The translations under genes and the position numbers were made by a program. A stretch of DNA of 64,000 bases from an uncultured bacterium (GTDB lineage: Bacteria > Acidobacteriota > HRBIN11 > JAKEFK01): NCBI GenBank assembly GCA_963777505.1, contig CAVZQN010000005.1:81321-145320 (forward strand), written 5' to 3'. Positions within the stretch are counted from its first letter, which is position 1. Each line of letters opens with the position of its first letter. The notes under the pieces were generated by a model. That model was given only the letters and a program-made list of their open reading frames with translations. It made no database searches and was not told the DNA's origin. Positions 1 through 64,000 of the stretch are shown in pieces.

Positions 1-1
1 T

Positions 2-1178
2 ATGATAGATATCAAACTGAAATTCCACTTCGAAGTTCATCCCTGGTTTGATGTTTTTTTTGCGCTTCAAGCACTCACCGATGAAAGTTCACGCATTCAC
101 GAAATCTGGAAACGGCGCGCACTGCAGCGCCTCCCCGCAAGCTTTCATAAGAAGCTCAACCTGATCGGCGGGTCGCCCTATATATGGCCGGCGATAGCAG
201 ATTTGTTGCTGGATTTGCCTTTGAGCATTTCATTCGAGGACAGACTTTCTAGAATTTCGCGTGTGGCGTCGCAAGACCTTCAATGGGCCTTGTTTGATGG
301 AATTTTTCACGAACCGGGGCCAGTGAAGACAGCTTCTATCCGGCAAGCTTGATCTGAATCAAACAATCACGCAGGTTTCAAAAACGAAACGTGAATGGCT
401 TGCGTTTATCGGACTGTATCCACCGAAAAAATCATCTCCACTTTTTAAAGGGCTTGAGATGCTGCTTCGCAGTCCTGTGGAATTTAGAAAGATTGTTGCA
501 GAGCTTGTCGAAACATTTTGGGACAAAGAATTCAAAGAAACATGGGAACAGATTTACAAAAAGCTTGAGCGATCGAAGGAAGAGAAAGAACGCTTATTTC
601 AATCGTGCACACTTGAAGAATTCACGCATCACGCACTCTTGCGAGTTGAAATCGATGAACGGAAAGGCGTGTTAAAAGCATTGCGCGGTGGTTATACGTT
701 ACCGCTAAAAAATCTGGCAGAAGCAATTATTTTGCCTTCGGCCTTCAACGATAAAAGGCACTGGACTTGTTACGACAAAGATCCAGGGAAGGTGATTGCT
801 TATTTTCCGTATTTCGATCCTTCAATTTCGTTAAGTTGGATAACGACAGGAAGAGGCGCTCCGATCGAGGAACCAGAACTAGATCCTGCTTTGATTTTTA
901 AGGCCTTAGGAGACACAACGCGTTATGCGATGGTTTCGCTTCTTGCGAAAGAACCGCTTACTTCAGCTGATCTTGCGAAAACTTTGAATTTGTCGCGGCC
1001 TACAGTCTCGCACCATCTTCATGTTCTTCGCGAGGCCGGGCTTATCGCTGAAAAAGCGCAGGGCAATGCATTGCTGCTCTCACTCCGAAATGAAGTTTTT
1101 CAAAATCTTTCTGACCTTGTAACCAGCAAACTATTTCAATCCACCAACATTGATTTGAAAAAAACGCGAAACAAATGA
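2..1178 (+). CDS. ArsR/SmtB-family transcriptional regulator with long N-terminal domain; split by an apparent 1-nt insertion near 330
   Basis: C-terminal wHTH FKALGDTTRYAMVSLL...LSRPTVSHHLHVLREAGLI. The frame of ORF 459..1178 stays open upstream to ~330 (QLLSGKLDLNQTITQVSKTKREWLAFIGLYPP), so ORF 2..352 and ORF 459..1178 are one gene. Confidence 0.8.
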
Positions 1179-2005
1179 ATCCCGGAATCGGCAACGAACA
1201 TCCATCAATCGAATATTACGATAGCGATTATCCATCGCCATTCGACACACTTTTTCCAGAGAACTTTGATCGTACTACGGAAGATCAGGGTCTCGCTTTT
1301 GATATTGAACGATACCGCGAACTTGTTCGTGAGGCCGGCGGACCTGTTCTCGAACTCTGTTGCGGTACAGGTCGGGTTGCAATCCCCCTGGCCCGGGACG
1401 GGTTTGATGTGACAGGCATCGATATCAATCCAGCAATGCTGGAGAAATTTCGTGACGCATTAAAGAACGAGGATCGATCGGTTTCTAACAGAATTGAAAT
1501 CATCGAGCAAGATATTACAAAGCTGAACCGGGGTGAACCGCGATTTCAAATTGCGATTCTCGCTTTTAACAGTCTTCTTTGCATTCCAGATTTTGCCGGA
1601 CAATGTGCGGCTCTCCGTTCGATTGCCGGTCAGTTGAAATCATCGGGAAAACTTCTGATCGATATTGTGAATCCACTCAAACTCAAGATCGAAGGTGATT
1701 CCACACCCAGGCCCTTTTTCACAAGGAAGAGCAGAAGGACAGGGAACACCTACACACGTTTTGCAATGATGGGTCCATTCGATTCAGATCATAAGCAGCA
1801 ATTGCATGGCTGGTACGATGAGATCCTTCCGGATGGTTCTGTAAAAAGGTTGCAGTATTCGCTTTATTGGCGTCCGATTTTCCGCTTCGAAATGGATCTC
1901 ATGTTGCGTGAAGCCGGTATGCGCCTGCTTCAAATTGAAGGGGGCCATCGAAAAGAACCGTATACGGCACAAAGCCCAAGGATGTTTTTAGTTGCAGAAA
2001 AATAA
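1175..2005 (+). CDS. Class I SAM-dependent methyltransferase
   Basis: Motif I VLELCCGTGRV, then VTGIDIN and QDI; ATGA overlap with the ArsR stop codon. Confidence 0.9.
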   Translation: MNPGIGNEHPSIEYYDSDYPSPFDTLFPENFDRTTEDQGLAFDIERYRELVREAGGPVLELCCGTGRVAIPLARDGFDVTGIDINPAMLEKFRDALKNEDRSVSNRIEIIEQDITKLNRGEPRFQIAILAFNSLLCIPDFAGQCAALRSIAGQLKSSGKLLIDIVNPLKLKIEGDSTPRPFFTRKSRRTGNTYTRFAMMGPFDSDHKQQLHGWYDEILPDGSVKRLQYSLYWRPIFRFEMDLMLREAGMRLLQIEGGHRKEPYTAQSPRMFLVAEK

Positions 2006-2007
2006 TA

Positions 2008-4170
2008 ATGAACTCCGCTATCTATTCCCTCATTCTACTGTTGTCTTTTTGCCCAGTGCTATTGGGCAGCGACGACTTTATTACGCCGCCGCGCATCAAT
2101 AATCCTCCGCGTATTGATGGAATTTTGAATGATGAAGTCTGGCAACGCGCATATGTAGTTTCAGATTTTCTTCAACGATTTCCCAGAGAAGGAGCAGTTC
2201 CAACAGAAAAAACTGAGATCAGGCTTTTATATACAACCACAGCTTTATATATCGGTTTTCGTGCGTATGACACGAGGCCGGAGAAAATTGTTTCATCCGT
2301 GTTCAAGCGGGACGATTTTGATCTGGTTCAAAATGATCAACTCGCATTCGCCATCGATTCTTACAATGATGAAAGAAACGGTTATTGGTTTTCTACCAAT
2401 CCGCTTGGCGCGCGCGTGGATGCTCAATTTGGAAACGAAGGGGATCTTTGGGAACCAAACTGGAATGGAATCTGGGAATGCAAAACTCAAGTCGATAATC
2501 AAGGTTGGACTGCAGAAATCGAAATTCCTTTTTCGACGCTCCGTTTTCGCAAAGCCGATGCAAACATTATGGGCATTAATCTCTTTCGCAGAATTATCCG
2601 CACAAATGAACAGATTTTTGCTCCGCTGATTCCTCTGCAACTTTCCAATGGAACACCGAATGTTTCTGCAGCCAGGAAATATCGCTTTGAAGGCATTGAG
2701 GGGTCCGATCATCTGTTTGTAAAACCGTATGGGCTCAGTGGTTTCACCGCAGAAACGGATAGTACGGAAATGGAAAACGATGGCGGTGTTGATGTGCGTT
2801 ATCAAGTCACAAACAACTTAATTTCCAATTTCTCACTCAACATGGATTTCGCGCAGGCAGATGTGGATGACCGCCAGGTAAACCTGACACGTTTTAGACT
2901 CTTCTTTCCTGAAAAGCGTGAATTCTTCCTGGAAAGCGCTAATAATTTTCTATTTGGAATTGCCGGTGAAACTGAACTTTTTTTTAGCCGAAGGATCGGT
3001 CTCTCTGAAGATGCTACAACGACTGTTCCAATTCTATTTGGCGGAAAACTTACCGGGAAACTTCACGGATTTGATATCGGCATCCTTGATGTTCAAACTC
3101 GATCCCAGGATTGCGATGATGAATTCGATTTCTGTACAGATGATCCCGCCGAAAATTTCAGCGTTATTCGATTAAAGGGTGGATTGGGTTCGCGATCATA
3201 CATAGGAGGCATCATCACAAATCGCTGGGCCGATGAATTGTTTTCCAGTCAATCCTATGGACTCGATATGAATGTTCACCTTGGTAATGAGATCTTCCTG
3301 AGCGGTTTTGCGTCAGGAGTTCATTCTCCAAAAACTACAAACTTTTTGGATTCTTCAGCCTTCGATTTGAATCTATCAAGAGGCGGTGAGCGAACCTCAT
3401 TCCGTGTCCGTTACACGGATATCGCAGCTGACTTTGATCCAGCAATCGGTTTTGTGCAAAGACCTGATACACGGCGTTTTCACGGCAACTTGTTTACGCC
3501 GTTTTACAGAAAACAGGGGAGATTGCTGAGCCTTACACCGGGTTATGAATTGATTCGCGAAGAAGATCACACCGGAATTCTCACATTTTTTGGACAGGAA
3601 GCATCCTTCAAAATTCTGTTTCAAAGCGAGGATCAATTTCGGTTGTTTGTAAATCGCGAAGAGGAATTTGTGCCTGAAGACTTTTTCATTTTTCGTGATG
3701 TTGAAATTCCAAAGGGGAGCTACCTGGAGAATCGAGCCGGAATTGAGGTTTCGTCGAAACCTGGAAGGAACTTTTCCGGAACACTCATTGTTTCTCAGGG
3801 TGGATTCTTTGGTGGCTCCCGGCTGGAATTGAGTCCGTCGTTGATCTGGAAAGTGAATAAACATTTTACTTTATCGCAAGCAGTTCAATCGAACCTTATT
3901 GAACTTGAGCAAGACAATTTTAATGTTTACGTCACTCGTACGAGAATTGCGTATTCTTTGAATACAAATTTTTCTGCTTCAGCGGTTTTGCAATACGACA
4001 ATTCTTCGCAGGAATTCGGACTTAACTTCCGCGCAGGTTATTTGTTTAAAGAGGGAACCGAGCTGTTTGTCGTTTACAACGAAATCATGGAAGAGAGTTT
4101 CGTGACTCGTCCAGTTGCTCGGCGTGATCGATCATTTCTAATCAAGTTCACTTACATGTTTAGGATCTAA
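2008..4170 (+). CDS. CBM9-like plus DUF5916 domain exported/outer-membrane protein
   Basis: Signal peptide; [12 protein letters not shown] and [15 protein letters not shown] (CBM9-like); [27 protein letters not shown] and FFSRRIG (DUF5916); beta-barrel-like C-terminus [11 protein letters not shown]. Confidence 0.85.
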
Positions 4171-5866
4171 ACGTTTTTTCTATAATCTTCAATTCGATTT
4201 CTTTGCAGGATATTTCACGCATTTTGAATTTTTGGATTTTGCCTGTAACAGTCATTGGAAAGCTATCGGTAAAGCGCCAATACCTTGGAACTTTGTAATG
4301 AGCAATTTTGCCTTGGCAATATGCGTGCAACTCTGTGGCTTCCACTTCGACTCCGTCTTTTAGAACCACCCAGGCCATGACTTCTTCTCCGTAGAGTTCA
4401 TCCGGAACGCCGATAACCTGGACGTCCTTGATTTTTGAATGTGAATACAAGAATTCTTCAATTTCTCTTGGATAAATATTTTCTCCACCGCGGATGATCA
4501 TGTCTTTAGAACGGCCAACAATCTTCACAAAGCCTTCATCATCCATCACGGCAAGATCGCCTGTATGCATCCAGCGTGAATGATCGATTGCATCAGCTGT
4601 GCCTTCCGGGTTGTTCCAATAACCAAGCATTACGATGTATCCACGCGAAAGAAATTCGCCAGTAACTCCGCGCGGAACTGTTGCGCCAGTAGAAGGGTCA
4701 ATGATTTTACATTCAACATGAGGATGAGCGCGTCCAACGGTTGATACTTGTTTCTCAATTGGATCCTCAGGTTCGGTCTGACAGGATACAGGCGAAGTTT
4801 CGGTCATGCCATAAGCAATCGTGATTTCATTCATATGCATGCGAGTCTTCACTTGTCTCATAACTTCAATGGGACACGGTGCTCCTGCCATAATCCCGGT
4901 TCGTAAACTCGTCAGGTCGTATGTATCAAAATCAGGAACAGCAAGCTCAGCGATAAACATAGTTGGCACACCATGCAGTGCTGTGCAACGTTCCTCCGAA
5001 ACTGTTTTCATTGTCTGAACCGGATCAAAACCTTCAGAAGGCAAAACCATTGTTGCACCGTGCGTAATGCAAGCCAGATTTCCAAGCACCATACCGAAGC
5101 AATGATAAAAAGGAACGGGAATGCAGAGACGATCCTGATCAGTAAAGCGCATCCGTTCGCCGATGAAAAATCCGTTGTTGAGAATCGAATGGTGGCTTAA
5201 TGTTGCGCCTTTCGGAAAACCGGTTGTACCGGATGTGTATTGAATGTTGATCGGATCATCAAAATTCAATTGCGATTGACGGTTCTTGAGTTCATCATTC
5301 GAAATGTTTTCAGTGCGTGTCAAAATATCGGTCCAGGAAAAGGTTCCGTCAGCGGGTCTGGAGCTCAATCGGATTACAGTTCGTAGCTGCGGAATTTGCT
5401 TTGAATGCAATTGTCCCGGAGCGCATTGATTCAGCTCGGGACAAACCTCCCGAAGAATTTCTTCATAGTTAGAAGTTTTGAATCGTTCACAAATAATTAA
5501 GGCGGAACATCCGGATTGCCGGAGTGCATATTCTAATTCAGTGACACGATATGCAGGATTGATGTTGACAAGAATGGCTCCAATTTTTGCGGTTGCTAAT
5601 TGCGTGACAATCCATTCAAAGTTATTGATCGACCAGATTCCAATTCGATCTCCTTTTGCAATTCCACACGCCATCAATCCCCGCGCGAAGCGATCACATA
5701 TCTCGCGCAATTCTGCGTAAGTCAGCCGAACGTTTTGATGTCTTGAAATAACAGCCTGGTTGTGCGGGAACTGCTCAACTATCCGATCAAAAAAGTCGCC
5801 AATTGTTGATCCAATCAGCGGAACTGTGGATGTTCCATGAGCATAGGATAGATGTTTCGGATCCAT
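4160..5866 (-). CDS. AMP-binding acyl-CoA synthetase (ACSF2-like fatty-acid--CoA ligase)
   Basis: Motifs [47 protein letters not shown] and TGKIQK. Likely start is MDPKH at 5866. Confidence 0.93.
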
Positions 5867-5873
5867 ACTGTAC

Positions 5874-8800
5874 TTAGCGTATTTGCGGTAAAAGTTCTTC
5901 AAAACACGTACCAAGAGCAACGATCAATTGATCCCCATCCATTTTTGAAAAAGGCATTGGTGGGCGGATTTTGAGAACGTTATGGAAAGGGCCATCGGTG
6001 CCGAGCAAGACTCCGAGTTCGCGCATACGATTCACTATGTATGACGCTTCCTCGCTTGCCGGTTCAAGAGTTTCACGATTGCGAACCAGTTCTACTCCAA
6101 GGAAAAGACCGGAGCCGCGCACATCGCCAATCAACGGATAGTTCAGTTGCAGCTGTTTCAACTGTTGCAGCATGTAGGACCCAACATTTAATGCATGATC
6201 TTGAAGTTTTTCTTCCAAAACAATTTTAAGAACGGTCAATCCGATTGCACACGAAACAGTGTTGCCGCCGAACGTGCTGAAAAACTCCATCCCATTATCA
6301 AAGGACGCTGCAATTTCTTTTGTTGTAACTACAGCACCGATCGGATGTCCGTTGCCGATAGGCTTTCCTAAAACAACAATGTCAGGCACGACGTTTTGTG
6401 ATTGAAATCCCCAGAAGTGTGTGCCGATACGTCCGTAGCCTGTTTGTACTTCATCTGCAATACAAACTCCGCCTGAATCTCGCACGCGTTTATATACTGC
6501 TGAAAGATAACCATCCGGAAATAAGATTTGTCCACCGACACTCGGACAGGATTCAGCAAGAAATCCTGCAATCCCTTTATTTGTCCGAGCAATTATTTCA
6601 GAAATTTCCGCTGCATGGTTTTCAATGGTTTTTTTATTACGATACGGATCTGCAAGTGAAGCAACATGAACCCAATCGGGTGTGCCTTCGCCGCCTGGGC
6701 CATTGTGTTTATAGGGGCTTATGTCGATCAAAGTTGTGGTTATACCGTGATAAGCAGCATCGAGGACTATCATGTCACGACGTTTTGTGTGAGCACGCGC
6801 AAGCCTGATTGCAAGTTCGTTTGCTTCGCTTCCGGAATTTACGAAAAAACAAACACGTAATGGTTCAGGAAGCGTGCTACATAATTGTTCCGCATACAGA
6901 TTGATCAGATCATGCAGGTAACGCGTATTCGTGCTTAAAACATTCATTTGTTGTTGCGCAGCTTTTACGACACGGGGATGGCAATGACCAACATGCGGAA
7001 CATTGTTGTAAGCATCGAGATATTTCTTTCCATTTTCATCGTACAAATACTGCATCCAGCCGCGAACAATCTTGACAGGATTACGATACGAGAGCTTTAC
7101 GTTTGCGCCTATTGCATTTTTGCGATCCGCGAGAGTCTCTCCCTTCGATGCTTCGGAAATGGGAAGTTTCAAAATCAAATTTGGATCGGGTGAGAAGGCA
7201 GACCAGACTTCGCGTTCGCTCGCACGAAAAACACCGGGAAAATCGCAATCAAGTTCCAGCGGATCCAGGATGATTTGAAGATGCAAATGAGTAGGCCATC
7301 CACCATTCACATCTTGTTCGCCGATGGTTCCCAGCTGTTCACCGGCAGAAATTTGTTTCCCAACTGAAAAGCTCGCAAGTGATTCAACATTGAGATGCCC
7401 ATACAAGACATAAAAAGTATGCCCAGCATTCGTTGAATGTTTCAAAATCACAAGAGCCCCATAATCCTGAGGCCCTGTGTTGTTCGCAAATGCATGTACT
7501 TCACCGTCAAGTGGTGCAAATACTTTCGTGCCTGGTTCTGCAAAAAGATCCATTCCCATGTGGATCGTACGTCTTTCAAGCGAGGGGTGTGTGGATGCAA
7601 AAACTTCTGATGTATAGAGATTGCGCGGCTCATTGTATCGTCCGACTGCCACACGAACATTCGCGGAGTTCTTTTCCTGCAAAATGCGTTGACCTAATTG
7701 GGTTGCTTCATTCTCGAGTGCATTGCCGCTGAGAAGAGGGCTTGAATAACTTAAATCCAACACAATGAAGGGTTCTTTATGCAAATCAATATCTAATACA
7801 GATCGGAAAGAATTTGCGTTGAGCCAATCACAAATAGCTTTAACATTGCGCAACGCAGGTAACCCGCAGGCATGTCGTAATGTCGCTTCTGCAAATCTTG
7901 GATGGATCTTACTTATTTGAGGCAAAGTATTACGGATTGAGCGCTGACTGATCGTTAGATATTCATCATTCGGCCGCTGCTTTTGTTGATCTGCTGCGAT
8001 GCAAATGCTCATACACAACCGTAGGCAAACAAATCCCCACAGTGACGAAAGTTCAGCTTCAGTTAGCGGATAAACCTGATGATAACCGCGGACGATGATT
8101 GCGGCTGTTTCAAGTGGATCCGGTTTGTTCAGGATTGCATACGCAATTGCGATAGCCAGATTGCAGACAGTATAGCTGTAAACCATATCGCCGAAATCAA
8201 GAATTCCAACAATCTTCTGGTTTCGGGTGAACAAGTCATTTCCACCGCCTGCAAGAATATTGTGATCATTTGCGTCATTGTGAATGATGCTACGGCGCAG
8301 AGACTTGATGTTGGGCAGCGTTGTGCGTTTAAATTCCGTTGCTAATGTGTTCACAAGATCACGGATTGGTGGATCTTCGATCAGCGCTTCATATTGATTG
8401 ATAATCTGTAATCCGTTTGCGAGGTCCCAATAAAAATCGCGATGGAGGGAAGGATGATCAAAATCCGCGAGGGCATGATCAAGCGTTGCAACCGCACGTC
8501 CAAGATCCTCAAGTAAATCAGGTGAATGCCGTTTGACATTCGCGAGTGGAATGCCATCCAGATAATGCACTAAACGAACGAGGTGGGATTGTCCATCTTT
8601 CGATGTAGTTTCAACCGCGAATTCACCGGTCCGCGCTTTTACGATGCGAGGACACAGATCCGTATGTTTAGAAAGATGAATCAGGGCTTGATTCTGTGCT
8701 TCCAGCAATCCGCGATCATCAGCAGAGCTTGAAATTTTTAGTACATACTTTTTGCCATCATCTGCTTCCAGCAAAAAGTTCTGATCTCTCTCGCTGGGCA

Positions 8801-8909
8801 ATGGCTGCGCTGTTGCTCGAATGCCATAAAGCTGTAGTGTGAGGTTAAGAGCATCCTCCATTGTGAAACGTGGAGCATTTTGCAAATTCATATAAATAGT
8901 ATGAACCAC
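5874..8909 (-). CDS. Fusion of APH-like kinase (hydroxylysine-kinase type), M23 peptidase and class-III PLP aminotransferase/phospho-lyase
   Basis: Kinase: [26 protein letters not shown]23: HMGMD and HLHLQ. Aminotransferase III: [40 protein letters not shown]. Start may be at the second Met. Confidence 0.9.
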
Positions 8910-8946
8910 AAAGGCTCAAAGCGCCTCAGCGACTCTGCGGTTCATG

Positions 8947-10020
8947 TTATCCGGAAATCACTTCATCCTTTAATGACTGCATATCGATAACAAACCGATA
9001 CTTAACATCACTCCGCAGCAGACGGTCATAGGCTTCATTCACTTGCTGAATCTTGATCATTTCGATGTCACAGGCGATACCATGATCGGCGCAGAAGTTC
9101 AGCATCTCTTGAGTTTCGAGAATTCCACCGATTGGCGAACCGGAAAGGTTTCGTCGTTTGAAGATTAAGTTGAAAGCTTTAATAGGCGATGGTTTTTCAG
9201 GAGCGCCGACAAGTGTTAGTGTTCCATCACGTTTGACTAACTCAAGATAGGCATTGATATCATGTGCTGCGGAGACCGTGTCAAGAATGAAGTCAAAACT
9301 GTTTGCATGTTTCAACATTTCATCAGGATTCTTTGAAATAACAACTTCGTGAGCTCCAAGACGTATTGCATCCTCAGTTTTGCCGGGTGAAGTTGTAAAG
9401 AGTACAACCCTTGCGCCAAATGCATTTGCGAATTTCACTGCCATATGACCGAGACCACCAAGGCCCACAACACCAACTTTTTTTCCTTCGCGAACATTCC
9501 AATGCCGCATAGGTGAATACGTTGTGATGCCTGCACACAACAACGGTGCTACTGCTGCAAGATTCTTAACTTGAGGCACCTTCAATACAAAGGCTTCATC
9601 GACAACAATACTTTCGGAATAACCTCCGAGTGTTTTTCCGCCAAGATGTTTATCATCAGCGTTATACGTAAAAACAACATTATCGCAAAATTGTTCCTGC
9701 CCTTCACGGCATTGAATACACGTACGGTCGGAATCAACCATACAGCCAACAGCAACAAGATCGCCTTCCTTAAATTTTTTAACGCTGCTTCCAACTTTGA
9801 CAGCGCGACCGACAATTTCATGACCCGGCACACAAGGGTAAACGGTAGGTAAACCGGCCTCTTCCCACTCATTTCGAACCTGATGCAAATCGGAATGACA
9901 GACACCACAATATAGGATTTCAATTTGCACATCTTGCGCACCTGGATCGCGTCGTTGAATCAATCCCGGAGCCATTGGTGAAGATTCGCCCTTCGATATA
10001 TATGCTTTGCTCGTTTGCAT
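8947..10020 (-). CDS. Zn-dependent NAD(P) alcohol dehydrogenase (cinnamyl-ADH/YahK-like)
   Basis: Motifs CGVCHSD, PGHEIVG, APLLCAGITTYSP, GLGGLGH and DVKYRFVID; RBS AAAGGAGG upstream. Confidence 0.95.
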   Translation of the reverse strand: MQTSKAYISKGESSPMAPGLIQRRDPGAQDVQIEILYCGVCHSDLHQVRNEWEEAGLPTVYPCVPGHEIVGRAVKVGSSVKKFKEGDLVAVGCMVDSDRTCIQCREGQEQFCDNVVFTYNADDKHLGGKTLGGYSESIVVDEAFVLKVPQVKNLAAVAPLLCAGITTYSPMRHWNVREGKKVGVVGLGGLGHMAVKFANAFGARVVLFTTSPGKTEDAIRLGAHEVVISKNPDEMLKHANSFDFILDTVSAAHDINAYLELVKRDGTLTLVGAPEKPSPIKAFNLIFKRRNLSGSPIGGILETQEMLNFCADHGIACDIEMIKIQQVNEAYDRLLRSDVKYRFVIDMQSLKDEVISG

Positions 10021-10153
10021 TTTGCATTCCTCCTTTCAACAATAAATGTAACAATTTAACTTGAATGGGGCACTAACAAATTGCGCCAATGAACTCGCAA
10101 AACGCGCCATGTGGATTACTCCAAGGATGCAAAGCTGATAGAATCTCCGGGCT

Positions 10154-12148
10154 ATGACGAGGTGGAATTCAGGAAAACTGGCGTCGATAATTTTCTTGAT
10201 CGCACTCACTTTTTACATTTACACGATGGCTCCCGTTGTAACATTCGTAGACAGCGGGGAACTCGCCGCCGTTGTTGGAACTCGCGGAGTTTCGCATCCT
10301 ACAGGATTTCCTTTATATTCTCTGCTAACTTCCCTTGTTGCCGCCGTTCCGGTCGGATCATTGATCCGTCGATTGAATTCATTTTCAGCGCTCTGTGCAG
10401 CAATCAGCGTTGCTATGACTTATCTGATTTTTCAGAAAATCCTCAAGGACGTTTCGTCAAAGAAAAGGAAAACGAAAAGTAAATCTATTGGATTGCCTCT
10501 GGTTGAGATGGCATGGGTGGGCTCATCAGCTGCAGCATTCGCATGGATGACGAATCGCGCTTTATGGAGCACTGCAACCGTGACGGAAGTTTATGCTCTT
10601 CACGCAATGCTCCTGACGATCTTTTGTTTCTTACTGATTTCGTACTCCAGGAGCATTGAGCCCGCATCCACAAAGTATTTAGCTTTAGCATTTCTGATCG
10701 CAGGATTGGGAATCTCAAATTATCCCCCTTTTGCAATTCTTGCGCCTGCTGTTCTGTTCTATCTATATAAGAAGCGGCCTTCATCGATGAAATGGAAAAA
10801 CATGCTATGGATGTGTGGTCTGTTCGCAGGCGGATTGCTTCCTTATATATTGCTACCCATCCGCGCTAATTCTGACCCGCTACTGAATTGGGGAAACCCT
10901 TCTAGCTGGGAACTCTTTTGGAATCATGTTTCGGCAGCACAATACAAAATCTTTCTAGGCAAACCAAACTTTGCACACCTTTCAGATGCAATTCTTCTGT
11001 GGTGGGATCAGTGGCCCGTACCAATTTGGCTGTTAATGGTTTCTGGAATTGTTTTTATTTTCAGAATGAGACGCGATGAGTTTTTTTTCACATTCATTAT
11101 AGGGATTACAAATATCCTCTATGTTTTAAGTTATGACATCGTAGATGTTTCGAGCGCCCCAAGCGATTATTATGCATATCTTTTGCCTCTGTGCTGCGTA
11201 AGCTCCATTTGGATCGGCGCAGGGGTACAGTGGATTGTTGTAACGATCCAAAAACTTTCGATCAATCCTCAAATAGTGCGTACTATATGTATAGTACTAT
11301 TAATTGGAATCCCTGTTGGCACAGCCGGGGCTTTTTGGGGGCAGTCCAATCGGCGGCAATATGTTTATGCTGATGACTTTGCTCGCAGCATCCTTGTGTC
11401 ATTGCCTCGCAATTCACTTGTGCTCACACATGATTGGACCTTCGTTTCACCGGCATTGTATCTACAACATATTGAACAGGTTAGACCCGATGTGGTTGTT
11501 CTCGATACAGAGCTTTTGCGCCGTAGCTGGTATTTCAAATATGTGAAAAAAGTAGCCCCATGGCTGCTTCAATCAAACGAACGGCAAATTTCAGCATTTG
11601 TGGCAGAGCTTGCAAAATATGAATCGGGTATTCCGTACGATGCTAATTTGATAACCGAAAAATATGTAGCGATGATCAATGGTTTTGTCTCTACAAGCCT
11701 TTACGATCAACATCCTGCACACATTCTTTTGAACCTGGAAGCAAAAGAAGCCGATCCGCAAACATTCAGAGAATGGGAACGATCGTTAGGTAGACCTCCA
11801 TTTATTACACTTGGCGTAATGCCAAATGCAATCGGGGCAGGCTATCAATGGGTTCCCGAAAGTCTTGCGTTCAGACTCTATGCAGACAACAAAATCCATT
11901 CTTTGCAGCCAATAACTGTACCTCCACGATCGATTGATCAAAGCCGTGAATATGATCCTGTTACGCGCGGAGTATTTGCTCGTTATGCGGAATTCTGGAG
12001 ATGGCGTGGTGATTATTTGAGGTCTCGCCAGAATTGTACTGACGCAATAGAAAGTTATGAACGCGCGAGGCAAATCTTGCCTGAACTGAAGGAAGTGTCT
12101 GAAGGCTTAAGTGTTTGTGTTGAAACACTTTTGACAAACGAACAATAA
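10154..12148 (+). CDS. DUF2723 (TMEM260-like) GT-C membrane glycosyltransferase with C-terminal TPR
   Basis: YTMAPVVTFVDSGEL...GVSHPTGFPLY, EVYALH, LPIRA..P.LNWGNP and QVRPDV; multiple TM helices. Confidence 0.88.
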   Translation: MTRWNSGKLASIIFLIALTFYIYTMAPVVTFVDSGELAAVVGTRGVSHPTGFPLYSLLTSLVAAVPVGSLIRRLNSFSALCAAISVAMTYLIFQKILKDVSSKKRKTKSKSIGLPLVEMAWVGSSAAAFAWMTNRALWSTATVTEVYALHAMLLTIFCFLLISYSRSIEPASTKYLALAFLIAGLGISNYPPFAILAPAVLFYLYKKRPSSMKWKNMLWMCGLFAGGLLPYILLPIRANSDPLLNWGNPSSWELFWNHVSAAQYKIFLGKPNFAHLSDAILLWWDQWPVPIWLLMVSGIVFIFRMRRDEFFFTFIIGITNILYVLSYDIVDVSSAPSDYYAYLLPLCCVSSIWIGAGVQWIVVTIQKLSINPQIVRTICIVLLIGIPVGTAGAFWGQSNRRQYVYADDFARSILVSLPRNSLVLTHDWTFVSPALYLQHIEQVRPDVVVLDTELLRRSWYFKYVKKVAPWLLQSNERQISAFVAELAKYESGIPYDANLITEKYVAMINGFVSTSLYDQHPAHILLNLEAKEADPQTFREWERSLGRPPFITLGVMPNAIGAGYQWVPESLAFRLYADNKIHSLQPITVPPRSIDQSREYDPVTRGVFARYAEFWRWRGDYLRSRQNCTDAIESYERARQILPELKEVSEGLSVCVETLLTNEQ

Positions 12149-12226
12149 GATCCGGCGCGTTTTTTGTTGAACAATTCATACCATTCTGTTATTCTCACTT
12201 CCAACAAATTAGTGGAGGACAGGGAT

Positions 12227-12619
12227 ATGAGACAAAAGCCCTTAGTGTATCTACTACCGTTAGTGTTACTATCTTTCACCGCGATCTGTTTTGCGGGAGC
12301 ATTTCCAAAATCCGTAATGCTCCACCCAAAAGCAGGCGCAACATTTAGTCCAGGTGAAAAAGTTACGATCCGTTGGAAAATCACTGATGCTGATAAAGCC
12401 GTGTTTTGCGAACAGGAAATCTATCTGATCGTTGGGGACGTAAAATATCAAATCAGTCCAGAACTTCAAAAAGACGTTCGCAAATACAAATGGGTTGTGC
12501 CAAATATTCCCGCTGAAAAGGCATATCTCGAATTGCATCTTGGCTGTGAAAGGGGATCAGCATTTGAAGCTGCGTACGTTCAAAAGAATCATCCCATCAC
12601 GATTCGAGAAGATCAGTAG
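12227..12619 (+). CDS. Secreted hypothetical protein with an Ig-like fold
   Basis: RBS GGAGG, signal peptide, and HPKAGATFSPGEKVTIRW...YKWVVPN pattern. Confidence 0.65.
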   Translation: MRQKPLVYLLPLVLLSFTAICFAGAFPKSVMLHPKAGATFSPGEKVTIRWKITDADKAVFCEQEIYLIVGDVKYQISPELQKDVRKYKWVVPNIPAEKAYLELHLGCERGSAFEAAYVQKNHPITIREDQ

Positions 12620-12690
12620 TTGCAGTTCAACTTTAGCTTTTGTTGAATTGTGACAATTTGTATCCGTGGATCGAACTGAAGGACTAAATC

Positions 12691-13092
12691 GTGAACTTTC
12701 CATTAGTCTCTAACAGACAAATTTTATTCCTAATACTCTCTTCTTTGCTTTATTCACTGTCTATTTATGCTGATTCTCAATTAGGAAAGACAGTGGTCCA
12801 ATTGAAAGAAGGAGAAAGTGCGTTCGTTCCTGGAACAGAGATCAAAATTGTTGTTAAATCTGTGATCGACTTAACATCTTCGGGATGCATGGGGGGGCCG
12901 ATTGGTTGCCGCGATCAAGTAACAATCGAGATTCAGTCCAGTAAGGACAACAGGCTGGAGGTAGTTCTTGAGACTGCCAAAACTGTGGATCAAAAAAAGC
13001 GAAAGATCGACCAAACATCCATTCACGGGAAAACGATTCGTTTGATTCGTCTCAACAAAAAGGAAGTAGAACTTGTTGTGGAGAATCCTTAA
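12691..13092 (+). CDS. Secreted hypothetical protein
   Basis: Hydrophobic N-terminus, L..GESA motif and a Cys pair; co-oriented with its neighbours. Confidence 0.55.
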   Translation: MNFPLVSNRQILFLILSSLLYSLSIYADSQLGKTVVQLKEGESAFVPGTEIKIVVKSVIDLTSSGCMGGPIGCRDQVTIEIQSSKDNRLEVVLETAKTVDQKKRKIDQTSIHGKTIRLIRLNKKEVELVVENP

Positions 13093-13168
13093 GGGATGAA
13101 ACGAACCATTGACTCCTGAGATGCGTATCACAAAAAAATTCAAAACCCATCATAAGGAGGGGCTTTTG

Positions 13169-16100
13169 ATGAAAAAGACTCCAGGTATTTCTCTCATCGT
13201 GCTATTGATGATTTTTATCAGTGGCGCACTTTTCAATCTCAACGCTGAATCCAAGAAGAAAGATAAACCCGCCGCGAAAGATTCAATGCGGTACTACTAC
13301 GATAATAAAGCTGTATTTGAAAAATTATCGGGAGCCGCACAATCGGCATTAATCCGTGCATACGGACCCAAAAAGGGAGTAGGTACTTTAGGAACACCGA
13401 AAGAGAATCCTAAAGGTAAACTGAATCCAACAGCTCCGAATGCCGTAATTGTGAATGTACCGGTAAATAATCCTGCATTGGATTTAACGGCTCAGAATAC
13501 TCAGAGCGAAACCAGTATTGTTCTCGCTGATGGCAACATAGTTGTTGGCTACAACGATTCCGGTGAATGTACTAATCTTTGTGCTGCAGACGAACATTTT
13601 ACCGGATTTTCGTATTCGACAAATGGCGGTACATCTTTTGTTGATGGAGGCGCGCTTCCGGATGATCCTGTTGCTAATTTCGGAGATGTAGGCGATCCCG
13701 TTCTTGGGTACGACGTTACAAATGATATTGTTCATTTCTCAGCACTGGGTATGAATTTTCCTACAGGAGATGGACCCAGCTTAAAGTGTTTTCGATCTAC
13801 AGATGGTGGGATCACATGGTCTACGCGAGTTGATTGTACACCTGGATTTGCGGCCACCGATTTTCAGGATAAGCAGTGGATAGCCGTAGACAATTTTGCC
13901 GGTGCAGGACAAGGAAATGTCTACCAGGTATGGCGGCAATTCTCCGGCTCAAACCCACAAGGGATCCGATTTGTCCGTTCAACAGATGGAGGCCTGACAT
14001 GGGGACCTTCACCTGGTACTTTAATTGCAAATCAGGGCTCTTTTAACGTTCAAGGTGCTTTTGTTGCTGTAGGACCTGATCATGCAGTTTATGTTTTTTG
14101 GCTAGATCAAAGTGCTGGTAGCGGTACCGCTCACATACTGAAAGGTAGAAAGTCGACTGATCAAGGTGTTACGTGGAGTGCAGCGGCCAATATGTACACC
14201 TTCACAAATACACTTACAAACGGAAACCTGAATCTAACTGGCGGTTTCCGATCGAATTGTTTCCCGCACGCTGTTGTTATTCCGGCAGGAACGAATGCGA
14301 ATACTATCGTGCTTACATTTAATGACAATGATTCAGTGAATGGAGATCCTGATATCTATTCTGTGGAATGTGACGCAGGGGATATTACGACTTGTGCTGG
14401 GAAGGTTCAAGTCAACACTGAGTCAGTCAATAATCAACAATTCATGCCCACGCTTGCGACTACACCAGATGGAGGCGCTACGTTTTTCACCTGGTATGAC
14501 CGTAAGAATGATCCAGGTAATATGCTCATTGAAAGATTCGGTAGGATTTTTAGTGGCGGCGGAAGTACTGTCGACTTTGTAATGAGTGACAATCCGTTTT
14601 TGCCTGTTTTCGGATCGGATCCGGTCGTCAATTCAACTTACATGGGTGATTACGATCACGCAGTTGCTGATAACGCCTTTTTCTACGCATCGTTTTTGGA
14701 TACGGAGGAAGGAAGCCAGGATGTTGTCTTTGCAAAGGTTCCTAGGACCGGTCCTGGAACGATTTTAAGTCGTGGTGCCGTCACAATCGATGATAGCGGC
14801 GGCAACAATAATGGAACTGTCGAGTTCAACGAATGCTTGACGATGAATGTTGCTTTAAATAATTTCGGCACAAGCACCGCTACCGGTGTGAATGCGACGT
14901 TGAGTACAACGACACCGGGTGTAACAGTTACAAATGCCGTCTCAGCGTATCCCAACATTGCCATTGGCGGAACTCAAACAAACTCCACTCCTTTCCAATT
15001 TGAAACATCACCAAGTTTCGCCTGCGGTACGCCGATTGAATTCACTTTAAATGTCACTACCAGTTCATCCGATCCGAGTGGAGGTGCTTCATTTAGCTTC
15101 ACATTTACGATACCTACTGGTTTGGGAACTCCAGTGCCATTCGATAACAATACAGTCACACCTTTAGTTGATGCCGGGACCGTAAATATTCCATTTAATG
15201 TAAGTGGATTCACAGGAGCTATTGGCAAGGTGACATTCTCTTTCCACACTACACATACATGGGACGGAGATTTAGATATTACGCTGATCGCCCCCGATGG
15301 AACCGAAGTAGACTTAACAACGGATAATGGTGGCAGTCTAAATAACTTCGGTTCAAACTGTTCAAGCCGCACCGTTTTTGATGACGCGGCGGCAGCATCG
15401 ATTACCGCTGCTTCTCCACCGTACGTCGGTACGTTCCGGCCGGAAGAAGCGCTCACAGGCTTTGACGGGTTATCCGGAACTGATGTGAATGGCACATGGA
15501 TGCTGCGGATTACGGATGATACATCTGTTGATACCGGCAGTTTCCAATGCGGTTCACTGTTCTTGACTCCATTGACTTGTACAGATGGAGGTGGCGCTTG
15601 TGGTGGCGGCGGTTGTGCGGATCCACCCGTAATTACAACAACAACTTTGCCAGATGGAACTGATGGCGTTGCATATAGTCAGACGGTGCAAGCTACAGAC
15701 GGAACTCCGCCATACACCTGGTCTATAAGCGCAGGTACTCTGCCTACCGGACTGACTCTTAACACATCGACGGGTGAAATTTCAGGTACGCCTACCGCTA
15801 CTGGTACATTCAACTTCACTGTGATGGTCACTGATACAGTTGCAGGCTGCGAAGATACGCAGGCTCTCAGTATCACGATCGATCCTGCGGCAGCTTGTTC
15901 ATATGAGGAACTGTTCAGTGATGGTACGTTGACCTACCTCGAATTGAATCCGGAAGTAACAGAGGCGAATGACTTTTTGAATTTGGATCCAACAAAGAAA
16001 AAAGCCTACGCAACCTCTGGTACCGATTTTACGGCTCAGCAAAATGGAACGATTACAGCCGAGGTACAATTCGCATCAGGCGGCGAACTCAAATCAAAAG

Positions 16101-16408
16101 CTTTCATGTTCACAAATTGGGTAAGCAAGAAACTGAATGTTGAGATTTCGCTCAATCCGCAAAGAGGTAAGGTGATTGCGAAACAGAGATCCACTTTTGT
16201 TCTTGCCAAAGAGAGAGCAGACTTCACCTTTGCTTTTGATACTGTGTATACAGTGGCTGTAAATTACGATGGAACCGATGTTGAAGTGTCAATTGACGGT
16301 ACTCCTGTTCTGACACTAACACCTGTTGGAACCATCCAATCAGGGATCATCGGATTTGCATCCAGAGGCATGACTACGATGGTAGATCGGGTCTGTGCGA
16401 CTCCGTAG
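13169..16408 (+). CDS. Large secreted multidomain protein: Asp-box (sialidase-like) propeller, proprotein-convertase P domain, putative Ig domain, C-terminal beta domain
   Basis: RBS TAAGGAGG; signal peptide; Asp-boxes STNGGTSF, STDGGITW, STDGGLTW, STDQGVTW; HTWDGDLDITLIAPDGT and NGTWMLRITD (P domain); LPTGLTLNTSTGEISGTPT (Ig). Confidence 0.85.
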   Translation: MKKTPGISLIVLLMIFISGALFNLNAESKKKDKPAAKDSMRYYYDNKAVFEKLSGAAQSALIRAYGPKKGVGTLGTPKENPKGKLNPTAPNAVIVNVPVNNPALDLTAQNTQSETSIVLADGNIVVGYNDSGECTNLCAADEHFTGFSYSTNGGTSFVDGGALPDDPVANFGDVGDPVLGYDVTNDIVHFSALGMNFPTGDGPSLKCFRSTDGGITWSTRVDCTPGFAATDFQDKQWIAVDNFAGAGQGNVYQVWRQFSGSNPQGIRFVRSTDGGLTWGPSPGTLIANQGSFNVQGAFVAVGPDHAVYVFWLDQSAGSGTAHILKGRKSTDQGVTWSAAANMYTFTNTLTNGNLNLTGGFRSNCFPHAVVIPAGTNANTIVLTFNDNDSVNGDPDIYSVECDAGDITTCAGKVQVNTESVNNQQFMPTLATTPDGGATFFTWYDRKNDPGNMLIERFGRIFSGGGSTVDFVMSDNPFLPVFGSDPVVNSTYMGDYDHAVADNAFFYASFLDTEEGSQDVVFAKVPRTGPGTILSRGAVTIDDSGGNNNGTVEFNECLTMNVALNNFGTSTATGVNATLSTTTPGVTVTNAVSAYPNIAIGGTQTNSTPFQFETSPSFACGTPIEFTLNVTTSSSDPSGGASFSFTFTIPTGLGTPVPFDNNTVTPLVDAGTVNIPFNVSGFTGAIGKVTFSFHTTHTWDGDLDITLIAPDGTEVDLTTDNGGSLNNFGSNCSSRTVFDDAAAASITAASPPYVGTFRPEEALTGFDGLSGTDVNGTWMLRITDDTSVDTGSFQCGSLFLTPLTCTDGGGACGGGGCADPPVITTTTLPDGTDGVAYSQTVQATDGTPPYTWSISAGTLPTGLTLNTSTGEISGTPTATGTFNFTVMVTDTVAGCEDTQALSITIDPAAACSYEELFSDGTLTYLELNPEVTEANDFLNLDPTKKKAYATSGTDFTAQQNGTITAEVQFASGGELKSKAFMFTNWVSKKLNVEISLNPQRGKVIAKQRSTFVLAKERADFTFAFDTVYTVAVNYDGTDVEVSIDGTPVLTLTPVGTIQSGIIGFASRGMTTMVDRVCATP

Positions 16409-17411
16409 AATTTTGTTCTATTGAATTTTGGGGCGGCGATTTTCGTCGCCCCTTTTGTTTTTCTGTGTCTTTATGGCTAAGAGCTACATCCAGCACTAAC
16501 GGAAGATGATCTGATCCGATACTTGTACCTGTTTGAAAATTCAGAATTTTTACATTCGAACTCACAAGAAAATGGTCAATCGGAATCATTACTAATGGCA
16601 TATGTGTTGGCCAGGTAGGCACAAGTCCGAATCCAGTCCGTGCATCTTTCAGGTGAGTCTCCTTCACAAACTTCGTATAGTACGGTGACCAAATCGACAT
16701 ATTAAAATCACCGGCAACAATGACATAACCCTCCGTCGAACGAATAATGGAACCGAATTCGCTCAAATCCTTATTCCGGTTTTCAAATCTCCATGCGCTC
16801 GTTGGCGTAAATAAGTGCGTGTTCAGTACTGTTACTTTTCGACCTTTTAGCTTAATTTCCGCCCGGAGGTAAGGAACACTAAAGTTACTAGATTCAAATT
16901 TGCTGATTGGATAACGGCTTAATATTGCAATGCCGTGAATATTCCTGTTTGGTTGATATCGCACATGAGGATATTGCGAACGCAAAATTCTGAGTTGTTG
17001 CAAGCTTTGCGTTGTTGCTTCCTGTAGGACAACCACGTCTGCATTCGAATTCCCTATAAAATCAATAATGCGATCATAATGTTTGTTCCTGAAATAAAGA
17101 TTGGATGACACAATCCGAAGTTTATGATTGTCTGAATATTCAGGCGTTTCCGCAGTGCTCACATAATAAGGAGCGATCACGAATGCATTCAAAAGAAGCG
17201 ACAGGATCGAAACGCTAAGATATTTCCATGAGCGCAGAAAAATAAATACAGAAGTCAGTAAGACTCCAACAAGTAAATATTGAAGCCTGAAATGACAGCT
17301 TAACTCGAAATATCTATTTAGATTTCCAAGAAAACTCGTAATGCTGAAAAACAGCAATGAAAGTGCGGCTATCCGAAGTCCCCAAAGCCTGAGTTTCAAA
17401 TAGTTTCGCAC
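16374..17411 (-). CDS. Endonuclease/exonuclease/phosphatase (EEP) family membrane-anchored protein
   Basis: N-terminal TM helices with ELSCHFRLQY; SSN, DVVVLQE, NTH, VAGDFN, IDH and GSDHLP motifs. The last ~30 aa run through a repeat and the terminator. Confidence 0.88.
   Translation of the reverse strand: MRNYLKLRLWGLRIAALSLLFFSITSFLGNLNRYFELSCHFRLQYLLVGVLLTSVFIFLRSWKYLSVSILSLLLNAFVIAPYYVSTAETPEYSDNHKLRIVSSNLYFRNKHYDRIIDFIGNSNADVVVLQEATTQSLQQLRILRSQYPHVRYQPNRNIHGIAILSRYPISKFESSNFSVPYLRAEIKLKGRKVTVLNTHLFTPTSAWRFENRNKDLSEFGSIIRSTEGYVIVAGDFNMSIWSPYYTKFVKETHLKDARTGFGLVPTWPTHMPLVMIPIDHFLVSSNVKILNFQTGTSIGSDHLPLVLDVALSHKDTEKQKGRRKSPPQNSIEQNSTESHRPDLPS
16430..16462 (+). terminator. Intrinsic terminator after the large secreted protein
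   Basis: Hairpin GGGGCGGCGA-TTT-TCGTCGCCCC followed by TTTTGTTTTT. Confidence 0.8.
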
Positions 17412-17646
17412 CTCTAATGTAGGACACTGCCTCGCCGAAATTATCCAAGAAGCATGCCAGTAGAGTTCCTTCTCGCAAATTCACATTGATGTTCCTGAAA
17501 TCTGTTTCGGGATTCTGAGTGTGTGTCAAAATGTCGTCATTTTGAACCTTCCATTGTTCTTTTTCAAAGCCGGCCGTCTAGCTGAGGATGGAGTTCCCTA
17601 TGTTTTGTTTCGTACTGACCGCAGAGACGCAGAGTATTTTTACGGA

Positions 17647-20000
17647 TTAATCGACCGGAAGGTTCAATTGTTTCAAAAACACCGGCCAGCGTGGATCGTC
17701 TTGAAGATTTTGAAGCAGGGGATCGCCTTTTATTTCTGTAACGCCGCCATCACGATTCTTGTAGGCGAGTTCTAACCATTCAAACGCTTTGTCCTTTTCT
17801 CCGCGAAAGGCGTAAATTTCTGCAACCTGAAAATAAACATCATCAGAAAATGTTTCGATGAATTCATTTAACGTAGCATCGGCTTCCTTTTTCTTTCCTA
17901 CGGCATGATAGTAAAGTGCCAGTGCTTGAGTTCGCCAAAAAGGTTCGGCCTCCATCTGTATTTCGGTAAAAGCTTTTTCATGTTGCGATTGAAGAAGATA
18001 AATCGTTCCTAATGTGGAGTGCACTGCTGGAGCTTGTGGGCTTAATTCGAGGGCTTTTCGGAATGCAGCCTCCGCTTCATTAAACCGTTTTGCGTAATAC
18101 AAATGTATACCCAGGTTACTGTATGTGGCCGATTGCAAAGGGTCCAGTTCGATTGCGCGACGTCCGAGTGAAATCGCTTCATCCAAACGTCCCATAATTG
18201 CTGCCAGGAGTGCTGCCGTACGCATGGCAAGCGGATTTTCAGGTTCCAACTCCAGTCCGCGCTTGCAAGCTTCACTTGCAGCAGTCCAATCCCAAACATA
18301 ACTCATCTGAACATGTGCCATTTGTGCATGAGCTTCAGCCAAGTTTGGATCGAGTTGCAATGCCTTCTCGACCGTTTTTAGTGCTTTCTCTTGAAGCATT
18401 TTCGGTACGTTGCTAACATTCTGTAGACTGCGATAGGTTCTGGACAATCCAACCCAGGCCGGAGCGTAGTTCGAATCGATCTTTAGCGCTTGCTCAAAAT
18501 AGCCGACCGCTTTTTCCAAATTCTCCCTTGTGCGTCGCTCTAGAAAGTACTGCCCCTGCAAATATGCATTGTATGCTTCAACACGGGTCTGTTTTGTTTT
18601 GAGATTTTGGTCTCCATGGAGCGTCGCTTTTAATGCTTCTGACACCGATGCAGCAATTTCATCCTGAACGGCAAAAACGTTCTCCATCTGACGGTCATAT
18701 GTTTGTGACCATAGATGCGAATCGGATGATACTTCAATTAATTGAGCGGTGATCCGCAATTGATTTCCTGATTTGCGAACACTTCCCTCCAGAACGTGCG
18801 TGACTTTCAGCTTTTCAGCGATCGTCTTCATGTCCGTTTTTGTTCCCTTAAATGAGAACGCAGAAGTGCGGGAAGTTACCTGAAGCTTTGGGTTTTTTGC
18901 CAGCACATTAAGCAACTCTTCGGATAGTCCATCGGAAAAATATTCTTGTTCTTTGTCTGGACTCATGTTCGTAAATGGCAAAACTACGATCGCCGTCTTT
19001 GTTGTTGTTGGCGAGTTGACGGGTTTTGAATCACGACGAAAGTACAGGATGGAAGCGATCAATAGTACTACAAAGATAGTACTAACAGGAATCCAAAGGC
19101 TCATCTTTTGTGGGGCGCGGGGCAGTGAGTCAGTGGTTGAAACATGCATTGTATTCCGTTTCAGCCGTTGCAAATCGGTCCGCATCTCCGCAGCACTCTG
19201 GTAGCGTAAAGTCCGATCCTTTTCGAGCGCTTTTGCGATGATCCGTTCCAGGTCTGCCGGTACTTTTGAATTCCAACGAATAGGCGCAATTGGCTCTTTA
19301 GTGAAAATTAATTCCAGAGTTTCTCCGGTTGTTTTGCCTTCAAACGGAAGTTTGCCCGTTGCCATTTCGTAAAGCACAATTCCAAAGGAAAGAGATCGGA
19401 GCGCGGATCGAGTTCCTGTCCACGGGCTTGTTCAGGTGACATATAGGACACCGTACCCATTGTCGATCCACTTTTCGTCAGTTGTTCCAGCGCGCTGGCT
19501 GTTGGTATTTCAGTTTCGGTTGGTAGCAGACCCGATTGTTTGGCCAATCCAAAATCGAGGAGCTTTCCTTGTCCCCGTTCTGTCACAAAAATATTTGCCG
19601 GTTTTATGTCTCGATGAATGATGTGTTCCGCATGTGCCGCATCAAGTGCATCTGCAATTTGGGATCCGATTTCAAGGATCTGATCGATTTCCATTGAACT
19701 TCCGTTGATCGCATGTTTTAAGGTTTTGCCTTTCATCATTTCCATTGCGATGAACGGACGTCCCTCGTGTTCGCCGACCTCATGGATGGTGCAAATGTTT
19801 GGATGATTTAATGCGGATGCCGATTGAGCTTCTCTACGGAAACGCTCCAGAGCTTCTGGGGTTGCGACTAAATCCTCGGGTAAGAACTTCAAAGCAACAT
19901 GACGTTTGAGGTTCAAATCCTCTGCTTCATATACCACGCCCATACCGCCACCGCCAAGCTTATTTAAAATGCGGTAATGTGAAACTGTCTCCCCGATCAC
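17647..20000 (-). CDS. Hanks-type Ser/Thr kinase, TM, TolB-like domain and TPR (copy 1); apparent 1-nt deletion near 19387
   Basis: [31 protein letters not shown]; DLFP should read DLFSFG; [21 protein letters not shown] (TolB-like); TPR repeats. Confidence 0.88.
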
Positions 20001-20143
20001 AAATTCATCACGCTGCTAAAATTCAAAGCTATCATTGTATAGCACGATACGGAATTGTGAAGGTAGTGAAAAACTTGACACAGCGAATCGGTGTTAAGAT
20101 CAAAAGTAATTGAATTGTCGCAACTCAAACGGAATAGTAGCAT

Positions 20144-20644
20144 ATGCCTGACACACAAGACCAACGTTTACTTGAGGCTCTGCTGGATTCCTGGGACCGT
20201 AACAACATCATTCTGATCAACCTGCTTCGCTCGCTGCCTGAAGGCGGATTGGATGCGAAAGCGATGGCGGACAGCCCATCCGTTTCGGAGATGTTCACAC
20301 ACATCTACCATGAACGAATGGTGTCTGTCTTTGAGGAAGCGCCCGAGTTCGCGGGAAAGGTGCCGGAGAAAGAATGGGTAGTTGAGAGTGACCGTGATCG
20401 CATCAGGCAAATGCTGAACGAAAGCGCCAAAAGAGTGCGAGATGCAGTAAAGAGCAGGGTAGAAACTGGCCGTGATATGAATCTTAACTACGACCATCCG
20501 ATTCTTCTGATCCAGCTGTTGATCTTTCACGAATCCTACCATCACGGTCAGATCAAGCTCGCTCTCAAAATTGCAGGATGCCCGGTGACCAACGATGAAG
20601 CCGGGCCGCTAACGTGGGACGTTTGGAGACGTAAGAATGGATAA
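20144..20644 (+). CDS. DinB/YfiT-like family protein
   Basis: SVSEMFTHI and IFHESYHHGQIKLALK His motif. Confidence 0.88.
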   Translation: MPDTQDQRLLEALLDSWDRNNIILINLLRSLPEGGLDAKAMADSPSVSEMFTHIYHERMVSVFEEAPEFAGKVPEKEWVVESDRDRIRQMLNESAKRVRDAVKSRVETGRDMNLNYDHPILLIQLLIFHESYHHGQIKLALKIAGCPVTNDEAGPLTWDVWRRKNG

Positions 20645-20986
20645 TCGATACGTTTCGGCCTGTCTCAGAAGCGAAAAAACAACGATGAAAAATTCGTAAT
20701 ACCGTTTGATGATCCGAATGTCACGTTTGTAGATTTTCATGAAAAAGAAAATGGATTCCGGTGAACTCAGCGGAAAAGTACGATCCGTGATTTTACTCAT
20801 GCAATCAATATATTTTTGAAGATCGAGAACCGCGATTTCTTTTTTTACGTTGATGAAACTGCATCGAATGAAATAATAAGTGTCATTATTTCTTCAAAAA
20901 CTTTTGTTCCAACAGAAAAAGGGTTAAACTTAGACCCGCGTCATCTGGGTATTTGTTTTACAAAAGTAACACACCAAAAAGATTAA
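20645..20986 (+). pseudogene. 5'-truncated remnant of a glycosylation-cluster protein C-terminal domain
   Basis: A single frame reads ...FVDFHEKENGFR*TQRKSTIR...SKTFVPTEKGLNLDPRHLGICFTKV...*. There is an in-frame TGA at 20762 where RWT is expected and no start codon; the stop abuts the next ATG. Confidence 0.55.
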
Positions 20987-21877
20987 ATGTTTCTATCAAA
21001 AGCTGAATCGACTTTAAAAGGTCTTATCAGTCCGCTTGGTCATCACAGGCTAAACAGGATGATGGAAGATGGTTTCCCTGAACATTTTAAGGAACCCTTG
21101 CAGTACCTGCTATCTTCAACTTCAGCTGAAATGGATCGTTCGATTGAAGAAAAGGTGACAAAGGTAGAAAAGATCCGCTCCGACATTTCTAGAAAAAGCG
21201 AACAGTATATAGTCGTTCGTTCTTCCGGCATTGATAAGGATATTAATTCGCAGGCAGTGAATCTTGTTCAAAGAAAATTAGGATGGTTGGTTGCGACTGC
21301 GAGCATCACAAAATACTGGGGTACTTTTTTGTATCTTTGTTCGAAAGCGACGAAGGCCGAGACGATCCTTGAGCTCGGTTCTTGCGTTGGGCTCTCGTCT
21401 TGCTATTTAGCTTCAGCCGAATCTTGTAAGAATTTCATTACGATTGAAGGGTCAGATGGTTTGGTCAGCTTGATTGAATCAAACCTTCGTCAAGTAACAA
21501 ACAATTTTAAGGTTGTCCATTCGTTGTTTGATTCAGGATTGGATCAAGTTCTTCCTTCATTGAATACTCGTCTTGATTTGGTTTTTATCGATGGAGATCA
21601 TACCAAGCCAGCGACATTACATTACTACCGAAGAGTCAAACCATTCTTGAAGCCTGGTTCGGTAATCCTGTTCGATGACATTCACTGGTCAAGAGGCATG
21701 CGGCATGCATGGCAAGAGATATGCGAATCTTCAGGATTGTTGTTCACTGTAAATCTCGGAAAGTTAGGGTTATGTATTTGGAATGGTCAAGAAAATAAGC
21801 CAACAAATTTTAATCTTTCAAAATTTACATTGGATTGGGGAAGGGGAGAAGGCTCAAAGTATCTTTCATGTTTTTGA
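20987..21877 (+). CDS. Class I SAM-dependent methyltransferase (Methyltransf_24-like)
   Basis: ILELGSCVGLS, TIEG, DLVFIDGDH and FDDIHWS.GM..AW motifs. Confidence 0.9.
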   Translation: MFLSKAESTLKGLISPLGHHRLNRMMEDGFPEHFKEPLQYLLSSTSAEMDRSIEEKVTKVEKIRSDISRKSEQYIVVRSSGIDKDINSQAVNLVQRKLGWLVATASITKYWGTFLYLCSKATKAETILELGSCVGLSSCYLASAESCKNFITIEGSDGLVSLIESNLRQVTNNFKVVHSLFDSGLDQVLPSLNTRLDLVFIDGDHTKPATLHYYRRVKPFLKPGSVILFDDIHWSRGMRHAWQEICESSGLLFTVNLGKLGLCIWNGQENKPTNFNLSKFTLDWGRGEGSKYLSCF

Positions 21878-21886
21878 TATCCTCAA

Positions 21887-21979
21887 ATGCTCGAACTTCC
21901 ATTTTTTTCAATTGTAATTCCTACCTATAGTCGCCCTTCACAATTAACAAAGTGTCCGTTATCCCCATACGCCGTTTGA
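21887..21979 (+). pseudogene. N-terminal fragment of a GT2 glycosyltransferase
   Basis: Translates as MLELPFFSIVIPTYSRPSQLTKC..., the canonical GT2 start S(I/V)VIPTYNR, and stops after 30 aa. Confidence 0.7.
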
Positions 21980-22129
21980 AGTCGTGGGCTAGCGCTCGTA
22001 GCATTCCAGTCGCATCGAACTGAACTCAACCGCCAAGTCGACAAGAAGACTTTTCGTTCACTGTCTTTGACATACGTCTTTGTTAGGGAAGTTGCATATT
22101 GAGCACTCAAAACTCAGGAGGTTTAGAAC

Positions 22130-22660
22130 ATGTCTAAGATAGGAAATTTACCGACAACGGATCCATTATGGATCGACCAAAGAATCATGGATGGCAAAGA
22201 ATTAACAACCGGCGAATCTCAGATCGCGAAGGATCAGACGAATGCGATGTCAAAAACCCTGGAGATCCTTGGTAAGCCAGTTGCGAAAGGAGATTACAAA
22301 GCTGCAAATGCAAAGGCAGCCGAGTTACAACAGCATTTTGAATCACTTTCACCGGACGTTAAAAAGAATCTGTATAACAACCTGCAATCCAAAACGGGAA
22401 GCGGCATTATCGACGGGACTCTCGCTGGACAATTCCGCTATTACCTTTCGACCGGACAAAGAGACAAGTTGTTAAAGACGCTTAATCCAGACCATCAAAA
22501 AGATCAGATCAAAAACTACACATTGAATGATGCTAAGGAAAAAGCAAGCAAAAGCCTTGAAATGAACATGCAAGGAACACAAAAGCAGAAAGAATTGGAA
22601 GAATCGATTAAAAGGTTAGGAGAAGAAAATAGAGGCATCATCAGTAATCTGCGGGGCTGA
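22130..22660 (+). CDS. Hypothetical helical protein without signal peptide
   Basis: RBS AGGAGG, 176-aa ORF, followed by a terminator. Confidence 0.75.
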   Translation: MSKIGNLPTTDPLWIDQRIMDGKELTTGESQIAKDQTNAMSKTLEILGKPVAKGDYKAANAKAAELQQHFESLSPDVKKNLYNNLQSKTGSGIIDGTLAGQFRYYLSTGQRDKLLKTLNPDHQKDQIKNYTLNDAKEKASKSLEMNMQGTQKQKELEESIKRLGEENRGIISNLRG

Positions 22661-22682
22661 ATTTATTATCTTCTACGTTCAT

Positions 22683-22739
22683 GAAGTATGATCCGGACGA
22701 ATGCTTACAGCAGGTTGTCCGGATCGTACTTCTTTTTTT
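22683..22739 (+). terminator. Intrinsic terminator between convergent genes
   Basis: Long stem GAAGTATGATCCGGAC / GTCCGGATCGTACTTC followed by a T7 tract. Confidence 0.75.
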
Positions 22740-22750
22740 AAGATGCCGTT

Positions 22751-23179
22751 CTAGTTAGTTCCCGATTTCCAGCTTTCTTTTTCAACTTTCCAGGTCTTGT
22801 CTTCAAGAATCATGTGAATCGTACCGGTTTGTTTCGCACCAGTTTCGTCTTTACCTTCCGCATTCAGGTTCGCATCTTTTGAAGTCATCGTTCCGCCAAT
22901 GACCTTAATGTCCTTCGGTTGAAGCGCCTGAATCATTGGAAGCATCTGTTTCATTTGTGGATCATCAAGCTCTTTCGCACGGGCTGCTGTAACCATTTTC
23001 TTGAGAGCTGCTACATCTCCAGATGCAAATGCTTTGGTATAGGTCATGTAAACTTTTCCGGGTTCGCCTCCATCTGCAGGCAATGTTGTCGGTTTTTCGG
23101 CAGTCGTTTCAGCCGCAAATGACAGCACCGGTGAAATAACGAACATCAACATGAAAAGAACACAAAATCTTTTTAGCAT
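22751..23179 (-). CDS. Secreted hypothetical protein, NTF2-like/DUF4878-like
   Basis: RBS GGAGG, signal peptide, AFASGD helix and G.I.MILED..WKV end. Confidence 0.7.
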   Translation of the reverse strand: MLKRFCVLFMLMFVISPVLSFAAETTAEKPTTLPADGGEPGKVYMTYTKAFASGDVAALKKMVTAARAKELDDPQMKQMLPMIQALQPKDIKVIGGTMTSKDANLNAEGKDETGAKQTGTIHMILEDKTWKVEKESWKSGTN

Positions 23180-23243
23180 AGAGTCCTCCCTTGTTAGCTG
23201 AGAATGCTAGCATGATTTTTAGGATTGTAAAGTTTTTGATGGT

Positions 23244-24860
23244 CTAATTCGATGCAGGAGAGGTTGCGGACTTTTTAAGGTCTTGATATTTCGAGACTGA
23301 TTCCGATTTGCCCAGTAACTCGTAAAGAGCAATAAGTCGATTGAGTGTGCGTTGAGTTTGTTTATTTTGGTCGCCACGATTGGTTTTAAGAATTGAATAG
23401 CTTTTTAGCAAAAGACGCTCAGCTTCATCGTAACGATCCAGTGCAAACATGCACTCGCCGAGTGCGCTTTCTGCTTCGGCAGTTTGCCAGTGACCTTCCG
23501 GTAATTTATTCTGCCAAACGGATAGTGCTTCACGTAAGAATGGTTCTGCATTCACAGAATCGCCTTTGTCCAAAAGCAAGCAACCGAGCCCGTAAAGAGT
23601 TTGCCCAATAAATGTGTCTTCGGAAGGCTGTGCGCGATAAATCGCAAGAGCCTCGCGGTAGTAAGATTCCGCTTCAGAGTAATCCCGTTTTTCGGAAAGA
23701 ACATTTGCGAGGCTTGTCAGATCGTAGGCAACGTTCGGATGATTTTCGCCGCGTAATTTTCGATCGAGCTCCAGTGCTTTTCTTAACAGCGCTTCCGCGG
23801 AATCCAAATCACCTTTGTGACGCAATACGCGCGATAGATTCACCATCGTTGTTACGGCTGTCGGATGCTCACCGCCGTATAAAACATTTTCAATGGCCTG
23901 AGCCTCTCGATACAATTTTTCTGCGTCATCGTATTTTCCTGTGGTATCCAGGAGAATCGCAAAATTATTCATTGTGAAAGCAACCTGGGGATGATTTTGT
24001 CCGAATACTTGTTTGCGAATAGTCAGGGCCTCATGAAACAGTTTTTCTGCTTCATCATATTCAGCTTTTTCATATAAAACGGCGGCAAGATTATTCAAGC
24101 TTTCGCTTGTCTCCGCACTCTGCGGGTTCGTGAGTTTCTTTCGGATCGATAGTGCATCGCGATGAAGAGCCTCTGCCTCCTGATATTTTTTCTGGACAAA
24201 AAGCAACCATCCGAGATCGTTCTTGCTCAGGGCAACGTCCAGATGTTCTTTTCCAAGCAACTTTTGGCGAACTTCAATTAACTTGCGCATCATTCGCTCG
24301 GACTCTTCATAATTACCTTGTTCATAATGCAAATATGCAACGCTGTTGAGGCTTTCAACGACATCCAGATGTTCTTCGCCGTGAATCTTGCGGCGAATAT
24401 TTAACGATTTTTCCAAAAGCGGTTTCGCTTCGTTATACATTCCAAGACTTTTGTAAACATCACCGATTACATTCATCATTTTTGCTTGAACTTCCGGCTG
24501 GTTTGCCGTCTCTTTCTCAATTTTTGACGCACCTCGCTCCAACAATTCGCGGGCTGTAATGGTCTGTCCTCTTGATTCGCTGGGATCGGAAACTTGAAAT
24601 AGTTCGATCAAATATTTTGAAACTTGTTTGGCTTTTTCTGCTTCGATCTTCGCGCGGTCACGCTCATTCGATATCTGGCGAATATAAAACCCAAACAATC
24701 CTGCAATGACAAGAACAACAATCGCAATTGAAACAACGCCTGCAGTGGGACGGCTTACAAATTTGCGTGCGCGATATCCAACAGTAGATGGCCGCGCAAT
24801 TACTGGACGTCCTTCTAGATGGCGCCGGATATCATCAGACATTTGTTCCGGTGTCTGCAT
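23244..24860 (-). CDS. Membrane-anchored TPR (kinesin-light-chain-type) protein; kinase-less derivative of a Ser/Thr kinase-TPR protein
   Basis: Begins with a kinase C-tail (DDIRRHLEGRPVIARP), then a TM helix, F..SDP....G..ITARELL and many HxDVAxSLNNLA-type repeats. Confidence 0.85.
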   Translation of the reverse strand: MQTPEQMSDDIRRHLEGRPVIARPSTVGYRARKFVSRPTAGVVSIAIVVLVIAGLFGFYIRQISNERDRAKIEAEKAKQVSKYLIELFQVSDPSESRGQTITARELLERGASKIEKETANQPEVQAKMMNVIGDVYKSLGMYNEAKPLLEKSLNIRRKIHGEEHLDVVESLNSVAYLHYEQGNYEESERMMRKLIEVRQKLLGKEHLDVALSKNDLGWLLFVQKKYQEAEALHRDALSIRKKLTNPQSAETSESLNNLAAVLYEKAEYDEAEKLFHEALTIRKQVFGQNHPQVAFTMNNFAILLDTTGKYDDAEKLYREAQAIENVLYGGEHPTAVTTMVNLSRVLRHKGDLDSAEALLRKALELDRKLRGENHPNVAYDLTSLANVLSEKRDYSEAESYYREALAIYRAQPSEDTFIGQTLYGLGCLLLDKGDSVNAEPFLREALSVWQNKLPEGHWQTAEAESALGECMFALDRYDEAERLLLKSYSILKTNRGDQNKQTQRTLNRLIALYELLGKSESVSKYQDLKKSATSPASN

Positions 24861-24945
24861 CTATCTCCCATGATGTCTAAGATTGACCTACTATAAACTG
24901 ATCGGCATGCAAGAACAAATTACGGACAGAGAAGAATTTCGTGAC

Positions 24946-25488
24946 TTAGCGGGTGGATCGTGTTTGAGCTAGATGCAAAACGGCTCCAAGTCCGGCACCA
25001 AGACAAAGGCCGTAGATCACGCCCCAGAGCAACATTCCTGGCTTTCCTTGAACGGCGTTGTTAACAGCAGAGCCAGCAAAATATCCAATCGAGTTTGCGG
25101 CAAAAAGAATGACCGCGAACACGATCGTGGATTGCATGATGCGGAAACCGATAGCTAGAATCAAGGCCATTAAAATGGATCCGGCAATTGATCCGACCCA
25201 TTCACCGGCGGATCCTTTCAGAATAAAATATGCACAGATCCAACCTGCGGAATAAGCAAAAAAGGCCAGAACAAAAAGAAAATAGAAACGCATCCGGTGT
25301 TCCTGGTGAACAACAAGTCTGCCAAGAAGAAAGGCTCCCAGCGCAATGAATAGAATTGTCCAGGCAAAATATGCACCTATTACGGTGAGACTTTTGTACA
25401 TCCATGTTTCCGCGAATGCTACAGTTGCGAAAACGCAAAGACTTGTTAAGCCGAAACCTAGGGCGCCGCGAAGAATCGCTTGATTCAT
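24946..25488 (-). CDS. Hypothetical polytopic membrane protein
   Basis: About six Gly/Ala-rich hydrophobic segments; starts 4 nt after the spdH-like stop. Confidence 0.75.
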   Translation of the reverse strand: MNQAILRGALGFGLTSLCVFATVAFAETWMYKSLTVIGAYFAWTILFIALGAFLLGRLVVHQEHRMRFYFLFVLAFFAYSAGWICAYFILKGSAGEWVGSIAGSILMALILAIGFRIMQSTIVFAVILFAANSIGYFAGSAVNNAVQGKPGMLLWGVIYGLCLGAGLGAVLHLAQTRSTR

Positions 25489-25491
25489 AGT

Positions 25492-27469
25492 TCACCCTTT
25501 TTGCAGAATTTCGTTTACGGCGCGATAAGCTTGATCAATTGCAGCATCAGCATACGAATAGGCTGCAGCATCGGCGTTTGCGATTGCCAACCGTCCGAAT
25601 GGTTTTCGTGCACGTTCACAGGGCAATTCACTTCCATCCAACCAGAATGAATCGTATAAGGAATTGTATTGATACGCATAACCATGCGCCCAGCGATTGA
25701 CTGTAATTGCGCGAATATCTTTTGCCGCATCGAAACCTGAAGGGCTCAGCATTCGCGAAAGTTGTTCGCGAATTTTTAATTCGTACGTTTCGAATTTTGT
25801 AGTAAACATTTCGAGCCTTCCAGCCTGATGCTGCTGGCGCGCGGGCAAGCCTGGACTGCATGGCGTGCGCACCATATGAACGACCATCGGCTCTTCCGGT
25901 TGCGTTGAACATTTGTAATTTCCAATACTCACCGGCAAATCCAAGCTTACAAATGAATGATACGAACCGGGACAATAAACCATAGACGCGCCAGCCTTCA
26001 CAAAAGATTTCCAATTCGAAATCAAGACATTTGTATAAAGCAGCGGCACCTTTATACCGTATTCAAGAGCTTCTTGTTGCGGCTTCGGCAATTCAGGGCA
26101 AATATATGGAATTACTGCATTCCAGCACGCAAGAATACAATGCTTCGCTTTCACCTTTTGAAATTTCTTGTCTTTTACAAAAGCCACATCAACGGAGTTC
26201 GAAGAGGCTGGATCGCCATTATGTTTTACCTGAACAACAGTACTGTTTAGACGGATCCGAGTTGGTGAACTGGATTGATCAAGCTTTGAATAATTACAAT
26301 GCGCGGTGACGATGTCATCTATGGTTCCGCCGGGAAGCACCCCAGGGATTAAACGCCGGACTAGCAATCGTGCGACGCTTGCATTCCCATCCGGAAAATG
26401 GAAAAAGAATGCTTCGCCGGCTTCCGGATAATACATCGCATCAAAATTCATTCCTTTGCCAAAAGATTCATCCAAATCCAAGGCCATCAAATCCTGGCAA
26501 TCCAAGCCCCCATGCATCTTGAGCCGGTACAGCTTCAATCCCCACACCGAAAAGGCCATGAATCCGCGATTGAAAAAACTTCACAACATCCGTGTGCACT
26601 TTCACAACATTTGTTAAAAAATCTGCATAGCTCATGCGCGCGAGCCGATCTTTCTTTTTCGATGAAGATAGACCGGGCATGTAATCAACACTTTTTGTAT
26701 AGAGGCGTTCGAGATCGCGTTTGGCAACTTCGCTAATCGGTGCTTCTGCAAGAAAAGTTTTCCAGGTCTCAGGGTTGCTTGCTATTTCGTCACCGGTGTC
26801 GTCCCATAATCCCCTTAAAGGAAACTTCACAAGGCGGTCTGAACCGAAAGTTTCGCGGTCAAAAAAGACTGCAGGTTTCAGATTCAAAGAATTATAAATT
26901 TCACGTTTCAAAATTTTCGGCCAGCGTTTCATATCAATGCCGAGTTCTTGAATCAATCCTTTTGCAACGGAGCTGAAGGGAAGTGGACTATCAATAGAAA
27001 AAGAGCCGCCAAAACCGAGCATTGTACGGTTGTCAATTCGGAACTCATTCCGCTTTGCGTGTCCGCCAAAATCATCGTGATTATCCAAAAGGAGAATTCG
27101 TGCGTTATTTCCGATTTGTTTTCTATAGAAATATGCTGCGGAGAGTCCGCTGATTCCTGCACCAACAATCACCAGATCATATTCTTCGCCTGTTTCAGAA
27201 GGTGTTCCTGATTTTTTCCAAAATGAACCGTCACGCAATTCATGAGCTACTTCAAATGAACCAGCATGATTTCCGCGCATTCCGGTAAGAGCCGGAGGAT
27301 AGTATTCATCGATCTGTTCCGGTGTGAACTTTGAAGCTTTGTCCGATTCTTTTGAACAAGCAGGAAACAGGGAAGAGCCAACGGTTAAGGCAACGCCGTT
27401 GAGGAAATCGCGCCGTGTAATCCGGCGGTTCATTCCGAATTTTTCGGAATCACTCTTTTTGTTTTTCAT
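25492..27469 (-). CDS. spdH: Spermidine dehydrogenase-like FAD oxidoreductase with Tat signal; apparent 1-nt insertion near 26478
   Basis: ITRRDFLNGVA, YYPPALTGMRGNH, GAGISG, DNHDDFGGHAKRNEF, HFPDGNAS, ITVNRWAHGY and AIDQAYRAV. The two ORFs join as GFDGL/DLDESFGKG. Confidence 0.82.
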
Positions 27470-27568
27470 CGAAAATTATTGCGGAATTGTGTCGTTCCAG
27501 AGGCTTGGCCATTTTAGCATGAGCCATTCTTTGTGGAAATTGTGAGTCGCTATATATATGATGCGTTC

Positions 27569-30000
27569 TTAATCCACCGGAAGTTTCATTTTTTTCAGAA
27601 ACGCCGTCCACCGTGGATCACGCTCAAGGCTGCGCAGCAGCGGATCGCCTTTCATTTCGCTCAGGCCGCCGTCGCGTTGTTTGTAGGCGCGCTCGAGCCA
27701 CTCGAAGGCTTTGTCCGTTTCGCCACGGTAAGCGTAGATCTGAGCAATCTGGAATGCTGCACTCACTCTGAAATTTGTCAATGATACTCCGCCAGTGCAG
27801 CATCGGCTTCCTTCTTCTTTCCTGAGGCATGATAGGCAAGTGCAAGTCCTGTACGCGCGCCAGCGGGCTCCGGTTCTTTCTGGATCTCGGCAAGTGCTTC
27901 TTCTGATTTGGATTGCATCAAATAGAAGAGGCCCAGAGCACCTGTGCGTACCAGGAAATTGTGGGTTCAGCTCCAGAGCCTTCCGGAACGCTGCATCAGC
28001 TTCTTCCAATCGTCCGGCGGAATATGAAGTGATTACCCAGATTGCTGTATGTTGTGACTCGGAGCGGATCGAGCTGGATTGCACGGCGGTCGAGCGGGAT
28101 CGCCTCGTCGTAACGACCAAGCGTTGATGCAAGGGCAGCTGCGCCGCGGACGACATCCGTATTTCCTGGCTCAAGCTGCAATGCACGCTGGTAGGCTGCA
28201 TCAGCACCGGTCCAGTCCCAGTCGTAATTGCCCAGCTTAATCCATCCAATCTGTGCATAAGCCTCGGCCGAGGTTTGGATCCAGTTCCAGCGCCTTTTCT
28301 GCTTCCTTTCTGCGCTTTTGCAAGTAACCTTCGTCTACAGGCACGTAGCCAGAATCGGCCTGAGCGAAGTGTGCACCGTGGACAATCCCGACCCAGGCTG
28401 CGTGCATAATTCGGGTCGATCTGCAGCGCCTGCTCGAAGTAGTCCAGTCGCGTTTTCGAGATCTTTCTTGGTCGCGACGGTCGCGGAAGTAGCGTCCTTG
28501 CAGGTACGCGTTATAGGCTTCGGGATTTGTCTGCTGTGCTTTTGGATTCTGTCCGCCGTCCAGCGTTACTTTCAACGCTTCTGATACCGATCCAGCAATT
28601 TCATCTTGAACAGCAAAGATATTTTCCATCTGCCGGTCGTAAGTCTGCGACCACAGATGCGAGTCGGTTGATACTTCGATCAACTGCGCGGTAATTCGCA
28701 ACTGGTTTCCAGCCTTCCGAACACTCCCTTCTAATACATGCGTCACATTCAGTTCTTTGGCGATTTTTTTGATATTGACTTCTTTCCCTTTGAAAGAGAA
28801 GGCGGAGGTGCGCGAAGTAACTTGCAGTTTCGGATTTCTTGCAAGCACGTTTAGCAGTTCTTCGGTCAGTCCATCGGAAAAGTATTCTTGCTCTTTGTCC
28901 GCGCTCAAGTTGGTAAACGGCAGAACGGCAATGGCGGTCTTGCTGGTTGCTGCAACCGGCGCGGCCGTTTTCGGCTGTTCGCGTTTGAAGAGGAAGAATG
29001 CTACTGTGAATAGTACTACAACGATAGCAGCAATGCCGATCCATACTCCCATCTTTTTCGGAGGGCGGCCCTCCGTGGCCGCCGTTTCAATGGCGGGCAG
29101 GGACGCCTGCCTCCGTGCAGGGAGGGCCCGCACCACATTCGAAAACGATGTATCACGTTTCAATCGCTGCAAATCGGTGCGCATTTCTGCTGCACTTTGA
29201 TACCGCAGATTGCGATCCTTCTCCATTGCCTTTGCAATAATTTCTTCAAGCTTTGCAGGAACTTTCGGATTCAATCGCACAGGTGCAGCAGGCTCCTTAG
29301 TAAAGATTGCTTCCAGCGTTTCACCGGTGGTTTGACCGCCGAAGGGGAGTGCACCGGTTACCATCTCATAAAGCACTACACCAAATGAGAAAAGATCGGT
29401 GCGCGCATCCAAGTCTTTTCCGCGTGCTTGTTCGGGAGACATGTAAGCAACAGTCCCCATGGTCGATCCACTCTTGGTCAGTTGTTGCGGTTCACTGGCT
29501 GTTGGCATTTCAGTATCTGTTGATTCGATGCCGCTTTGTTTGGCCAAACCGAAATCGAGGACCTTTGCCTGTGCGCGTTCGGTAACGAAAATATTGGCTG
29601 GCTTTATGTCGCGATGAATGATCTTTTTCGCATGAGCTGCATCGAGTGCATCCGCAATCTGTGATCCCAGTTCCAGAACTTGATCGATGTCCATCGGCTT
29701 TTGATTGATCGTATGCTTGAGCGTCTTTCCTTCCATTAGCTCCATCGCGATAAACGGACGCCCTTCATGTTCACCGATTTCGTAGATCGTACAAATGTTT
29801 GGATGGTTGAGTGCCGATGCAGATTGCGCTTCGCGGCGGAACCGTTCCAGCGTTTCGGGAGTCTTTGCCAGATCCTCAGGCAGGAATTTGAGCGCCACAT
29901 GACGTTTGAGGTTAAGATCTTCCGCCTCATACACCACGCCCATTCCGCCACCACCGAGCTTATTTAAAATACGGTAATGAGAAACGCTTTCCCCGATCAC
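27569..30000 (-). pseudogene. Ser/Thr kinase, TM, TolB-like domain and TPR (copy 2); several frameshifts in the TPR part
   Basis: Near-identical to copy 1 in the kinase and TolB-like domains. TPR pieces alternate between frames over 27780-28490 and end ...FLKKMKLPVD, like copy 1. Confidence 0.8.
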
Positions 30001-30174
30001 ACTTCCCCGAATTTAGTTGCACATACTTTAACATCAAAATCATCAACTAGGAATGACAGAAGATTCTTAAACGTAACTCTTTTTGCGGTCATTACTATCG
30101 GGTTCAGCGCGCACAAGCATCGTTATTTGCCAGTGCGCGCATTCCCTAGAGACTAAAGGAGATTTATTTACGTA

Positions 30175-33100
30175 TCAGGCTGAAATCTTTTCAAATCGCG
30201 GGGTGCGATACCCTGAGTGTTGAATCAGGTGTTGCGCTATACCCATAAAATCTTCGCCATAACGTTCCTCAAGCTGGCGAGTGGATTCTTCCAGTTTTTC
30301 AAAATGTTCCATTTCGTTTTGTAGTTCAACAAGTTTCTGTAAACTAACGCGATACGCTTCGAGCGATTTTCTTGCGTTGCCTTGCACCATTTCCGCAAAC
30401 GGTTCGAATATTCCGAACTGATCTGCGACGTCTGCTGGGATGTGGTTATTACGCAGTTCAGCTAATCCTGCTTGATAATCGCCATGGACCATAGACTGGA
30501 ACAGTGGCTGTGCGGACGTCAGCATGCTCAACAACTGTTGCACGTCTGTTCCTGCGAATGCATTGAGTCCTGAAAAATTGTTCAAAGTTGAACGAAGATC
30601 TCCACTTGCAATCGCGTTCAAGAATCTAGATCCTGACCGTGTCAGATCATTCACCATCTGAAATTGCGGCGAGCCAAGGATCTGGTTTGCTGATGCTGAG
30701 ATTTGACCGACTGCTTGCGACAGACCGCCACCGCCGATTACTTGCAGGAATCCGTTTTCACCACGCAGTACATTTACGAGTTGCTGCGGATTGCCGCTCC
30801 CTAACGCTCCAATCAAATTTGATACCTGACCGAGCGAATTAATAAGACTTGCACCAGGTCCGGCGTTCAGCAATTCATGGCTTGTAAGTAAACTGCCAAC
30901 TGCTCTACCGTAGTCGCCCTTGCTCAAGGAATTAACAAATCCTAATCCGTCATTCACCCAACCTAAAGCCCGCGCAGCATCAGGATTATTGGCAATGAAC
31001 GGGGCCAGTTCATTGGAAACAATTCCAAGCGCCTTGCTTGCATCTCCACTTGCAATTGCATCGATGAATGGAGCAGCTTTTTGGCTGTACTGAGTAACTT
31101 GCTGAATGAGGGGGTTATTACCTAAGACAGGTCCTAAAACTCCGGTGGCGCCATTCACAATTCCTGTAACATCGCCACGGCTGATTCCATCTGCTAGGGC
31201 GAATGTTTTCTTTGCATATTCCATTACTGGACCGGAACCGACTCCTGCAAAACTACCGACCGCTCCTAGAACATTTCCATCTGCTACACTCGTTCCAATG
31301 CCGATAGCTGCTTGACCTACTTTACCAGCGGTAGTAAAAGCTGCTTTTGTTGCGCCACCAATTGCAGCACCCACACCGGGAAGTGCACTGGCCATGTTTG
31401 AAAACATTCCCAGTACGTCACCTTTCGCGGCTGACATGGCTGCTTTTACGCCGAAATAAATTCCACCAATCACATTCCCTACACCAGGAACACAAGCAAC
31501 AACTGCCATTGCTATATCAGCGATCGGTCCAAGAGATGCAATAAAATCCTCTGTGAAACTGGTTGGAACTGGATACATACTGCGAGCGGCTTCACTAACG
31601 TTACCCAAATGTTGAGTGAATGCACCGGTTGAATTCTCAAATTTCGCGATTCTTGCGCGCAATTCCTGAGCTTCCCGACTGTTCGGTCCTAATGTTCTTT
31701 CTATAGTGGCAAGCTGATGTTTGAGCGGACCGACAATGGCCTGACTGTGGCCATGCATTTGCTCGGCTCCTTTGCCATAAATGTGAGCCATCCGTTTTGT
31801 TACAAGTCCACTCATTTCTTGTTCTGTAAGGCCATACTTAACCCGAAGTGAATCCATTTTCTGAGTCATATACTTTTCTCGGGCTTCCTTTAGATCAAGG
31901 TCATTTTGCTGTGCATATTCCTGGACCTTCTGTTCGAAATCAGGAGCGCTTGCGATTCTGTTTGCTTCAGCTGTTAATTCAGTGAAATCCATCTTCGGAT
32001 GACCCTTGAGTTCACGATCACGCTGAATGAGTGCAAGCTCATTTTCGGCCTGTGGATCCTCATCAAGAGCGTACATATCCTTCGCCATGTCTTTTTTAAC
32101 TTTGCCCGCTGCTTGATTGCCTGCCTGCTGGAGTGGATCATTGGCGTCATTTGGATCCATCTTGTATTCCGGACCCACTGCATCAACTTCGTTCTCCGTC
32201 GGATTGCGGGTAGCGGTATATTCTGCATGCTTTTTTGGATCCGCTAATATGTTCTCGTGTTGCTTGGCAAGCGCTGGATCATCGGCTAATTCGGTTCGTC
32301 CCCATCCCCCCATTAGCTTATTGATTTTTTCTTTGCTTTCATCATCATCCATGTCATTGAGAATTTCTTTTCCGCCAACCAGATTCACAAGCTCATCAAA
32401 CTCTGCCTTATCTTTGCAGCTTAACAGGATTCTTTTAATCGCAGCATCCTGATGATCTTTTGTATAACCACGCTGAAGTTCTTTGATTAACTTTGCCTTC
32501 TCGCCTGGTGTTGCAACTTTCATAGCGTCTTTGTCTTCCGATAGTTTGACCGCAAGATCGGAATCTTCATACATTGCCGCACGCCCAAATGCTTCGCGAT
32601 ATTCTTTTACTTTTTCAGGCGGCAAACCATAACCTAGTTTGGGCATATCAAAACGCTTTGCCACTGCCTCGAGCCGTTTTAATAGTTCAGGATCTTTGAC
32701 CTGGTGTTTCAGATCCAGGCCGCCGAGTTCAGTTGCCAGTTCTCTAGCCTCTTCGGGTGTTTCGCACTTTTCTAACATCTCGATAGCTTTAGTTGCTGAT
32801 TCTTTTTCTGTATTAATCCACTTGCTTTCAGCTTCTTTGAACCATTGCTTTGCCTGATCTTCTTCAAGTTCGTCGAAAACTAAATGGCCTCCTGCAAGTT
32901 CCGTAACTTTGTTCCATTCGGCTTTGGAATTTACGCTAGCGCAAATTCTTGCGATAGAGCAGTCTTGACTTCCATCGGTATCTCCATCCATCAGTTGCTT
33001 GATGAGCTTCGCTTTTTGTTCAGGAGATAGTTTTTTTAGCATTTCAGGGTCATTAGAAATCCTTTCGGCTTCTTCGTCATCGGCACAGGCAATTCTGTCA

Positions 33101-33951
33101 TCAATCTTTTTTTGATCTTCTGCGGAAACCTTGGGCTTCTTTGATTCGTCAATTTTTCCGCCAGCAAGGCCGCCTGAATCTTTAAGCTTTTTCGCTTCTT
33201 CCATACGTTTTTGATGTGCAGCCGGATCTCCAGAACCAAACTCTGTTACCTTTTCGCCTTCAGAAAGCTCACCGGATTCCGGATCTAATTCACTTTTTTC
33301 TGTTTTTGTAGATGTCGATTTTTTTGGATTAAATGCATCGGGCGAATATCCAAGAGGCATTTGGCCGGGTCGTCCTTGTAATGCAGAGAGCATCATTGCA
33401 AATTGTCTAAGGATTTCACCCATTGGATCTCCTGACTCGGCTTGATTGCCAGCCGGCTGCGCAATCTTTTCAGAAATCGTTTCGTGAAGGGTGGTCTCTG
33501 CCTGATCACCTGCATCTAACAGATCAAACGCAGCACGTGTATCCATTTCAGGTGGTAATGACAAGTTTTGAGCTTGAGAAAGAATCATGTCTAGTTGTTG
33601 AAAGGCTTCCAACATCGGATCAGACTCTGGTAAACCTTGTAGATGCTGCTCAAGATTGCGGATTTGTCTGCTAAGTTCGGAGAGCGGCACCTGGCTCTCT
33701 TGAACTACCGCTTTCTTTGATGCGGTTGTGTCCATTTTCAAAAACTGATTTTGTAAAATTTGAGCGGTCAGAGTTTCTATTGCTCTGATCTGTTGTCTTT
33801 CAGTTCGAATTCCCTGTTCCGTTTGTGGCTGATGAGACGTCTCGCTATGAATCAGCGCTTCGTCTTCTGATAGTTGATCAACAGAAGCTTGATCCAGTTT
33901 TTCCGCTAAGATTTGCGCAAGTTGTTGATTGTTGTTTGTGCTGCGAATCAT
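30175..33951 (-). CDS. Large hypothetical protein (1258 aa) with two annexin-like repeats and a Gly-rich hydrophobic C-terminal half
   Basis: Long ORF with RBS AAGGAG; internal duplication KAKLIKQLMDGDT..QDCSIARI / KAKLIKELQRGYT..QDAAIKRI. Confidence 0.85.
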   Translation of the reverse strand: MIRSTNNNQQLAQILAEKLDQASVDQLSEDEALIHSETSHQPQTEQGIRTERQQIRAIETLTAQILQNQFLKMDTTASKKAVVQESQVPLSELSRQIRNLEQHLQGLPESDPMLEAFQQLDMILSQAQNLSLPPEMDTRAAFDLLDAGDQAETTLHETISEKIAQPAGNQAESGDPMGEILRQFAMMLSALQGRPGQMPLGYSPDAFNPKKSTSTKTEKSELDPESGELSEGEKVTEFGSGDPAAHQKRMEEAKKLKDSGGLAGGKIDESKKPKVSAEDQKKIDDRIACADDEEAERISNDPEMLKKLSPEQKAKLIKQLMDGDTDGSQDCSIARICASVNSKAEWNKVTELAGGHLVFDELEEDQAKQWFKEAESKWINTEKESATKAIEMLEKCETPEEARELATELGGLDLKHQVKDPELLKRLEAVAKRFDMPKLGYGLPPEKVKEYREAFGRAAMYEDSDLAVKLSEDKDAMKVATPGEKAKLIKELQRGYTKDHQDAAIKRILLSCKDKAEFDELVNLVGGKEILNDMDDDESKEKINKLMGGWGRTELADDPALAKQHENILADPKKHAEYTATRNPTENEVDAVGPEYKMDPNDANDPLQQAGNQAAGKVKKDMAKDMYALDEDPQAENELALIQRDRELKGHPKMDFTELTAEANRIASAPDFEQKVQEYAQQNDLDLKEAREKYMTQKMDSLRVKYGLTEQEMSGLVTKRMAHIYGKGAEQMHGHSQAIVGPLKHQLATIERTLGPNSREAQELRARIAKFENSTGAFTQHLGNVSEAARSMYPVPTSFTEDFIASLGPIADIAMAVVACVPGVGNVIGGIYFGVKAAMSAAKGDVLGMFSNMASALPGVGAAIGGATKAAFTTAGKVGQAAIGIGTSVADGNVLGAVGSFAGVGSGPVMEYAKKTFALADGISRGDVTGIVNGATGVLGPVLGNNPLIQQVTQYSQKAAPFIDAIASGDASKALGIVSNELAPFIANNPDAARALGWVNDGLGFVNSLSKGDYGRAVGSLLTSHELLNAGPGASLINSLGQVSNLIGALGSGNPQQLVNVLRGENGFLQVIGGGGLSQAVGQISASANQILGSPQFQMVNDLTRSGSRFLNAIASGDLRSTLNNFSGLNAFAGTDVQQLLSMLTSAQPLFQSMVHGDYQAGLAELRNNHIPADVADQFGIFEPFAEMVQGNARKSLEAYRVSLQKLVELQNEMEHFEKLEESTRQLEERYGEDFMGIAQHLIQHSGYRTPRFEKISA

Positions 33952-34035
33952 AATTCTTTCTCCTTACTCAGGAACCTTAGTTCCAATTATTTTTTGACTA
34001 GCACTTTTCAATTTCTGTGCCTCACATTCCCCTTA

Positions 34036-34051
34036 AGCAATCGCCATACCA
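34036..34051 (-). promoter_or_regulatory. sigma54 (-24/-12) promoter for the 1258-aa gene
   Basis: Minus strand reads TGGTATGGCGATTGCT (GG-N10-GC), 85 nt before the ATG. Confidence 0.6.
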
Positions 34052-34137
34052 TGCTTGGAATTGTGCCAACACGAGGATGCTACTGATGAAGCCACTGGAA
34101 TGGTTCAAAGTCTTTTTAGCGGAAACGCTAAAATGTT

Positions 34138-34151
34138 TGGCAATTTTGCCA
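34138..34151. promoter_or_regulatory. Palindromic putative enhancer site between divergent sigma54 promoters
   Basis: TGGCAA-TT-TTGCCA lies about 90-110 bp from each -24 element. Confidence 0.45.
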
Positions 34152-34257
34152 CTCTAAGCTGAGTCCTGCTGAAAAAAATCTTCTTCTAACTTCAAGAAAA
34201 ATTTACATGCTCTCAATAACTTAAAATCGTCCTGCCAAATTCATGTTGAATACCGTC

Positions 34258-34273
34258 TGGCATGCTGTTTGCT
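34258..34273 (+). promoter_or_regulatory. sigma54 (-24/-12) promoter
   Basis: TGGCATGCTGTTTGCT is near-consensus and lies 44 nt before the ATG at 34318. Confidence 0.75.
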
Positions 34274-34317
34274 AAACGATGTGAGGCAACAAAAATAAAT
34301 AGCCGGGAGAAGAAAAA

Positions 34318-36408
34318 ATGATTAGAAAAATTGATGGCGCGTTCACCGGAACGATTGCTCAATCTGCAGAGCCAGCTAGCGCAGAAAAAACAAACCAACC
34401 AATTCTTGAAAATGCAAAGCAGGTCATTGAAAACTCAAATTTGGCTGTTCGCGAAGATGCTAAAGCACCCCCCGATCTGCGTAACACTCAACTTCAAGAG
34501 AGTGCGCTGGCCGGACAAACAATGGCAGTGCGACTTTCATCAATGATTACATCTTCGCCTGTCACAGAAACAGAGACCGATAAGAAGCCTCCGAAATCCA
34601 CAGAAACTGCGGCGCCGCGTGAACTATCCCGGTGGAAAAATAATGAAGGTACAGACGTTGAGAGTATGCAAACACAGATTAATGAATGGAGGGCACAAAA
34701 TGGAAAACCTCCAATTAAAGTAGACGGCAAATTTGGAGCAGAAACCGAAAAAGCAGTGATTGAATTTCAAAAGGCAACAGGTCTGAAGGCAGATGGAATT
34801 GTTGGAGCGAATACACGCAGCAGACTTCAATTAGAGAATGACGCCAACTTCCGAGCGTTGCCGGATGCGACTAAAAAAGAAGTTCGCGACTCTATGAACA
34901 AATATCAAAAAGATCCTGCAGCACGTGAAAATCTTCATGAACTTGCAACCAGTTCAGCTTTTAAGGGTATGTCACGCGATGGCCAGGAGCTTGCCCTCAA
35001 AAAACTGGCAAAGAACCCAGGAGATGTATCACATGCACAAGACGTGGGTGAGTATGCAAAGGATCGCTCTTACATGGAATCGCATGGCAATTTCAAAGCT
35101 CTCGATGCTACATATAAAGAAAAAGTGCTGAAACAGTTTGATGGTTATGCAGGCAATGCGGAAGCACGACAATCCTTAATGTATATCGCAACCGATGAAA
35201 GTTTTGTCAAATTGACCCCGGATCAAAAAGACAAAGTTCTTAAAGCTTACGCTGAAAATCCAAACTTTGAGACATCCGCCGATCTTCGCAAGGTTATCAG
35301 TAACGAAGCATTTGCTGGAATGGATGATTCGCTAAAAAACCGATCACTCGACATCGCCGTAAAAAATGCGAAAGATACGCAAGCCAGCTTCGATCTCGGG
35401 ATGCTTTTTACGGAAGACAAGTTCGCTAGCTTGTCAAATGCTGATAAGGCGAAAGTGTTGAACGTATTTGAAAATGCTACACCGGCAGGCAGAAGAGAAC
35501 TCCGCCACTTATTAAATAAGGAAGTAAATGGAAAGCCTGCTTTGTTGGCTACTTCTCCTGGCAGCAGTGCGACTACTCTGGATCATCTAAATCGTTTGGC
35601 TGAAACTCCTTTACATTCAGCGATCACAGACAGCACAGGCTCACCTCAAAACAAATCAAAAGTCATGGAGGATGTGCTGAAGGAGATCAACAAGCCGAGC
35701 CAAAATCTGAATCAAGGCAACAAAGGGACATGCACGGTTACCAGCATGACACACACTCTGGCAGAACAGAATCCAGCTGAATATGCGCGCATCGTTACCG
35801 ATCTTGCTACAACCGGACAATCTAAAATTGCGAATGGCAACACGATTACTCCACCCGCAGATGGATTCGCGCAGGACAACAGTGATCGATCAGTCAGCGA
35901 GCGTCTGTTGCAGTCGGCTTTAATGAACTACGCTCGGCCGAGCGCAGGGTATCAAAATTGGAACAAAACCGGATTTCCGACTTCCGGCGGCGGAACTGTT
36001 GATAATGGCTTTCCACCGAATGGAAGTGGTCTAGTTGCGGCTGATAACATGCGGATCATGCAAGGACTCTATGGAAAACAAATGGTAAATCATACCGATA
36101 AAGCTAAGCTTCAGGCCCAAATCCAAAACGAAATTAATAAAGGCAATGTTCCAATATTCACTGGGGTCAATTGGGGTGCGGGGCAGGCTCATGCTATTGA
36201 AGTTTTGAAAATTGAAAATGGCAGGGTTTATTTTAGGAACCCACATGGGCCGGGAGCGGTATCTTCAAATGGCACAATGATGGGTACTGCTGCCAACAAC
36301 ACGAATGCCGGACCGTTGCGCCGAACCGAAGACAGCGCCAATGGCGTCCAATCAATGACCATTAACGATTTCAATAACGCTGTGAGAGACATCATCGTTG
36401 CGAAGTAG
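34318..36408 (+). CDS. Peptidoglycan-binding domain, helical repeats and papain/calpain-like cysteine peptidase
   Basis: [39 protein letters not shown] (PG_binding_1); [14 protein letters not shown] and YFRNPHG give a Cys-His-Asn triad. Confidence 0.8.
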
Positions 36409-36418
36409 GAGTAAAATC

Positions 36419-37267
36419 ATGAATACAAATATGGAATTGAATCATAGTATGCTCTTTGTCCCTGCTGGAGAATTTAGCATGGGCATCTCCACGGAACAGG
36501 CTGATCAATTTGCGCAAAAATTTCTGAATCTTGAATCCGGAATGAACCCATATCTCTTCTACAATGAAATTCCGGTGCATCCAATGAAGCTTAAGGCATT
36601 CTTGATCAGCAAGAACGAAGTCACCAATCAAGAATATTTGAAATTCGTTCAAACAGGAGGCTATCAAAACCCAGACTATTGGAAAGAACTGATTTCAGTC
36701 GAAGAACCGAACGTGCCAGGAAGCGGCGCAGACAGGATCCAGGTTTTTGTGGATAAGACCGGTAAACCAGGTCCGGCTGTTTGGCAGGATGGAACATTTG
36801 TAAAAGGAAAAGGGGATCATCCTGTTGAGGGGGTATCATGGTATGAAGCCGCAGCCTATTGCCGGTGGAAAAAAGTACGTTTACCAAGCGAGGCAGAGTG
36901 GGAATATGCAGCGAGAGGAACGGATCAGCGTATATTTCCCTGGGGTAATACGTATGAGATTTTGCAGCAGCTGAATTCCGGTGAATCGAATGAAGTTTCC
37001 GGAGCTGGCGCAAGGCAAGATAAGAGTCCCTTTGGGTTGGTTGATCTTGCGAAGAATGTGTCGGAATGGGTTAACGATTCATGGGCTTTATATATAGGAT
37101 GTCCAATCGCCGTGCAATCGTATGATGAACCGATGGGGGTTGTGAGAGGTGGAAACTATTATTCTTCACCCTATGAAATGAGAACAACCTTCAGGAAAAT
37201 GCGACCACGTTCAGATCGATCTGCGGGTATTGGATTTCGTTGTGCAGTGGATTCGGTTCGGCAGTGA
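36419..37267 (+). CDS. FGE-sulfatase (SUMF1/EgtB/PvdO) domain protein lacking the FGE catalytic cysteines
   Basis: VPAGEFSMG, EVTNQEY, HPVEGVSWYEAAAYCRW, RLPSEAEWEYAARG, NVSEW, RGG and GFRC; the RBS overlaps the upstream stop. Confidence 0.9.
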   Translation: MNTNMELNHSMLFVPAGEFSMGISTEQADQFAQKFLNLESGMNPYLFYNEIPVHPMKLKAFLISKNEVTNQEYLKFVQTGGYQNPDYWKELISVEEPNVPGSGADRIQVFVDKTGKPGPAVWQDGTFVKGKGDHPVEGVSWYEAAAYCRWKKVRLPSEAEWEYAARGTDQRIFPWGNTYEILQQLNSGESNEVSGAGARQDKSPFGLVDLAKNVSEWVNDSWALYIGCPIAVQSYDEPMGVVRGGNYYSSPYEMRTTFRKMRPRSDRSAGIGFRCAVDSVRQ

Positions 37268-37435
37268 AGGCAGAATTTAATTTCGAGCTCATTTGAAGAA
37301 GAAAACCGTTAGAAAAACAATAGATATTCTCAAACGCAAACTCATGGACTTTTTCTGTCATTCCTATATCGTGGTGGTCATTGATTTTTGAAATGCGTCC
37401 ATTAGAATTCATGCGAGAGCTACGGAGAAACTTCA

Positions 37436-40400
37436 ATGAGAAGATTGATTGCCATATTTCTGCTTTTATTTGCGCTGAGACAAATTACAGACGCGGCCGA
37501 GCAGCCGTATCTTTTTCAAAGCCCGACGTTAAGCAAAACGCAAATTGCGTTTGCATTTGCAGGCGATCTATGGATTGTCGGACGTGATGGTGGACGCGCG
37601 AGCCGTCTAACGACCGGGCCGGGAATCGAGTCACATCCATACTTTTCACCGGATGGATCATTGATTGCTTTCACAGGTCAATATGATGGCAATACAGACG
37701 TCTTTGTAGTTTCTGCAAATGGCGGTGTGCCACGGCGTCTGACTTATCATCCGGGTGAAGATCTAACCGTTGGCTGGACGCCGGATGGTACGAAAATTCT
37801 GTTCCGATCAGCGCGCTTCAGCGCTCGCGATACACATATATTATTCACGGTTGCACCCTCCGGTGGATTTCCAATAGAACTTCCACTGCACAGGGCCGAT
37901 CACGGCAGTTATTCTCCCGACGCTCAACGGCTTGCCTACGTTCCATTTTTCCCCTGGCAGCCTGCGTGGAAACGATATCGCGGCGGACAAACCAAGCCGA
38001 TCTGGATCGCAAATCTAAAAGATTCCAGCGTTGAGCCACTTCCACGCAATAATTCCAATGACTTCAATCCGATGTGGATCGGAAACGCAGTCTACTTTCT
38101 CTCCGATCGCGAAGGTGCATTCACACTCTTCCGCTATGACCTTTCCAGCAAACAAGTAGAAAAGGTTTTGCCAAATGACAGTTTGGATTTGAAATCAGCA
38201 ACTGCCGGCCCTGGTGGAATTGTGTATGAGCAGTTTGGCTCGATTTATTTGTTTGATGTTGCAGCAAACAAATCGAAACAGATTGCAATTACGCTGGAAG
38301 GCGATCTTCCTGAAGTCAGACCTCATTTCCAAAAAGTAGAAGCTGCAACATTATCCAATGCCGCCGTTTCTCCAACTGGAGTAAGAGCTGTCTTTCAAGC
38401 CCGCGGAGAAATCATCACCGTTCCTGGAGAGAAAGGAGACATCCGCAATCTCACACGAACGCCCGGCATTGCGGAACGCGATCCCGCATGGTCTCCTGAT
38501 GGGAAATGGATCGCCTATTTTTCTGATGAATCGGGCGAATATTCCTTGCACATCCGGAATCAAAATGGTCTGGGAGATGTGCAGAAAATCAATCTTGGAA
38601 ATCCGCCGTCCTTCTTTTATAAACCGCAGTGGTCGCCTGACTCGAAAAAAATCGCATATACCGATAAGCGGTTAAACGTCTGGTATGTGGACATCGCAAA
38701 ACAGAGTCCGGTGAAAGTTGATACTGATTACTACGAAAGTTTTATTCGCGAGCGCGATCCGGTATGGTCACCCGATAGCAAATGGATTGCATATCCAAAA
38801 TTTCTCCGAAATCATTTGCATGCGATCTTCATTTACTCGCTTGAGTCGGGAAAGAGCAATCAAATAACGGATGGCATGAGCGACGCACTGTACCCACAGT
38901 TTGATGACAATGGCAAATATTTGTATTTTGCCGCCAGTACTGATATCGCACTATCTGTTGCATGGTTGGACTTGTCGAGCGTCGACCGTCCTGTCACACG
39001 GTCGATCTATGCAATCGTGCTTGATAAAGATGAGCCCTCACCGGTCGTTCCGGAAAGCGATGAAGAGAAGGGGGCTGCCAAAGCGGAAGAAACTAAAGAT
39101 AAGGAGAAGAAGGAAAAAAAGGTTCCGATAGTCCAAGTCGATTTTGAAAATATCGGACAACGAATCGTTGGTTTGCCGATTCCTGCGCGGAATTACATCG
39201 CAACGGCTTCCGGTAAAGAAGGAAATCTCTTTTTAATGGAAGGTAGTCCTGTGCTTCTTTCCGTTGCAGATGAAATCCCTACGATGACTGTTTACAAATT
39301 TGATCTGAAAGGCAGGAAGACGGACAAATTTCTGGAAGGCATCAAATCTTTTTCGGTTTCTGATGATGGCGAAAAAATGCTGTATGCGAAAACGGAAAAG
39401 TGGTTTTTTGCACCTTCGGAGAAGCCTCCAAAGCCGGAAGATGAAAAAGAATTACAGTTGGATGCTCTTGAAGTTTACGTTCAGCCGAAGGAAGAGTGGG
39501 CCCAAATGTATCGCGAAGTTTGGCACATCGTTCGCGACTTCTTTTATGATCCGGGATATCACGGGCTTGACATCAATGCTGCCGAAAAATTTTACGCAAG
39601 TTTTCTACCGAACATATCCAGCCGCACAGATCTGAACTATTTATTTGAAGAAATGTTGGGCGAATTAACGGCTGGTCATGTCTTTGTGGATGGTGGCGAA
39701 ACGCCAGAGATCAAGAAAGTAAAAGTCGGGCTTCTTGGGGCCGATTATAAGATTGAAAATGGTCGATACCGTTTTGCACGCATTTACAATGGCGAGAATT
39801 GGAATCCACAGCTACGCGCCCCACTAACTCAGCCAGGAGTGAATGTTTCCGTAGGTGAATATTTATTAACCGTAAACGGTCAGACCGTAGATGCTTCGAA
39901 AGAGATTTACAGCTACTTCGAAGGAACTGCGGGAAAATCGACGATCCTTCAAGTAGGAAAAGATCCGGACATTAAAAACAGCAGGGAAGTGACGGTTGTT
40001 CCTCTAGAAAGTGAGACGAATCTACGATACCTGGCATGGATTGAAGGAAATCGTCGCAAAGTTGATGAGCTCAGCGGCGGACGTGTTGCGTACGTTCATT
40101 TGCCTGATACGTACAGCGGAGGTTACTCGAATTTCAATCGATATTATTTTGCACAGGTTGGAAAAGAAGCAGCTGTGATCGATGAACGGTTCAATCATGG
40201 CGGAGATATTGCTGATTACGTTGTTGATTATTTGCATCGCCCTGTGATGAGCTTGATGATGACGCGCGAAGGTTCGCAAATGGCAAGCCCCTTTAGTTCG
40301 ATTTATGGTCCAAAAGCAATGATCATCAATGAAATGTCTGGTTCCGGTGGAGATGCGATGCCCTGGTACTTCCGAAAAGCGGAAATCGGTCCGTTGATTG

Positions 40401-40708
40401 GTAAAAAAACGTGGGGTGGCCTGATCGGGATTTATGATTATCCTGAGTTGATGGATGGTGGATCCATTACTGCACCCCGGATTGCGATTTACGGACTCAA
40501 TGGCGAATGGGAAGTAGAGAATGTTGGAATCTCGCCCGATATCGAAGTCGAGGACGATCCCAAAAAAGTCCGGGAAGGGCATGATCCTCAATTAGAAAAA
40601 GCGGTTGAAGTGGTGCTGGATCTGCTGCAAAAAAATCCACTTCAAAAATATAAACAGCCCGCGTACCCGAATTACAATCAGAAAATAAATCAGACTAAGC
40701 CGGAATAA
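37436..40708 (+). CDS. Tricorn protease homologue (S41 family, PD40 repeats and PDZ)
   Basis: AGDLW, FSPDG, WKRYRGG, GLLGAD, IDERFNHGG, GSGGD, GKKTWGG and ENVGISPD motifs. Confidence 0.95.
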   Translation: MRRLIAIFLLLFALRQITDAAEQPYLFQSPTLSKTQIAFAFAGDLWIVGRDGGRASRLTTGPGIESHPYFSPDGSLIAFTGQYDGNTDVFVVSANGGVPRRLTYHPGEDLTVGWTPDGTKILFRSARFSARDTHILFTVAPSGGFPIELPLHRADHGSYSPDAQRLAYVPFFPWQPAWKRYRGGQTKPIWIANLKDSSVEPLPRNNSNDFNPMWIGNAVYFLSDREGAFTLFRYDLSSKQVEKVLPNDSLDLKSATAGPGGIVYEQFGSIYLFDVAANKSKQIAITLEGDLPEVRPHFQKVEAATLSNAAVSPTGVRAVFQARGEIITVPGEKGDIRNLTRTPGIAERDPAWSPDGKWIAYFSDESGEYSLHIRNQNGLGDVQKINLGNPPSFFYKPQWSPDSKKIAYTDKRLNVWYVDIAKQSPVKVDTDYYESFIRERDPVWSPDSKWIAYPKFLRNHLHAIFIYSLESGKSNQITDGMSDALYPQFDDNGKYLYFAASTDIALSVAWLDLSSVDRPVTRSIYAIVLDKDEPSPVVPESDEEKGAAKAEETKDKEKKEKKVPIVQVDFENIGQRIVGLPIPARNYIATASGKEGNLFLMEGSPVLLSVADEIPTMTVYKFDLKGRKTDKFLEGIKSFSVSDDGEKMLYAKTEKWFFAPSEKPPKPEDEKELQLDALEVYVQPKEEWAQMYREVWHIVRDFFYDPGYHGLDINAAEKFYASFLPNISSRTDLNYLFEEMLGELTAGHVFVDGGETPEIKKVKVGLLGADYKIENGRYRFARIYNGENWNPQLRAPLTQPGVNVSVGEYLLTVNGQTVDASKEIYSYFEGTAGKSTILQVGKDPDIKNSREVTVVPLESETNLRYLAWIEGNRRKVDELSGGRVAYVHLPDTYSGGYSNFNRYYFAQVGKEAAVIDERFNHGGDIADYVVDYLHRPVMSLMMTREGSQMASPFSSIYGPKAMIINEMSGSGGDAMPWYFRKAEIGPLIGKKTWGGLIGIYDYPELMDGGSITAPRIAIYGLNGEWEVENVGISPDIEVEDDPKKVREGHDPQLEKAVEVVLDLLQKNPLQKYKQPAYPNYNQKINQTKPE

Positions 40709-40725
40709 ACTCATGTGCTGCACTG

Positions 40726-42282
40726 TTGCTCCGGAGGCACTGGCTTTTGTATCTGAGTATAATGTGTCTCATTGTTTTTGCTTTCGAATCTGCATGTGAA
40801 GACGTCATTTATAGGAAGAGCTTTATTGTGAGCGCACGATCTGTCCTGAAGATCCTTCTGGCGATTGTATGTTTAGCGGTGGTAGTGATTCTTGTTTTTC
40901 GCATGAATCGTGCAAGGCCGGTTGGCGGAATTGATGAAGGACGTTTATTTCTGGCCGGTGCGACTTCGCTCATGCAAGGGAAAGGTTTTCAGATTGTCCA
41001 ACGAACTCCGCTTTACAGTCTGTTTTTGGCATCATTAGGTTATGCGGCACGTGTAGATCCAAATCAAACGATTCCGGGTGCGCATGAATACGGAAACATT
41101 GAAAATGTGGACGTTGCCACTGGTTTTCTTCAACCACGTTTTCAACGATTGGTTTTAATCGTACAATTGGCGATCTGGATTGCGACACTATTCCTCGTGT
41201 ATAAGATTGGTCGCAGCGTAAACCTCCCAATTGAATGGGCCCTCGTTTTGCTAATCGGATTCATCCCCATCTCCTGGATTCTTGTAACCTATATATATGA
41301 TCCTATTCTGACTCAGTTTCTTCTGGTGCTTGGCCTCTTTAGTTTTTGCGCCTGGCTCAATCATCCCAAACATTTTGGATGGATCTTCCTGAGCGCAGCA
41401 AGTTTCTCGATCAGCGCATTGAGCCGTCCTACTTTCCAGATTCTCACTCCCTTACTTGCATTGATCATATGGCTTCTAGCACGCGCAGGAAAACTGCGAC
41501 AGCTTTCTGCATCGTCGGAAGGAGACGAAAAAGAGAGAGTCCAATATTGGAAAAAGGCAGGGACAAAGGCAGCGATTATTTTTGTTCTCTCGTGGTTTGT
41601 TTTAATCGGGACATACAGCTTACGGAATTATTTAAAACATGGATTTTTTGGTGTTAGTGGCGCAACAGGCCTGAGCCTGAGCGGCAGAGCGGCCCCGTTT
41701 TTGGAAAAAGCACAACCTTTTTTCCCCGAAGAGGTAGGTGAGTTTCTGAAGATCCGTGAAATTCGTGGAAATACCTGGGGTGCCCGCGGCATTAAATGGT
41801 TGATGTCCAGCCGTGGAATGACATGGCCTCAAGCAAATATTTTTCTTGTGAAGGTGTGTACAGCGGCGATCGTTCGCGCGCCGATGCGATATCTAGTAGA
41901 AGTTGGCAAAAGCGTAATTACATTTCATATGCCTAGCGCGCTAAAAGGTGAACGCAGCATCTTAATTCCTTTTTATTTTCTTGACGCTTTATTGATAGCA
42001 TTATTTTTGATTTGCAGCATGATGTGGGTGTCGTTCCATCTGATGCGCGTGTTTACTCCCGTTATCTCTGGTGTATGGTCCGTAGATGACAGTATCATTC
42101 TTCTTTGCCTGGCTGTGTATTGGTACTGTGCGTTGATTTCAAGCGGTGTTGATTATGGCCGCCCCGAACATCGCATTTCTGTTTTGTTTTTGATTCCATT
42201 GACAAGTCTGTTGATCCTTCGCCGTTTTGAATTTTCAAGAAGTCCTGTTCTCCTATCCATACAGAAAAGATTTCACAAATGA
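40726..42282 (+). CDS. GT-C fold (ArnT/PMT-like) membrane glycosyltransferase
   Basis: DE motif after TM1, RTPLYSLFLA, SALSRP and RNY..HG. Real start may be GTG at 40828. Confidence 0.7.
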   Translation: MLRRHWLLYLSIMCLIVFAFESACEDVIYRKSFIVSARSVLKILLAIVCLAVVVILVFRMNRARPVGGIDEGRLFLAGATSLMQGKGFQIVQRTPLYSLFLASLGYAARVDPNQTIPGAHEYGNIENVDVATGFLQPRFQRLVLIVQLAIWIATLFLVYKIGRSVNLPIEWALVLLIGFIPISWILVTYIYDPILTQFLLVLGLFSFCAWLNHPKHFGWIFLSAASFSISALSRPTFQILTPLLALIIWLLARAGKLRQLSASSEGDEKERVQYWKKAGTKAAIIFVLSWFVLIGTYSLRNYLKHGFFGVSGATGLSLSGRAAPFLEKAQPFFPEEVGEFLKIREIRGNTWGARGIKWLMSSRGMTWPQANIFLVKVCTAAIVRAPMRYLVEVGKSVITFHMPSALKGERSILIPFYFLDALLIALFLICSMMWVSFHLMRVFTPVISGVWSVDDSIILLCLAVYWYCALISSGVDYGRPEHRISVLFLIPLTSLLILRRFEFSRSPVLLSIQKRFHK

Positions 42283-43715
42283 AGTCCTCAGCCAGTGAAA
42301 TTTTCCTCACGATCGTGATTCTTATTCTTGTCATTGCTCCCGTAACTCGCATGTTTTACCGGTTCTCAATCACGTACAACGAAGGCTGGACTGTCTATCA
42401 TTCTGAGGAGGTCGCAGAAGGAAAACAGATTTATGATACAAAAAATTCATTTACTCCTGTTGTTTATCCTCCATTGTTTTTTTATTTAGAAGGACTGCTG
42501 GGCAAAGTTCTTGGAGATTTCTTGATGGTCGGGCGGGTGCTATCGCTTCTTGGTTTGCTTTGCACAGCGATTCTTGCTGGTCTGATTGTTCGGATTTATA
42601 CAGCAAATGTAATTGGGTCCATTTTCGCAGCAATCTTTTTTTGTGGAGCTGTCGCTGCAATTGCACCCCAATACGTCGCGATGAATGATCCGCAGCTACC
42701 GGCTCACGTGCTCTCGATTGCAGGATTGTGGGCTTACCTGCGCGCTGTACGAAAGAGTTCTTCACTATGGGTTGCGGCGTTCCTTGTTACCGCTGCTTTG
42801 TTTACAAAACATAATCTGATTGCTATTCCTGCGGCAATTACAATTGATTTGTTGCTTCGATCAAGACGGCAATTGTTGCAATGGTGCTTGTTCTGTTCAG
42901 TTTTTATTGGGATCTTGACGGCATTAACACTCTTGTTCGCAGGACAAGGATTTGTTGATCAGGTATTTGCAGGACGTTATATAAGCGTGGAAAAGATGAT
43001 TGTTCAAGCACGGCAATTCGCAACTTTCACTATTGTTCCACTTATTGTTTCCAGTGTGTGGTGTCTAAGAGCATGGAAAAACTCCGAGCAACGTGTTCTT
43101 GTATTATGGCTGTTTTTCTCAATACTGATTGGATCGATCACTGCGGCTGGATTCGGGACCGCGATGAACATGTTTTTCGATGCATTTCTCAGCATAGCCG
43201 TCATCCTTGGTATTTTGATTTCAAATCTGAACCCGCTACCACAGGCTGTACTACCTCTTCTTGTGTCTGTTTCAATTATTTTTGCCACGGTCTCTGAGCT
43301 GCAAATTTTGTTAAACAAGAACCTGAAATCACGTCTTGTAAAACAGGAAGCTGAATACATTTCAGATGTTCAGTTTCTGAAGAGTCAATCTGGAAGCGTC
43401 GCGTGCGGGAATCCTTTGCTATGTTTTGATGCGGGAAAGCCATTGGAGTTTGATCCATTTAACATTTCGCAGCGGATAATTACTGGAAGGATGAAAGAAG
43501 ATGACGCAGTTCGCCTTTTTGAGACAGGACATCTTCGGGTTGTGCAGATTAAAGAGCAACACTATGAGAAGAACTCAAAACGTACCATTGAACCAGAAAT
43601 GTTTGCCGATACTTTTTTCACGCAGAATATGATTGCTGCAATTCGCGAGAATTACATCGTTGAGCGAAAATCACGGACCGGCAATTTTTATGTTTATCGG
43701 CCCGCACGTTTTTGA
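42279..43715 (+). CDS. GT-C fold (ArnT/PMT_2-like) membrane glycosyltransferase
   Basis: YNEGW, YPPLFFYL, GR.LSL, NDPQ and LFTKHN motifs; ATGA overlap with the upstream gene. Confidence 0.78.
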   Translation: MKSSASEIFLTIVILILVIAPVTRMFYRFSITYNEGWTVYHSEEVAEGKQIYDTKNSFTPVVYPPLFFYLEGLLGKVLGDFLMVGRVLSLLGLLCTAILAGLIVRIYTANVIGSIFAAIFFCGAVAAIAPQYVAMNDPQLPAHVLSIAGLWAYLRAVRKSSSLWVAAFLVTAALFTKHNLIAIPAAITIDLLLRSRRQLLQWCLFCSVFIGILTALTLLFAGQGFVDQVFAGRYISVEKMIVQARQFATFTIVPLIVSSVWCLRAWKNSEQRVLVLWLFFSILIGSITAAGFGTAMNMFFDAFLSIAVILGILISNLNPLPQAVLPLLVSVSIIFATVSELQILLNKNLKSRLVKQEAEYISDVQFLKSQSGSVACGNPLLCFDAGKPLEFDPFNISQRIITGRMKEDDAVRLFETGHLRVVQIKEQHYEKNSKRTIEPEMFADTFFTQNMIAAIRENYIVERKSRTGNFYVYRPARF

Positions 43716-46015
43716 GCTTCAGTTTTCGACAAAGTCTTTCGCATTATTGGCCATGCGGCAACAAACACAATCAGCAAGAAGGATCCTGCAGTAATGATCA
43801 AACCCCATCGGAAACTTGCTGGTTTGTATTTCATTCGAACTGTGCTGGTACCGGAAGGAACAAGAATGCCGCGAAATAAATAATTTGTTCTGTAAAGATG
43901 AGCGAATACACCGTTAATCGTCGCCGTCCATCCAGGATAATATGTGTCGCTAACAACTAAAAATGCGGGATGGGCTGTTTCCGCTTGGATCTCCATTAGG
44001 CCTTTGTCGATTTTTACGATTCGAACCTTTGCTTCCGGATCTTCTTCAGCCTCAAATGTAAAGTCTTCTTCAACCAGAGCGATATCCTCAGGCCTATATC
44101 TCGTTCCATGCAGAACCGAGTTATGTATAGCGTTCCGCACTTCCAGGGGTGTTGCTTGCATCACTTTCGAGACAAGCCATACCCGCGGCATCGCGCGCCG
44201 GTTCTCAAGAATGACCGAGCTTCCGAATTGACGCACGAGCTCCCAGCGTTTGCTAGATGTAACATTAGGAGCAACTCCGTTCTCTTCCTCAGGCTCATTA
44301 TTTGCTGATAGATAACGTATTGCCATGAGATCAAGACTTCTATTTGCCGAGGCCATCCAGTTTCCCCGCAGATTCCCTTCTGCAGGCATGGAAAATAACT
44401 CATTGGTTCGTTTCAAAATAAGCGATCCATAACCGCCACCGCTGGGGATGGACCATAAACGTGTGAGATTTGGCCTTCCTTCTTCGATATCGGACCATAC
44501 ACCACGCACAGGCAAAAAACGCTGATGGGTTTTTTCTAGCTTTTCTGGCAGATCCTTCAATGGTTGCGGCAAGCGCAGTACTGTTTTTTCAGGCACTAAC
44601 TTCCAGTCACTATAGAATCCAAGGCTAGCAAGATCGAAAATTAAAGTGCCCAGAAGGATTGATGCGCGAAATGTGGATGGATTGCGAACATAGAAAAAGA
44701 GAACAAAGGCACCCATACAAAAAAGTAAGATTGGAATCGTGATCGCTAGATTGGCCCAGGGAGCAAGGGTGAGGTTTGTCACGCCTTTTTGTAAGGCCAT
44801 GTTTTCAATTTTATGTGAATTCAACCAGACGCCCGCACCGGCAACAACAAAAATAAATCCTCCTGAAATTACAGACCATTGAACCGATTTTTGTGTGGTA
44901 TGTCTTTGATGGATTGCAGCAGCACCGAATCCAGCAAGAAAACTCATTGCCAATGTCATTTCAAAAAAATGTCTGGCTGGCACGCGAAAATTTTGTAATC
45001 CAGGAATAGAAAAGAGCAAGCGACCTAAAGGAAACGTATCACTTAGAGTTAGCAACAGAGCAATGATCAATATGATCACCCAGAACCATATGAGACGCTT
45101 TTCCTTGTAACGCTGCATTCCGACAAAACTCAAGAGTATCGTAACCAGACCGAGATAACCTGTCTTCTCCGTAAAGTTCCTCGGTCCGAAGTAAGAATAG
45201 TAAAGACTGGGATCCGGCGTACCGAAAAGCGCTGGAAAAATAAATGTCGTTAAGCTTAAAGGTTTCAACGAAAGTGTCAGAAAAAAACGGAGGTCTGGTT
45301 TTTCACGTATGCTCTGCGAAACGAGTTCAAAAAGTGGAAGCATTTGGATCGCTGTTAATGCCGCTCCGGCTATGAACATTCCGGCGCATGTTGTAAAAAA
45401 ACGGATGCGATGATTGGACGTTGATAACCCCAGAGTCAATGCATAAAAGCCAGCAACAATCAAACCATACGCTGGAATTTGCGGATGGCCTGAAAGGAGA
45501 CTGAAAGCAATCGCGCCTGATCCAATCACAAACCACGTTCCGCTACTTTCAATTTTCAATTTTTCAATTGCAAGAAGAACCAGGGGGATCCATGCCATTC
45601 CATGAAGGATTACCGTGTGGCAAAAATGAGCCATAGCGAATCCGGACATTCCGGCTACAATTCCAGAAACCGCCGCACCCACCCAGGATTTTGTCAAGAA
45701 ATAAACATATGCGTACGAAAAGCAGCTCAGGAGTACATAGCCACTGATAACAAAACCATTCCAGAACCGGAATATGGAAAACAACCGTGCAATTGGATAC
45801 CAGGAGGCATTCTGTAAATCCGCGGCTACAGGAAATCCTCCCTGTAAATCTGGCTCCCATAAGGAGACTGGACTCAAGAAGCTGGGAAGATAAAGAGCAA
45901 GTGAATCAAGAATCGCAAGAATGCGGCCTGAAAATAAAACAGGTGAAAAGAACAGGCAATAAAGCAAAATGTAAAACGAAACAACAATTGCCGAATGATT
46001 CAACTGTTTGTTCAT
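43694..46015 (-). CDS. YfhO-family membrane protein (GT-C)
   Basis: LWEP....GFP..AD.Q..WYP, LSGHPQ, FRVPARH and SDTYYPGWTATING...NYLFRGI.VP.G. Confidence 0.88.
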   Translation of the reverse strand: MNKQLNHSAIVVSFYILLYCLFFSPVLFSGRILAILDSLALYLPSFLSPVSLWEPDLQGGFPVAADLQNASWYPIARLFSIFRFWNGFVISGYVLLSCFSYAYVYFLTKSWVGAAVSGIVAGMSGFAMAHFCHTVILHGMAWIPLVLLAIEKLKIESSGTWFVIGSGAIAFSLLSGHPQIPAYGLIVAGFYALTLGLSTSNHRIRFFTTCAGMFIAGAALTAIQMLPLFELVSQSIREKPDLRFFLTLSLKPLSLTTFIFPALFGTPDPSLYYSYFGPRNFTEKTGYLGLVTILLSFVGMQRYKEKRLIWFWVIILIIALLLTLSDTFPLGRLLFSIPGLQNFRVPARHFFEMTLAMSFLAGFGAAAIHQRHTTQKSVQWSVISGGFIFVVAGAGVWLNSHKIENMALQKGVTNLTLAPWANLAITIPILLFCMGAFVLFFYVRNPSTFRASILLGTLIFDLASLGFYSDWKLVPEKTVLRLPQPLKDLPEKLEKTHQRFLPVRGVWSDIEEGRPNLTRLWSIPSGGGYGSLILKRTNELFSMPAEGNLRGNWMASANRSLDLMAIRYLSANNEPEEENGVAPNVTSSKRWELVRQFGSSVILENRRAMPRVWLVSKVMQATPLEVRNAIHNSVLHGTRYRPEDIALVEEDFTFEAEEDPEAKVRIVKIDKGLMEIQAETAHPAFLVVSDTYYPGWTATINGVFAHLYRTNYLFRGILVPSGTSTVRMKYKPASFRWGLIITAGSFLLIVFVAAWPIMRKTLSKTEAQKRAGR

Positions 46016-46107
46016 CGAAATAACAGCAGGATGTAATTTCAGTTATTCGTAATATCTTACACTGCCTTAGCGTCTAATGCAGAAGCGTTGCGGTATCATG
46101 TTAGGCA

Positions 46108-47772
46108 ATGACAACCGGGCGTGTCCGTGTCTGCTACATAATTTTGTTCGCCCTTCTTCTTTATTCGCTCGCGATCCGGATTCATTTAACATCGAACCGG
46201 CGTTTCAATGCGGATGAATTTCAGCATCTGCATGCCGCATGGATGGTACATTCAGGATATCTTCCCTATCGTGATTTTTGGGATAACCATACTCCATTGC
46301 TGCACTATTTTCTTGCTTCAAGTTTTCCCTTTTTTGAAGAAGGAATTCCTTTAATGATGATAGTCAGAGGAATTATGTCTACTGTAGGACTGCTCATCAT
46401 TTGGTTGACGTATCGAATAGCACGACTCGATCATGACCGGTTTACTTCATTGCTTTGCGCACTCGTTTTGAGTTTTTCAGTTCTTTTTATCCAAAAAACG
46501 ATTGAAATTCGGCCGGATCAATTTCTTGTTATCTTATGGTTAGCCAGTTTCTGGATTTGCCTCCGCTCCTTCCGTTTAAGAAAAAACGGAATCCATTTGA
46601 TTGCCGCCGGAGCGTTGCTGGGAATGGGCATGCTGTTTACACCAAAAGCCCTTTTATGCTTTGCAGCTGTTACGTTGACCTTCATCGCAAATTCTATTTT
46701 AAGAACCAGATCACCCGAATCTAAAGGGGACAGTAAACTTAGAGTGATCCGTGACTGCCTGTGTTACACACTCGGATTTCTTGTTCCTATTGCGGCATGC
46801 GCTCTTTTTTTCTTGCAAAACAAATCGCTAGGCATGCTCATTGACTCTACGATTCTTGATAATTTGGATTACCCGAATCTTCGTCGTCCGACATATTTGC
46901 TGTCCCTTCAGCACATCGTCTTATTTCTGATCGCATTTGCGGGAATGATCGTATGCTTGCTGGAGCGAAACATCCATCGTTCCATATACCGCAGCCGCTT
47001 CCTGATTGGTGTTGCATGTACAATTCTGATGATTTATTTCCTGTTTTTCATGCCTGCACCTTTCCAGCAGAGTGCTTTGATTTTCGTACCATTCCTGGCT
47101 ATTTTCGGCGGAATAGCACTTAAGAAATCGCTCGAGCCCGTTATTGTTGCCGAACGTGTCTTTACCTGGAAGCAAAAATCGTTTCTTGCTTTTACATTGT
47201 TGACTGCTGTCCTGATTCCCTGTGGAAGTCTGTTTGTAAAGCAACCTACAACAGGATCAAATGCGGGACAATTAAACCTGATGCGTACAGTCTTGAATCT
47301 CACCACTCAACATGAACATATCTTTGATGGCAACGCTGCTTATGTTTTCAGACCGCAGGCATACTACTACGGTTCACTGGTTGAAGGAATTAGAGAACAA
47401 ATGGAAAGAGGTGAAATCACAATCAGCATTCCACAAAGCCTAAAGGAGCGTCACTGCAAATTTATTATTTATGATGATCGTGTATCCCGCTTGCCAACAA
47501 ACGTTCAGGAATTCATTAGAAGTAACTACATCCCGACGCAGTTCCCTGAAATTCTTGTTGCAGGTCGAGAGCTTCGTGCGGACAGTTTTTCCGGGCGCAG
47601 AGCCAGATTCTGGATTGAAATAGCACTTAAGTACAGCATTCAAACCTTGAACAACGAACGGTTCGTGGTAGATGGAAAACCTTACACTTCTCCGGTTTTT
47701 CTAACAACTGGTTTTCATGAATTAGTTGGTGATCAGGATTTGCATTACGTTATCCTGCGTGCAAGCAATTAA
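46108..47772 (+). CDS. GT-C fold (ArnT/PMT_2-like) membrane glycosyltransferase
   Basis: DEFQHLHAAW, LPYRDFWDNHTPL, EIRPD and FTPKA motifs. Confidence 0.8.
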   Translation: MTTGRVRVCYIILFALLLYSLAIRIHLTSNRRFNADEFQHLHAAWMVHSGYLPYRDFWDNHTPLLHYFLASSFPFFEEGIPLMMIVRGIMSTVGLLIIWLTYRIARLDHDRFTSLLCALVLSFSVLFIQKTIEIRPDQFLVILWLASFWICLRSFRLRKNGIHLIAAGALLGMGMLFTPKALLCFAAVTLTFIANSILRTRSPESKGDSKLRVIRDCLCYTLGFLVPIAACALFFLQNKSLGMLIDSTILDNLDYPNLRRPTYLLSLQHIVLFLIAFAGMIVCLLERNIHRSIYRSRFLIGVACTILMIYFLFFMPAPFQQSALIFVPFLAIFGGIALKKSLEPVIVAERVFTWKQKSFLAFTLLTAVLIPCGSLFVKQPTTGSNAGQLNLMRTVLNLTTQHEHIFDGNAAYVFRPQAYYYGSLVEGIREQMERGEITISIPQSLKERHCKFIIYDDRVSRLPTNVQEFIRSNYIPTQFPEILVAGRELRADSFSGRRARFWIEIALKYSIQTLNNERFVVDGKPYTSPVFLTTGFHELVGDQDLHYVILRASN

Positions 47773-47838
47773 TTCCTGGCGAAGTTGTGGTTGAGGTAAG
47801 GAGGATATTTATGAGAAATACCCTCCCGGTAAATACAA

Positions 47839-48264
47839 TTACTTTTGTGCTTCTGCGACAAGATCGGCTGCAGAGACTGGCCCCATCGTAAAAGTGTCAG
47901 TGTGATGGCTTATGAACTGTCGGAATTCCAATGATGACTTGAATCCTATTGATAATCCCTTCTTCTTTGATAATTCATCCACTTTAGCGTTTTGCTCATC
48001 AGTTAATACTGGTCCAATTGCAACGTAATCCCATGCATCTCCGTTTGTGTGGACGTACCATTGTGTTGCCGCTATTCCTGCTTCTTTACGAACAGCTTCT
48101 TGTGCTGCTTGCCAACGTAGAAATTCAAGATGTCTTCCAGGTGCAACCAGATAAGTGCTGACGATTGCTTCTGGAGGTTTTTTGTCTCCACTCATTTGCG
48201 CCAGTAATGGCAAAACAGCCGGAATTAATAACAACAGCGTTAATAAAATGAACTTTTTTCTCAT
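47839..48264 (-). CDS. Secreted hypothetical protein (dimeric alpha/beta-barrel-like)
   Basis: Signal peptide; Y.VAPG.H.EFL and H..GD.WDY; RBS GGAG. Confidence 0.7.
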   Translation of the reverse strand: MRKKFILLTLLLLIPAVLPLLAQMSGDKKPPEAIVSTYLVAPGRHLEFLRWQAAQEAVRKEAGIAATQWYVHTNGDAWDYVAIGPVLTDEQNAKVDELSKKKGLSIGFKSSLEFRQFISHHTDTFTMGPVSAADLVAEAQK

Positions 48265-48510
48265 GCTTTCTCCCTGGGTTGAGCGCGACGAGTTTCAGAC
48301 GCAGCGCGAGTTTGTTTTGTAGGTTTGAATAGATTAGAGCCGACGGCCATGTATTCTATGATGCAAAGGTTATCGAGTCAACGATTCAATTACAATAAAG
48401 TTTGTCCGCGTTTCCATCTTTACTAACCCAACCACCAGGTAGCCAATATTTTCATTTCTTATTTTAGGGTGGTTTCTGTCCGTTTGTGCGTTACTTACTG
48501 GAGGTTGAAT

Positions 48511-49353
48511 ATGACTTTTATTCGACGGATATTAGATCCTACAATCATTGCAACGAATCAAGAGCCGCCAGCCGAAGTGACACCACAATCACAGCCTAAA
48601 CCAGAAACCAGCTTTGGAATTGCGTCCAGTTCAGATCTATTTGTGACATCTTTACCAAGCAGTTTCGAATTTTTGGAACAGCCACCTCAAAGCGTTGCTT
48701 TGACCGAGCCCTCTATAACTTCAGAAATGACTGTAGATGCTTCTTCCATTTTTACCCAGGTCGAAACCGCCCCAATGGTATTAGATCAGGCTTTACAGGA
48801 TCTATTGGACCGGTTGAAGCCACTAAAGGAAAAAAGGCAAGAACTCATAACGCAAATCAGTGAAGCACATGAGAAGATTCTGCAGGCCCACGAAGCTCTG
48901 AGCAAAGTGTCGGAAGCGCTTGATTCCGACAAGCCGATTCCTGATGAAGTTCAAGCTGTCCTGGGACAATTGGGTATTTTGGGAATTATTGGAGGACTTC
49001 CTGCAATTCCGATTGTGGGTGGAATCTTGGGTATGCTCGGCTTGTCTGAGGATTACAAGAAGAAAATGCGGAATGCTATTGATGAGATGCATCGCCAGAT
49101 TGGAGATTTGAACTTGAATCTGCACCATTTGCAGGAAGAGCTCGAGGGTGTGAATAGTGAAATTGAATCAGTAACAAATGAAATAACAGACAAGCAGAGA
49201 TCTTTTCAGACTGATTCGGATTTTACAAACGGAATGGTTGCGGAGCCAATGCTTCAACAATTGAACGTCGATCAAAACCTGATTCAGGAAGAAAACAATC
49301 CATTTGCGGTTTTGTTCAAACCGATGGTTCAAATGAAAGATGATGAATCATGA
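48511..49353 (+). CDS. Hypothetical coiled-coil protein with a central Gly-rich hydrophobic segment
   Basis: RBS GGAGG; two coiled coils flank VLGQLGILGIIGGLPAIPIVGGILGMLGL. Confidence 0.75.
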   Translation: MTFIRRILDPTIIATNQEPPAEVTPQSQPKPETSFGIASSSDLFVTSLPSSFEFLEQPPQSVALTEPSITSEMTVDASSIFTQVETAPMVLDQALQDLLDRLKPLKEKRQELITQISEAHEKILQAHEALSKVSEALDSDKPIPDEVQAVLGQLGILGIIGGLPAIPIVGGILGMLGLSEDYKKKMRNAIDEMHRQIGDLNLNLHHLQEELEGVNSEIESVTNEITDKQRSFQTDSDFTNGMVAEPMLQQLNVDQNLIQEENNPFAVLFKPMVQMKDDES

Positions 49354-51426
49354 TCATTGAAAATCGCGAGGGATTGTATCGTTCCAGGTTTTCTCGCGTA
49401 TCAATTTTCCATCTTGTAAGAGGCGGCGCGTGTAAGTGTAATAAAAGTTTTTGAGATCACTGCGAAAAAGTGCATCTGCTTCCCAGGTCAAAGTTCTGTC
49501 CTTCAACTCGACTATGTACTTAAAGTTGCCCTTCATCGATGTATTTTCCGGATGTTCATCGTTCGTTTCGTGTGTATATGTTTCCTCTTCCCGTTGAGTG
49601 CCCCATGGATATTGATACCCGGCTGAATTAATAGAGGTTGCCTTTGTAGTTTTTTTCGCGGTATCTTTTTCAATCCTGGAGATTTCTCCATAACCGGACG
49701 GGTTTGACGGATCCAGGGTCTTAAAGCCTGGAAGTTTAAGGTCTACTGCAGGTTTTTGTAGGGGAGGGTCTAAGACCCGCCCGGATCTTGCCGGCACGAC
49801 CGGAAGTAAAATCTTCGAATCCTTTCCTATATATAGTGATGTGGTAACCGGATATGGGCTGGGCCAAAACATCGGCCATTGGGAATTGTTGATCGATAGC
49901 CGGATCCGGTGACCTTTCGCAAAAATCCACGACGTAAAATGTAGTTCAATTTCAAGCGGGAACACCTCGCCCGGCTTCAGTGCTTTCGGATCTCTTGCCG
50001 ATTCGCGATGAGTGCCATTGAATCCTGCACCTGCCACCTGCGTGACGGAACCATCCGGAGCAACATCGGAAATTCGTACAAACCAGTTTGCATGTGGAGC
50101 ATCAGCTGAGACTCTTAATATCGCTTTAGGCAATCCTAAAATTTCGATATCTTCTTTCAAAATAGTTGTGTCATAAACCAGACTGAAGGCATCAGTTGGA
50201 CGCTGATCCGGCGCAACATCTCCCCACCACAATACCGGACCACTGGCTTCAATTCCTGCACTCGGAGTATTTCGCAGGCTATGCGTTTCATCGGATGGAG
50301 TCGACTTCGATAAAGTTTGATCAGGCTGCGGATAAAAAGCTTGATCACTTATCCGATCGATTGGCCAGCCATCCTCCCAATACCATTCGCCGGGTGCTTC
50401 ATCCAATTCAGGTCCTGGCGGATGCCAACGTCTTACATATACTGCGAACTTGGGTTCATTCAGAATTCCAGTATCTTTGCCGCGAAGCCAGTGATCAAAC
50501 CACCGCACTGCTTCGTGTCTCCATTCAATTTGAGGTTTTGTATATGCATCGTGCGGATAGGTATGCGACCACGGTCCGATTATCGCTTTGACTGGAGCTT
50601 TCATATGTTGAAGCATACGCGGAATGCTGTCGCGATAACCGTCATACCAACCGCCAATCATAAATGTTGGAACTCGAATCGAATCGTAACGCGTCTTTAA
50701 TGCAGTACGATCCCAAAACGGACCATCCCGTTGCTGGCGTTTAAAGGTCATCATCCATGGCTGTGTGTCAAAGCGGTTGCGAAAATACTCTTCATCGATT
50801 TTGTAATCCGGCGCGCCAGGACGTGCATTATCAAGATCCTGGCTGAACTCCCATCCATCCAGATGCATGATTCCATCCATGAAGTGCACATCGTCTTGAT
50901 ACAAATCATCTGTTGCATCGACAGCAATAATTGCTTTCAAAGCCGGTGGATTGCGCATCGCCATATGAATCGAATTAAACCCACCCCATGAAATTCCGAA
51001 CATCCCCACATTTCCGTTTGACCATTCTTGCTTTGACAGCCAATCGATCACAGCTTCGCCGTCTTCTTGTTCTTGATCTGTATATTCATACTCAATCAGA
51101 CGGCCTTCACTATTGCCTGTGCCGCGGATATCTACTTTTGCGAGAACATATCCTCTTTGAACGAAATACGAATAATGCGAATAGTCATAGCCTCTGTATT
51201 CCGTTTTGCGGTAGGGCAAATATTCCAACACAACCGGAAATTTTTCACCGTCTGCGGCTCCGGAAGGCATGTACAGGTCTGCGGCCAATCGGATTCCGTC
51301 CGGCATCGGAATCGTGACTTCCTTCATTTCAATTCCATACTTCGGAGCGGAAGGGGATTCAGCTGCAAATAGTGCGGTGATTTGAATGAGAAGGAACAAC
51401 AAAGTTAGCTTCAGTTTCATCATCAT
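49354..51426 (-). CDS. CocE/NonD family hydrolase (peptidase S15)
   Basis: MPDGIRLAADLY, YLPYRK, DIRGTGNSEG, GISWGG nucleophile elbow, GWYD and GPWSH. Confidence 0.93.
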   Translation of the reverse strand: MMMKLKLTLLFLLIQITALFAAESPSAPKYGIEMKEVTIPMPDGIRLAADLYMPSGAADGEKFPVVLEYLPYRKTEYRGYDYSHYSYFVQRGYVLAKVDIRGTGNSEGRLIEYEYTDQEQEDGEAVIDWLSKQEWSNGNVGMFGISWGGFNSIHMAMRNPPALKAIIAVDATDDLYQDDVHFMDGIMHLDGWEFSQDLDNARPGAPDYKIDEEYFRNRFDTQPWMMTFKRQQRDGPFWDRTALKTRYDSIRVPTFMIGGWYDGYRDSIPRMLQHMKAPVKAIIGPWSHTYPHDAYTKPQIEWRHEAVRWFDHWLRGKDTGILNEPKFAVYVRRWHPPGPELDEAPGEWYWEDGWPIDRISDQAFYPQPDQTLSKSTPSDETHSLRNTPSAGIEASGPVLWWGDVAPDQRPTDAFSLVYDTTILKEDIEILGLPKAILRVSADAPHANWFVRISDVAPDGSVTQVAGAGFNGTHRESARDPKALKPGEVFPLEIELHFTSWIFAKGHRIRLSINNSQWPMFWPSPYPVTTSLYIGKDSKILLPVVPARSGRVLDPPLQKPAVDLKLPGFKTLDPSNPSGYGEISRIEKDTAKKTTKATSINSAGYQYPWGTQREEETYTHETNDEHPENTSMKGNFKYIVELKDRTLTWEADALFRSDLKNFYYTYTRRLLQDGKLIREKTWNDTIPRDFQ
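49758..49782 (+). repeat. GTAG-type REP-like palindrome inside the CocE gene
   Basis: GTAG GGGAGGGTCT A AGACCCGCCC; related to the copies at 53073 and 54077. Confidence 0.65.
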
Positions 51427-51500
51427 TTATGAATGTTAATTCTACTGTGTTCTATAATGATCAGGAAATAGAACTGCAGCTCTGCGGGCTATCTTTTTTT

Positions 51501-53076
51501 ATGTCCATCGCGATCAAGCAGCCATGTGATGAAGGAATCATTCGTTCCAGTACGGCTACCTCTCCGTGCAAGAAATCTGCTGAACCCTGGATCATGGCGG
51601 CCACTATTCTCGGTTCCAGCATGGCATTCATCGATGGAACTGTTGTCAACGTTGCTTTACCGGCTTTGCAAACGAATCTGAATGCCACAGTTGTTGATGT
51701 GCAATGGGTCGTTGAAGCGTACTCACTTTTCCTTTGCGCTTTGATATTAGTTGGTGGATCTTTAGGAGATCGATTCGGAAGAAAATTGATTTTTGCAATT
51801 GGTGTTGCCATCTTTGGATTCGCTTCAGTTTGGTGCGGCTTATCAAGGAGCGTCACTGAATTAATCTTTGCTAGAAGCGCGCAGGGAATTGGTGGTGCGT
51901 TGCTTGTACCGGGAAGTCTTGCCATCATCGGTGCATCTTTTAATGAGGGAAAGCGGGGAAGGGCATTTGGAATGTGGTCAGGCTATACATCGATTACGAC
52001 AGCCATTGGACCTGTTCTCGGCGGATGGCTGGTTGAACATATATCCTGGCATGCAGTATTTTTCATCAACATTCCTATTGCTGTAGCCGTCTTGTTTATT
52101 GTTTTCTGGCGTGTACCTGAAAGCCGCGACGAAGATGAAGCAGCGCGATTAGATTGGTGGGGCGCATCTCTCGCAACACTCGGGCTGGGATTGCTCGTCT
52201 ACGGATTGATCGAGTCCTCCCGCCTTGGTTTCAATCATTTAGTCTTGATCTGTATTGCCCTTGGAATCGCGATCCTTGCAGCCTTTCTGTTTGTTGAGAG
52301 TCGAATTCAGCATCCGATGCTTCCTCTAACTGTATTCCGCTCAAAAATTTTTAGTGGTGTTAATCTAATGACATTTTTCTTATACGTTGCGCTGAATGGT
52401 GCACTCTTTTTCTTTCCATTGAATCTGATTCAAATCCAGGGTTATTCACCAACTGCAGCTGGGATGGCTTTTCTTCCGTTCATCCTCATTATGTTCTTAC
52501 TGTCTCGTTGGTCAGGAGGACTTGTTCAGCGGTATGGCGCAAGACTTCCGTTAACGATTGGTCCGATAATCGCGGCAGTAGCTTTTACGCTCTTTGCGGT
52601 TCCGGAATTCAGCAAGAATTTCTGGACCAGTTTTTTTCCTGCAGTCGTTTTGCTGGGTTTTGGGATGGCAATTAGTGTGGCGCCACTAACAACAACGGTC
52701 ATGAATTCGGTTCCACAGAATCACTCAGGAGTCGCATCAGGAATTAGTAATGCGGTCGCACGTACGGCAGGACTGCTTGCAATCGCGATTTTCGGGATCA
52801 TCATGCTCCGCTATTTCAATCATTCGCTGAACGAATACTTAACGAATAGTGGCATCAATCCTGTTATTGTTGCTGACGACCAACGTGTAAGCCTTGCTGC
52901 AATGAAGTTGCCGCCGAATATTCCGCAAGAAACACAAACAGAGCTTCAACATGCAATAAAATATTTCTTTTGTTTCTGCTTATCGATTCGTCATGTTTTT
53001 GGCCGCTGGTCTGGCTATTACAAGCGCCTTATGCTCATTCCTGTTGATCAAAGATAAAAACGCTAAGAGCCGGTAG
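51501..53076 (+). CDS. DHA2 (14-TM) MFS efflux transporter; apparent extra T near 52962
   Basis: FIDGTVVNVALP, GDRFGRK, LDWWG and GVASGISNA. The final TM (SFVSAYRFVMFLAAGLAITSALCSFLLI) lies in the shifted frame and ends at 53076. Confidence 0.88.
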
Positions 53077-53095
53077 GGGCGGGCCTTGTGACCGC
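53073..53095 (+). repeat. GTAG-type REP-like element
   Basis: GTAGGGGCGGGCCTTGTGACCGC. Confidence 0.6.
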
Positions 53096-53179
53096 TTGTT
53101 TGGAATACCGCTCTAACTTTGAGGACCCTCGCAGCATCAACCTCTTGCGAAATTCGCGGTCTAATACCAAGAGGGCCAC

Positions 53180-54076
53180 ATGCAATCAAATGTTCTGCGT
53201 TTTTGTCTTCTGTTTGCTTTGGCTGTGTCATCGGCAGCTAGCAGTCAAACAACATCTCAAAACATTCAAACTAAAGAATTGACCAGCAAGGTATTTAACA
53301 ACACGAGAACTATTCGAATTTTAATTCCGCCTGACTATCAGGACCCTGCAAAGTCTACAGAAAAGTATCCGGCGTTGTATTTAAATGACGGATGGATGGT
53401 CTTCGACAACAACGAGAATGGAATCCGGATTGAAGAAATATTCCGTGATCTGTATGCTCAAAAAAAGATTCCGCCGTATCTTGTGATAGGAATTGATAAC
53501 GGAGCATCAACGGACAAAACACAAGATGAAATCCGTGACCGCGCCAATGAATTTTTACCGTATCCTGATGCCGGATTCTCACCAGGACATACATATGAGC
53601 CGGTCCCACCTTCACCGCAGGGAAAACTGTACCCAAAATTTCTAATTGAAGAGGTAATGCCATTTATCAATCGCAGCTACCGCACGAAGACGGGGCCGAA
53701 AAATACAGCGATTGGCGGTTTCTCCTATGGAGGCGTAAGCGCGCTCTACACGGTGATTGCTCACCCAAACGTATTCGGAAAGCTTCTTCTGGAAAGCACT
53801 CCTTTATATATAGGACATCATGAGGAACTAATGCAGGATGCAGAAAAGGCAACGGTTTGGCCTCGCGCTGTATATATAGGAAGTGGAACAAAAGAGTCGG
53901 ATGAGGAAGCCTTTAATGAAAAGGGCCGGACGAATCAGATTCGCCTCATTGAAATCATCAAAAGTCACTCGCCCCAATCCCGATTGAAGCTTTATCGGGA
54001 GGAAGGAGCCACTCATGACACCACTGCATGGCGAAATCGTCTGCCTGGCGCTCTCACATTCCTGCTTTCCGAATGA
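53180..54076 (+). CDS. Putative esterase (alpha/beta hydrolase, IroE/Fes-like) with signal peptide
   Basis: RTIRILIPPDY, YP.LYLNDG, IGGFSYGG and H...AW..RLP.AL motifs. Confidence 0.88.
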   Translation: MQSNVLRFCLLFALAVSSAASSQTTSQNIQTKELTSKVFNNTRTIRILIPPDYQDPAKSTEKYPALYLNDGWMVFDNNENGIRIEEIFRDLYAQKKIPPYLVIGIDNGASTDKTQDEIRDRANEFLPYPDAGFSPGHTYEPVPPSPQGKLYPKFLIEEVMPFINRSYRTKTGPKNTAIGGFSYGGVSALYTVIAHPNVFGKLLLESTPLYIGHHEELMQDAEKATVWPRAVYIGSGTKESDEEAFNEKGRTNQIRLIEIIKSHSPQSRLKLYREEGATHDTTAWRNRLPGALTFLLSE

Positions 54077-54101
54077 GTAGGGGCAGCTTTAGTGACCGCC
54101 C
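54077..54101 (+). repeat. GTAG-type REP-like element
   Basis: GTAGGGGCAGCTTTAGTGACCGCCC. Confidence 0.6.
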
Positions 54102-54247
54102 ATCTTGATATACAAACTATTTGAAACTTTCGTGCTCTCCGTGACTCTGTGGTAAATCTTCAGTGTTTTTGGTCATTTTGCAAAATAACTTTTGCATTTT
54201 GGCCAAAATCGCGTTTGGGTTGTAGAACTTCACGAGAATGTTCAGTC

Positions 54248-54263
54248 TGGCATAACCATTGCA
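54248..54263 (+). promoter_or_regulatory. sigma54 (-24/-12) promoter
   Basis: TGGCATAACCATTGCA, followed by RBS AAAGGAGG and the ATG at 54297. Confidence 0.75.
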
Positions 54264-54296
54264 ATGACTATTGGCGTGCCCAAAGGAGGGTGTTGT

Positions 54297-55020
54297 ATGC
54301 TGCCGATCAATAAGTTTAGTGGATTTTCTACGAATACGATTCAGACGGAGAATGAAGCAAAGTTTGAACAAAACCAAAGCTTTACTAAAGCGGCCATTTC
54401 TTCAGGGATTGCAACGACGAAAGACGGTTTTGACGCGACTGCGACAAAAGCATCTCTGTTTGAATCGTATGGCCATGAAATCATTGGAAAAATTGGCATC
54501 TCACCGCGCAGCAATATAAATGAGATCAGTCAATTTACCGGCGTGCCTGTAGATCAATTAAAGTCAATCTTTGCAAAGAACGGCTTAACCCCGGGAAAAT
54601 TGCCTTACCCACCTGATGAAAAAGTAATTGCACTTTTGAAAGACCCTGCATTTGCGTCACTCAATGAAGCGGATTTGTTATGGAAAGTCTACAATAATTT
54701 TGAAAATATCAATCAGGAGCCTTCTTCAACTCCGCGAAATTGATAGCAAATTGAATATGATTTCGCCTCTTCTTGAAGCGATTATTCCAAATGGTGTCCA
54801 GGGCGTTCGGGATGCAGCGGCAGCACAAGCAAAATTCCAGGAAATCTCAGACCTTACAGGCAAATCGCTAACCGAAGTTGAACAGTTATTTCAAAAATAT
54901 CATCTGAAACCTAGCTCGCTTCCGCAGCCGCCTGACTACAATGTGCTTGCCTTTTTAAAAGATCCGAATTTTTCTGCAGTGAGTCCTTCTTTGTTACTCT
55001 ATGCGACTTACGGTTGGTAA
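54297..55020 (+). CDS. Hypothetical protein with two ~60-aa repeats; apparent 1-nt insertion near 54720
   Basis: ORFs 54192..54743 and 54652..55020 join as NQE/LLQLREIDSKL; each half carries one repeat. Confidence 0.7.
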
Positions 55021-55201
55021 ATCTCTCTGAGTCTCTGCGGTGGAGTCTATTTTGCAAAACTGCAAAATCTCCTTTCTGCCTTATATGCAAAAATTCAAAG
55101 ACCTATGACAAGATCATCAATACCGATGAATCCAAAGTCAAAGTGGATGATCCTTATTGAGCAGCCTGAGTCTTCCATAAGACCGACACATCGTCTTCAG
55201 A

Positions 55202-55388
55202 ATGGACAATTCTGTCCTACATATAACTTCTCCCGATGAAAGCTTTAGACGTTTTTCTCCAGAACCGCTAGGATAAAAGAATCCTAATTCACCCCATTCC
55301 TCAGCAATCCAATTCCACCACAGCAATCTATTTGTCCTCAATAACTCGCAGTTTCCTTTATCGATCAATAGCTGGCATGACCCTTGCT
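55202..55388 (+). promoter_or_regulatory. sigma54 enhancer-promoter cassette, copy 1
   Basis: Box1 ATGG-ACAATTCTGT-CCTA at 55202, box2 TAGG-ATAAAAGAAT-CCTA at 55269, promoter TGGCATGACCCTTGCT at 55373. Confidence 0.8.
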
Positions 55389-55555
55389 CCAAAGTTTTAC
55401 GGAATTATATGGATCTCAAAGATACGAGTAACGACAGGGCTTAATGGGCTGCCCTCGTTTTCGCGTTAAGAATCTTAGCGGGAAACTCGAATTGAGGAAT
55501 TATTCGCTCCGCGGATGATAAGGCGCTCAAGAATGGAAGCTTTTATGGAGAGGAA

Positions 55556-55921
55556 ATGTCAGACATAAAAACGAATGAAGAAGTGAAAGTCAAAATGGCT
55601 GATTTAGATGAAGCGCATCCTGGAGGATTAGCTGGGAAGTCTAAACGTGAGGCAATCAACATCGCAGAGGAGGAAGCTTACTGGAAAGAAAAATACAAAA
55701 CCCGAACATATTACAACGAAGGTCGCGAGTACGATGAGTATGCTACAGCTTTTCATTATGGATGGGAAGCCGCTGCGAAGCCCGAAAATGCGGGCCGGAA
55801 ATTTGAAGAAATTGAGGCTGAGCTCGAGAAAGAATGGCCGTCTTATAAAGGCTCCAATAAAAACACGTGGCGACATGCGAAAGATGCAGTAAGGGATGCG
55901 TATGACCGCATTCAAGCTTAA
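55556..55921 (+). CDS. General-stress-type hypothetical protein (domain usually C-terminal to a glycine zipper)
   Basis: EEAYWKEKY..R.YY..GR.YDEY..AF.YGWE...FEEIE.ELE.EW...W..AKDAVRDAYDR; RBS GGAG. Confidence 0.75.
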   Translation: MSDIKTNEEVKVKMADLDEAHPGGLAGKSKREAINIAEEEAYWKEKYKTRTYYNEGREYDEYATAFHYGWEAAAKPENAGRKFEEIEAELEKEWPSYKGSNKNTWRHAKDAVRDAYDRIQA

Positions 55922-55942
55922 ATAAATTCATGGAGGAAAAAC

Positions 55943-56119
55943 ATGAAGAAAGGAGTTCGGCGGAAGTGCTTGCTCGGAGATTTGATCGTCATATTATATG
56001 AGGAAGCCAGTAAGGTTTCCTTACAATCTTTTGAACAGAGAGTAATTGTTTACGCCGCATTGAAACATATTCTTACAGAGCGAGTCAGAACGAAGCATCC
56101 AATCTCTCTTCAAGCTTAA
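55943..56119 (+). CDS. 58-aa hypothetical protein (not in ORF track)
   Basis: RBS GGAGG; MKKGVRRKCLLGDLIVILYEEASKVSLQSFEQRVIVYAALKHILTERVRTKHPISLQA; a decayed paralogue lies at 58751. Confidence 0.7.
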   Translation: MKKGVRRKCLLGDLIVILYEEASKVSLQSFEQRVIVYAALKHILTERVRTKHPISLQA

Positions 56120-56154
56120 CGTTGGATTCCGCAATGTCTGGACATCAAGGGCAT

Positions 56155-56183
56155 AAAAAAAAGAGAGCGGTTCTCCGCTCTCT
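56155..56183 (-). terminator. Intrinsic terminator, probably bidirectional
   Basis: A-tract followed by AGAGAGCGG-TTCT-CCGCTCTCT, between convergent genes. Confidence 0.8.
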
Positions 56184-56227
56184 ATTATGCAATTAAGGGG
56201 TTATGCATTAAGGATCGTTAGATGACG

Positions 56228-56548
56228 TTAGATGGTTTGTCCTGCCACGATCTTATGGAAAGTGGAACTTGATACTTCAAACGTTCTCACTTCTGGGGTA
56301 CCATCGATCACTTTTGACAGGCTTTTTAATACTTCTGGGTAAGTTGTGCGATTATAATCATCCGCGCTTTCTTTCTTATTCCAAAAACTGATTCCTGTTA
56401 CTTCTAAGCGCTCCGGCGATACGAAGCTAAGTTCATCCCGGAAACCATTTTGCTTACGCAACATGGGAACGATTTCGTTCTCAAATGTTTTTGCAAAATC
56501 GTCCTGCGCATTCTTCCTAAGTTTCATATTAACTATTCGTGCATACAT
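56228..56548 (-). CDS. ABM-like (dimeric alpha/beta barrel) protein
   Basis: MYARIV..., PMLRKQNGF, ISFW..KE.A..Y and P.V.TFEV; RBS AGGAGG. Confidence 0.8.
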   Translation of the reverse strand: MYARIVNMKLRKNAQDDFAKTFENEIVPMLRKQNGFRDELSFVSPERLEVTGISFWNKKESADDYNRTTYPEVLKSLSKVIDGTPEVRTFEVSSSTFHKIVAGQTI

Positions 56549-56740
56549 AATCTAGAACCTCCTAAGTTTTCGATTCGGTGACCAGCTAGGAGTTTTTTAA
56601 CTAGAAGCTTATTTTTAATCACTTAATCATAATAGGTTAATTATCCAAGTATGACAATCAACATACTCCAAGATAACTAGCCATTGATTCATCTTGTGTT
56701 TCTCGCTGGGTTGGTCTATAAATTATTCATATTATTAAAC

Positions 56741-56769
56741 TTGACGTCTTAATCGGATTCAGTTATCAT
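56741..56769 (+). promoter_or_regulatory. sigma70-type promoter for the BON-STAS genes
   Basis: TTGACG-N17-TATCAT in an AT-rich intergenic region. Confidence 0.55.
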
Positions 56770-56881
56770 ATTAACTAATAATGGTTAATAAAATCATAGA
56801 ATGAAAATAGATATGAGTGACCAGGATGAGTTAGCAGTCGGTTGCTGGTTGAAGATTGTGTGCGTGAAAGGAGCAAGAGCT

Positions 56882-57256
56882 ATGAATAAGAAGATGGTGT
56901 TCGTATTTATTCTTCTAGCGTTGGCAGTTTTGGTTTCTGTGAATTGTACGTCCCAAAGAAATGTAAGCGTTGGAATGAATGAAGGTCTGATAGAGAAATA
57001 CCAATGGGATGTCGTTGTATCGGAAAACGTAGATGGCCGGACTAATGATGCGAATATCTCGTCAGCCATTATGCTGAAATTCGAACAGGACGATTTGATA
57101 TCCTCTTCGAGAATTAACGTGGATACGACAAATGGTTCCGTTACATTGAGCGGTAAAGTTAGCATCCAGCCAAAAGCCGATCGCGCCTTGCAGTTAGCAC
57201 GATCCGTTGAAGGTGTGAAGCGTGTCCGTTCGAATCTGAGTGTCGAAAATCAGTAG
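56882..57256 (+). CDS. BON-domain (OsmY-like) exported protein
   Basis: Signal peptide with Cys; DANISSAI...INVDTTNGSVTLSG...A..LARSVEGVKRV.SNL. Confidence 0.88.
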   Translation: MNKKMVFVFILLALAVLVSVNCTSQRNVSVGMNEGLIEKYQWDVVVSENVDGRTNDANISSAIMLKFEQDDLISSSRINVDTTNGSVTLSGKVSIQPKADRALQLARSVEGVKRVRSNLSVENQ

Positions 57257-57267
57257 GATATAAATCA

Positions 57268-57681
57268 ATGAAATTAGTTTTACCCGAAATGGATAGTTCA
57301 TCAGATATTCAAGTGTTTAGCATCTTTAGCGATGTTCAGGCGGGACACGTCACTCCATTGGGTGAAAAGTTTGAAAAATTGTGTGAAGGTCCGGCTGTGA
57401 AGCTAATTTTCGATATGCAGGGCGCACAACGGATAGATTCTTCAGGAATTGGTGAACTAATAAAGGCACGAAATGACATCATCGAAAAGGGCGGAAAGGT
57501 TGTCCTGATGGGAGTGCATAGCAGAGTCGAGAGGCTGATCAATGTTTCTGGATTGCAAGAGTATTTTCCGATCGCTGTATCCTTGTCTGATGCTATTAAA
57601 CTGCTCACCGAATCTAATTTAAATCCACCATTAAATATGACACTCCGTGATTCCGTGGTTCAAAATGTTGGCTTCGAATAA
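57268..57681 (+). CDS. STAS-domain anti-sigma factor antagonist
   Basis: LIFDM....IDSSGIGEL with the phospho-Ser, then GGKVVL and V.RLI..SGL. Confidence 0.88.
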   Translation: MKLVLPEMDSSSDIQVFSIFSDVQAGHVTPLGEKFEKLCEGPAVKLIFDMQGAQRIDSSGIGELIKARNDIIEKGGKVVLMGVHSRVERLINVSGLQEYFPIAVSLSDAIKLLTESNLNPPLNMTLRDSVVQNVGFE

Positions 57682-57811
57682 ATTTTATCATCGCAAGACG
57701 GGTTTCAATTTTGCTTGAATTTTTAGATTTGTATTGTCAATAAAGTCCTCAACACAACTACACAAACGAACCTTTCGGAAATGCAATTTCCGACTAAATG
57801 ATGGAGAGAAA

Positions 57812-58273
57812 ATGAAAACAAGATCGATCGTAATGATTCTAATGTTTTGTTTTATCGGAGCAGTGTGCCTGGCAGCTAATGCCAATATGGGCACATGGAA
57901 ACTGAATGAAACCAAGTCGAAACTCAGCCCGGCCGTGGGAAAGAACACCATGGTTGTGTACGTTGCCGAGGGTGATAATGTGAAGATCATCGTGGATGGT
58001 CTCGATCCTATGGGTAAGCCGGCGCACAATGAATGGGTAGGGAAGTTTGATGGCAAAGATTATCCAGTTACCGGAGACCCGAATGCTGACGCACGGTCCT
58101 ATACAAGTGTCGACGACAACACGTTGCATGCAACCAACAAAAAGGGTAGTAAGTCCACTGCCGATATACAGATTGTCGTCTCAGCCGATGGCAAGACTCG
58201 CACAGTTACTGTTGCAACAATGGATTTAAAGGGTAACAAAGTTAACACCACTTCCGTCTACGACAGACAGTAA
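57812..58273 (+). CDS. Secreted hypothetical beta-barrel (lipocalin-like) protein
   Basis: Signal peptide; GTWKLNETKSK, KFDGKDYPVTG, VSADGKT and VYDRQ. Confidence 0.8.
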   Translation: MKTRSIVMILMFCFIGAVCLAANANMGTWKLNETKSKLSPAVGKNTMVVYVAEGDNVKIIVDGLDPMGKPAHNEWVGKFDGKDYPVTGDPNADARSYTSVDDNTLHATNKKGSKSTADIQIVVSADGKTRTVTVATMDLKGNKVNTTSVYDRQ

Positions 58274-58299
58274 AACTGAACTTTCTCGGTAGGCACAGG

Positions 58300-58321
58300 G
58301 GAGCGCGGACTTTAGTCCGCG
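58300..58321 (+). repeat. REP-like palindrome
   Basis: GGAG CGCGGACT TT AGTCCGCG after the gene end. Confidence 0.5.
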
Positions 58322-58381
58322 TTCCAATTGCCAATTTCGAAATGATTATCGAGCGATTGTTCTACCATACCTCCGTAAACC

Positions 58382-58568
58382 ATGGACAATTCTGTCCTAT
58401 ATGTAACTTCATCCGATAAAAGATTTAGCTGTTTCTTCCTAGGACGGCTAGGATAAAAGAAGCCTAACTGACCCATCCGCAGCAATTCAATTTCACCGCA
58501 GGAAGAAGTATTTGTCCTCAATTATTGCAGTTTCAGTAGTCAATTTAATAGATGGCATGACCTTTGCT
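58382..58568 (+). promoter_or_regulatory. sigma54 enhancer-promoter cassette, copy 2
   Basis: Box1 ATGG-ACAATTCTGT-CCTA at 58382, box2 TAGG-ATAAAAGAAG-CCTA at 58449, promoter TGGCATGACCTTTGCT at 58553. Confidence 0.8.
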
Positions 58569-58750
58569 CCAAACTTCTGTGCAATTAAGTGGCTCTCCAA
58601 GATCGTAAAAGGGCAGGGCTTTGTGCGCTGCCCTCCTTTTCGCATCAAAAATCTTAACGGGGGGAAATCGAAAAAACTAAGCAAGGTTAACAGTATTCCA
58701 TAAACGTTGTAGTTTATCCGGAATAGCCTCCGAGGAAATAGGAATGAACA

Positions 58751-58886
58751 CATCTGGTCGTTGCATTATATGAGGAAGCGAATAAGCTTTCTTTGTAGTC
58801 TTTTGAACAGAAGTAATCGTGTACGCCCTGAATCATCTTCTGACAGACCAGATCAGCACGATGCATCAATCTCTCTGCAGGCTTAA
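58751..58886 (+). pseudogene. Decayed copy of the 58-aa gene at 55943
   Basis: Reads LVVALYEEANKLSL*SFEQ, then an indel, then ...ISLQA*; in-frame TAG at 58796. Confidence 0.7.
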
Positions 58887-58954
58887 CCTTCGATTGTGCA
58901 AGCCTGAAACTCAGTGCGTAATGTGAAACGCAAATTTTTGAAAGGAGGAAAACC

Positions 58955-59113
58955 ATGTCCATAACCCCAATCCTAATTGTGATTTTAGTTCTCGCATTCC
59001 TTGGCATCTTGCCAACATGGCCGCACAGCAGGAGCTGGGGGTATGCTCCCAGTGGAATTGTGGGTCTGATTGTCGTTGTGGTGTTGATCCTGTTTTTGCT
59101 GGGACGGCTGTAA
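58955..59113 (+). CDS. DUF3309 family small membrane protein (not in ORF track)
   Basis: RBS AAAGGAGG; MSITPILIVILVLAFLGILPTWPHSRSWGYAPSGIVGLIVVVVLILFLLGRL. Confidence 0.9.
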   Translation: MSITPILIVILVLAFLGILPTWPHSRSWGYAPSGIVGLIVVVVLILFLLGRL

Positions 59114-59303
59114 GAAAAGGAAGCGGATCTGACTTCTTCAAATATCCGCGCAAATCCATCCGGGTGCCTTGCACAAACATCCGAGTCGAAAAGATTATTG
59201 ATGCTTGGATTGCAGAAGTATCTTCCAATCGCCAGATATGTGACCTATGCTATTGCACGCCATAAAAACCATTTGTTAACATTAAGGTTATGCTTGAGTA
59301 TGC

Positions 59304-60698
59304 ATGAATAAGATCAGGGCACTGGTTTTGCAGTCCGAAATGACGGATAATCCGGATCCGGTTCTGCAGAGAATTTTTGACTCCTCTTCAGAACTTGCGT
59401 TTCAAATTGAACGGAGTTCACTTGGCACCTTTCAGCAGGACAGTCCTTCGATCTCTACTTCGAATTTTAGCCCTCAGATCGTTATCCTTAATATATCGGC
59501 GTTACATGACTTCCCTCAAACGCTTTCTCTCTTTCCCGCTGTAAAACAAAAATTTTCGGACGTTCCAATCCTGGCAGTGATGGAAGCCGATGACTCAAAA
59601 GATATTTTCAATCTCCTGGAAATGGGGATTGATGATTTTGCCATATTACCAATCAAACCGATTGAAATTCTCCTTCGCATCAGAAGGCTATTGGAGAAAA
59701 ATGCTTTAGAAGATTTAGTTTCTCAATCGATCAAACAAAAATTCGGTCTGAAACAAATGATAGGACAGAGCCCGTCCTTCTTATCCAAAATCAAAAAGTT
59801 ACCGGTTTTGGCAAAGTCTGATGTGATCGTTTTTATCACAGGAGAGACAGGAACTGGAAAAGAGCTATGTGCCCGAGCCATTCATTATCTCAGCCCGCGA
59901 TCCCGCGAACCATTTATGCCGATTAACTGCGGTGCAATTCCAGTTGATCTTGTGGAGAATGAACTATTTGGTCATGAAAAAGGTGCATTCACGGGCGCTA
60001 CAGAAACAAGAACCGGACTGATAGCCGAGGCAGAAGGTGGCACCATATTTCTTGATGAGATCGACTGCTTGCCCCCTTCAGCACAGGTAAAGCTGTTACG
60101 ATTCTTGCAGGAGAAAGAATATCGGCCTCTTGGTTCTATGAAAATGAAAAAAAGCAACGTGCGTCTTCTTGCAGCGATGAATATTAATCCTCAGGAGGCA
60201 GTTGCTTCTGGTAGACTCCGTCAGGATCTTTACTACCGGTTAAACGTTATTCCTCTTGAAATACCGCCGCTAAGAGAAAGACGGGAAGACATTCCTTTGC
60301 TTGCTCACCATTTTCTGTTGAAATACGGGGTACAGTTTAATAAGCCGATGGCAGATTTTTCAGAAGAAGCGATGCAGTTGCTTCAGCTTTATGACTGGCC
60401 TGGGAACGTAAGAGAATTAGAGCACAATGTCGAAAGGGCGGTTGTACTTTCCGAAGGGCGAATCGTTCAGGCAATCGATGTTGTCCTTCCGTCTTCTGAA
60501 TCTGATCTTCAGGAATCATTTCACGATGCGAAGGTCAAGATGACAGCTGCATTCGAAAAAACCTACATTGAACGATTGCTTCTCGCTCATCATGGCAACA
60601 TTTCTCAGGCGGCTCGTGCAGCTCAGAAGAATCGGCGCACATTCTGGGAATTAATCCGTAAATACGAGATCAACGTCGAAAACTTCAAGATTCTATGA
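59304..60698 (+). CDS. sigma54-dependent activator (NtrC/Fis family bEBP) with degenerate receiver domain
   Basis: GETGTGKE, ELFGHEKGAFTGA, FLDEID, RQDLYYRLNV, WPGNVREL and C-terminal HTH GNISQAARAA. Confidence 0.95.
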   Translation: MNKIRALVLQSEMTDNPDPVLQRIFDSSSELAFQIERSSLGTFQQDSPSISTSNFSPQIVILNISALHDFPQTLSLFPAVKQKFSDVPILAVMEADDSKDIFNLLEMGIDDFAILPIKPIEILLRIRRLLEKNALEDLVSQSIKQKFGLKQMIGQSPSFLSKIKKLPVLAKSDVIVFITGETGTGKELCARAIHYLSPRSREPFMPINCGAIPVDLVENELFGHEKGAFTGATETRTGLIAEAEGGTIFLDEIDCLPPSAQVKLLRFLQEKEYRPLGSMKMKKSNVRLLAAMNINPQEAVASGRLRQDLYYRLNVIPLEIPPLRERREDIPLLAHHFLLKYGVQFNKPMADFSEEAMQLLQLYDWPGNVRELEHNVERAVVLSEGRIVQAIDVVLPSSESDLQESFHDAKVKMTAAFEKTYIERLLLAHHGNISQAARAAQKNRRTFWELIRKYEINVENFKIL

Positions 60699-60762
60699 AT
60701 CCTTTCATACTAATTATTTAGTATCTCAGCGAAGAAGAATATTCGGGCATTTCTCGGTAGAT

Positions 60763-60952
60763 CTGGAGAATAATGCCCTACCTGTAACTTCATCGAATGA
60801 ACGAGTTGGCCAAGTATCGTAAAAATCGCTAGGGTAAAAAGCGCCTACCTTTGTTCGTATTCACGAACATTGAAAGCCCGCACGAACACGTAATACTCTC
60901 AATAAATCGTAGTTTCACCGATTAACGGAAATAGTTTGGCCTAACACTTGCT
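60763..60952 (+). promoter_or_regulatory. sigma54 enhancer-promoter cassette, copy 3 (diverged)
   Basis: Box1 CTGG-AGAATAATGC-CCTA at 60763, box2 TAGG-GTAAAAAGCG-CCTA at 60830, promoter TGGCCTAACACTTGCT at 60937. Confidence 0.72.
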
Positions 60953-60981
60953 ACTTGAGCAGTTATAAAGAACAGGTCAAA

Positions 60982-61257
60982 TTGAAAAACGAACATGATG
61001 AAACACAAGAATCTTCTCACAAGATTCTGGCATATCTGATGGCCAATCCGGATGCGCAAGACACTTTGGAAGGCATTGTGGACTGGTGGCTATTGCAGCA
61101 AGACATAAAACGGAACGTTGCGCTAGTCAGAAAGTCAGTCGATGGGCTGATTCAAAAAGGATTTCTGCTTGAACGACAAGGCACTGATCGGACGAAATAT
61201 TATCGAGTGAATCGCGATCGTCTTGCGGAAATCTCGACACTCATTGTGAAAACATGA
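60982..61257 (+). CDS. Small winged-helix-like hypothetical protein
   Basis: ILAYL..NPDAQDTLEGIVDWWL...V..LIQKGFL...YYRVN. Start moved to TTG 60982 because 60955 lies upstream of the predicted sigma54 start site. Confidence 0.75.
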   Translation: MKNEHDETQESSHKILAYLMANPDAQDTLEGIVDWWLLQQDIKRNVALVRKSVDGLIQKGFLLERQGTDRTKYYRVNRDRLAEISTLIVKT

Positions 61258-61291
61258 AAGTGATCTCATATCAAATTTAAGGAGGCAAAAA

Positions 61292-61441
61292 ATGCTTTGG
61301 ACAATTGCTGTAGTTCTTTTGGTTCTATGGGCACTCGGACTAGCCACGTCTTACACGCTTGGCGGATTGATTCATGTGCTGATTGTTTTGGCCATCATCG
61401 CCGTAGCGTACCAGCTGATTACGGGACGAAGAGTGGCTTGA
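61292..61441 (+). CDS. lmo0937-family (DUF5670) small membrane protein (not in ORF track)
   Basis: RBS TAAGGAGG; MLWTIAVVLLVLWALGLATSYTLGGLIHVLIVLAIIAVAYQLITGRRVA. Confidence 0.9.
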   Translation: MLWTIAVVLLVLWALGLATSYTLGGLIHVLIVLAIIAVAYQLITGRRVA

Positions 61442-61544
61442 CTGAACAGGATAAATTTTCGAGCTTGATGACACCCGAGCGGCACCAATATAAAGAACAG
61501 GTGTCAAAAGGTAGAACAGCCTGCAACCAATTTCAGGCAGTCCT

Positions 61545-61565
61545 ACCGGAATGATTCGGCCGGCG
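61545..61565. other. Abrupt switch from AT-richer to very GC-rich DNA; probable contig or chimera junction
   Basis: Composition and codon usage change within a few bases, and the GC-rich side starts in mid-gene. Confidence 0.85.
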
Positions 61566-61903
61566 TCGTCGCGTTCCAGCTCGCGCTGGCCCTCGGGGCG
61601 CCGTGGGGCCGCTACGCGATGGGCGGCGCGTTCCCAGGCCGCTTCCCCCCACCGATGCGGGTCGCGGCCGTCGTCCAGGCGGCGGTGATCGCCCTGCTGG
61701 CTGTGGCCGTGTTGTCGGCGGCCGGTCTCGTCCTGCCGGGTCTGGCGGACTCGCTCCCGTGGCTCGTCTGGGTCGCCGTCGGCGTATCGGCTCTTGCCGT
61801 CGTCCTCAACGGCATCAGCCGCAGCGCCGGCGAACGCCGGATCTGGGTCCCGGTCAGCTTCGTGCTCCTTGCTTCGAGCCTGATCGTCGTGCTCGATCTC
61901 TGA
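61559..61903 (+). CDS. 5'-truncated integral membrane protein
   Basis: The frame reads AGVVAFQLALALGAPWGRYAMGG...SRSAGERRIWVPV and is open up to the junction. Confidence 0.7.
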   Translation, partial: AGVVAFQLALALGAPWGRYAMGGAFPGRFPPPMRVAAVVQAAVIALLAVAVLSAAGLVLPGLADSLPWLVWVAVGVSALAVVLNGISRSAGERRIWVPVSFVLLASSLIVVLDL

Positions 61904-61915
61904 ACCGCTGACCAG

Positions 61916-63943
61916 TCACCCGCGCTTCGCGAGCGACGCGAGCCAGGCGTCGCGGTCGAGCGGGCTCGGGCGGGAGCGTGCGCGTCGTCGGCGGGTTCTC
62001 GCCGATCGGCTGGTAGCCGCCGAAGCGCTGCTCGAGGATCCCCTCCCCCATCGACAGGCCGGGCAGCTGGTGCTGGAGCGTGCGGACGCGCGCGACGCGG
62101 CAGGACCGCCGACGGCCCGGGTCAGGCCGTTCGCCGAGAACTGCCCGGTCACGCGGCCGCCGAGCCGACCGAGGGCCGCGAGCACGGCCGGCGCCGTCGA
62201 CGTCGGCATCTCGAGCGACAGGTCGGCGAGCGGCTCGCAGACCCACGTCCCGGCGCGCTCGAGCGCCGTCGCCAGGACGAGCTGGGTCAGGCGCCGGAAG
62301 TCGGCCGCCGACGTGGCCGGTGACGCGTAGCCGCAGTCGGTCATGGTGACCCGGCAGTCGGTCACCTGCCAGCCGGCCAGGCCCTCCAGCGAGCGCCTCG
62401 TGGACGTACGACGTCCATCTGCGTCGCGAACGCGTCCGGCGTCTTGAACAGGTAGAGCGGGACGAGCCGGGGCTCGACGTCGGTGCGGAACTCGATGCCC
62501 GACCCGAACGCCGCGGGCTCGATGCGGAGCGCCAGCGTGGCCATGAACGGGTTCGTGCTGTCGCGGCGAGCTGCGGCCGGTGATGTTCGTCTTGGTCTTG
62601 GCGCGGATGACCTCCTCGGCCTCGCCGACGCGCGCCGGACGCTCGATGCAGACCGTCGTCGTCTCGCGGAAGTCGGCGGCGATGCCGTAGTCGCGCTCGA
62701 GCGTCGCCTGGATGACCTCCTTCTGGACCTCGCCGTAGAGCGAGACCGCGATCTCGTGGCGGATGGTCGTCCTGGCGGACGTCGATGAGCGGGTCCTGCT
62801 CGGCGAGCTGGTTGAGGGCGGCGCGGAGCGAGCCCTGCTCGTCCGGCCGGATCGGCGAACGACGACGGCCTCGAGCGCCGGCCGCGGGAAGCGGGCCGTG
62901 ACGTCGCTCACCCGGCGGCGGCTCGCCGATCGCGTCACCGACCCGGACGGCGCCGAGCCCGCGGACCGTGGCCATCTCGCCGGCCGTCAGGCGCGTCGCG
63001 CCGCGGCGCACCGGTCGGCGCGAAGACCTGGATCGACGTCGGCTTCGCCTCCTCCCCTCCCCCGACCCGGACGCGCTGGCGCGGCGCGCAGCGTGCCGGC
63101 GAACAGGCGCACGTAGGCGACGCGCTCGCCGGACGTCGTGCGCTCGATCTTGAAGACGCGGCCGGAGACGTCGGCCTCCGGGTCGCCGCGCGCGCCGCCG
63201 AGGAGCTCGTCGATGCCGGCCAGGAGGGCGTCGATCGCCGATGCCCCGCGCCGCCGAGCCGAAGTAGACCGGGTGGACGACGCCGGCCCGGGTCTGGACG
63301 CCGAGCTGCCTCGCGCAGGCGCTCGGTCGTGAGCGTGGTCGGCGTCGCCGACGTAGGCGTCGAGGATCGTCCTCGTCGTGCTCGGCGAGGACCTCGATCA
63401 GGGCCGTCCGATGCGTCGTCGTCGGCCGCGGTGAACGGCACGAACGTCGCGTCGGGCGGCCGGCGTCGCGGCACGGCCCATCGCACGACGCCGGGCGACA
63501 GGCGCCGCCGCATCGTCGGCCACGACGCGGTCCGGATCGGCGCCGGCCCGGTCGATCTTGTTGACGAAGATCAGGGTCGGGACGTGGAGCCGCTGCAGGG
63601 CGCGGAAGAGCAGCGGCGTCTGCGGCTGGACGCCCTCGACCGCCGAGACGACGAGGACCGCGCCATCGAGCACGCCGAGGACGCGCTCGACCTCGGCGAT
63701 GAAGTCGGGGTGGCCGGGCGTGTCGACGAGGTTGACCGCGAGGTCGCCGACGAGGAACGAGGCGACCGCGGACCGGATGGTGATGCCGCGTTCGCGCTCG
63801 AGGTCGAGCGAGTCGGTCTGGGTGGTGCCGGCGTCGACGCTGCCGACGTGGTCGATCGCGCCGGCGGTGAAGAGGAGTCGCTCGGTGAGGGTGGTCTTAC
63901 CGGCGTCGACGTGGGCGAGGATGCCGAGATTGAGCGTGCGCAT
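61916..63943 (-). pseudogene. Otr(A)/TetM-family ribosomal protection-like translational GTPase with multiple frameshifts
   Basis: LNLGILAHVDAGKTTLTE, ERERGITI, DTPGHPDF, NKID, LAEQDPLI, LYGEVQKEVI, GWQVTDC and SAADFRRL...VCEP are spread over several frames. Confidence 0.85.
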
Positions 63944-64000
63944 GGGACCTCATGTCGTGCAAGGAGGTGGTGACCTTCTGGCTGGACATGGGTGCTCCCA

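Follow-up and report, generated by a model that had tools for sequence, protein, structure and literature searches.

Candidate antibacterial effector genes with modular uncleaved leaders in a probably acidobacterial genome

Description of the gene set

Five orphan genes scattered over a 64,000-nt stretch of bacterial DNA (the window) are read as a dispersed set of antibacterial effectors with modular uncleaved leaders, probably exported by a type III-like apparatus encoded elsewhere in the genome. Judged from sequence, this reading has about an even chance of being right. The five proteins look like an antibacterial arsenal because they have short address-like motifs in common and because one of them, a cysteine protease, is encoded next to an immunity-like gene. 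The first-pass annotation had proposed such a repertoire; the protease with its partner, conserved motif islands and shuffled modules lend it independent support, but the type III-like route is supposed rather than seen.

All five open reading frames (22130, 33951, 34318, 48511 and 54297, named by start position) are present with exactly the starts and N-termini first reported. They are not the single dispersed family that had been claimed; all-against-all BLAST gives no cross match below E 0.01. Homologue searches returned 40 matches for the 22130 family, 73 for residues 400-696 of 34318, 12 (self counted) for 33951 and 29 for 48511. Conserved families are stated for these four only, the sole homology lookup for 54297 being an Atlas look-alike search. 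PDB sequence searches with queries A1, A3, A4 and A5 gave only PG-binding and EF-hand-type matches from fused members.

Sec and Tat signals are missing, as first stated: neither a Sec-type hydrophobic stretch nor a Tat motif is present in any orphan (0/5). Among 145 Met-starting sequences out of 154 homologues, screened by hydrophobicity and Tat pattern rather than by SignalP, a Sec-type stretch occurs in 1/145, an N-truncated fragment, and a Tat motif in 0/145.

Leaders and their motifs

Similar polar N-termini had been described for all five proteins. In form, 34318, 48511 and 54297 have a polar, poorly conserved leader with a candidate chaperone-binding motif; the likeness is weak in 33951 and absent in 22130, which is folded from about residue 10. 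The start M-x0-4-[KR][IVL][DNGSP], a pattern chosen post hoc, occurs in 29/37, 28/68 and 15/29 sequences of three families, where shuffles give 0.6-2.5 on average; a [KR][IVL] start occurs in 0/11 members of the 33951 family. In their length, polar character and basic-hydrophobic start the leaders resemble those of type III and flagellar substrates. The proposed leader would comprise a basic-hydrophobic start, a polar linker and either G-I-A-x3-D-x-F or an E-x2-L-x-G-Q helix.

G-I-A-x3-D-x-F is shared as first noticed, at residue 36 in 48511 (48616-48642) and residue 37 in 54297 (54405-54431). These two exact occurrences are the only ones among 132,256 residues. G[IV]x4DxF is present in 17/28 homologues of 48511. 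Against a profile built from these 17, 54297 reaches 17.5 bits (shuffle p 0.0015), the next window gene 4.9 and the top of 290 locus ORFs 9.9. As a sequence feature the motif is real: the 48511 family conserves it and 54297 matches it. Of 32 distant homologues of 34318, a partly myxobacterial group, 14 have D-x-F-[DESTQ] near residue 40, compared with 0.64 in shuffles and 14/290 control ORFs.

The helix motif had been reported for three orphans. Members of the 34318 family conserve it, its sharing with 33951 is weak, and the copy in 22130 is close to the C-terminus (residues 140-157 of 176; 22547-22600). Because of this position, and because the fold of the 22130 model begins at about residue 10 (pLDDT ~90), the motif of 22130 is no disordered N-terminal leader. 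A profile from 34318 homologues alone ranks 22130 second and 33951 third among 42 window genes, each at the very site first named, with low scores (8.8 and 5.3 bits; p 0.20 for 33951 by itself). Its training set left out 7/40 near homologues, truncated or differently built, and the presence of the motif in 28/33 training homologues is a circular count. The 22130 site reaches p<0.05 in 13/39 related homologues; of the 33951 family, 2/12 members, N-truncated, were set aside before counting. At family level p is 0.03 for 22130 and 0.83 for 33951. A stricter first profile found neither 22130 (p 0.26) nor 33951 (p 0.87).

Leader motifs form conserved islands inside otherwise divergent N-termini and cross family borders. 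Modules are exchanged as well: P0154 carries a 48511 leader on a different body; P0146, judged by eye, a 48511 body behind a helix-type leader; P0136, possibly an assembly chimera, a 34318-type front joined to a 48511-type back. In L017 a 33951-like hydrophobic region is attached to the protease (14.5 bits, iE 0.0014, the top match outside the family), and P0105 joins the protease with a T3SS_HrpK1 domain (E 2e-9, clearing the cutoff). Leaders and domains are thus shuffled among the families, which gives independent support to the idea of exported antibacterial proteins whose modular leaders stay uncleaved.

Description of the protease 34318 and its partner

Candidate effector of 696 aa (34318..36408, plus strand). 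It consists of a leader with the helix motif (residues 57-74), a PG_binding_1 domain (111-170), a helical linker and a papain-fold cysteine protease domain (400-696). Residues Q466, C472, H625 and N641 are invariant in 43 aligned sequences, and the domain model has pLDDT 91. The best listed structure matches all belong to the papain-like clan, among them ComA peptidase (Z 11.4, rmsd 2.5 over 133) and calpain-9 (Z 10.3, rmsd 4.4 over 208); Foldseek gives calpain-1 at probability 1.0, E 1.4e-3. By alignment and model, the C-terminal domain is a papain-fold cysteine protease with an intact predicted catalytic set. Fold matches also include peptide-processing C39 domains and the pseudomurein endoisopeptidase PeiR.

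The PG-binding domain noted at first pass is present (PG_binding_1, E 4e-14). The added claim that it must act outside the cytoplasm does not follow: the domain is no proof of an extracytoplasmic target, because only 15/43 aligned members carry it and the partner gene encodes no signal peptide. A partner that lacks a signal agrees with a target in the cytoplasm and is odd beside a PG-binding module.

The partner, an FGE-sulfatase-domain protein (36419..37267, plus strand; PF03781, E 1e-47), is a candidate immunity protein or chaperone. Its gene begins 11 nt past the protease stop. It has no signal peptide, no catalytic cysteine pair in the alignment and no DinB domain; the pair is presumed to follow the RGG motif. 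Besides the window, an FGE gene lies directly downstream in 8/24 related loci, equal to 8/21 with at least 1 kb of flank, and in 6/22 genomes; 13/21 loci with enough flank hold the protease without it. The pairing spans records labelled Acidobacteriota, Myxococcota and unclassified. L005 contains three tandem protease-FGE units, one with another C-terminal domain. In L016 and L025 the protease domain, there without such a leader, is part of an unrelated conserved operon, and it is therefore not tied to one route. Protease and FGE identities correlate (rho 0.72), a value set aside because kinship alone yields such a correlation. The predicted complex of protease domain and FGE protein has a score of 0.00, which weighs neither way.

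In the proposed mechanism 34318 would be a toxic papain-fold protease that docks on the target envelope by its PG-binding module; in the producer, the FGE-like protein, co-transcribed with it, would bind and neutralise it. Papain-like proteases are known interbacterial toxins, e.g. Cpe1 (PMC12136450). Tsi3 immunity proteins lack the FGE cysteine pair (10.1101/2021.05.21.445229). The adjoining toxin gene typical of the Tsi3 type has its counterpart in the window and 8/24 loci, the neighbour being a presumed toxin. By analogy, the FGE partner is a candidate for Tsi3-type immunity. It is not filed as Tsi3, because no T6SS linkage is seen (vgrG, hcp and PAAR are missing from the window and the scanned flanks of 24 loci).

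Description of the coiled-coil proteins 33951 and 48511

Orphan of 1258 aa (30175..33951, minus strand). It has a variable leader, two helical repeats of about 80 aa (residues 283-362 and 452-536, E 4e-21), a coiled coil and a conserved hydrophobic Gly/Ala-rich region from about residue 795, with a hydrophobic segment at 803. Its 12 matches have 50-100% identity, and one is labelled Acidobacteria. No Pfam or NCBIfam family is matched. For an annexin-like nature of the repeats there is a single weak giardin match (E 0.37). The protein may be translocator- or pore-former-like.

Orphan of 280 aa (48511..49353, plus strand). The D-x-F leader is followed by a coiled coil, a conserved hydrophobic hairpin (residues 154-177) and a second coiled coil. 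Database matches are sub-cutoff coiled-coil hits only, including MakE (E 0.0016). The protein is possibly membrane-inserting.

Kinship between the two was suggested by a BLAST hint (E 0.015) and rejected, as the family profiles fail to align. Both show a coiled coil and conserved hydrophobic helices, and both would act as membrane-inserting helpers or pore formers. Searches of known families and structures gave neither protein an above-cutoff match, nor a link to T3SS translocators, needles or tips; no SycD-type chaperone neighbour is seen beside either in the window.

Description of 22130 and 54297

Orphan of 176 aa (22130..22660, plus strand). A folded helical domain precedes a long C-terminal helix (model pLDDT 87.5). 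Foldseek and VIA-align find no match beyond the C-terminal helix. This helix took up the VIA list and left the core hardly probed; neither program supports a needle, tip or YopR fold. The Atlas look-alikes DUF3879, Cj0814 and YopR (0.90-0.91) lie below the reliability mark. It is the weakest member of the set.

Orphan with a G-I-A-x3-D-x-F leader and two 62-aa helical repeats in two frames (54297..55020, plus strand). Frame 54297-54743 carries on in the other frame at 54652-55020, with the break near 54700-54760. The second repeat copy (39% identity, E 7e-13) lies in that other frame, so 54297 is probably one frame-broken gene. Atlas look-alikes are Cj0814 and DUF3879 at 0.88, a lead only.

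Promoters

Sites were scored against what is taken to be the sigma54 consensus. Consensus-type sites are located at 34258 (plus), 34051 (minus) and 54248 (plus). Strong sites precede 3/5 orphans versus 3/40 other genes (Fisher p 0.013, post hoc); none is found upstream of 22130 and 48511. Where GG-N10-GC promoters with ATTTTG boxes had been claimed for three genes, the consensus-type sites stand (3/5), but bare GG-N10-GC (332 observed, 342 expected) and (C/A)ATTTTG (48 observed, 60 expected) are at chance level and were dropped as evidence.

The minus-strand promoter of 33951 (34018..34051) has a -24/-12 pattern match followed by a 10-nt element; the same element follows the pattern match of 34318 (34258..34288, plus strand). 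TTGC-N4-14-ATGTGAGGCA, a pattern drawn from these two sites, has 2 matches versus 0.01 expected. Near-palindromes occur at two promoter regions. One lies midway between the divergent promoters (34137..34152), is made of two overlapping GGNNAWWWTGC matches and may be an activator site; the pattern is not enriched window-wide (10 versus 7.6 expected). The other, a 19-nt imperfect inverted repeat with both ATTTTG boxes (54167..54208), is a candidate activator site ahead of the sigma54-type site of 54297 (54248..54262, plus strand).

Upstream of 16 protease-homologue genes one strong and two weaker sigma54 sites were found, the latter in one genome, and the sites are mostly missing from orthologues (promoters of 16-17 protease genes inspected). 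The remaining sites of the window precede three stress-type genes, a separate block. Of the supposed co-regulated set there remain three genes with sites, which would be turned on via sigma54 in this genome; two have none, and other genes also have them.

The sites before stress-type genes favour a quite improbable alternative, in which the five form no single system: lineage-specific proteins with disordered N-termini, 34318 being a self-directed wall-remodelling or processing peptidase with an FGE-fold partner, under a broad sigma54 stress or development regulon. Chance-level ATTTTG boxes, the lack of cross-family homology, the folded N-terminus of 22130 and the C39 and PeiR matches agree with it. 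Leader motifs conserved across family borders, tandem diversified protease-FGE units typical of conflict loci, and a PG-binding protein that lacks a signal in its homologues and must still exit the cell speak against it.

A sigma28-type -10 box, scored at 7/8 matches or more to a presumed consensus, lies upstream of 5/17 homologues versus 19/271 in the background (shuffle mean 0.8, maximum 5); the boxes lack good -35 matches, and near-identical loci account for two of the five. With the sigma54 sites and the Atlas look-alikes, which include the flagellar-dependent secreted family Cj0814, these boxes could mean that an ordinary flagellar apparatus exports non-flagellar proteins, under the control of sigma54 and sigma28, and that they are released, not injected. 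The faults of the boxes, the lack of flagellar genes in the flanks scanned and homologues in myxobacteria with a non-flagellar type III system (PMC3459982) make this rather improbable.

Export route

No export gene occurs among the window proteins scanned, in agreement with the earlier statement that the window holds no secretion apparatus. SctN/V/R/S/T/U, flagellar and Tad genes are absent from the window and from 272/290 ORFs at 24 loci with flanks of up to 10 kb per side; the other 18, shorter than 95 aa, fell outside the Pfam scan, and ORFs were called heuristically, with two or more genes missed. T3SS-named matches are only Yop-YscD_cpl domains of FHA type and, short of the SycD cutoff, a TPR protein. 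VgrG, PAAR, Hcp, CdiB and pilin genes were not found in the same scans. Since neither the window nor the 24 loci show an apparatus, the type III-like route and a single regulon are both only proposed.

Toxins may instead leave through T6SS, contractile injection, a Tad/Kil pilus, type IV secretion, vesicles or lysis, with the leaders as adaptor-binding tags for that pathway. This is unlikely. It draws on the lack of type III genes near any homologue, on the protease domain in a different conserved operon and on FGE-like immunity proteins from T6SS modules (10.1101/2021.05.21.445229) and papain-like toxins of T6SS and CDI (PMC12136450; 8ssm is among the fold matches). The missing VgrG, PAAR, Hcp, CdiB and pilin genes oppose it, as does the likeness of the leaders to type III and flagellar substrates; the Atlas leads agree with that likeness, from below the reliability mark.

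In the type III-like reading, the genes would be a scattered attack arsenal of a probably acidobacterial bacterium, with products free of cleavable signals. A chaperone or the export gate of a type III-type apparatus, either Myxococcus T3SS*-like or flagellum-derived and encoded elsewhere in the genome, would read the leader. More specifically, D-x-F and E-x2-L-x-G-Q leaders may address proteins to a type III-like pathway that kills bacteria and is common to Acidobacteriota and Myxococcota, with the protease-FGE pair, 33951 and 48511 as its first effectors, immunity proteins and translocators; this is a tentative and somewhat doubtful proposal. No such leaders or antibacterial type III-like system in Acidobacteriota are described in titles and abstract openings of mostly open-access literature, which does not prove their absence.

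Comparison with known systems

Homologues of 34318 in Hyalangium and Archangium are proteases with D-x-F leaders; both genera are presumably members of Cystobacterineae. The myxobacterial group that holds them is reported with T3SS* (PMC3459982), whose effectors are stated to be unknown in PMC10433427 and PMC12075869. Needleless T3SS* and the Kil/Tad pilus of Myxococcus xanthus form a prey-lysing type III-like system; T3SS* is described as free of a translocon, and Kil with T3SS* as confined to Cystobacterineae (PMC12075869, PMC10433427, PMC12428579, PMC3459982). Here, in contrast, the host is acidobacterial-looking, 33951 is translocator-like and no apparatus gene was seen in the scans. The positioned D-x-F leader on myxobacterial protease homologues is a concrete, testable predictor of T3SS* effectors. 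If the proposal is true, leaders would let T3SS* effectors of myxobacteria be listed from sequence, and the acidobacterial lineage would be marked as a contact-dependent predator. The gene set suggests that this lineage attacks other bacteria.

SctE/SctB, HrpK1 and ClyA-type alpha pore formers resemble 33951 and 48511 in the coiled coil and hydrophobic hairpin and differ from them by the absence of above-cutoff matches and of a neighbouring SycD-type chaperone. The Tse3-Tsi3 system (10.1101/2021.05.21.445229) likewise has an FGE fold free of catalytic cysteines beside a candidate toxin, in diversified arrays; the likeness rests on the shared Pfam domain. Tsi3 is T6SS-linked and mostly on the opposite strand, with runs of several immunity genes, whereas here a single co-oriented gene follows a papain-fold protease. 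Cpe1-Cpi1 and C. rodentium CdiA-CT (PMC12136450; PDB 8ssm, 9l5u) share the papain-clan fold, the Cys-His core and an adjacent partner gene. Identity is about 12-14%, and 34318 differs in its larger calpain-like domain with inserts, its leader and PG-binding carrier and its FGE-fold partner. Whatever the route, the protease family has no Pfam or NCBIfam model and is paired with an FGE-fold partner, with no T6SS context visible. Rfam and tRNA scans were empty. The plasmid search with 33951 gave no match, and that with the protease a single distant match.

The orphan genes and their families

All five orphans reported in the first-pass annotation are present as described, at 22130, 33951 (minus strand), 34318, 48511 and 54297. 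Conserved families are formed by four of the five; no homology among the five was detected, and PG_binding_1, in 34318, is the only family model matched. The closest named relatives carry the label Acidobacteriota or "bacterium", from which an uncultured acidobacterium is the probable host. The reported lack of Sec and Tat signals holds: 5/5 orphans and 144 of 145 Met-starting homologues show neither a Tat motif nor a hydrophobic stretch of the signal type. Orphan 54297 and the following frame (54652–55020) are probably a single gene, with two copies of a 62-residue repeat spanning the frame break. In two homologues of 22130 (P0025, P0031) the helix motif is followed by an added long run of short repeats of the GDPGF type.

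The 34318 protease and its FGE partner

Residues 400–696 of 34318, missed in the first-pass annotation, are a papain-clan cysteine protease domain. Q466, C472, H625 and N641 are invariant across 43 sequences; the domain model is confident, with best fold matches to C39 peptidases, calpains, staphopain and a CDI toxin. The FGE-sulfatase-domain gene (36419–37267, plus strand) begins 11 nt past the stop of 34318; its product has neither a signal peptide nor the catalytic cysteine pair. In one genome scan for protease homologues (24 loci, 22 genomes), an FGE gene lies directly behind the protease at 8 loci in 6 genomes, including 5/7 of the most similar loci; at 3 loci the flank is too short to tell. 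Because FGE-fold immunity proteins of T6SS (10.1101/2021.05.21.445229) and papain-like interbacterial toxins (PMC12136450) are known, 34318 and the FGE gene are best read by analogy as a putative effector–immunity pair. Alternatively, the FGE partner would act as a chaperone. At loci L004, L005 and L006 the open FGE frame extends farther upstream, where a signal-like peptide may be encoded; the partner's location may therefore differ at these loci.

Locus L005 contains three tandem units, one with a different C-terminal domain. The stretches 3561–6419, 8602–14758 and 14997–16028 of this locus comprise protease–FGE units in tandem and a PG-binding protein whose C-terminus differs, with an FGE fragment, followed by an orphan with a polar leader and a strong sigma54 site upstream. 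At L016 and L025 the same protease domain lies in an unrelated operon.

This operon is conserved between L016 (694–9791) and L025 (6272–23336, Pararhizobium qamdonense plasmid p2) and encodes three to four paralogous proteins of ~800 aa. The L016 proteins have no Pfam match, and the two tested have no NCBIfam match; the operon is possibly an undescribed system. In L002, an alphaproteobacterial record without an FGE gene, the protease (8723–10900) shares its leader with a second protein (11517–12401), which weakly matches Peptidase_C39_2. In L023 (15087–19093), macro-domain, PARP (WGR, regulatory, catalytic) and ADP-ribosylglycohydrolase genes are clustered near the protease homologue. In L004, 2 kb from the protease–FGE pair, there is a large RHS-repeat gene (1–6711, minus strand) that matches TcdB-mid and SpvB-type families in Pfam.

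Leader motifs and module exchange

The G-I-A-x3-D-x-F motif, noted earlier in two orphans, is a conserved island within the 48511 leader (17/28 homologues). With a profile of those 17 sequences, 54297 reaches 17.5 bits (p 0.0015), against at most 4.9 for other window genes and at most 9.9 among the 290 locus ORFs. The core D-x-F-[DESTQ] occurs, mostly at residues 38–47, in 14/32 homologues distantly related to the 34318 protease (several from named myxobacteria), against 0.64 in shuffles and 14/290 in controls; the count overstates independence, the homologues being akin to each other.

The E-x2-L-x-G-Q helix (approximately residues 50–75) is conserved in 28/33 near homologues of 34318, a circular figure obtained after iterative profile training. 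When other families were left out of training, 22130 and 33951 came second and third among the window genes (42 in all), matching at the positions named earlier, with weak scores (8.8 and 5.3 bits); a stricter profile recovered neither. At p<0.05 the motif is found in 13/39 homologues of 22130 and 3/10 of the 33951 family (family-level p 0.03 and 0.83). From these sequence profiles the helix is probably common to 34318, 22130 and 33951. In the structural model of 22130 it is C-terminal, behind a confidently folded domain without a structural match; the motif is thus not simply an N-terminal signal.

Coiled coils occur together with a conserved hydrophobic segment in both 33951 and 48511, and 33951 has two additional helical repeats; neither protein matches described translocators or pore formers above the cutoff. 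Modules are swapped among the orphan families. The 48511 leader is attached to a different body in P0154; a helix-type leader precedes a 48511 body in P0146 (by eye); P0136, possibly chimeric, has a 34318-type front and a 48511-type back. The protease is preceded by a 33951-like hydrophobic region in L017 and by an HrpK1-matching region in P0105. Because of this exchange, four of the five genes are tied to one class, more so than by promoters.

Promoters

Strong sigma54-type sites, identified with the sigma54 consensus, lie upstream of 33951, 34318, 54297 and three stress-type genes (3/5 orphans vs 3/40 other genes; post hoc p 0.013). The ATTTTG box and bare GG-N10-GC noted earlier occur at chance level. 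ATTTTG-type boxes sit inside near-palindromes at both promoter regions, and a pattern derived from these is not enriched. A 10-nt element just past the -12 box is common to the divergent pair 33951/34318, which suggests co-regulation. A strong sigma54 site precedes 1/16 protease homologues checked, and weaker sites precede two more in one genome; 5/17 (L006, L014, L019, L020, L021) have a -10 box of sigma28 type upstream. The promoter class of the protease genes is thus not conserved.

Around an NtrC-like activator (59304–60698) and small genes of stress type, which encode BON, STAS and small membrane peptides, lie three copies of a regulatory block (55200–55560, 58380–58740, 60820–60950). Each copy combines a strong sigma54-type site with a common box ~105 nt ahead of it. 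They are a sigma54 unit apart from the orphans.

Export route and function

As stated earlier, the window contains no secretion apparatus; no export genes were found there or among the 272 ORFs scanned of the 290 called heuristically in related loci. Such an absence counts neither for nor against type III export, effector genes being commonly scattered. The case for that route is circumstantial. Counted toward it are the form of the leaders, which resembles that of type III substrates, the fusion to an HrpK1-matching region, look-alikes in the Atlas that belong to flagellar and T3SS-secreted families (reliability below threshold), and homologues from myxobacteria that belong to the group bearing T3SS*, the needleless type III-like system. 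Against it stand the unrelated L016/L025 operon and the nature of T3SS*, which according to published descriptions (PMC12075869, PMC10433427, PMC12428579, PMC3459982) lacks a translocon and is confined, together with the Kil/Tad pilus, to Cystobacterineae.

The initial observation is partly confirmed and its interpretation partly supported. The repertoire is a putative toxin- and immunity-type set of a kind already known. It is quite probable that the set is antibacterial and exported, by any route except plain flagellar export. The chances are about even for a dispersed arsenal with modular uncleaved leaders, type III-type export, a protease/FGE toxin–immunity pair, pore-former-like helpers and sigma54 control of three genes. 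It is rather unlikely that the leaders label a T3SS*-like killing pathway common to this lineage and myxobacteria. New here are the protease family, for which there is no model, and the modular leaders; published supplementary effector lists could bear on this novelty.

Assembly and composition

Several genes are split across frames (17647–20000, 25492–27469, 27569–30000, 54297–55020), among them ordinary genes (kinases at 20000 and 30000, an oxidoreductase at 27469), which makes assembly indels likely. Protein P0001 is 99% identical to 22130 with a different end. The G+C content is ~45% from base 1 to ~61,545 and changes abruptly to ~73% at 61546–64000, where an EF-G/TetM-like GTPase starts at 63943 (minus strand); this segment looks like part of another contig or organism, and the switch like a contig junction or a foreign contig.
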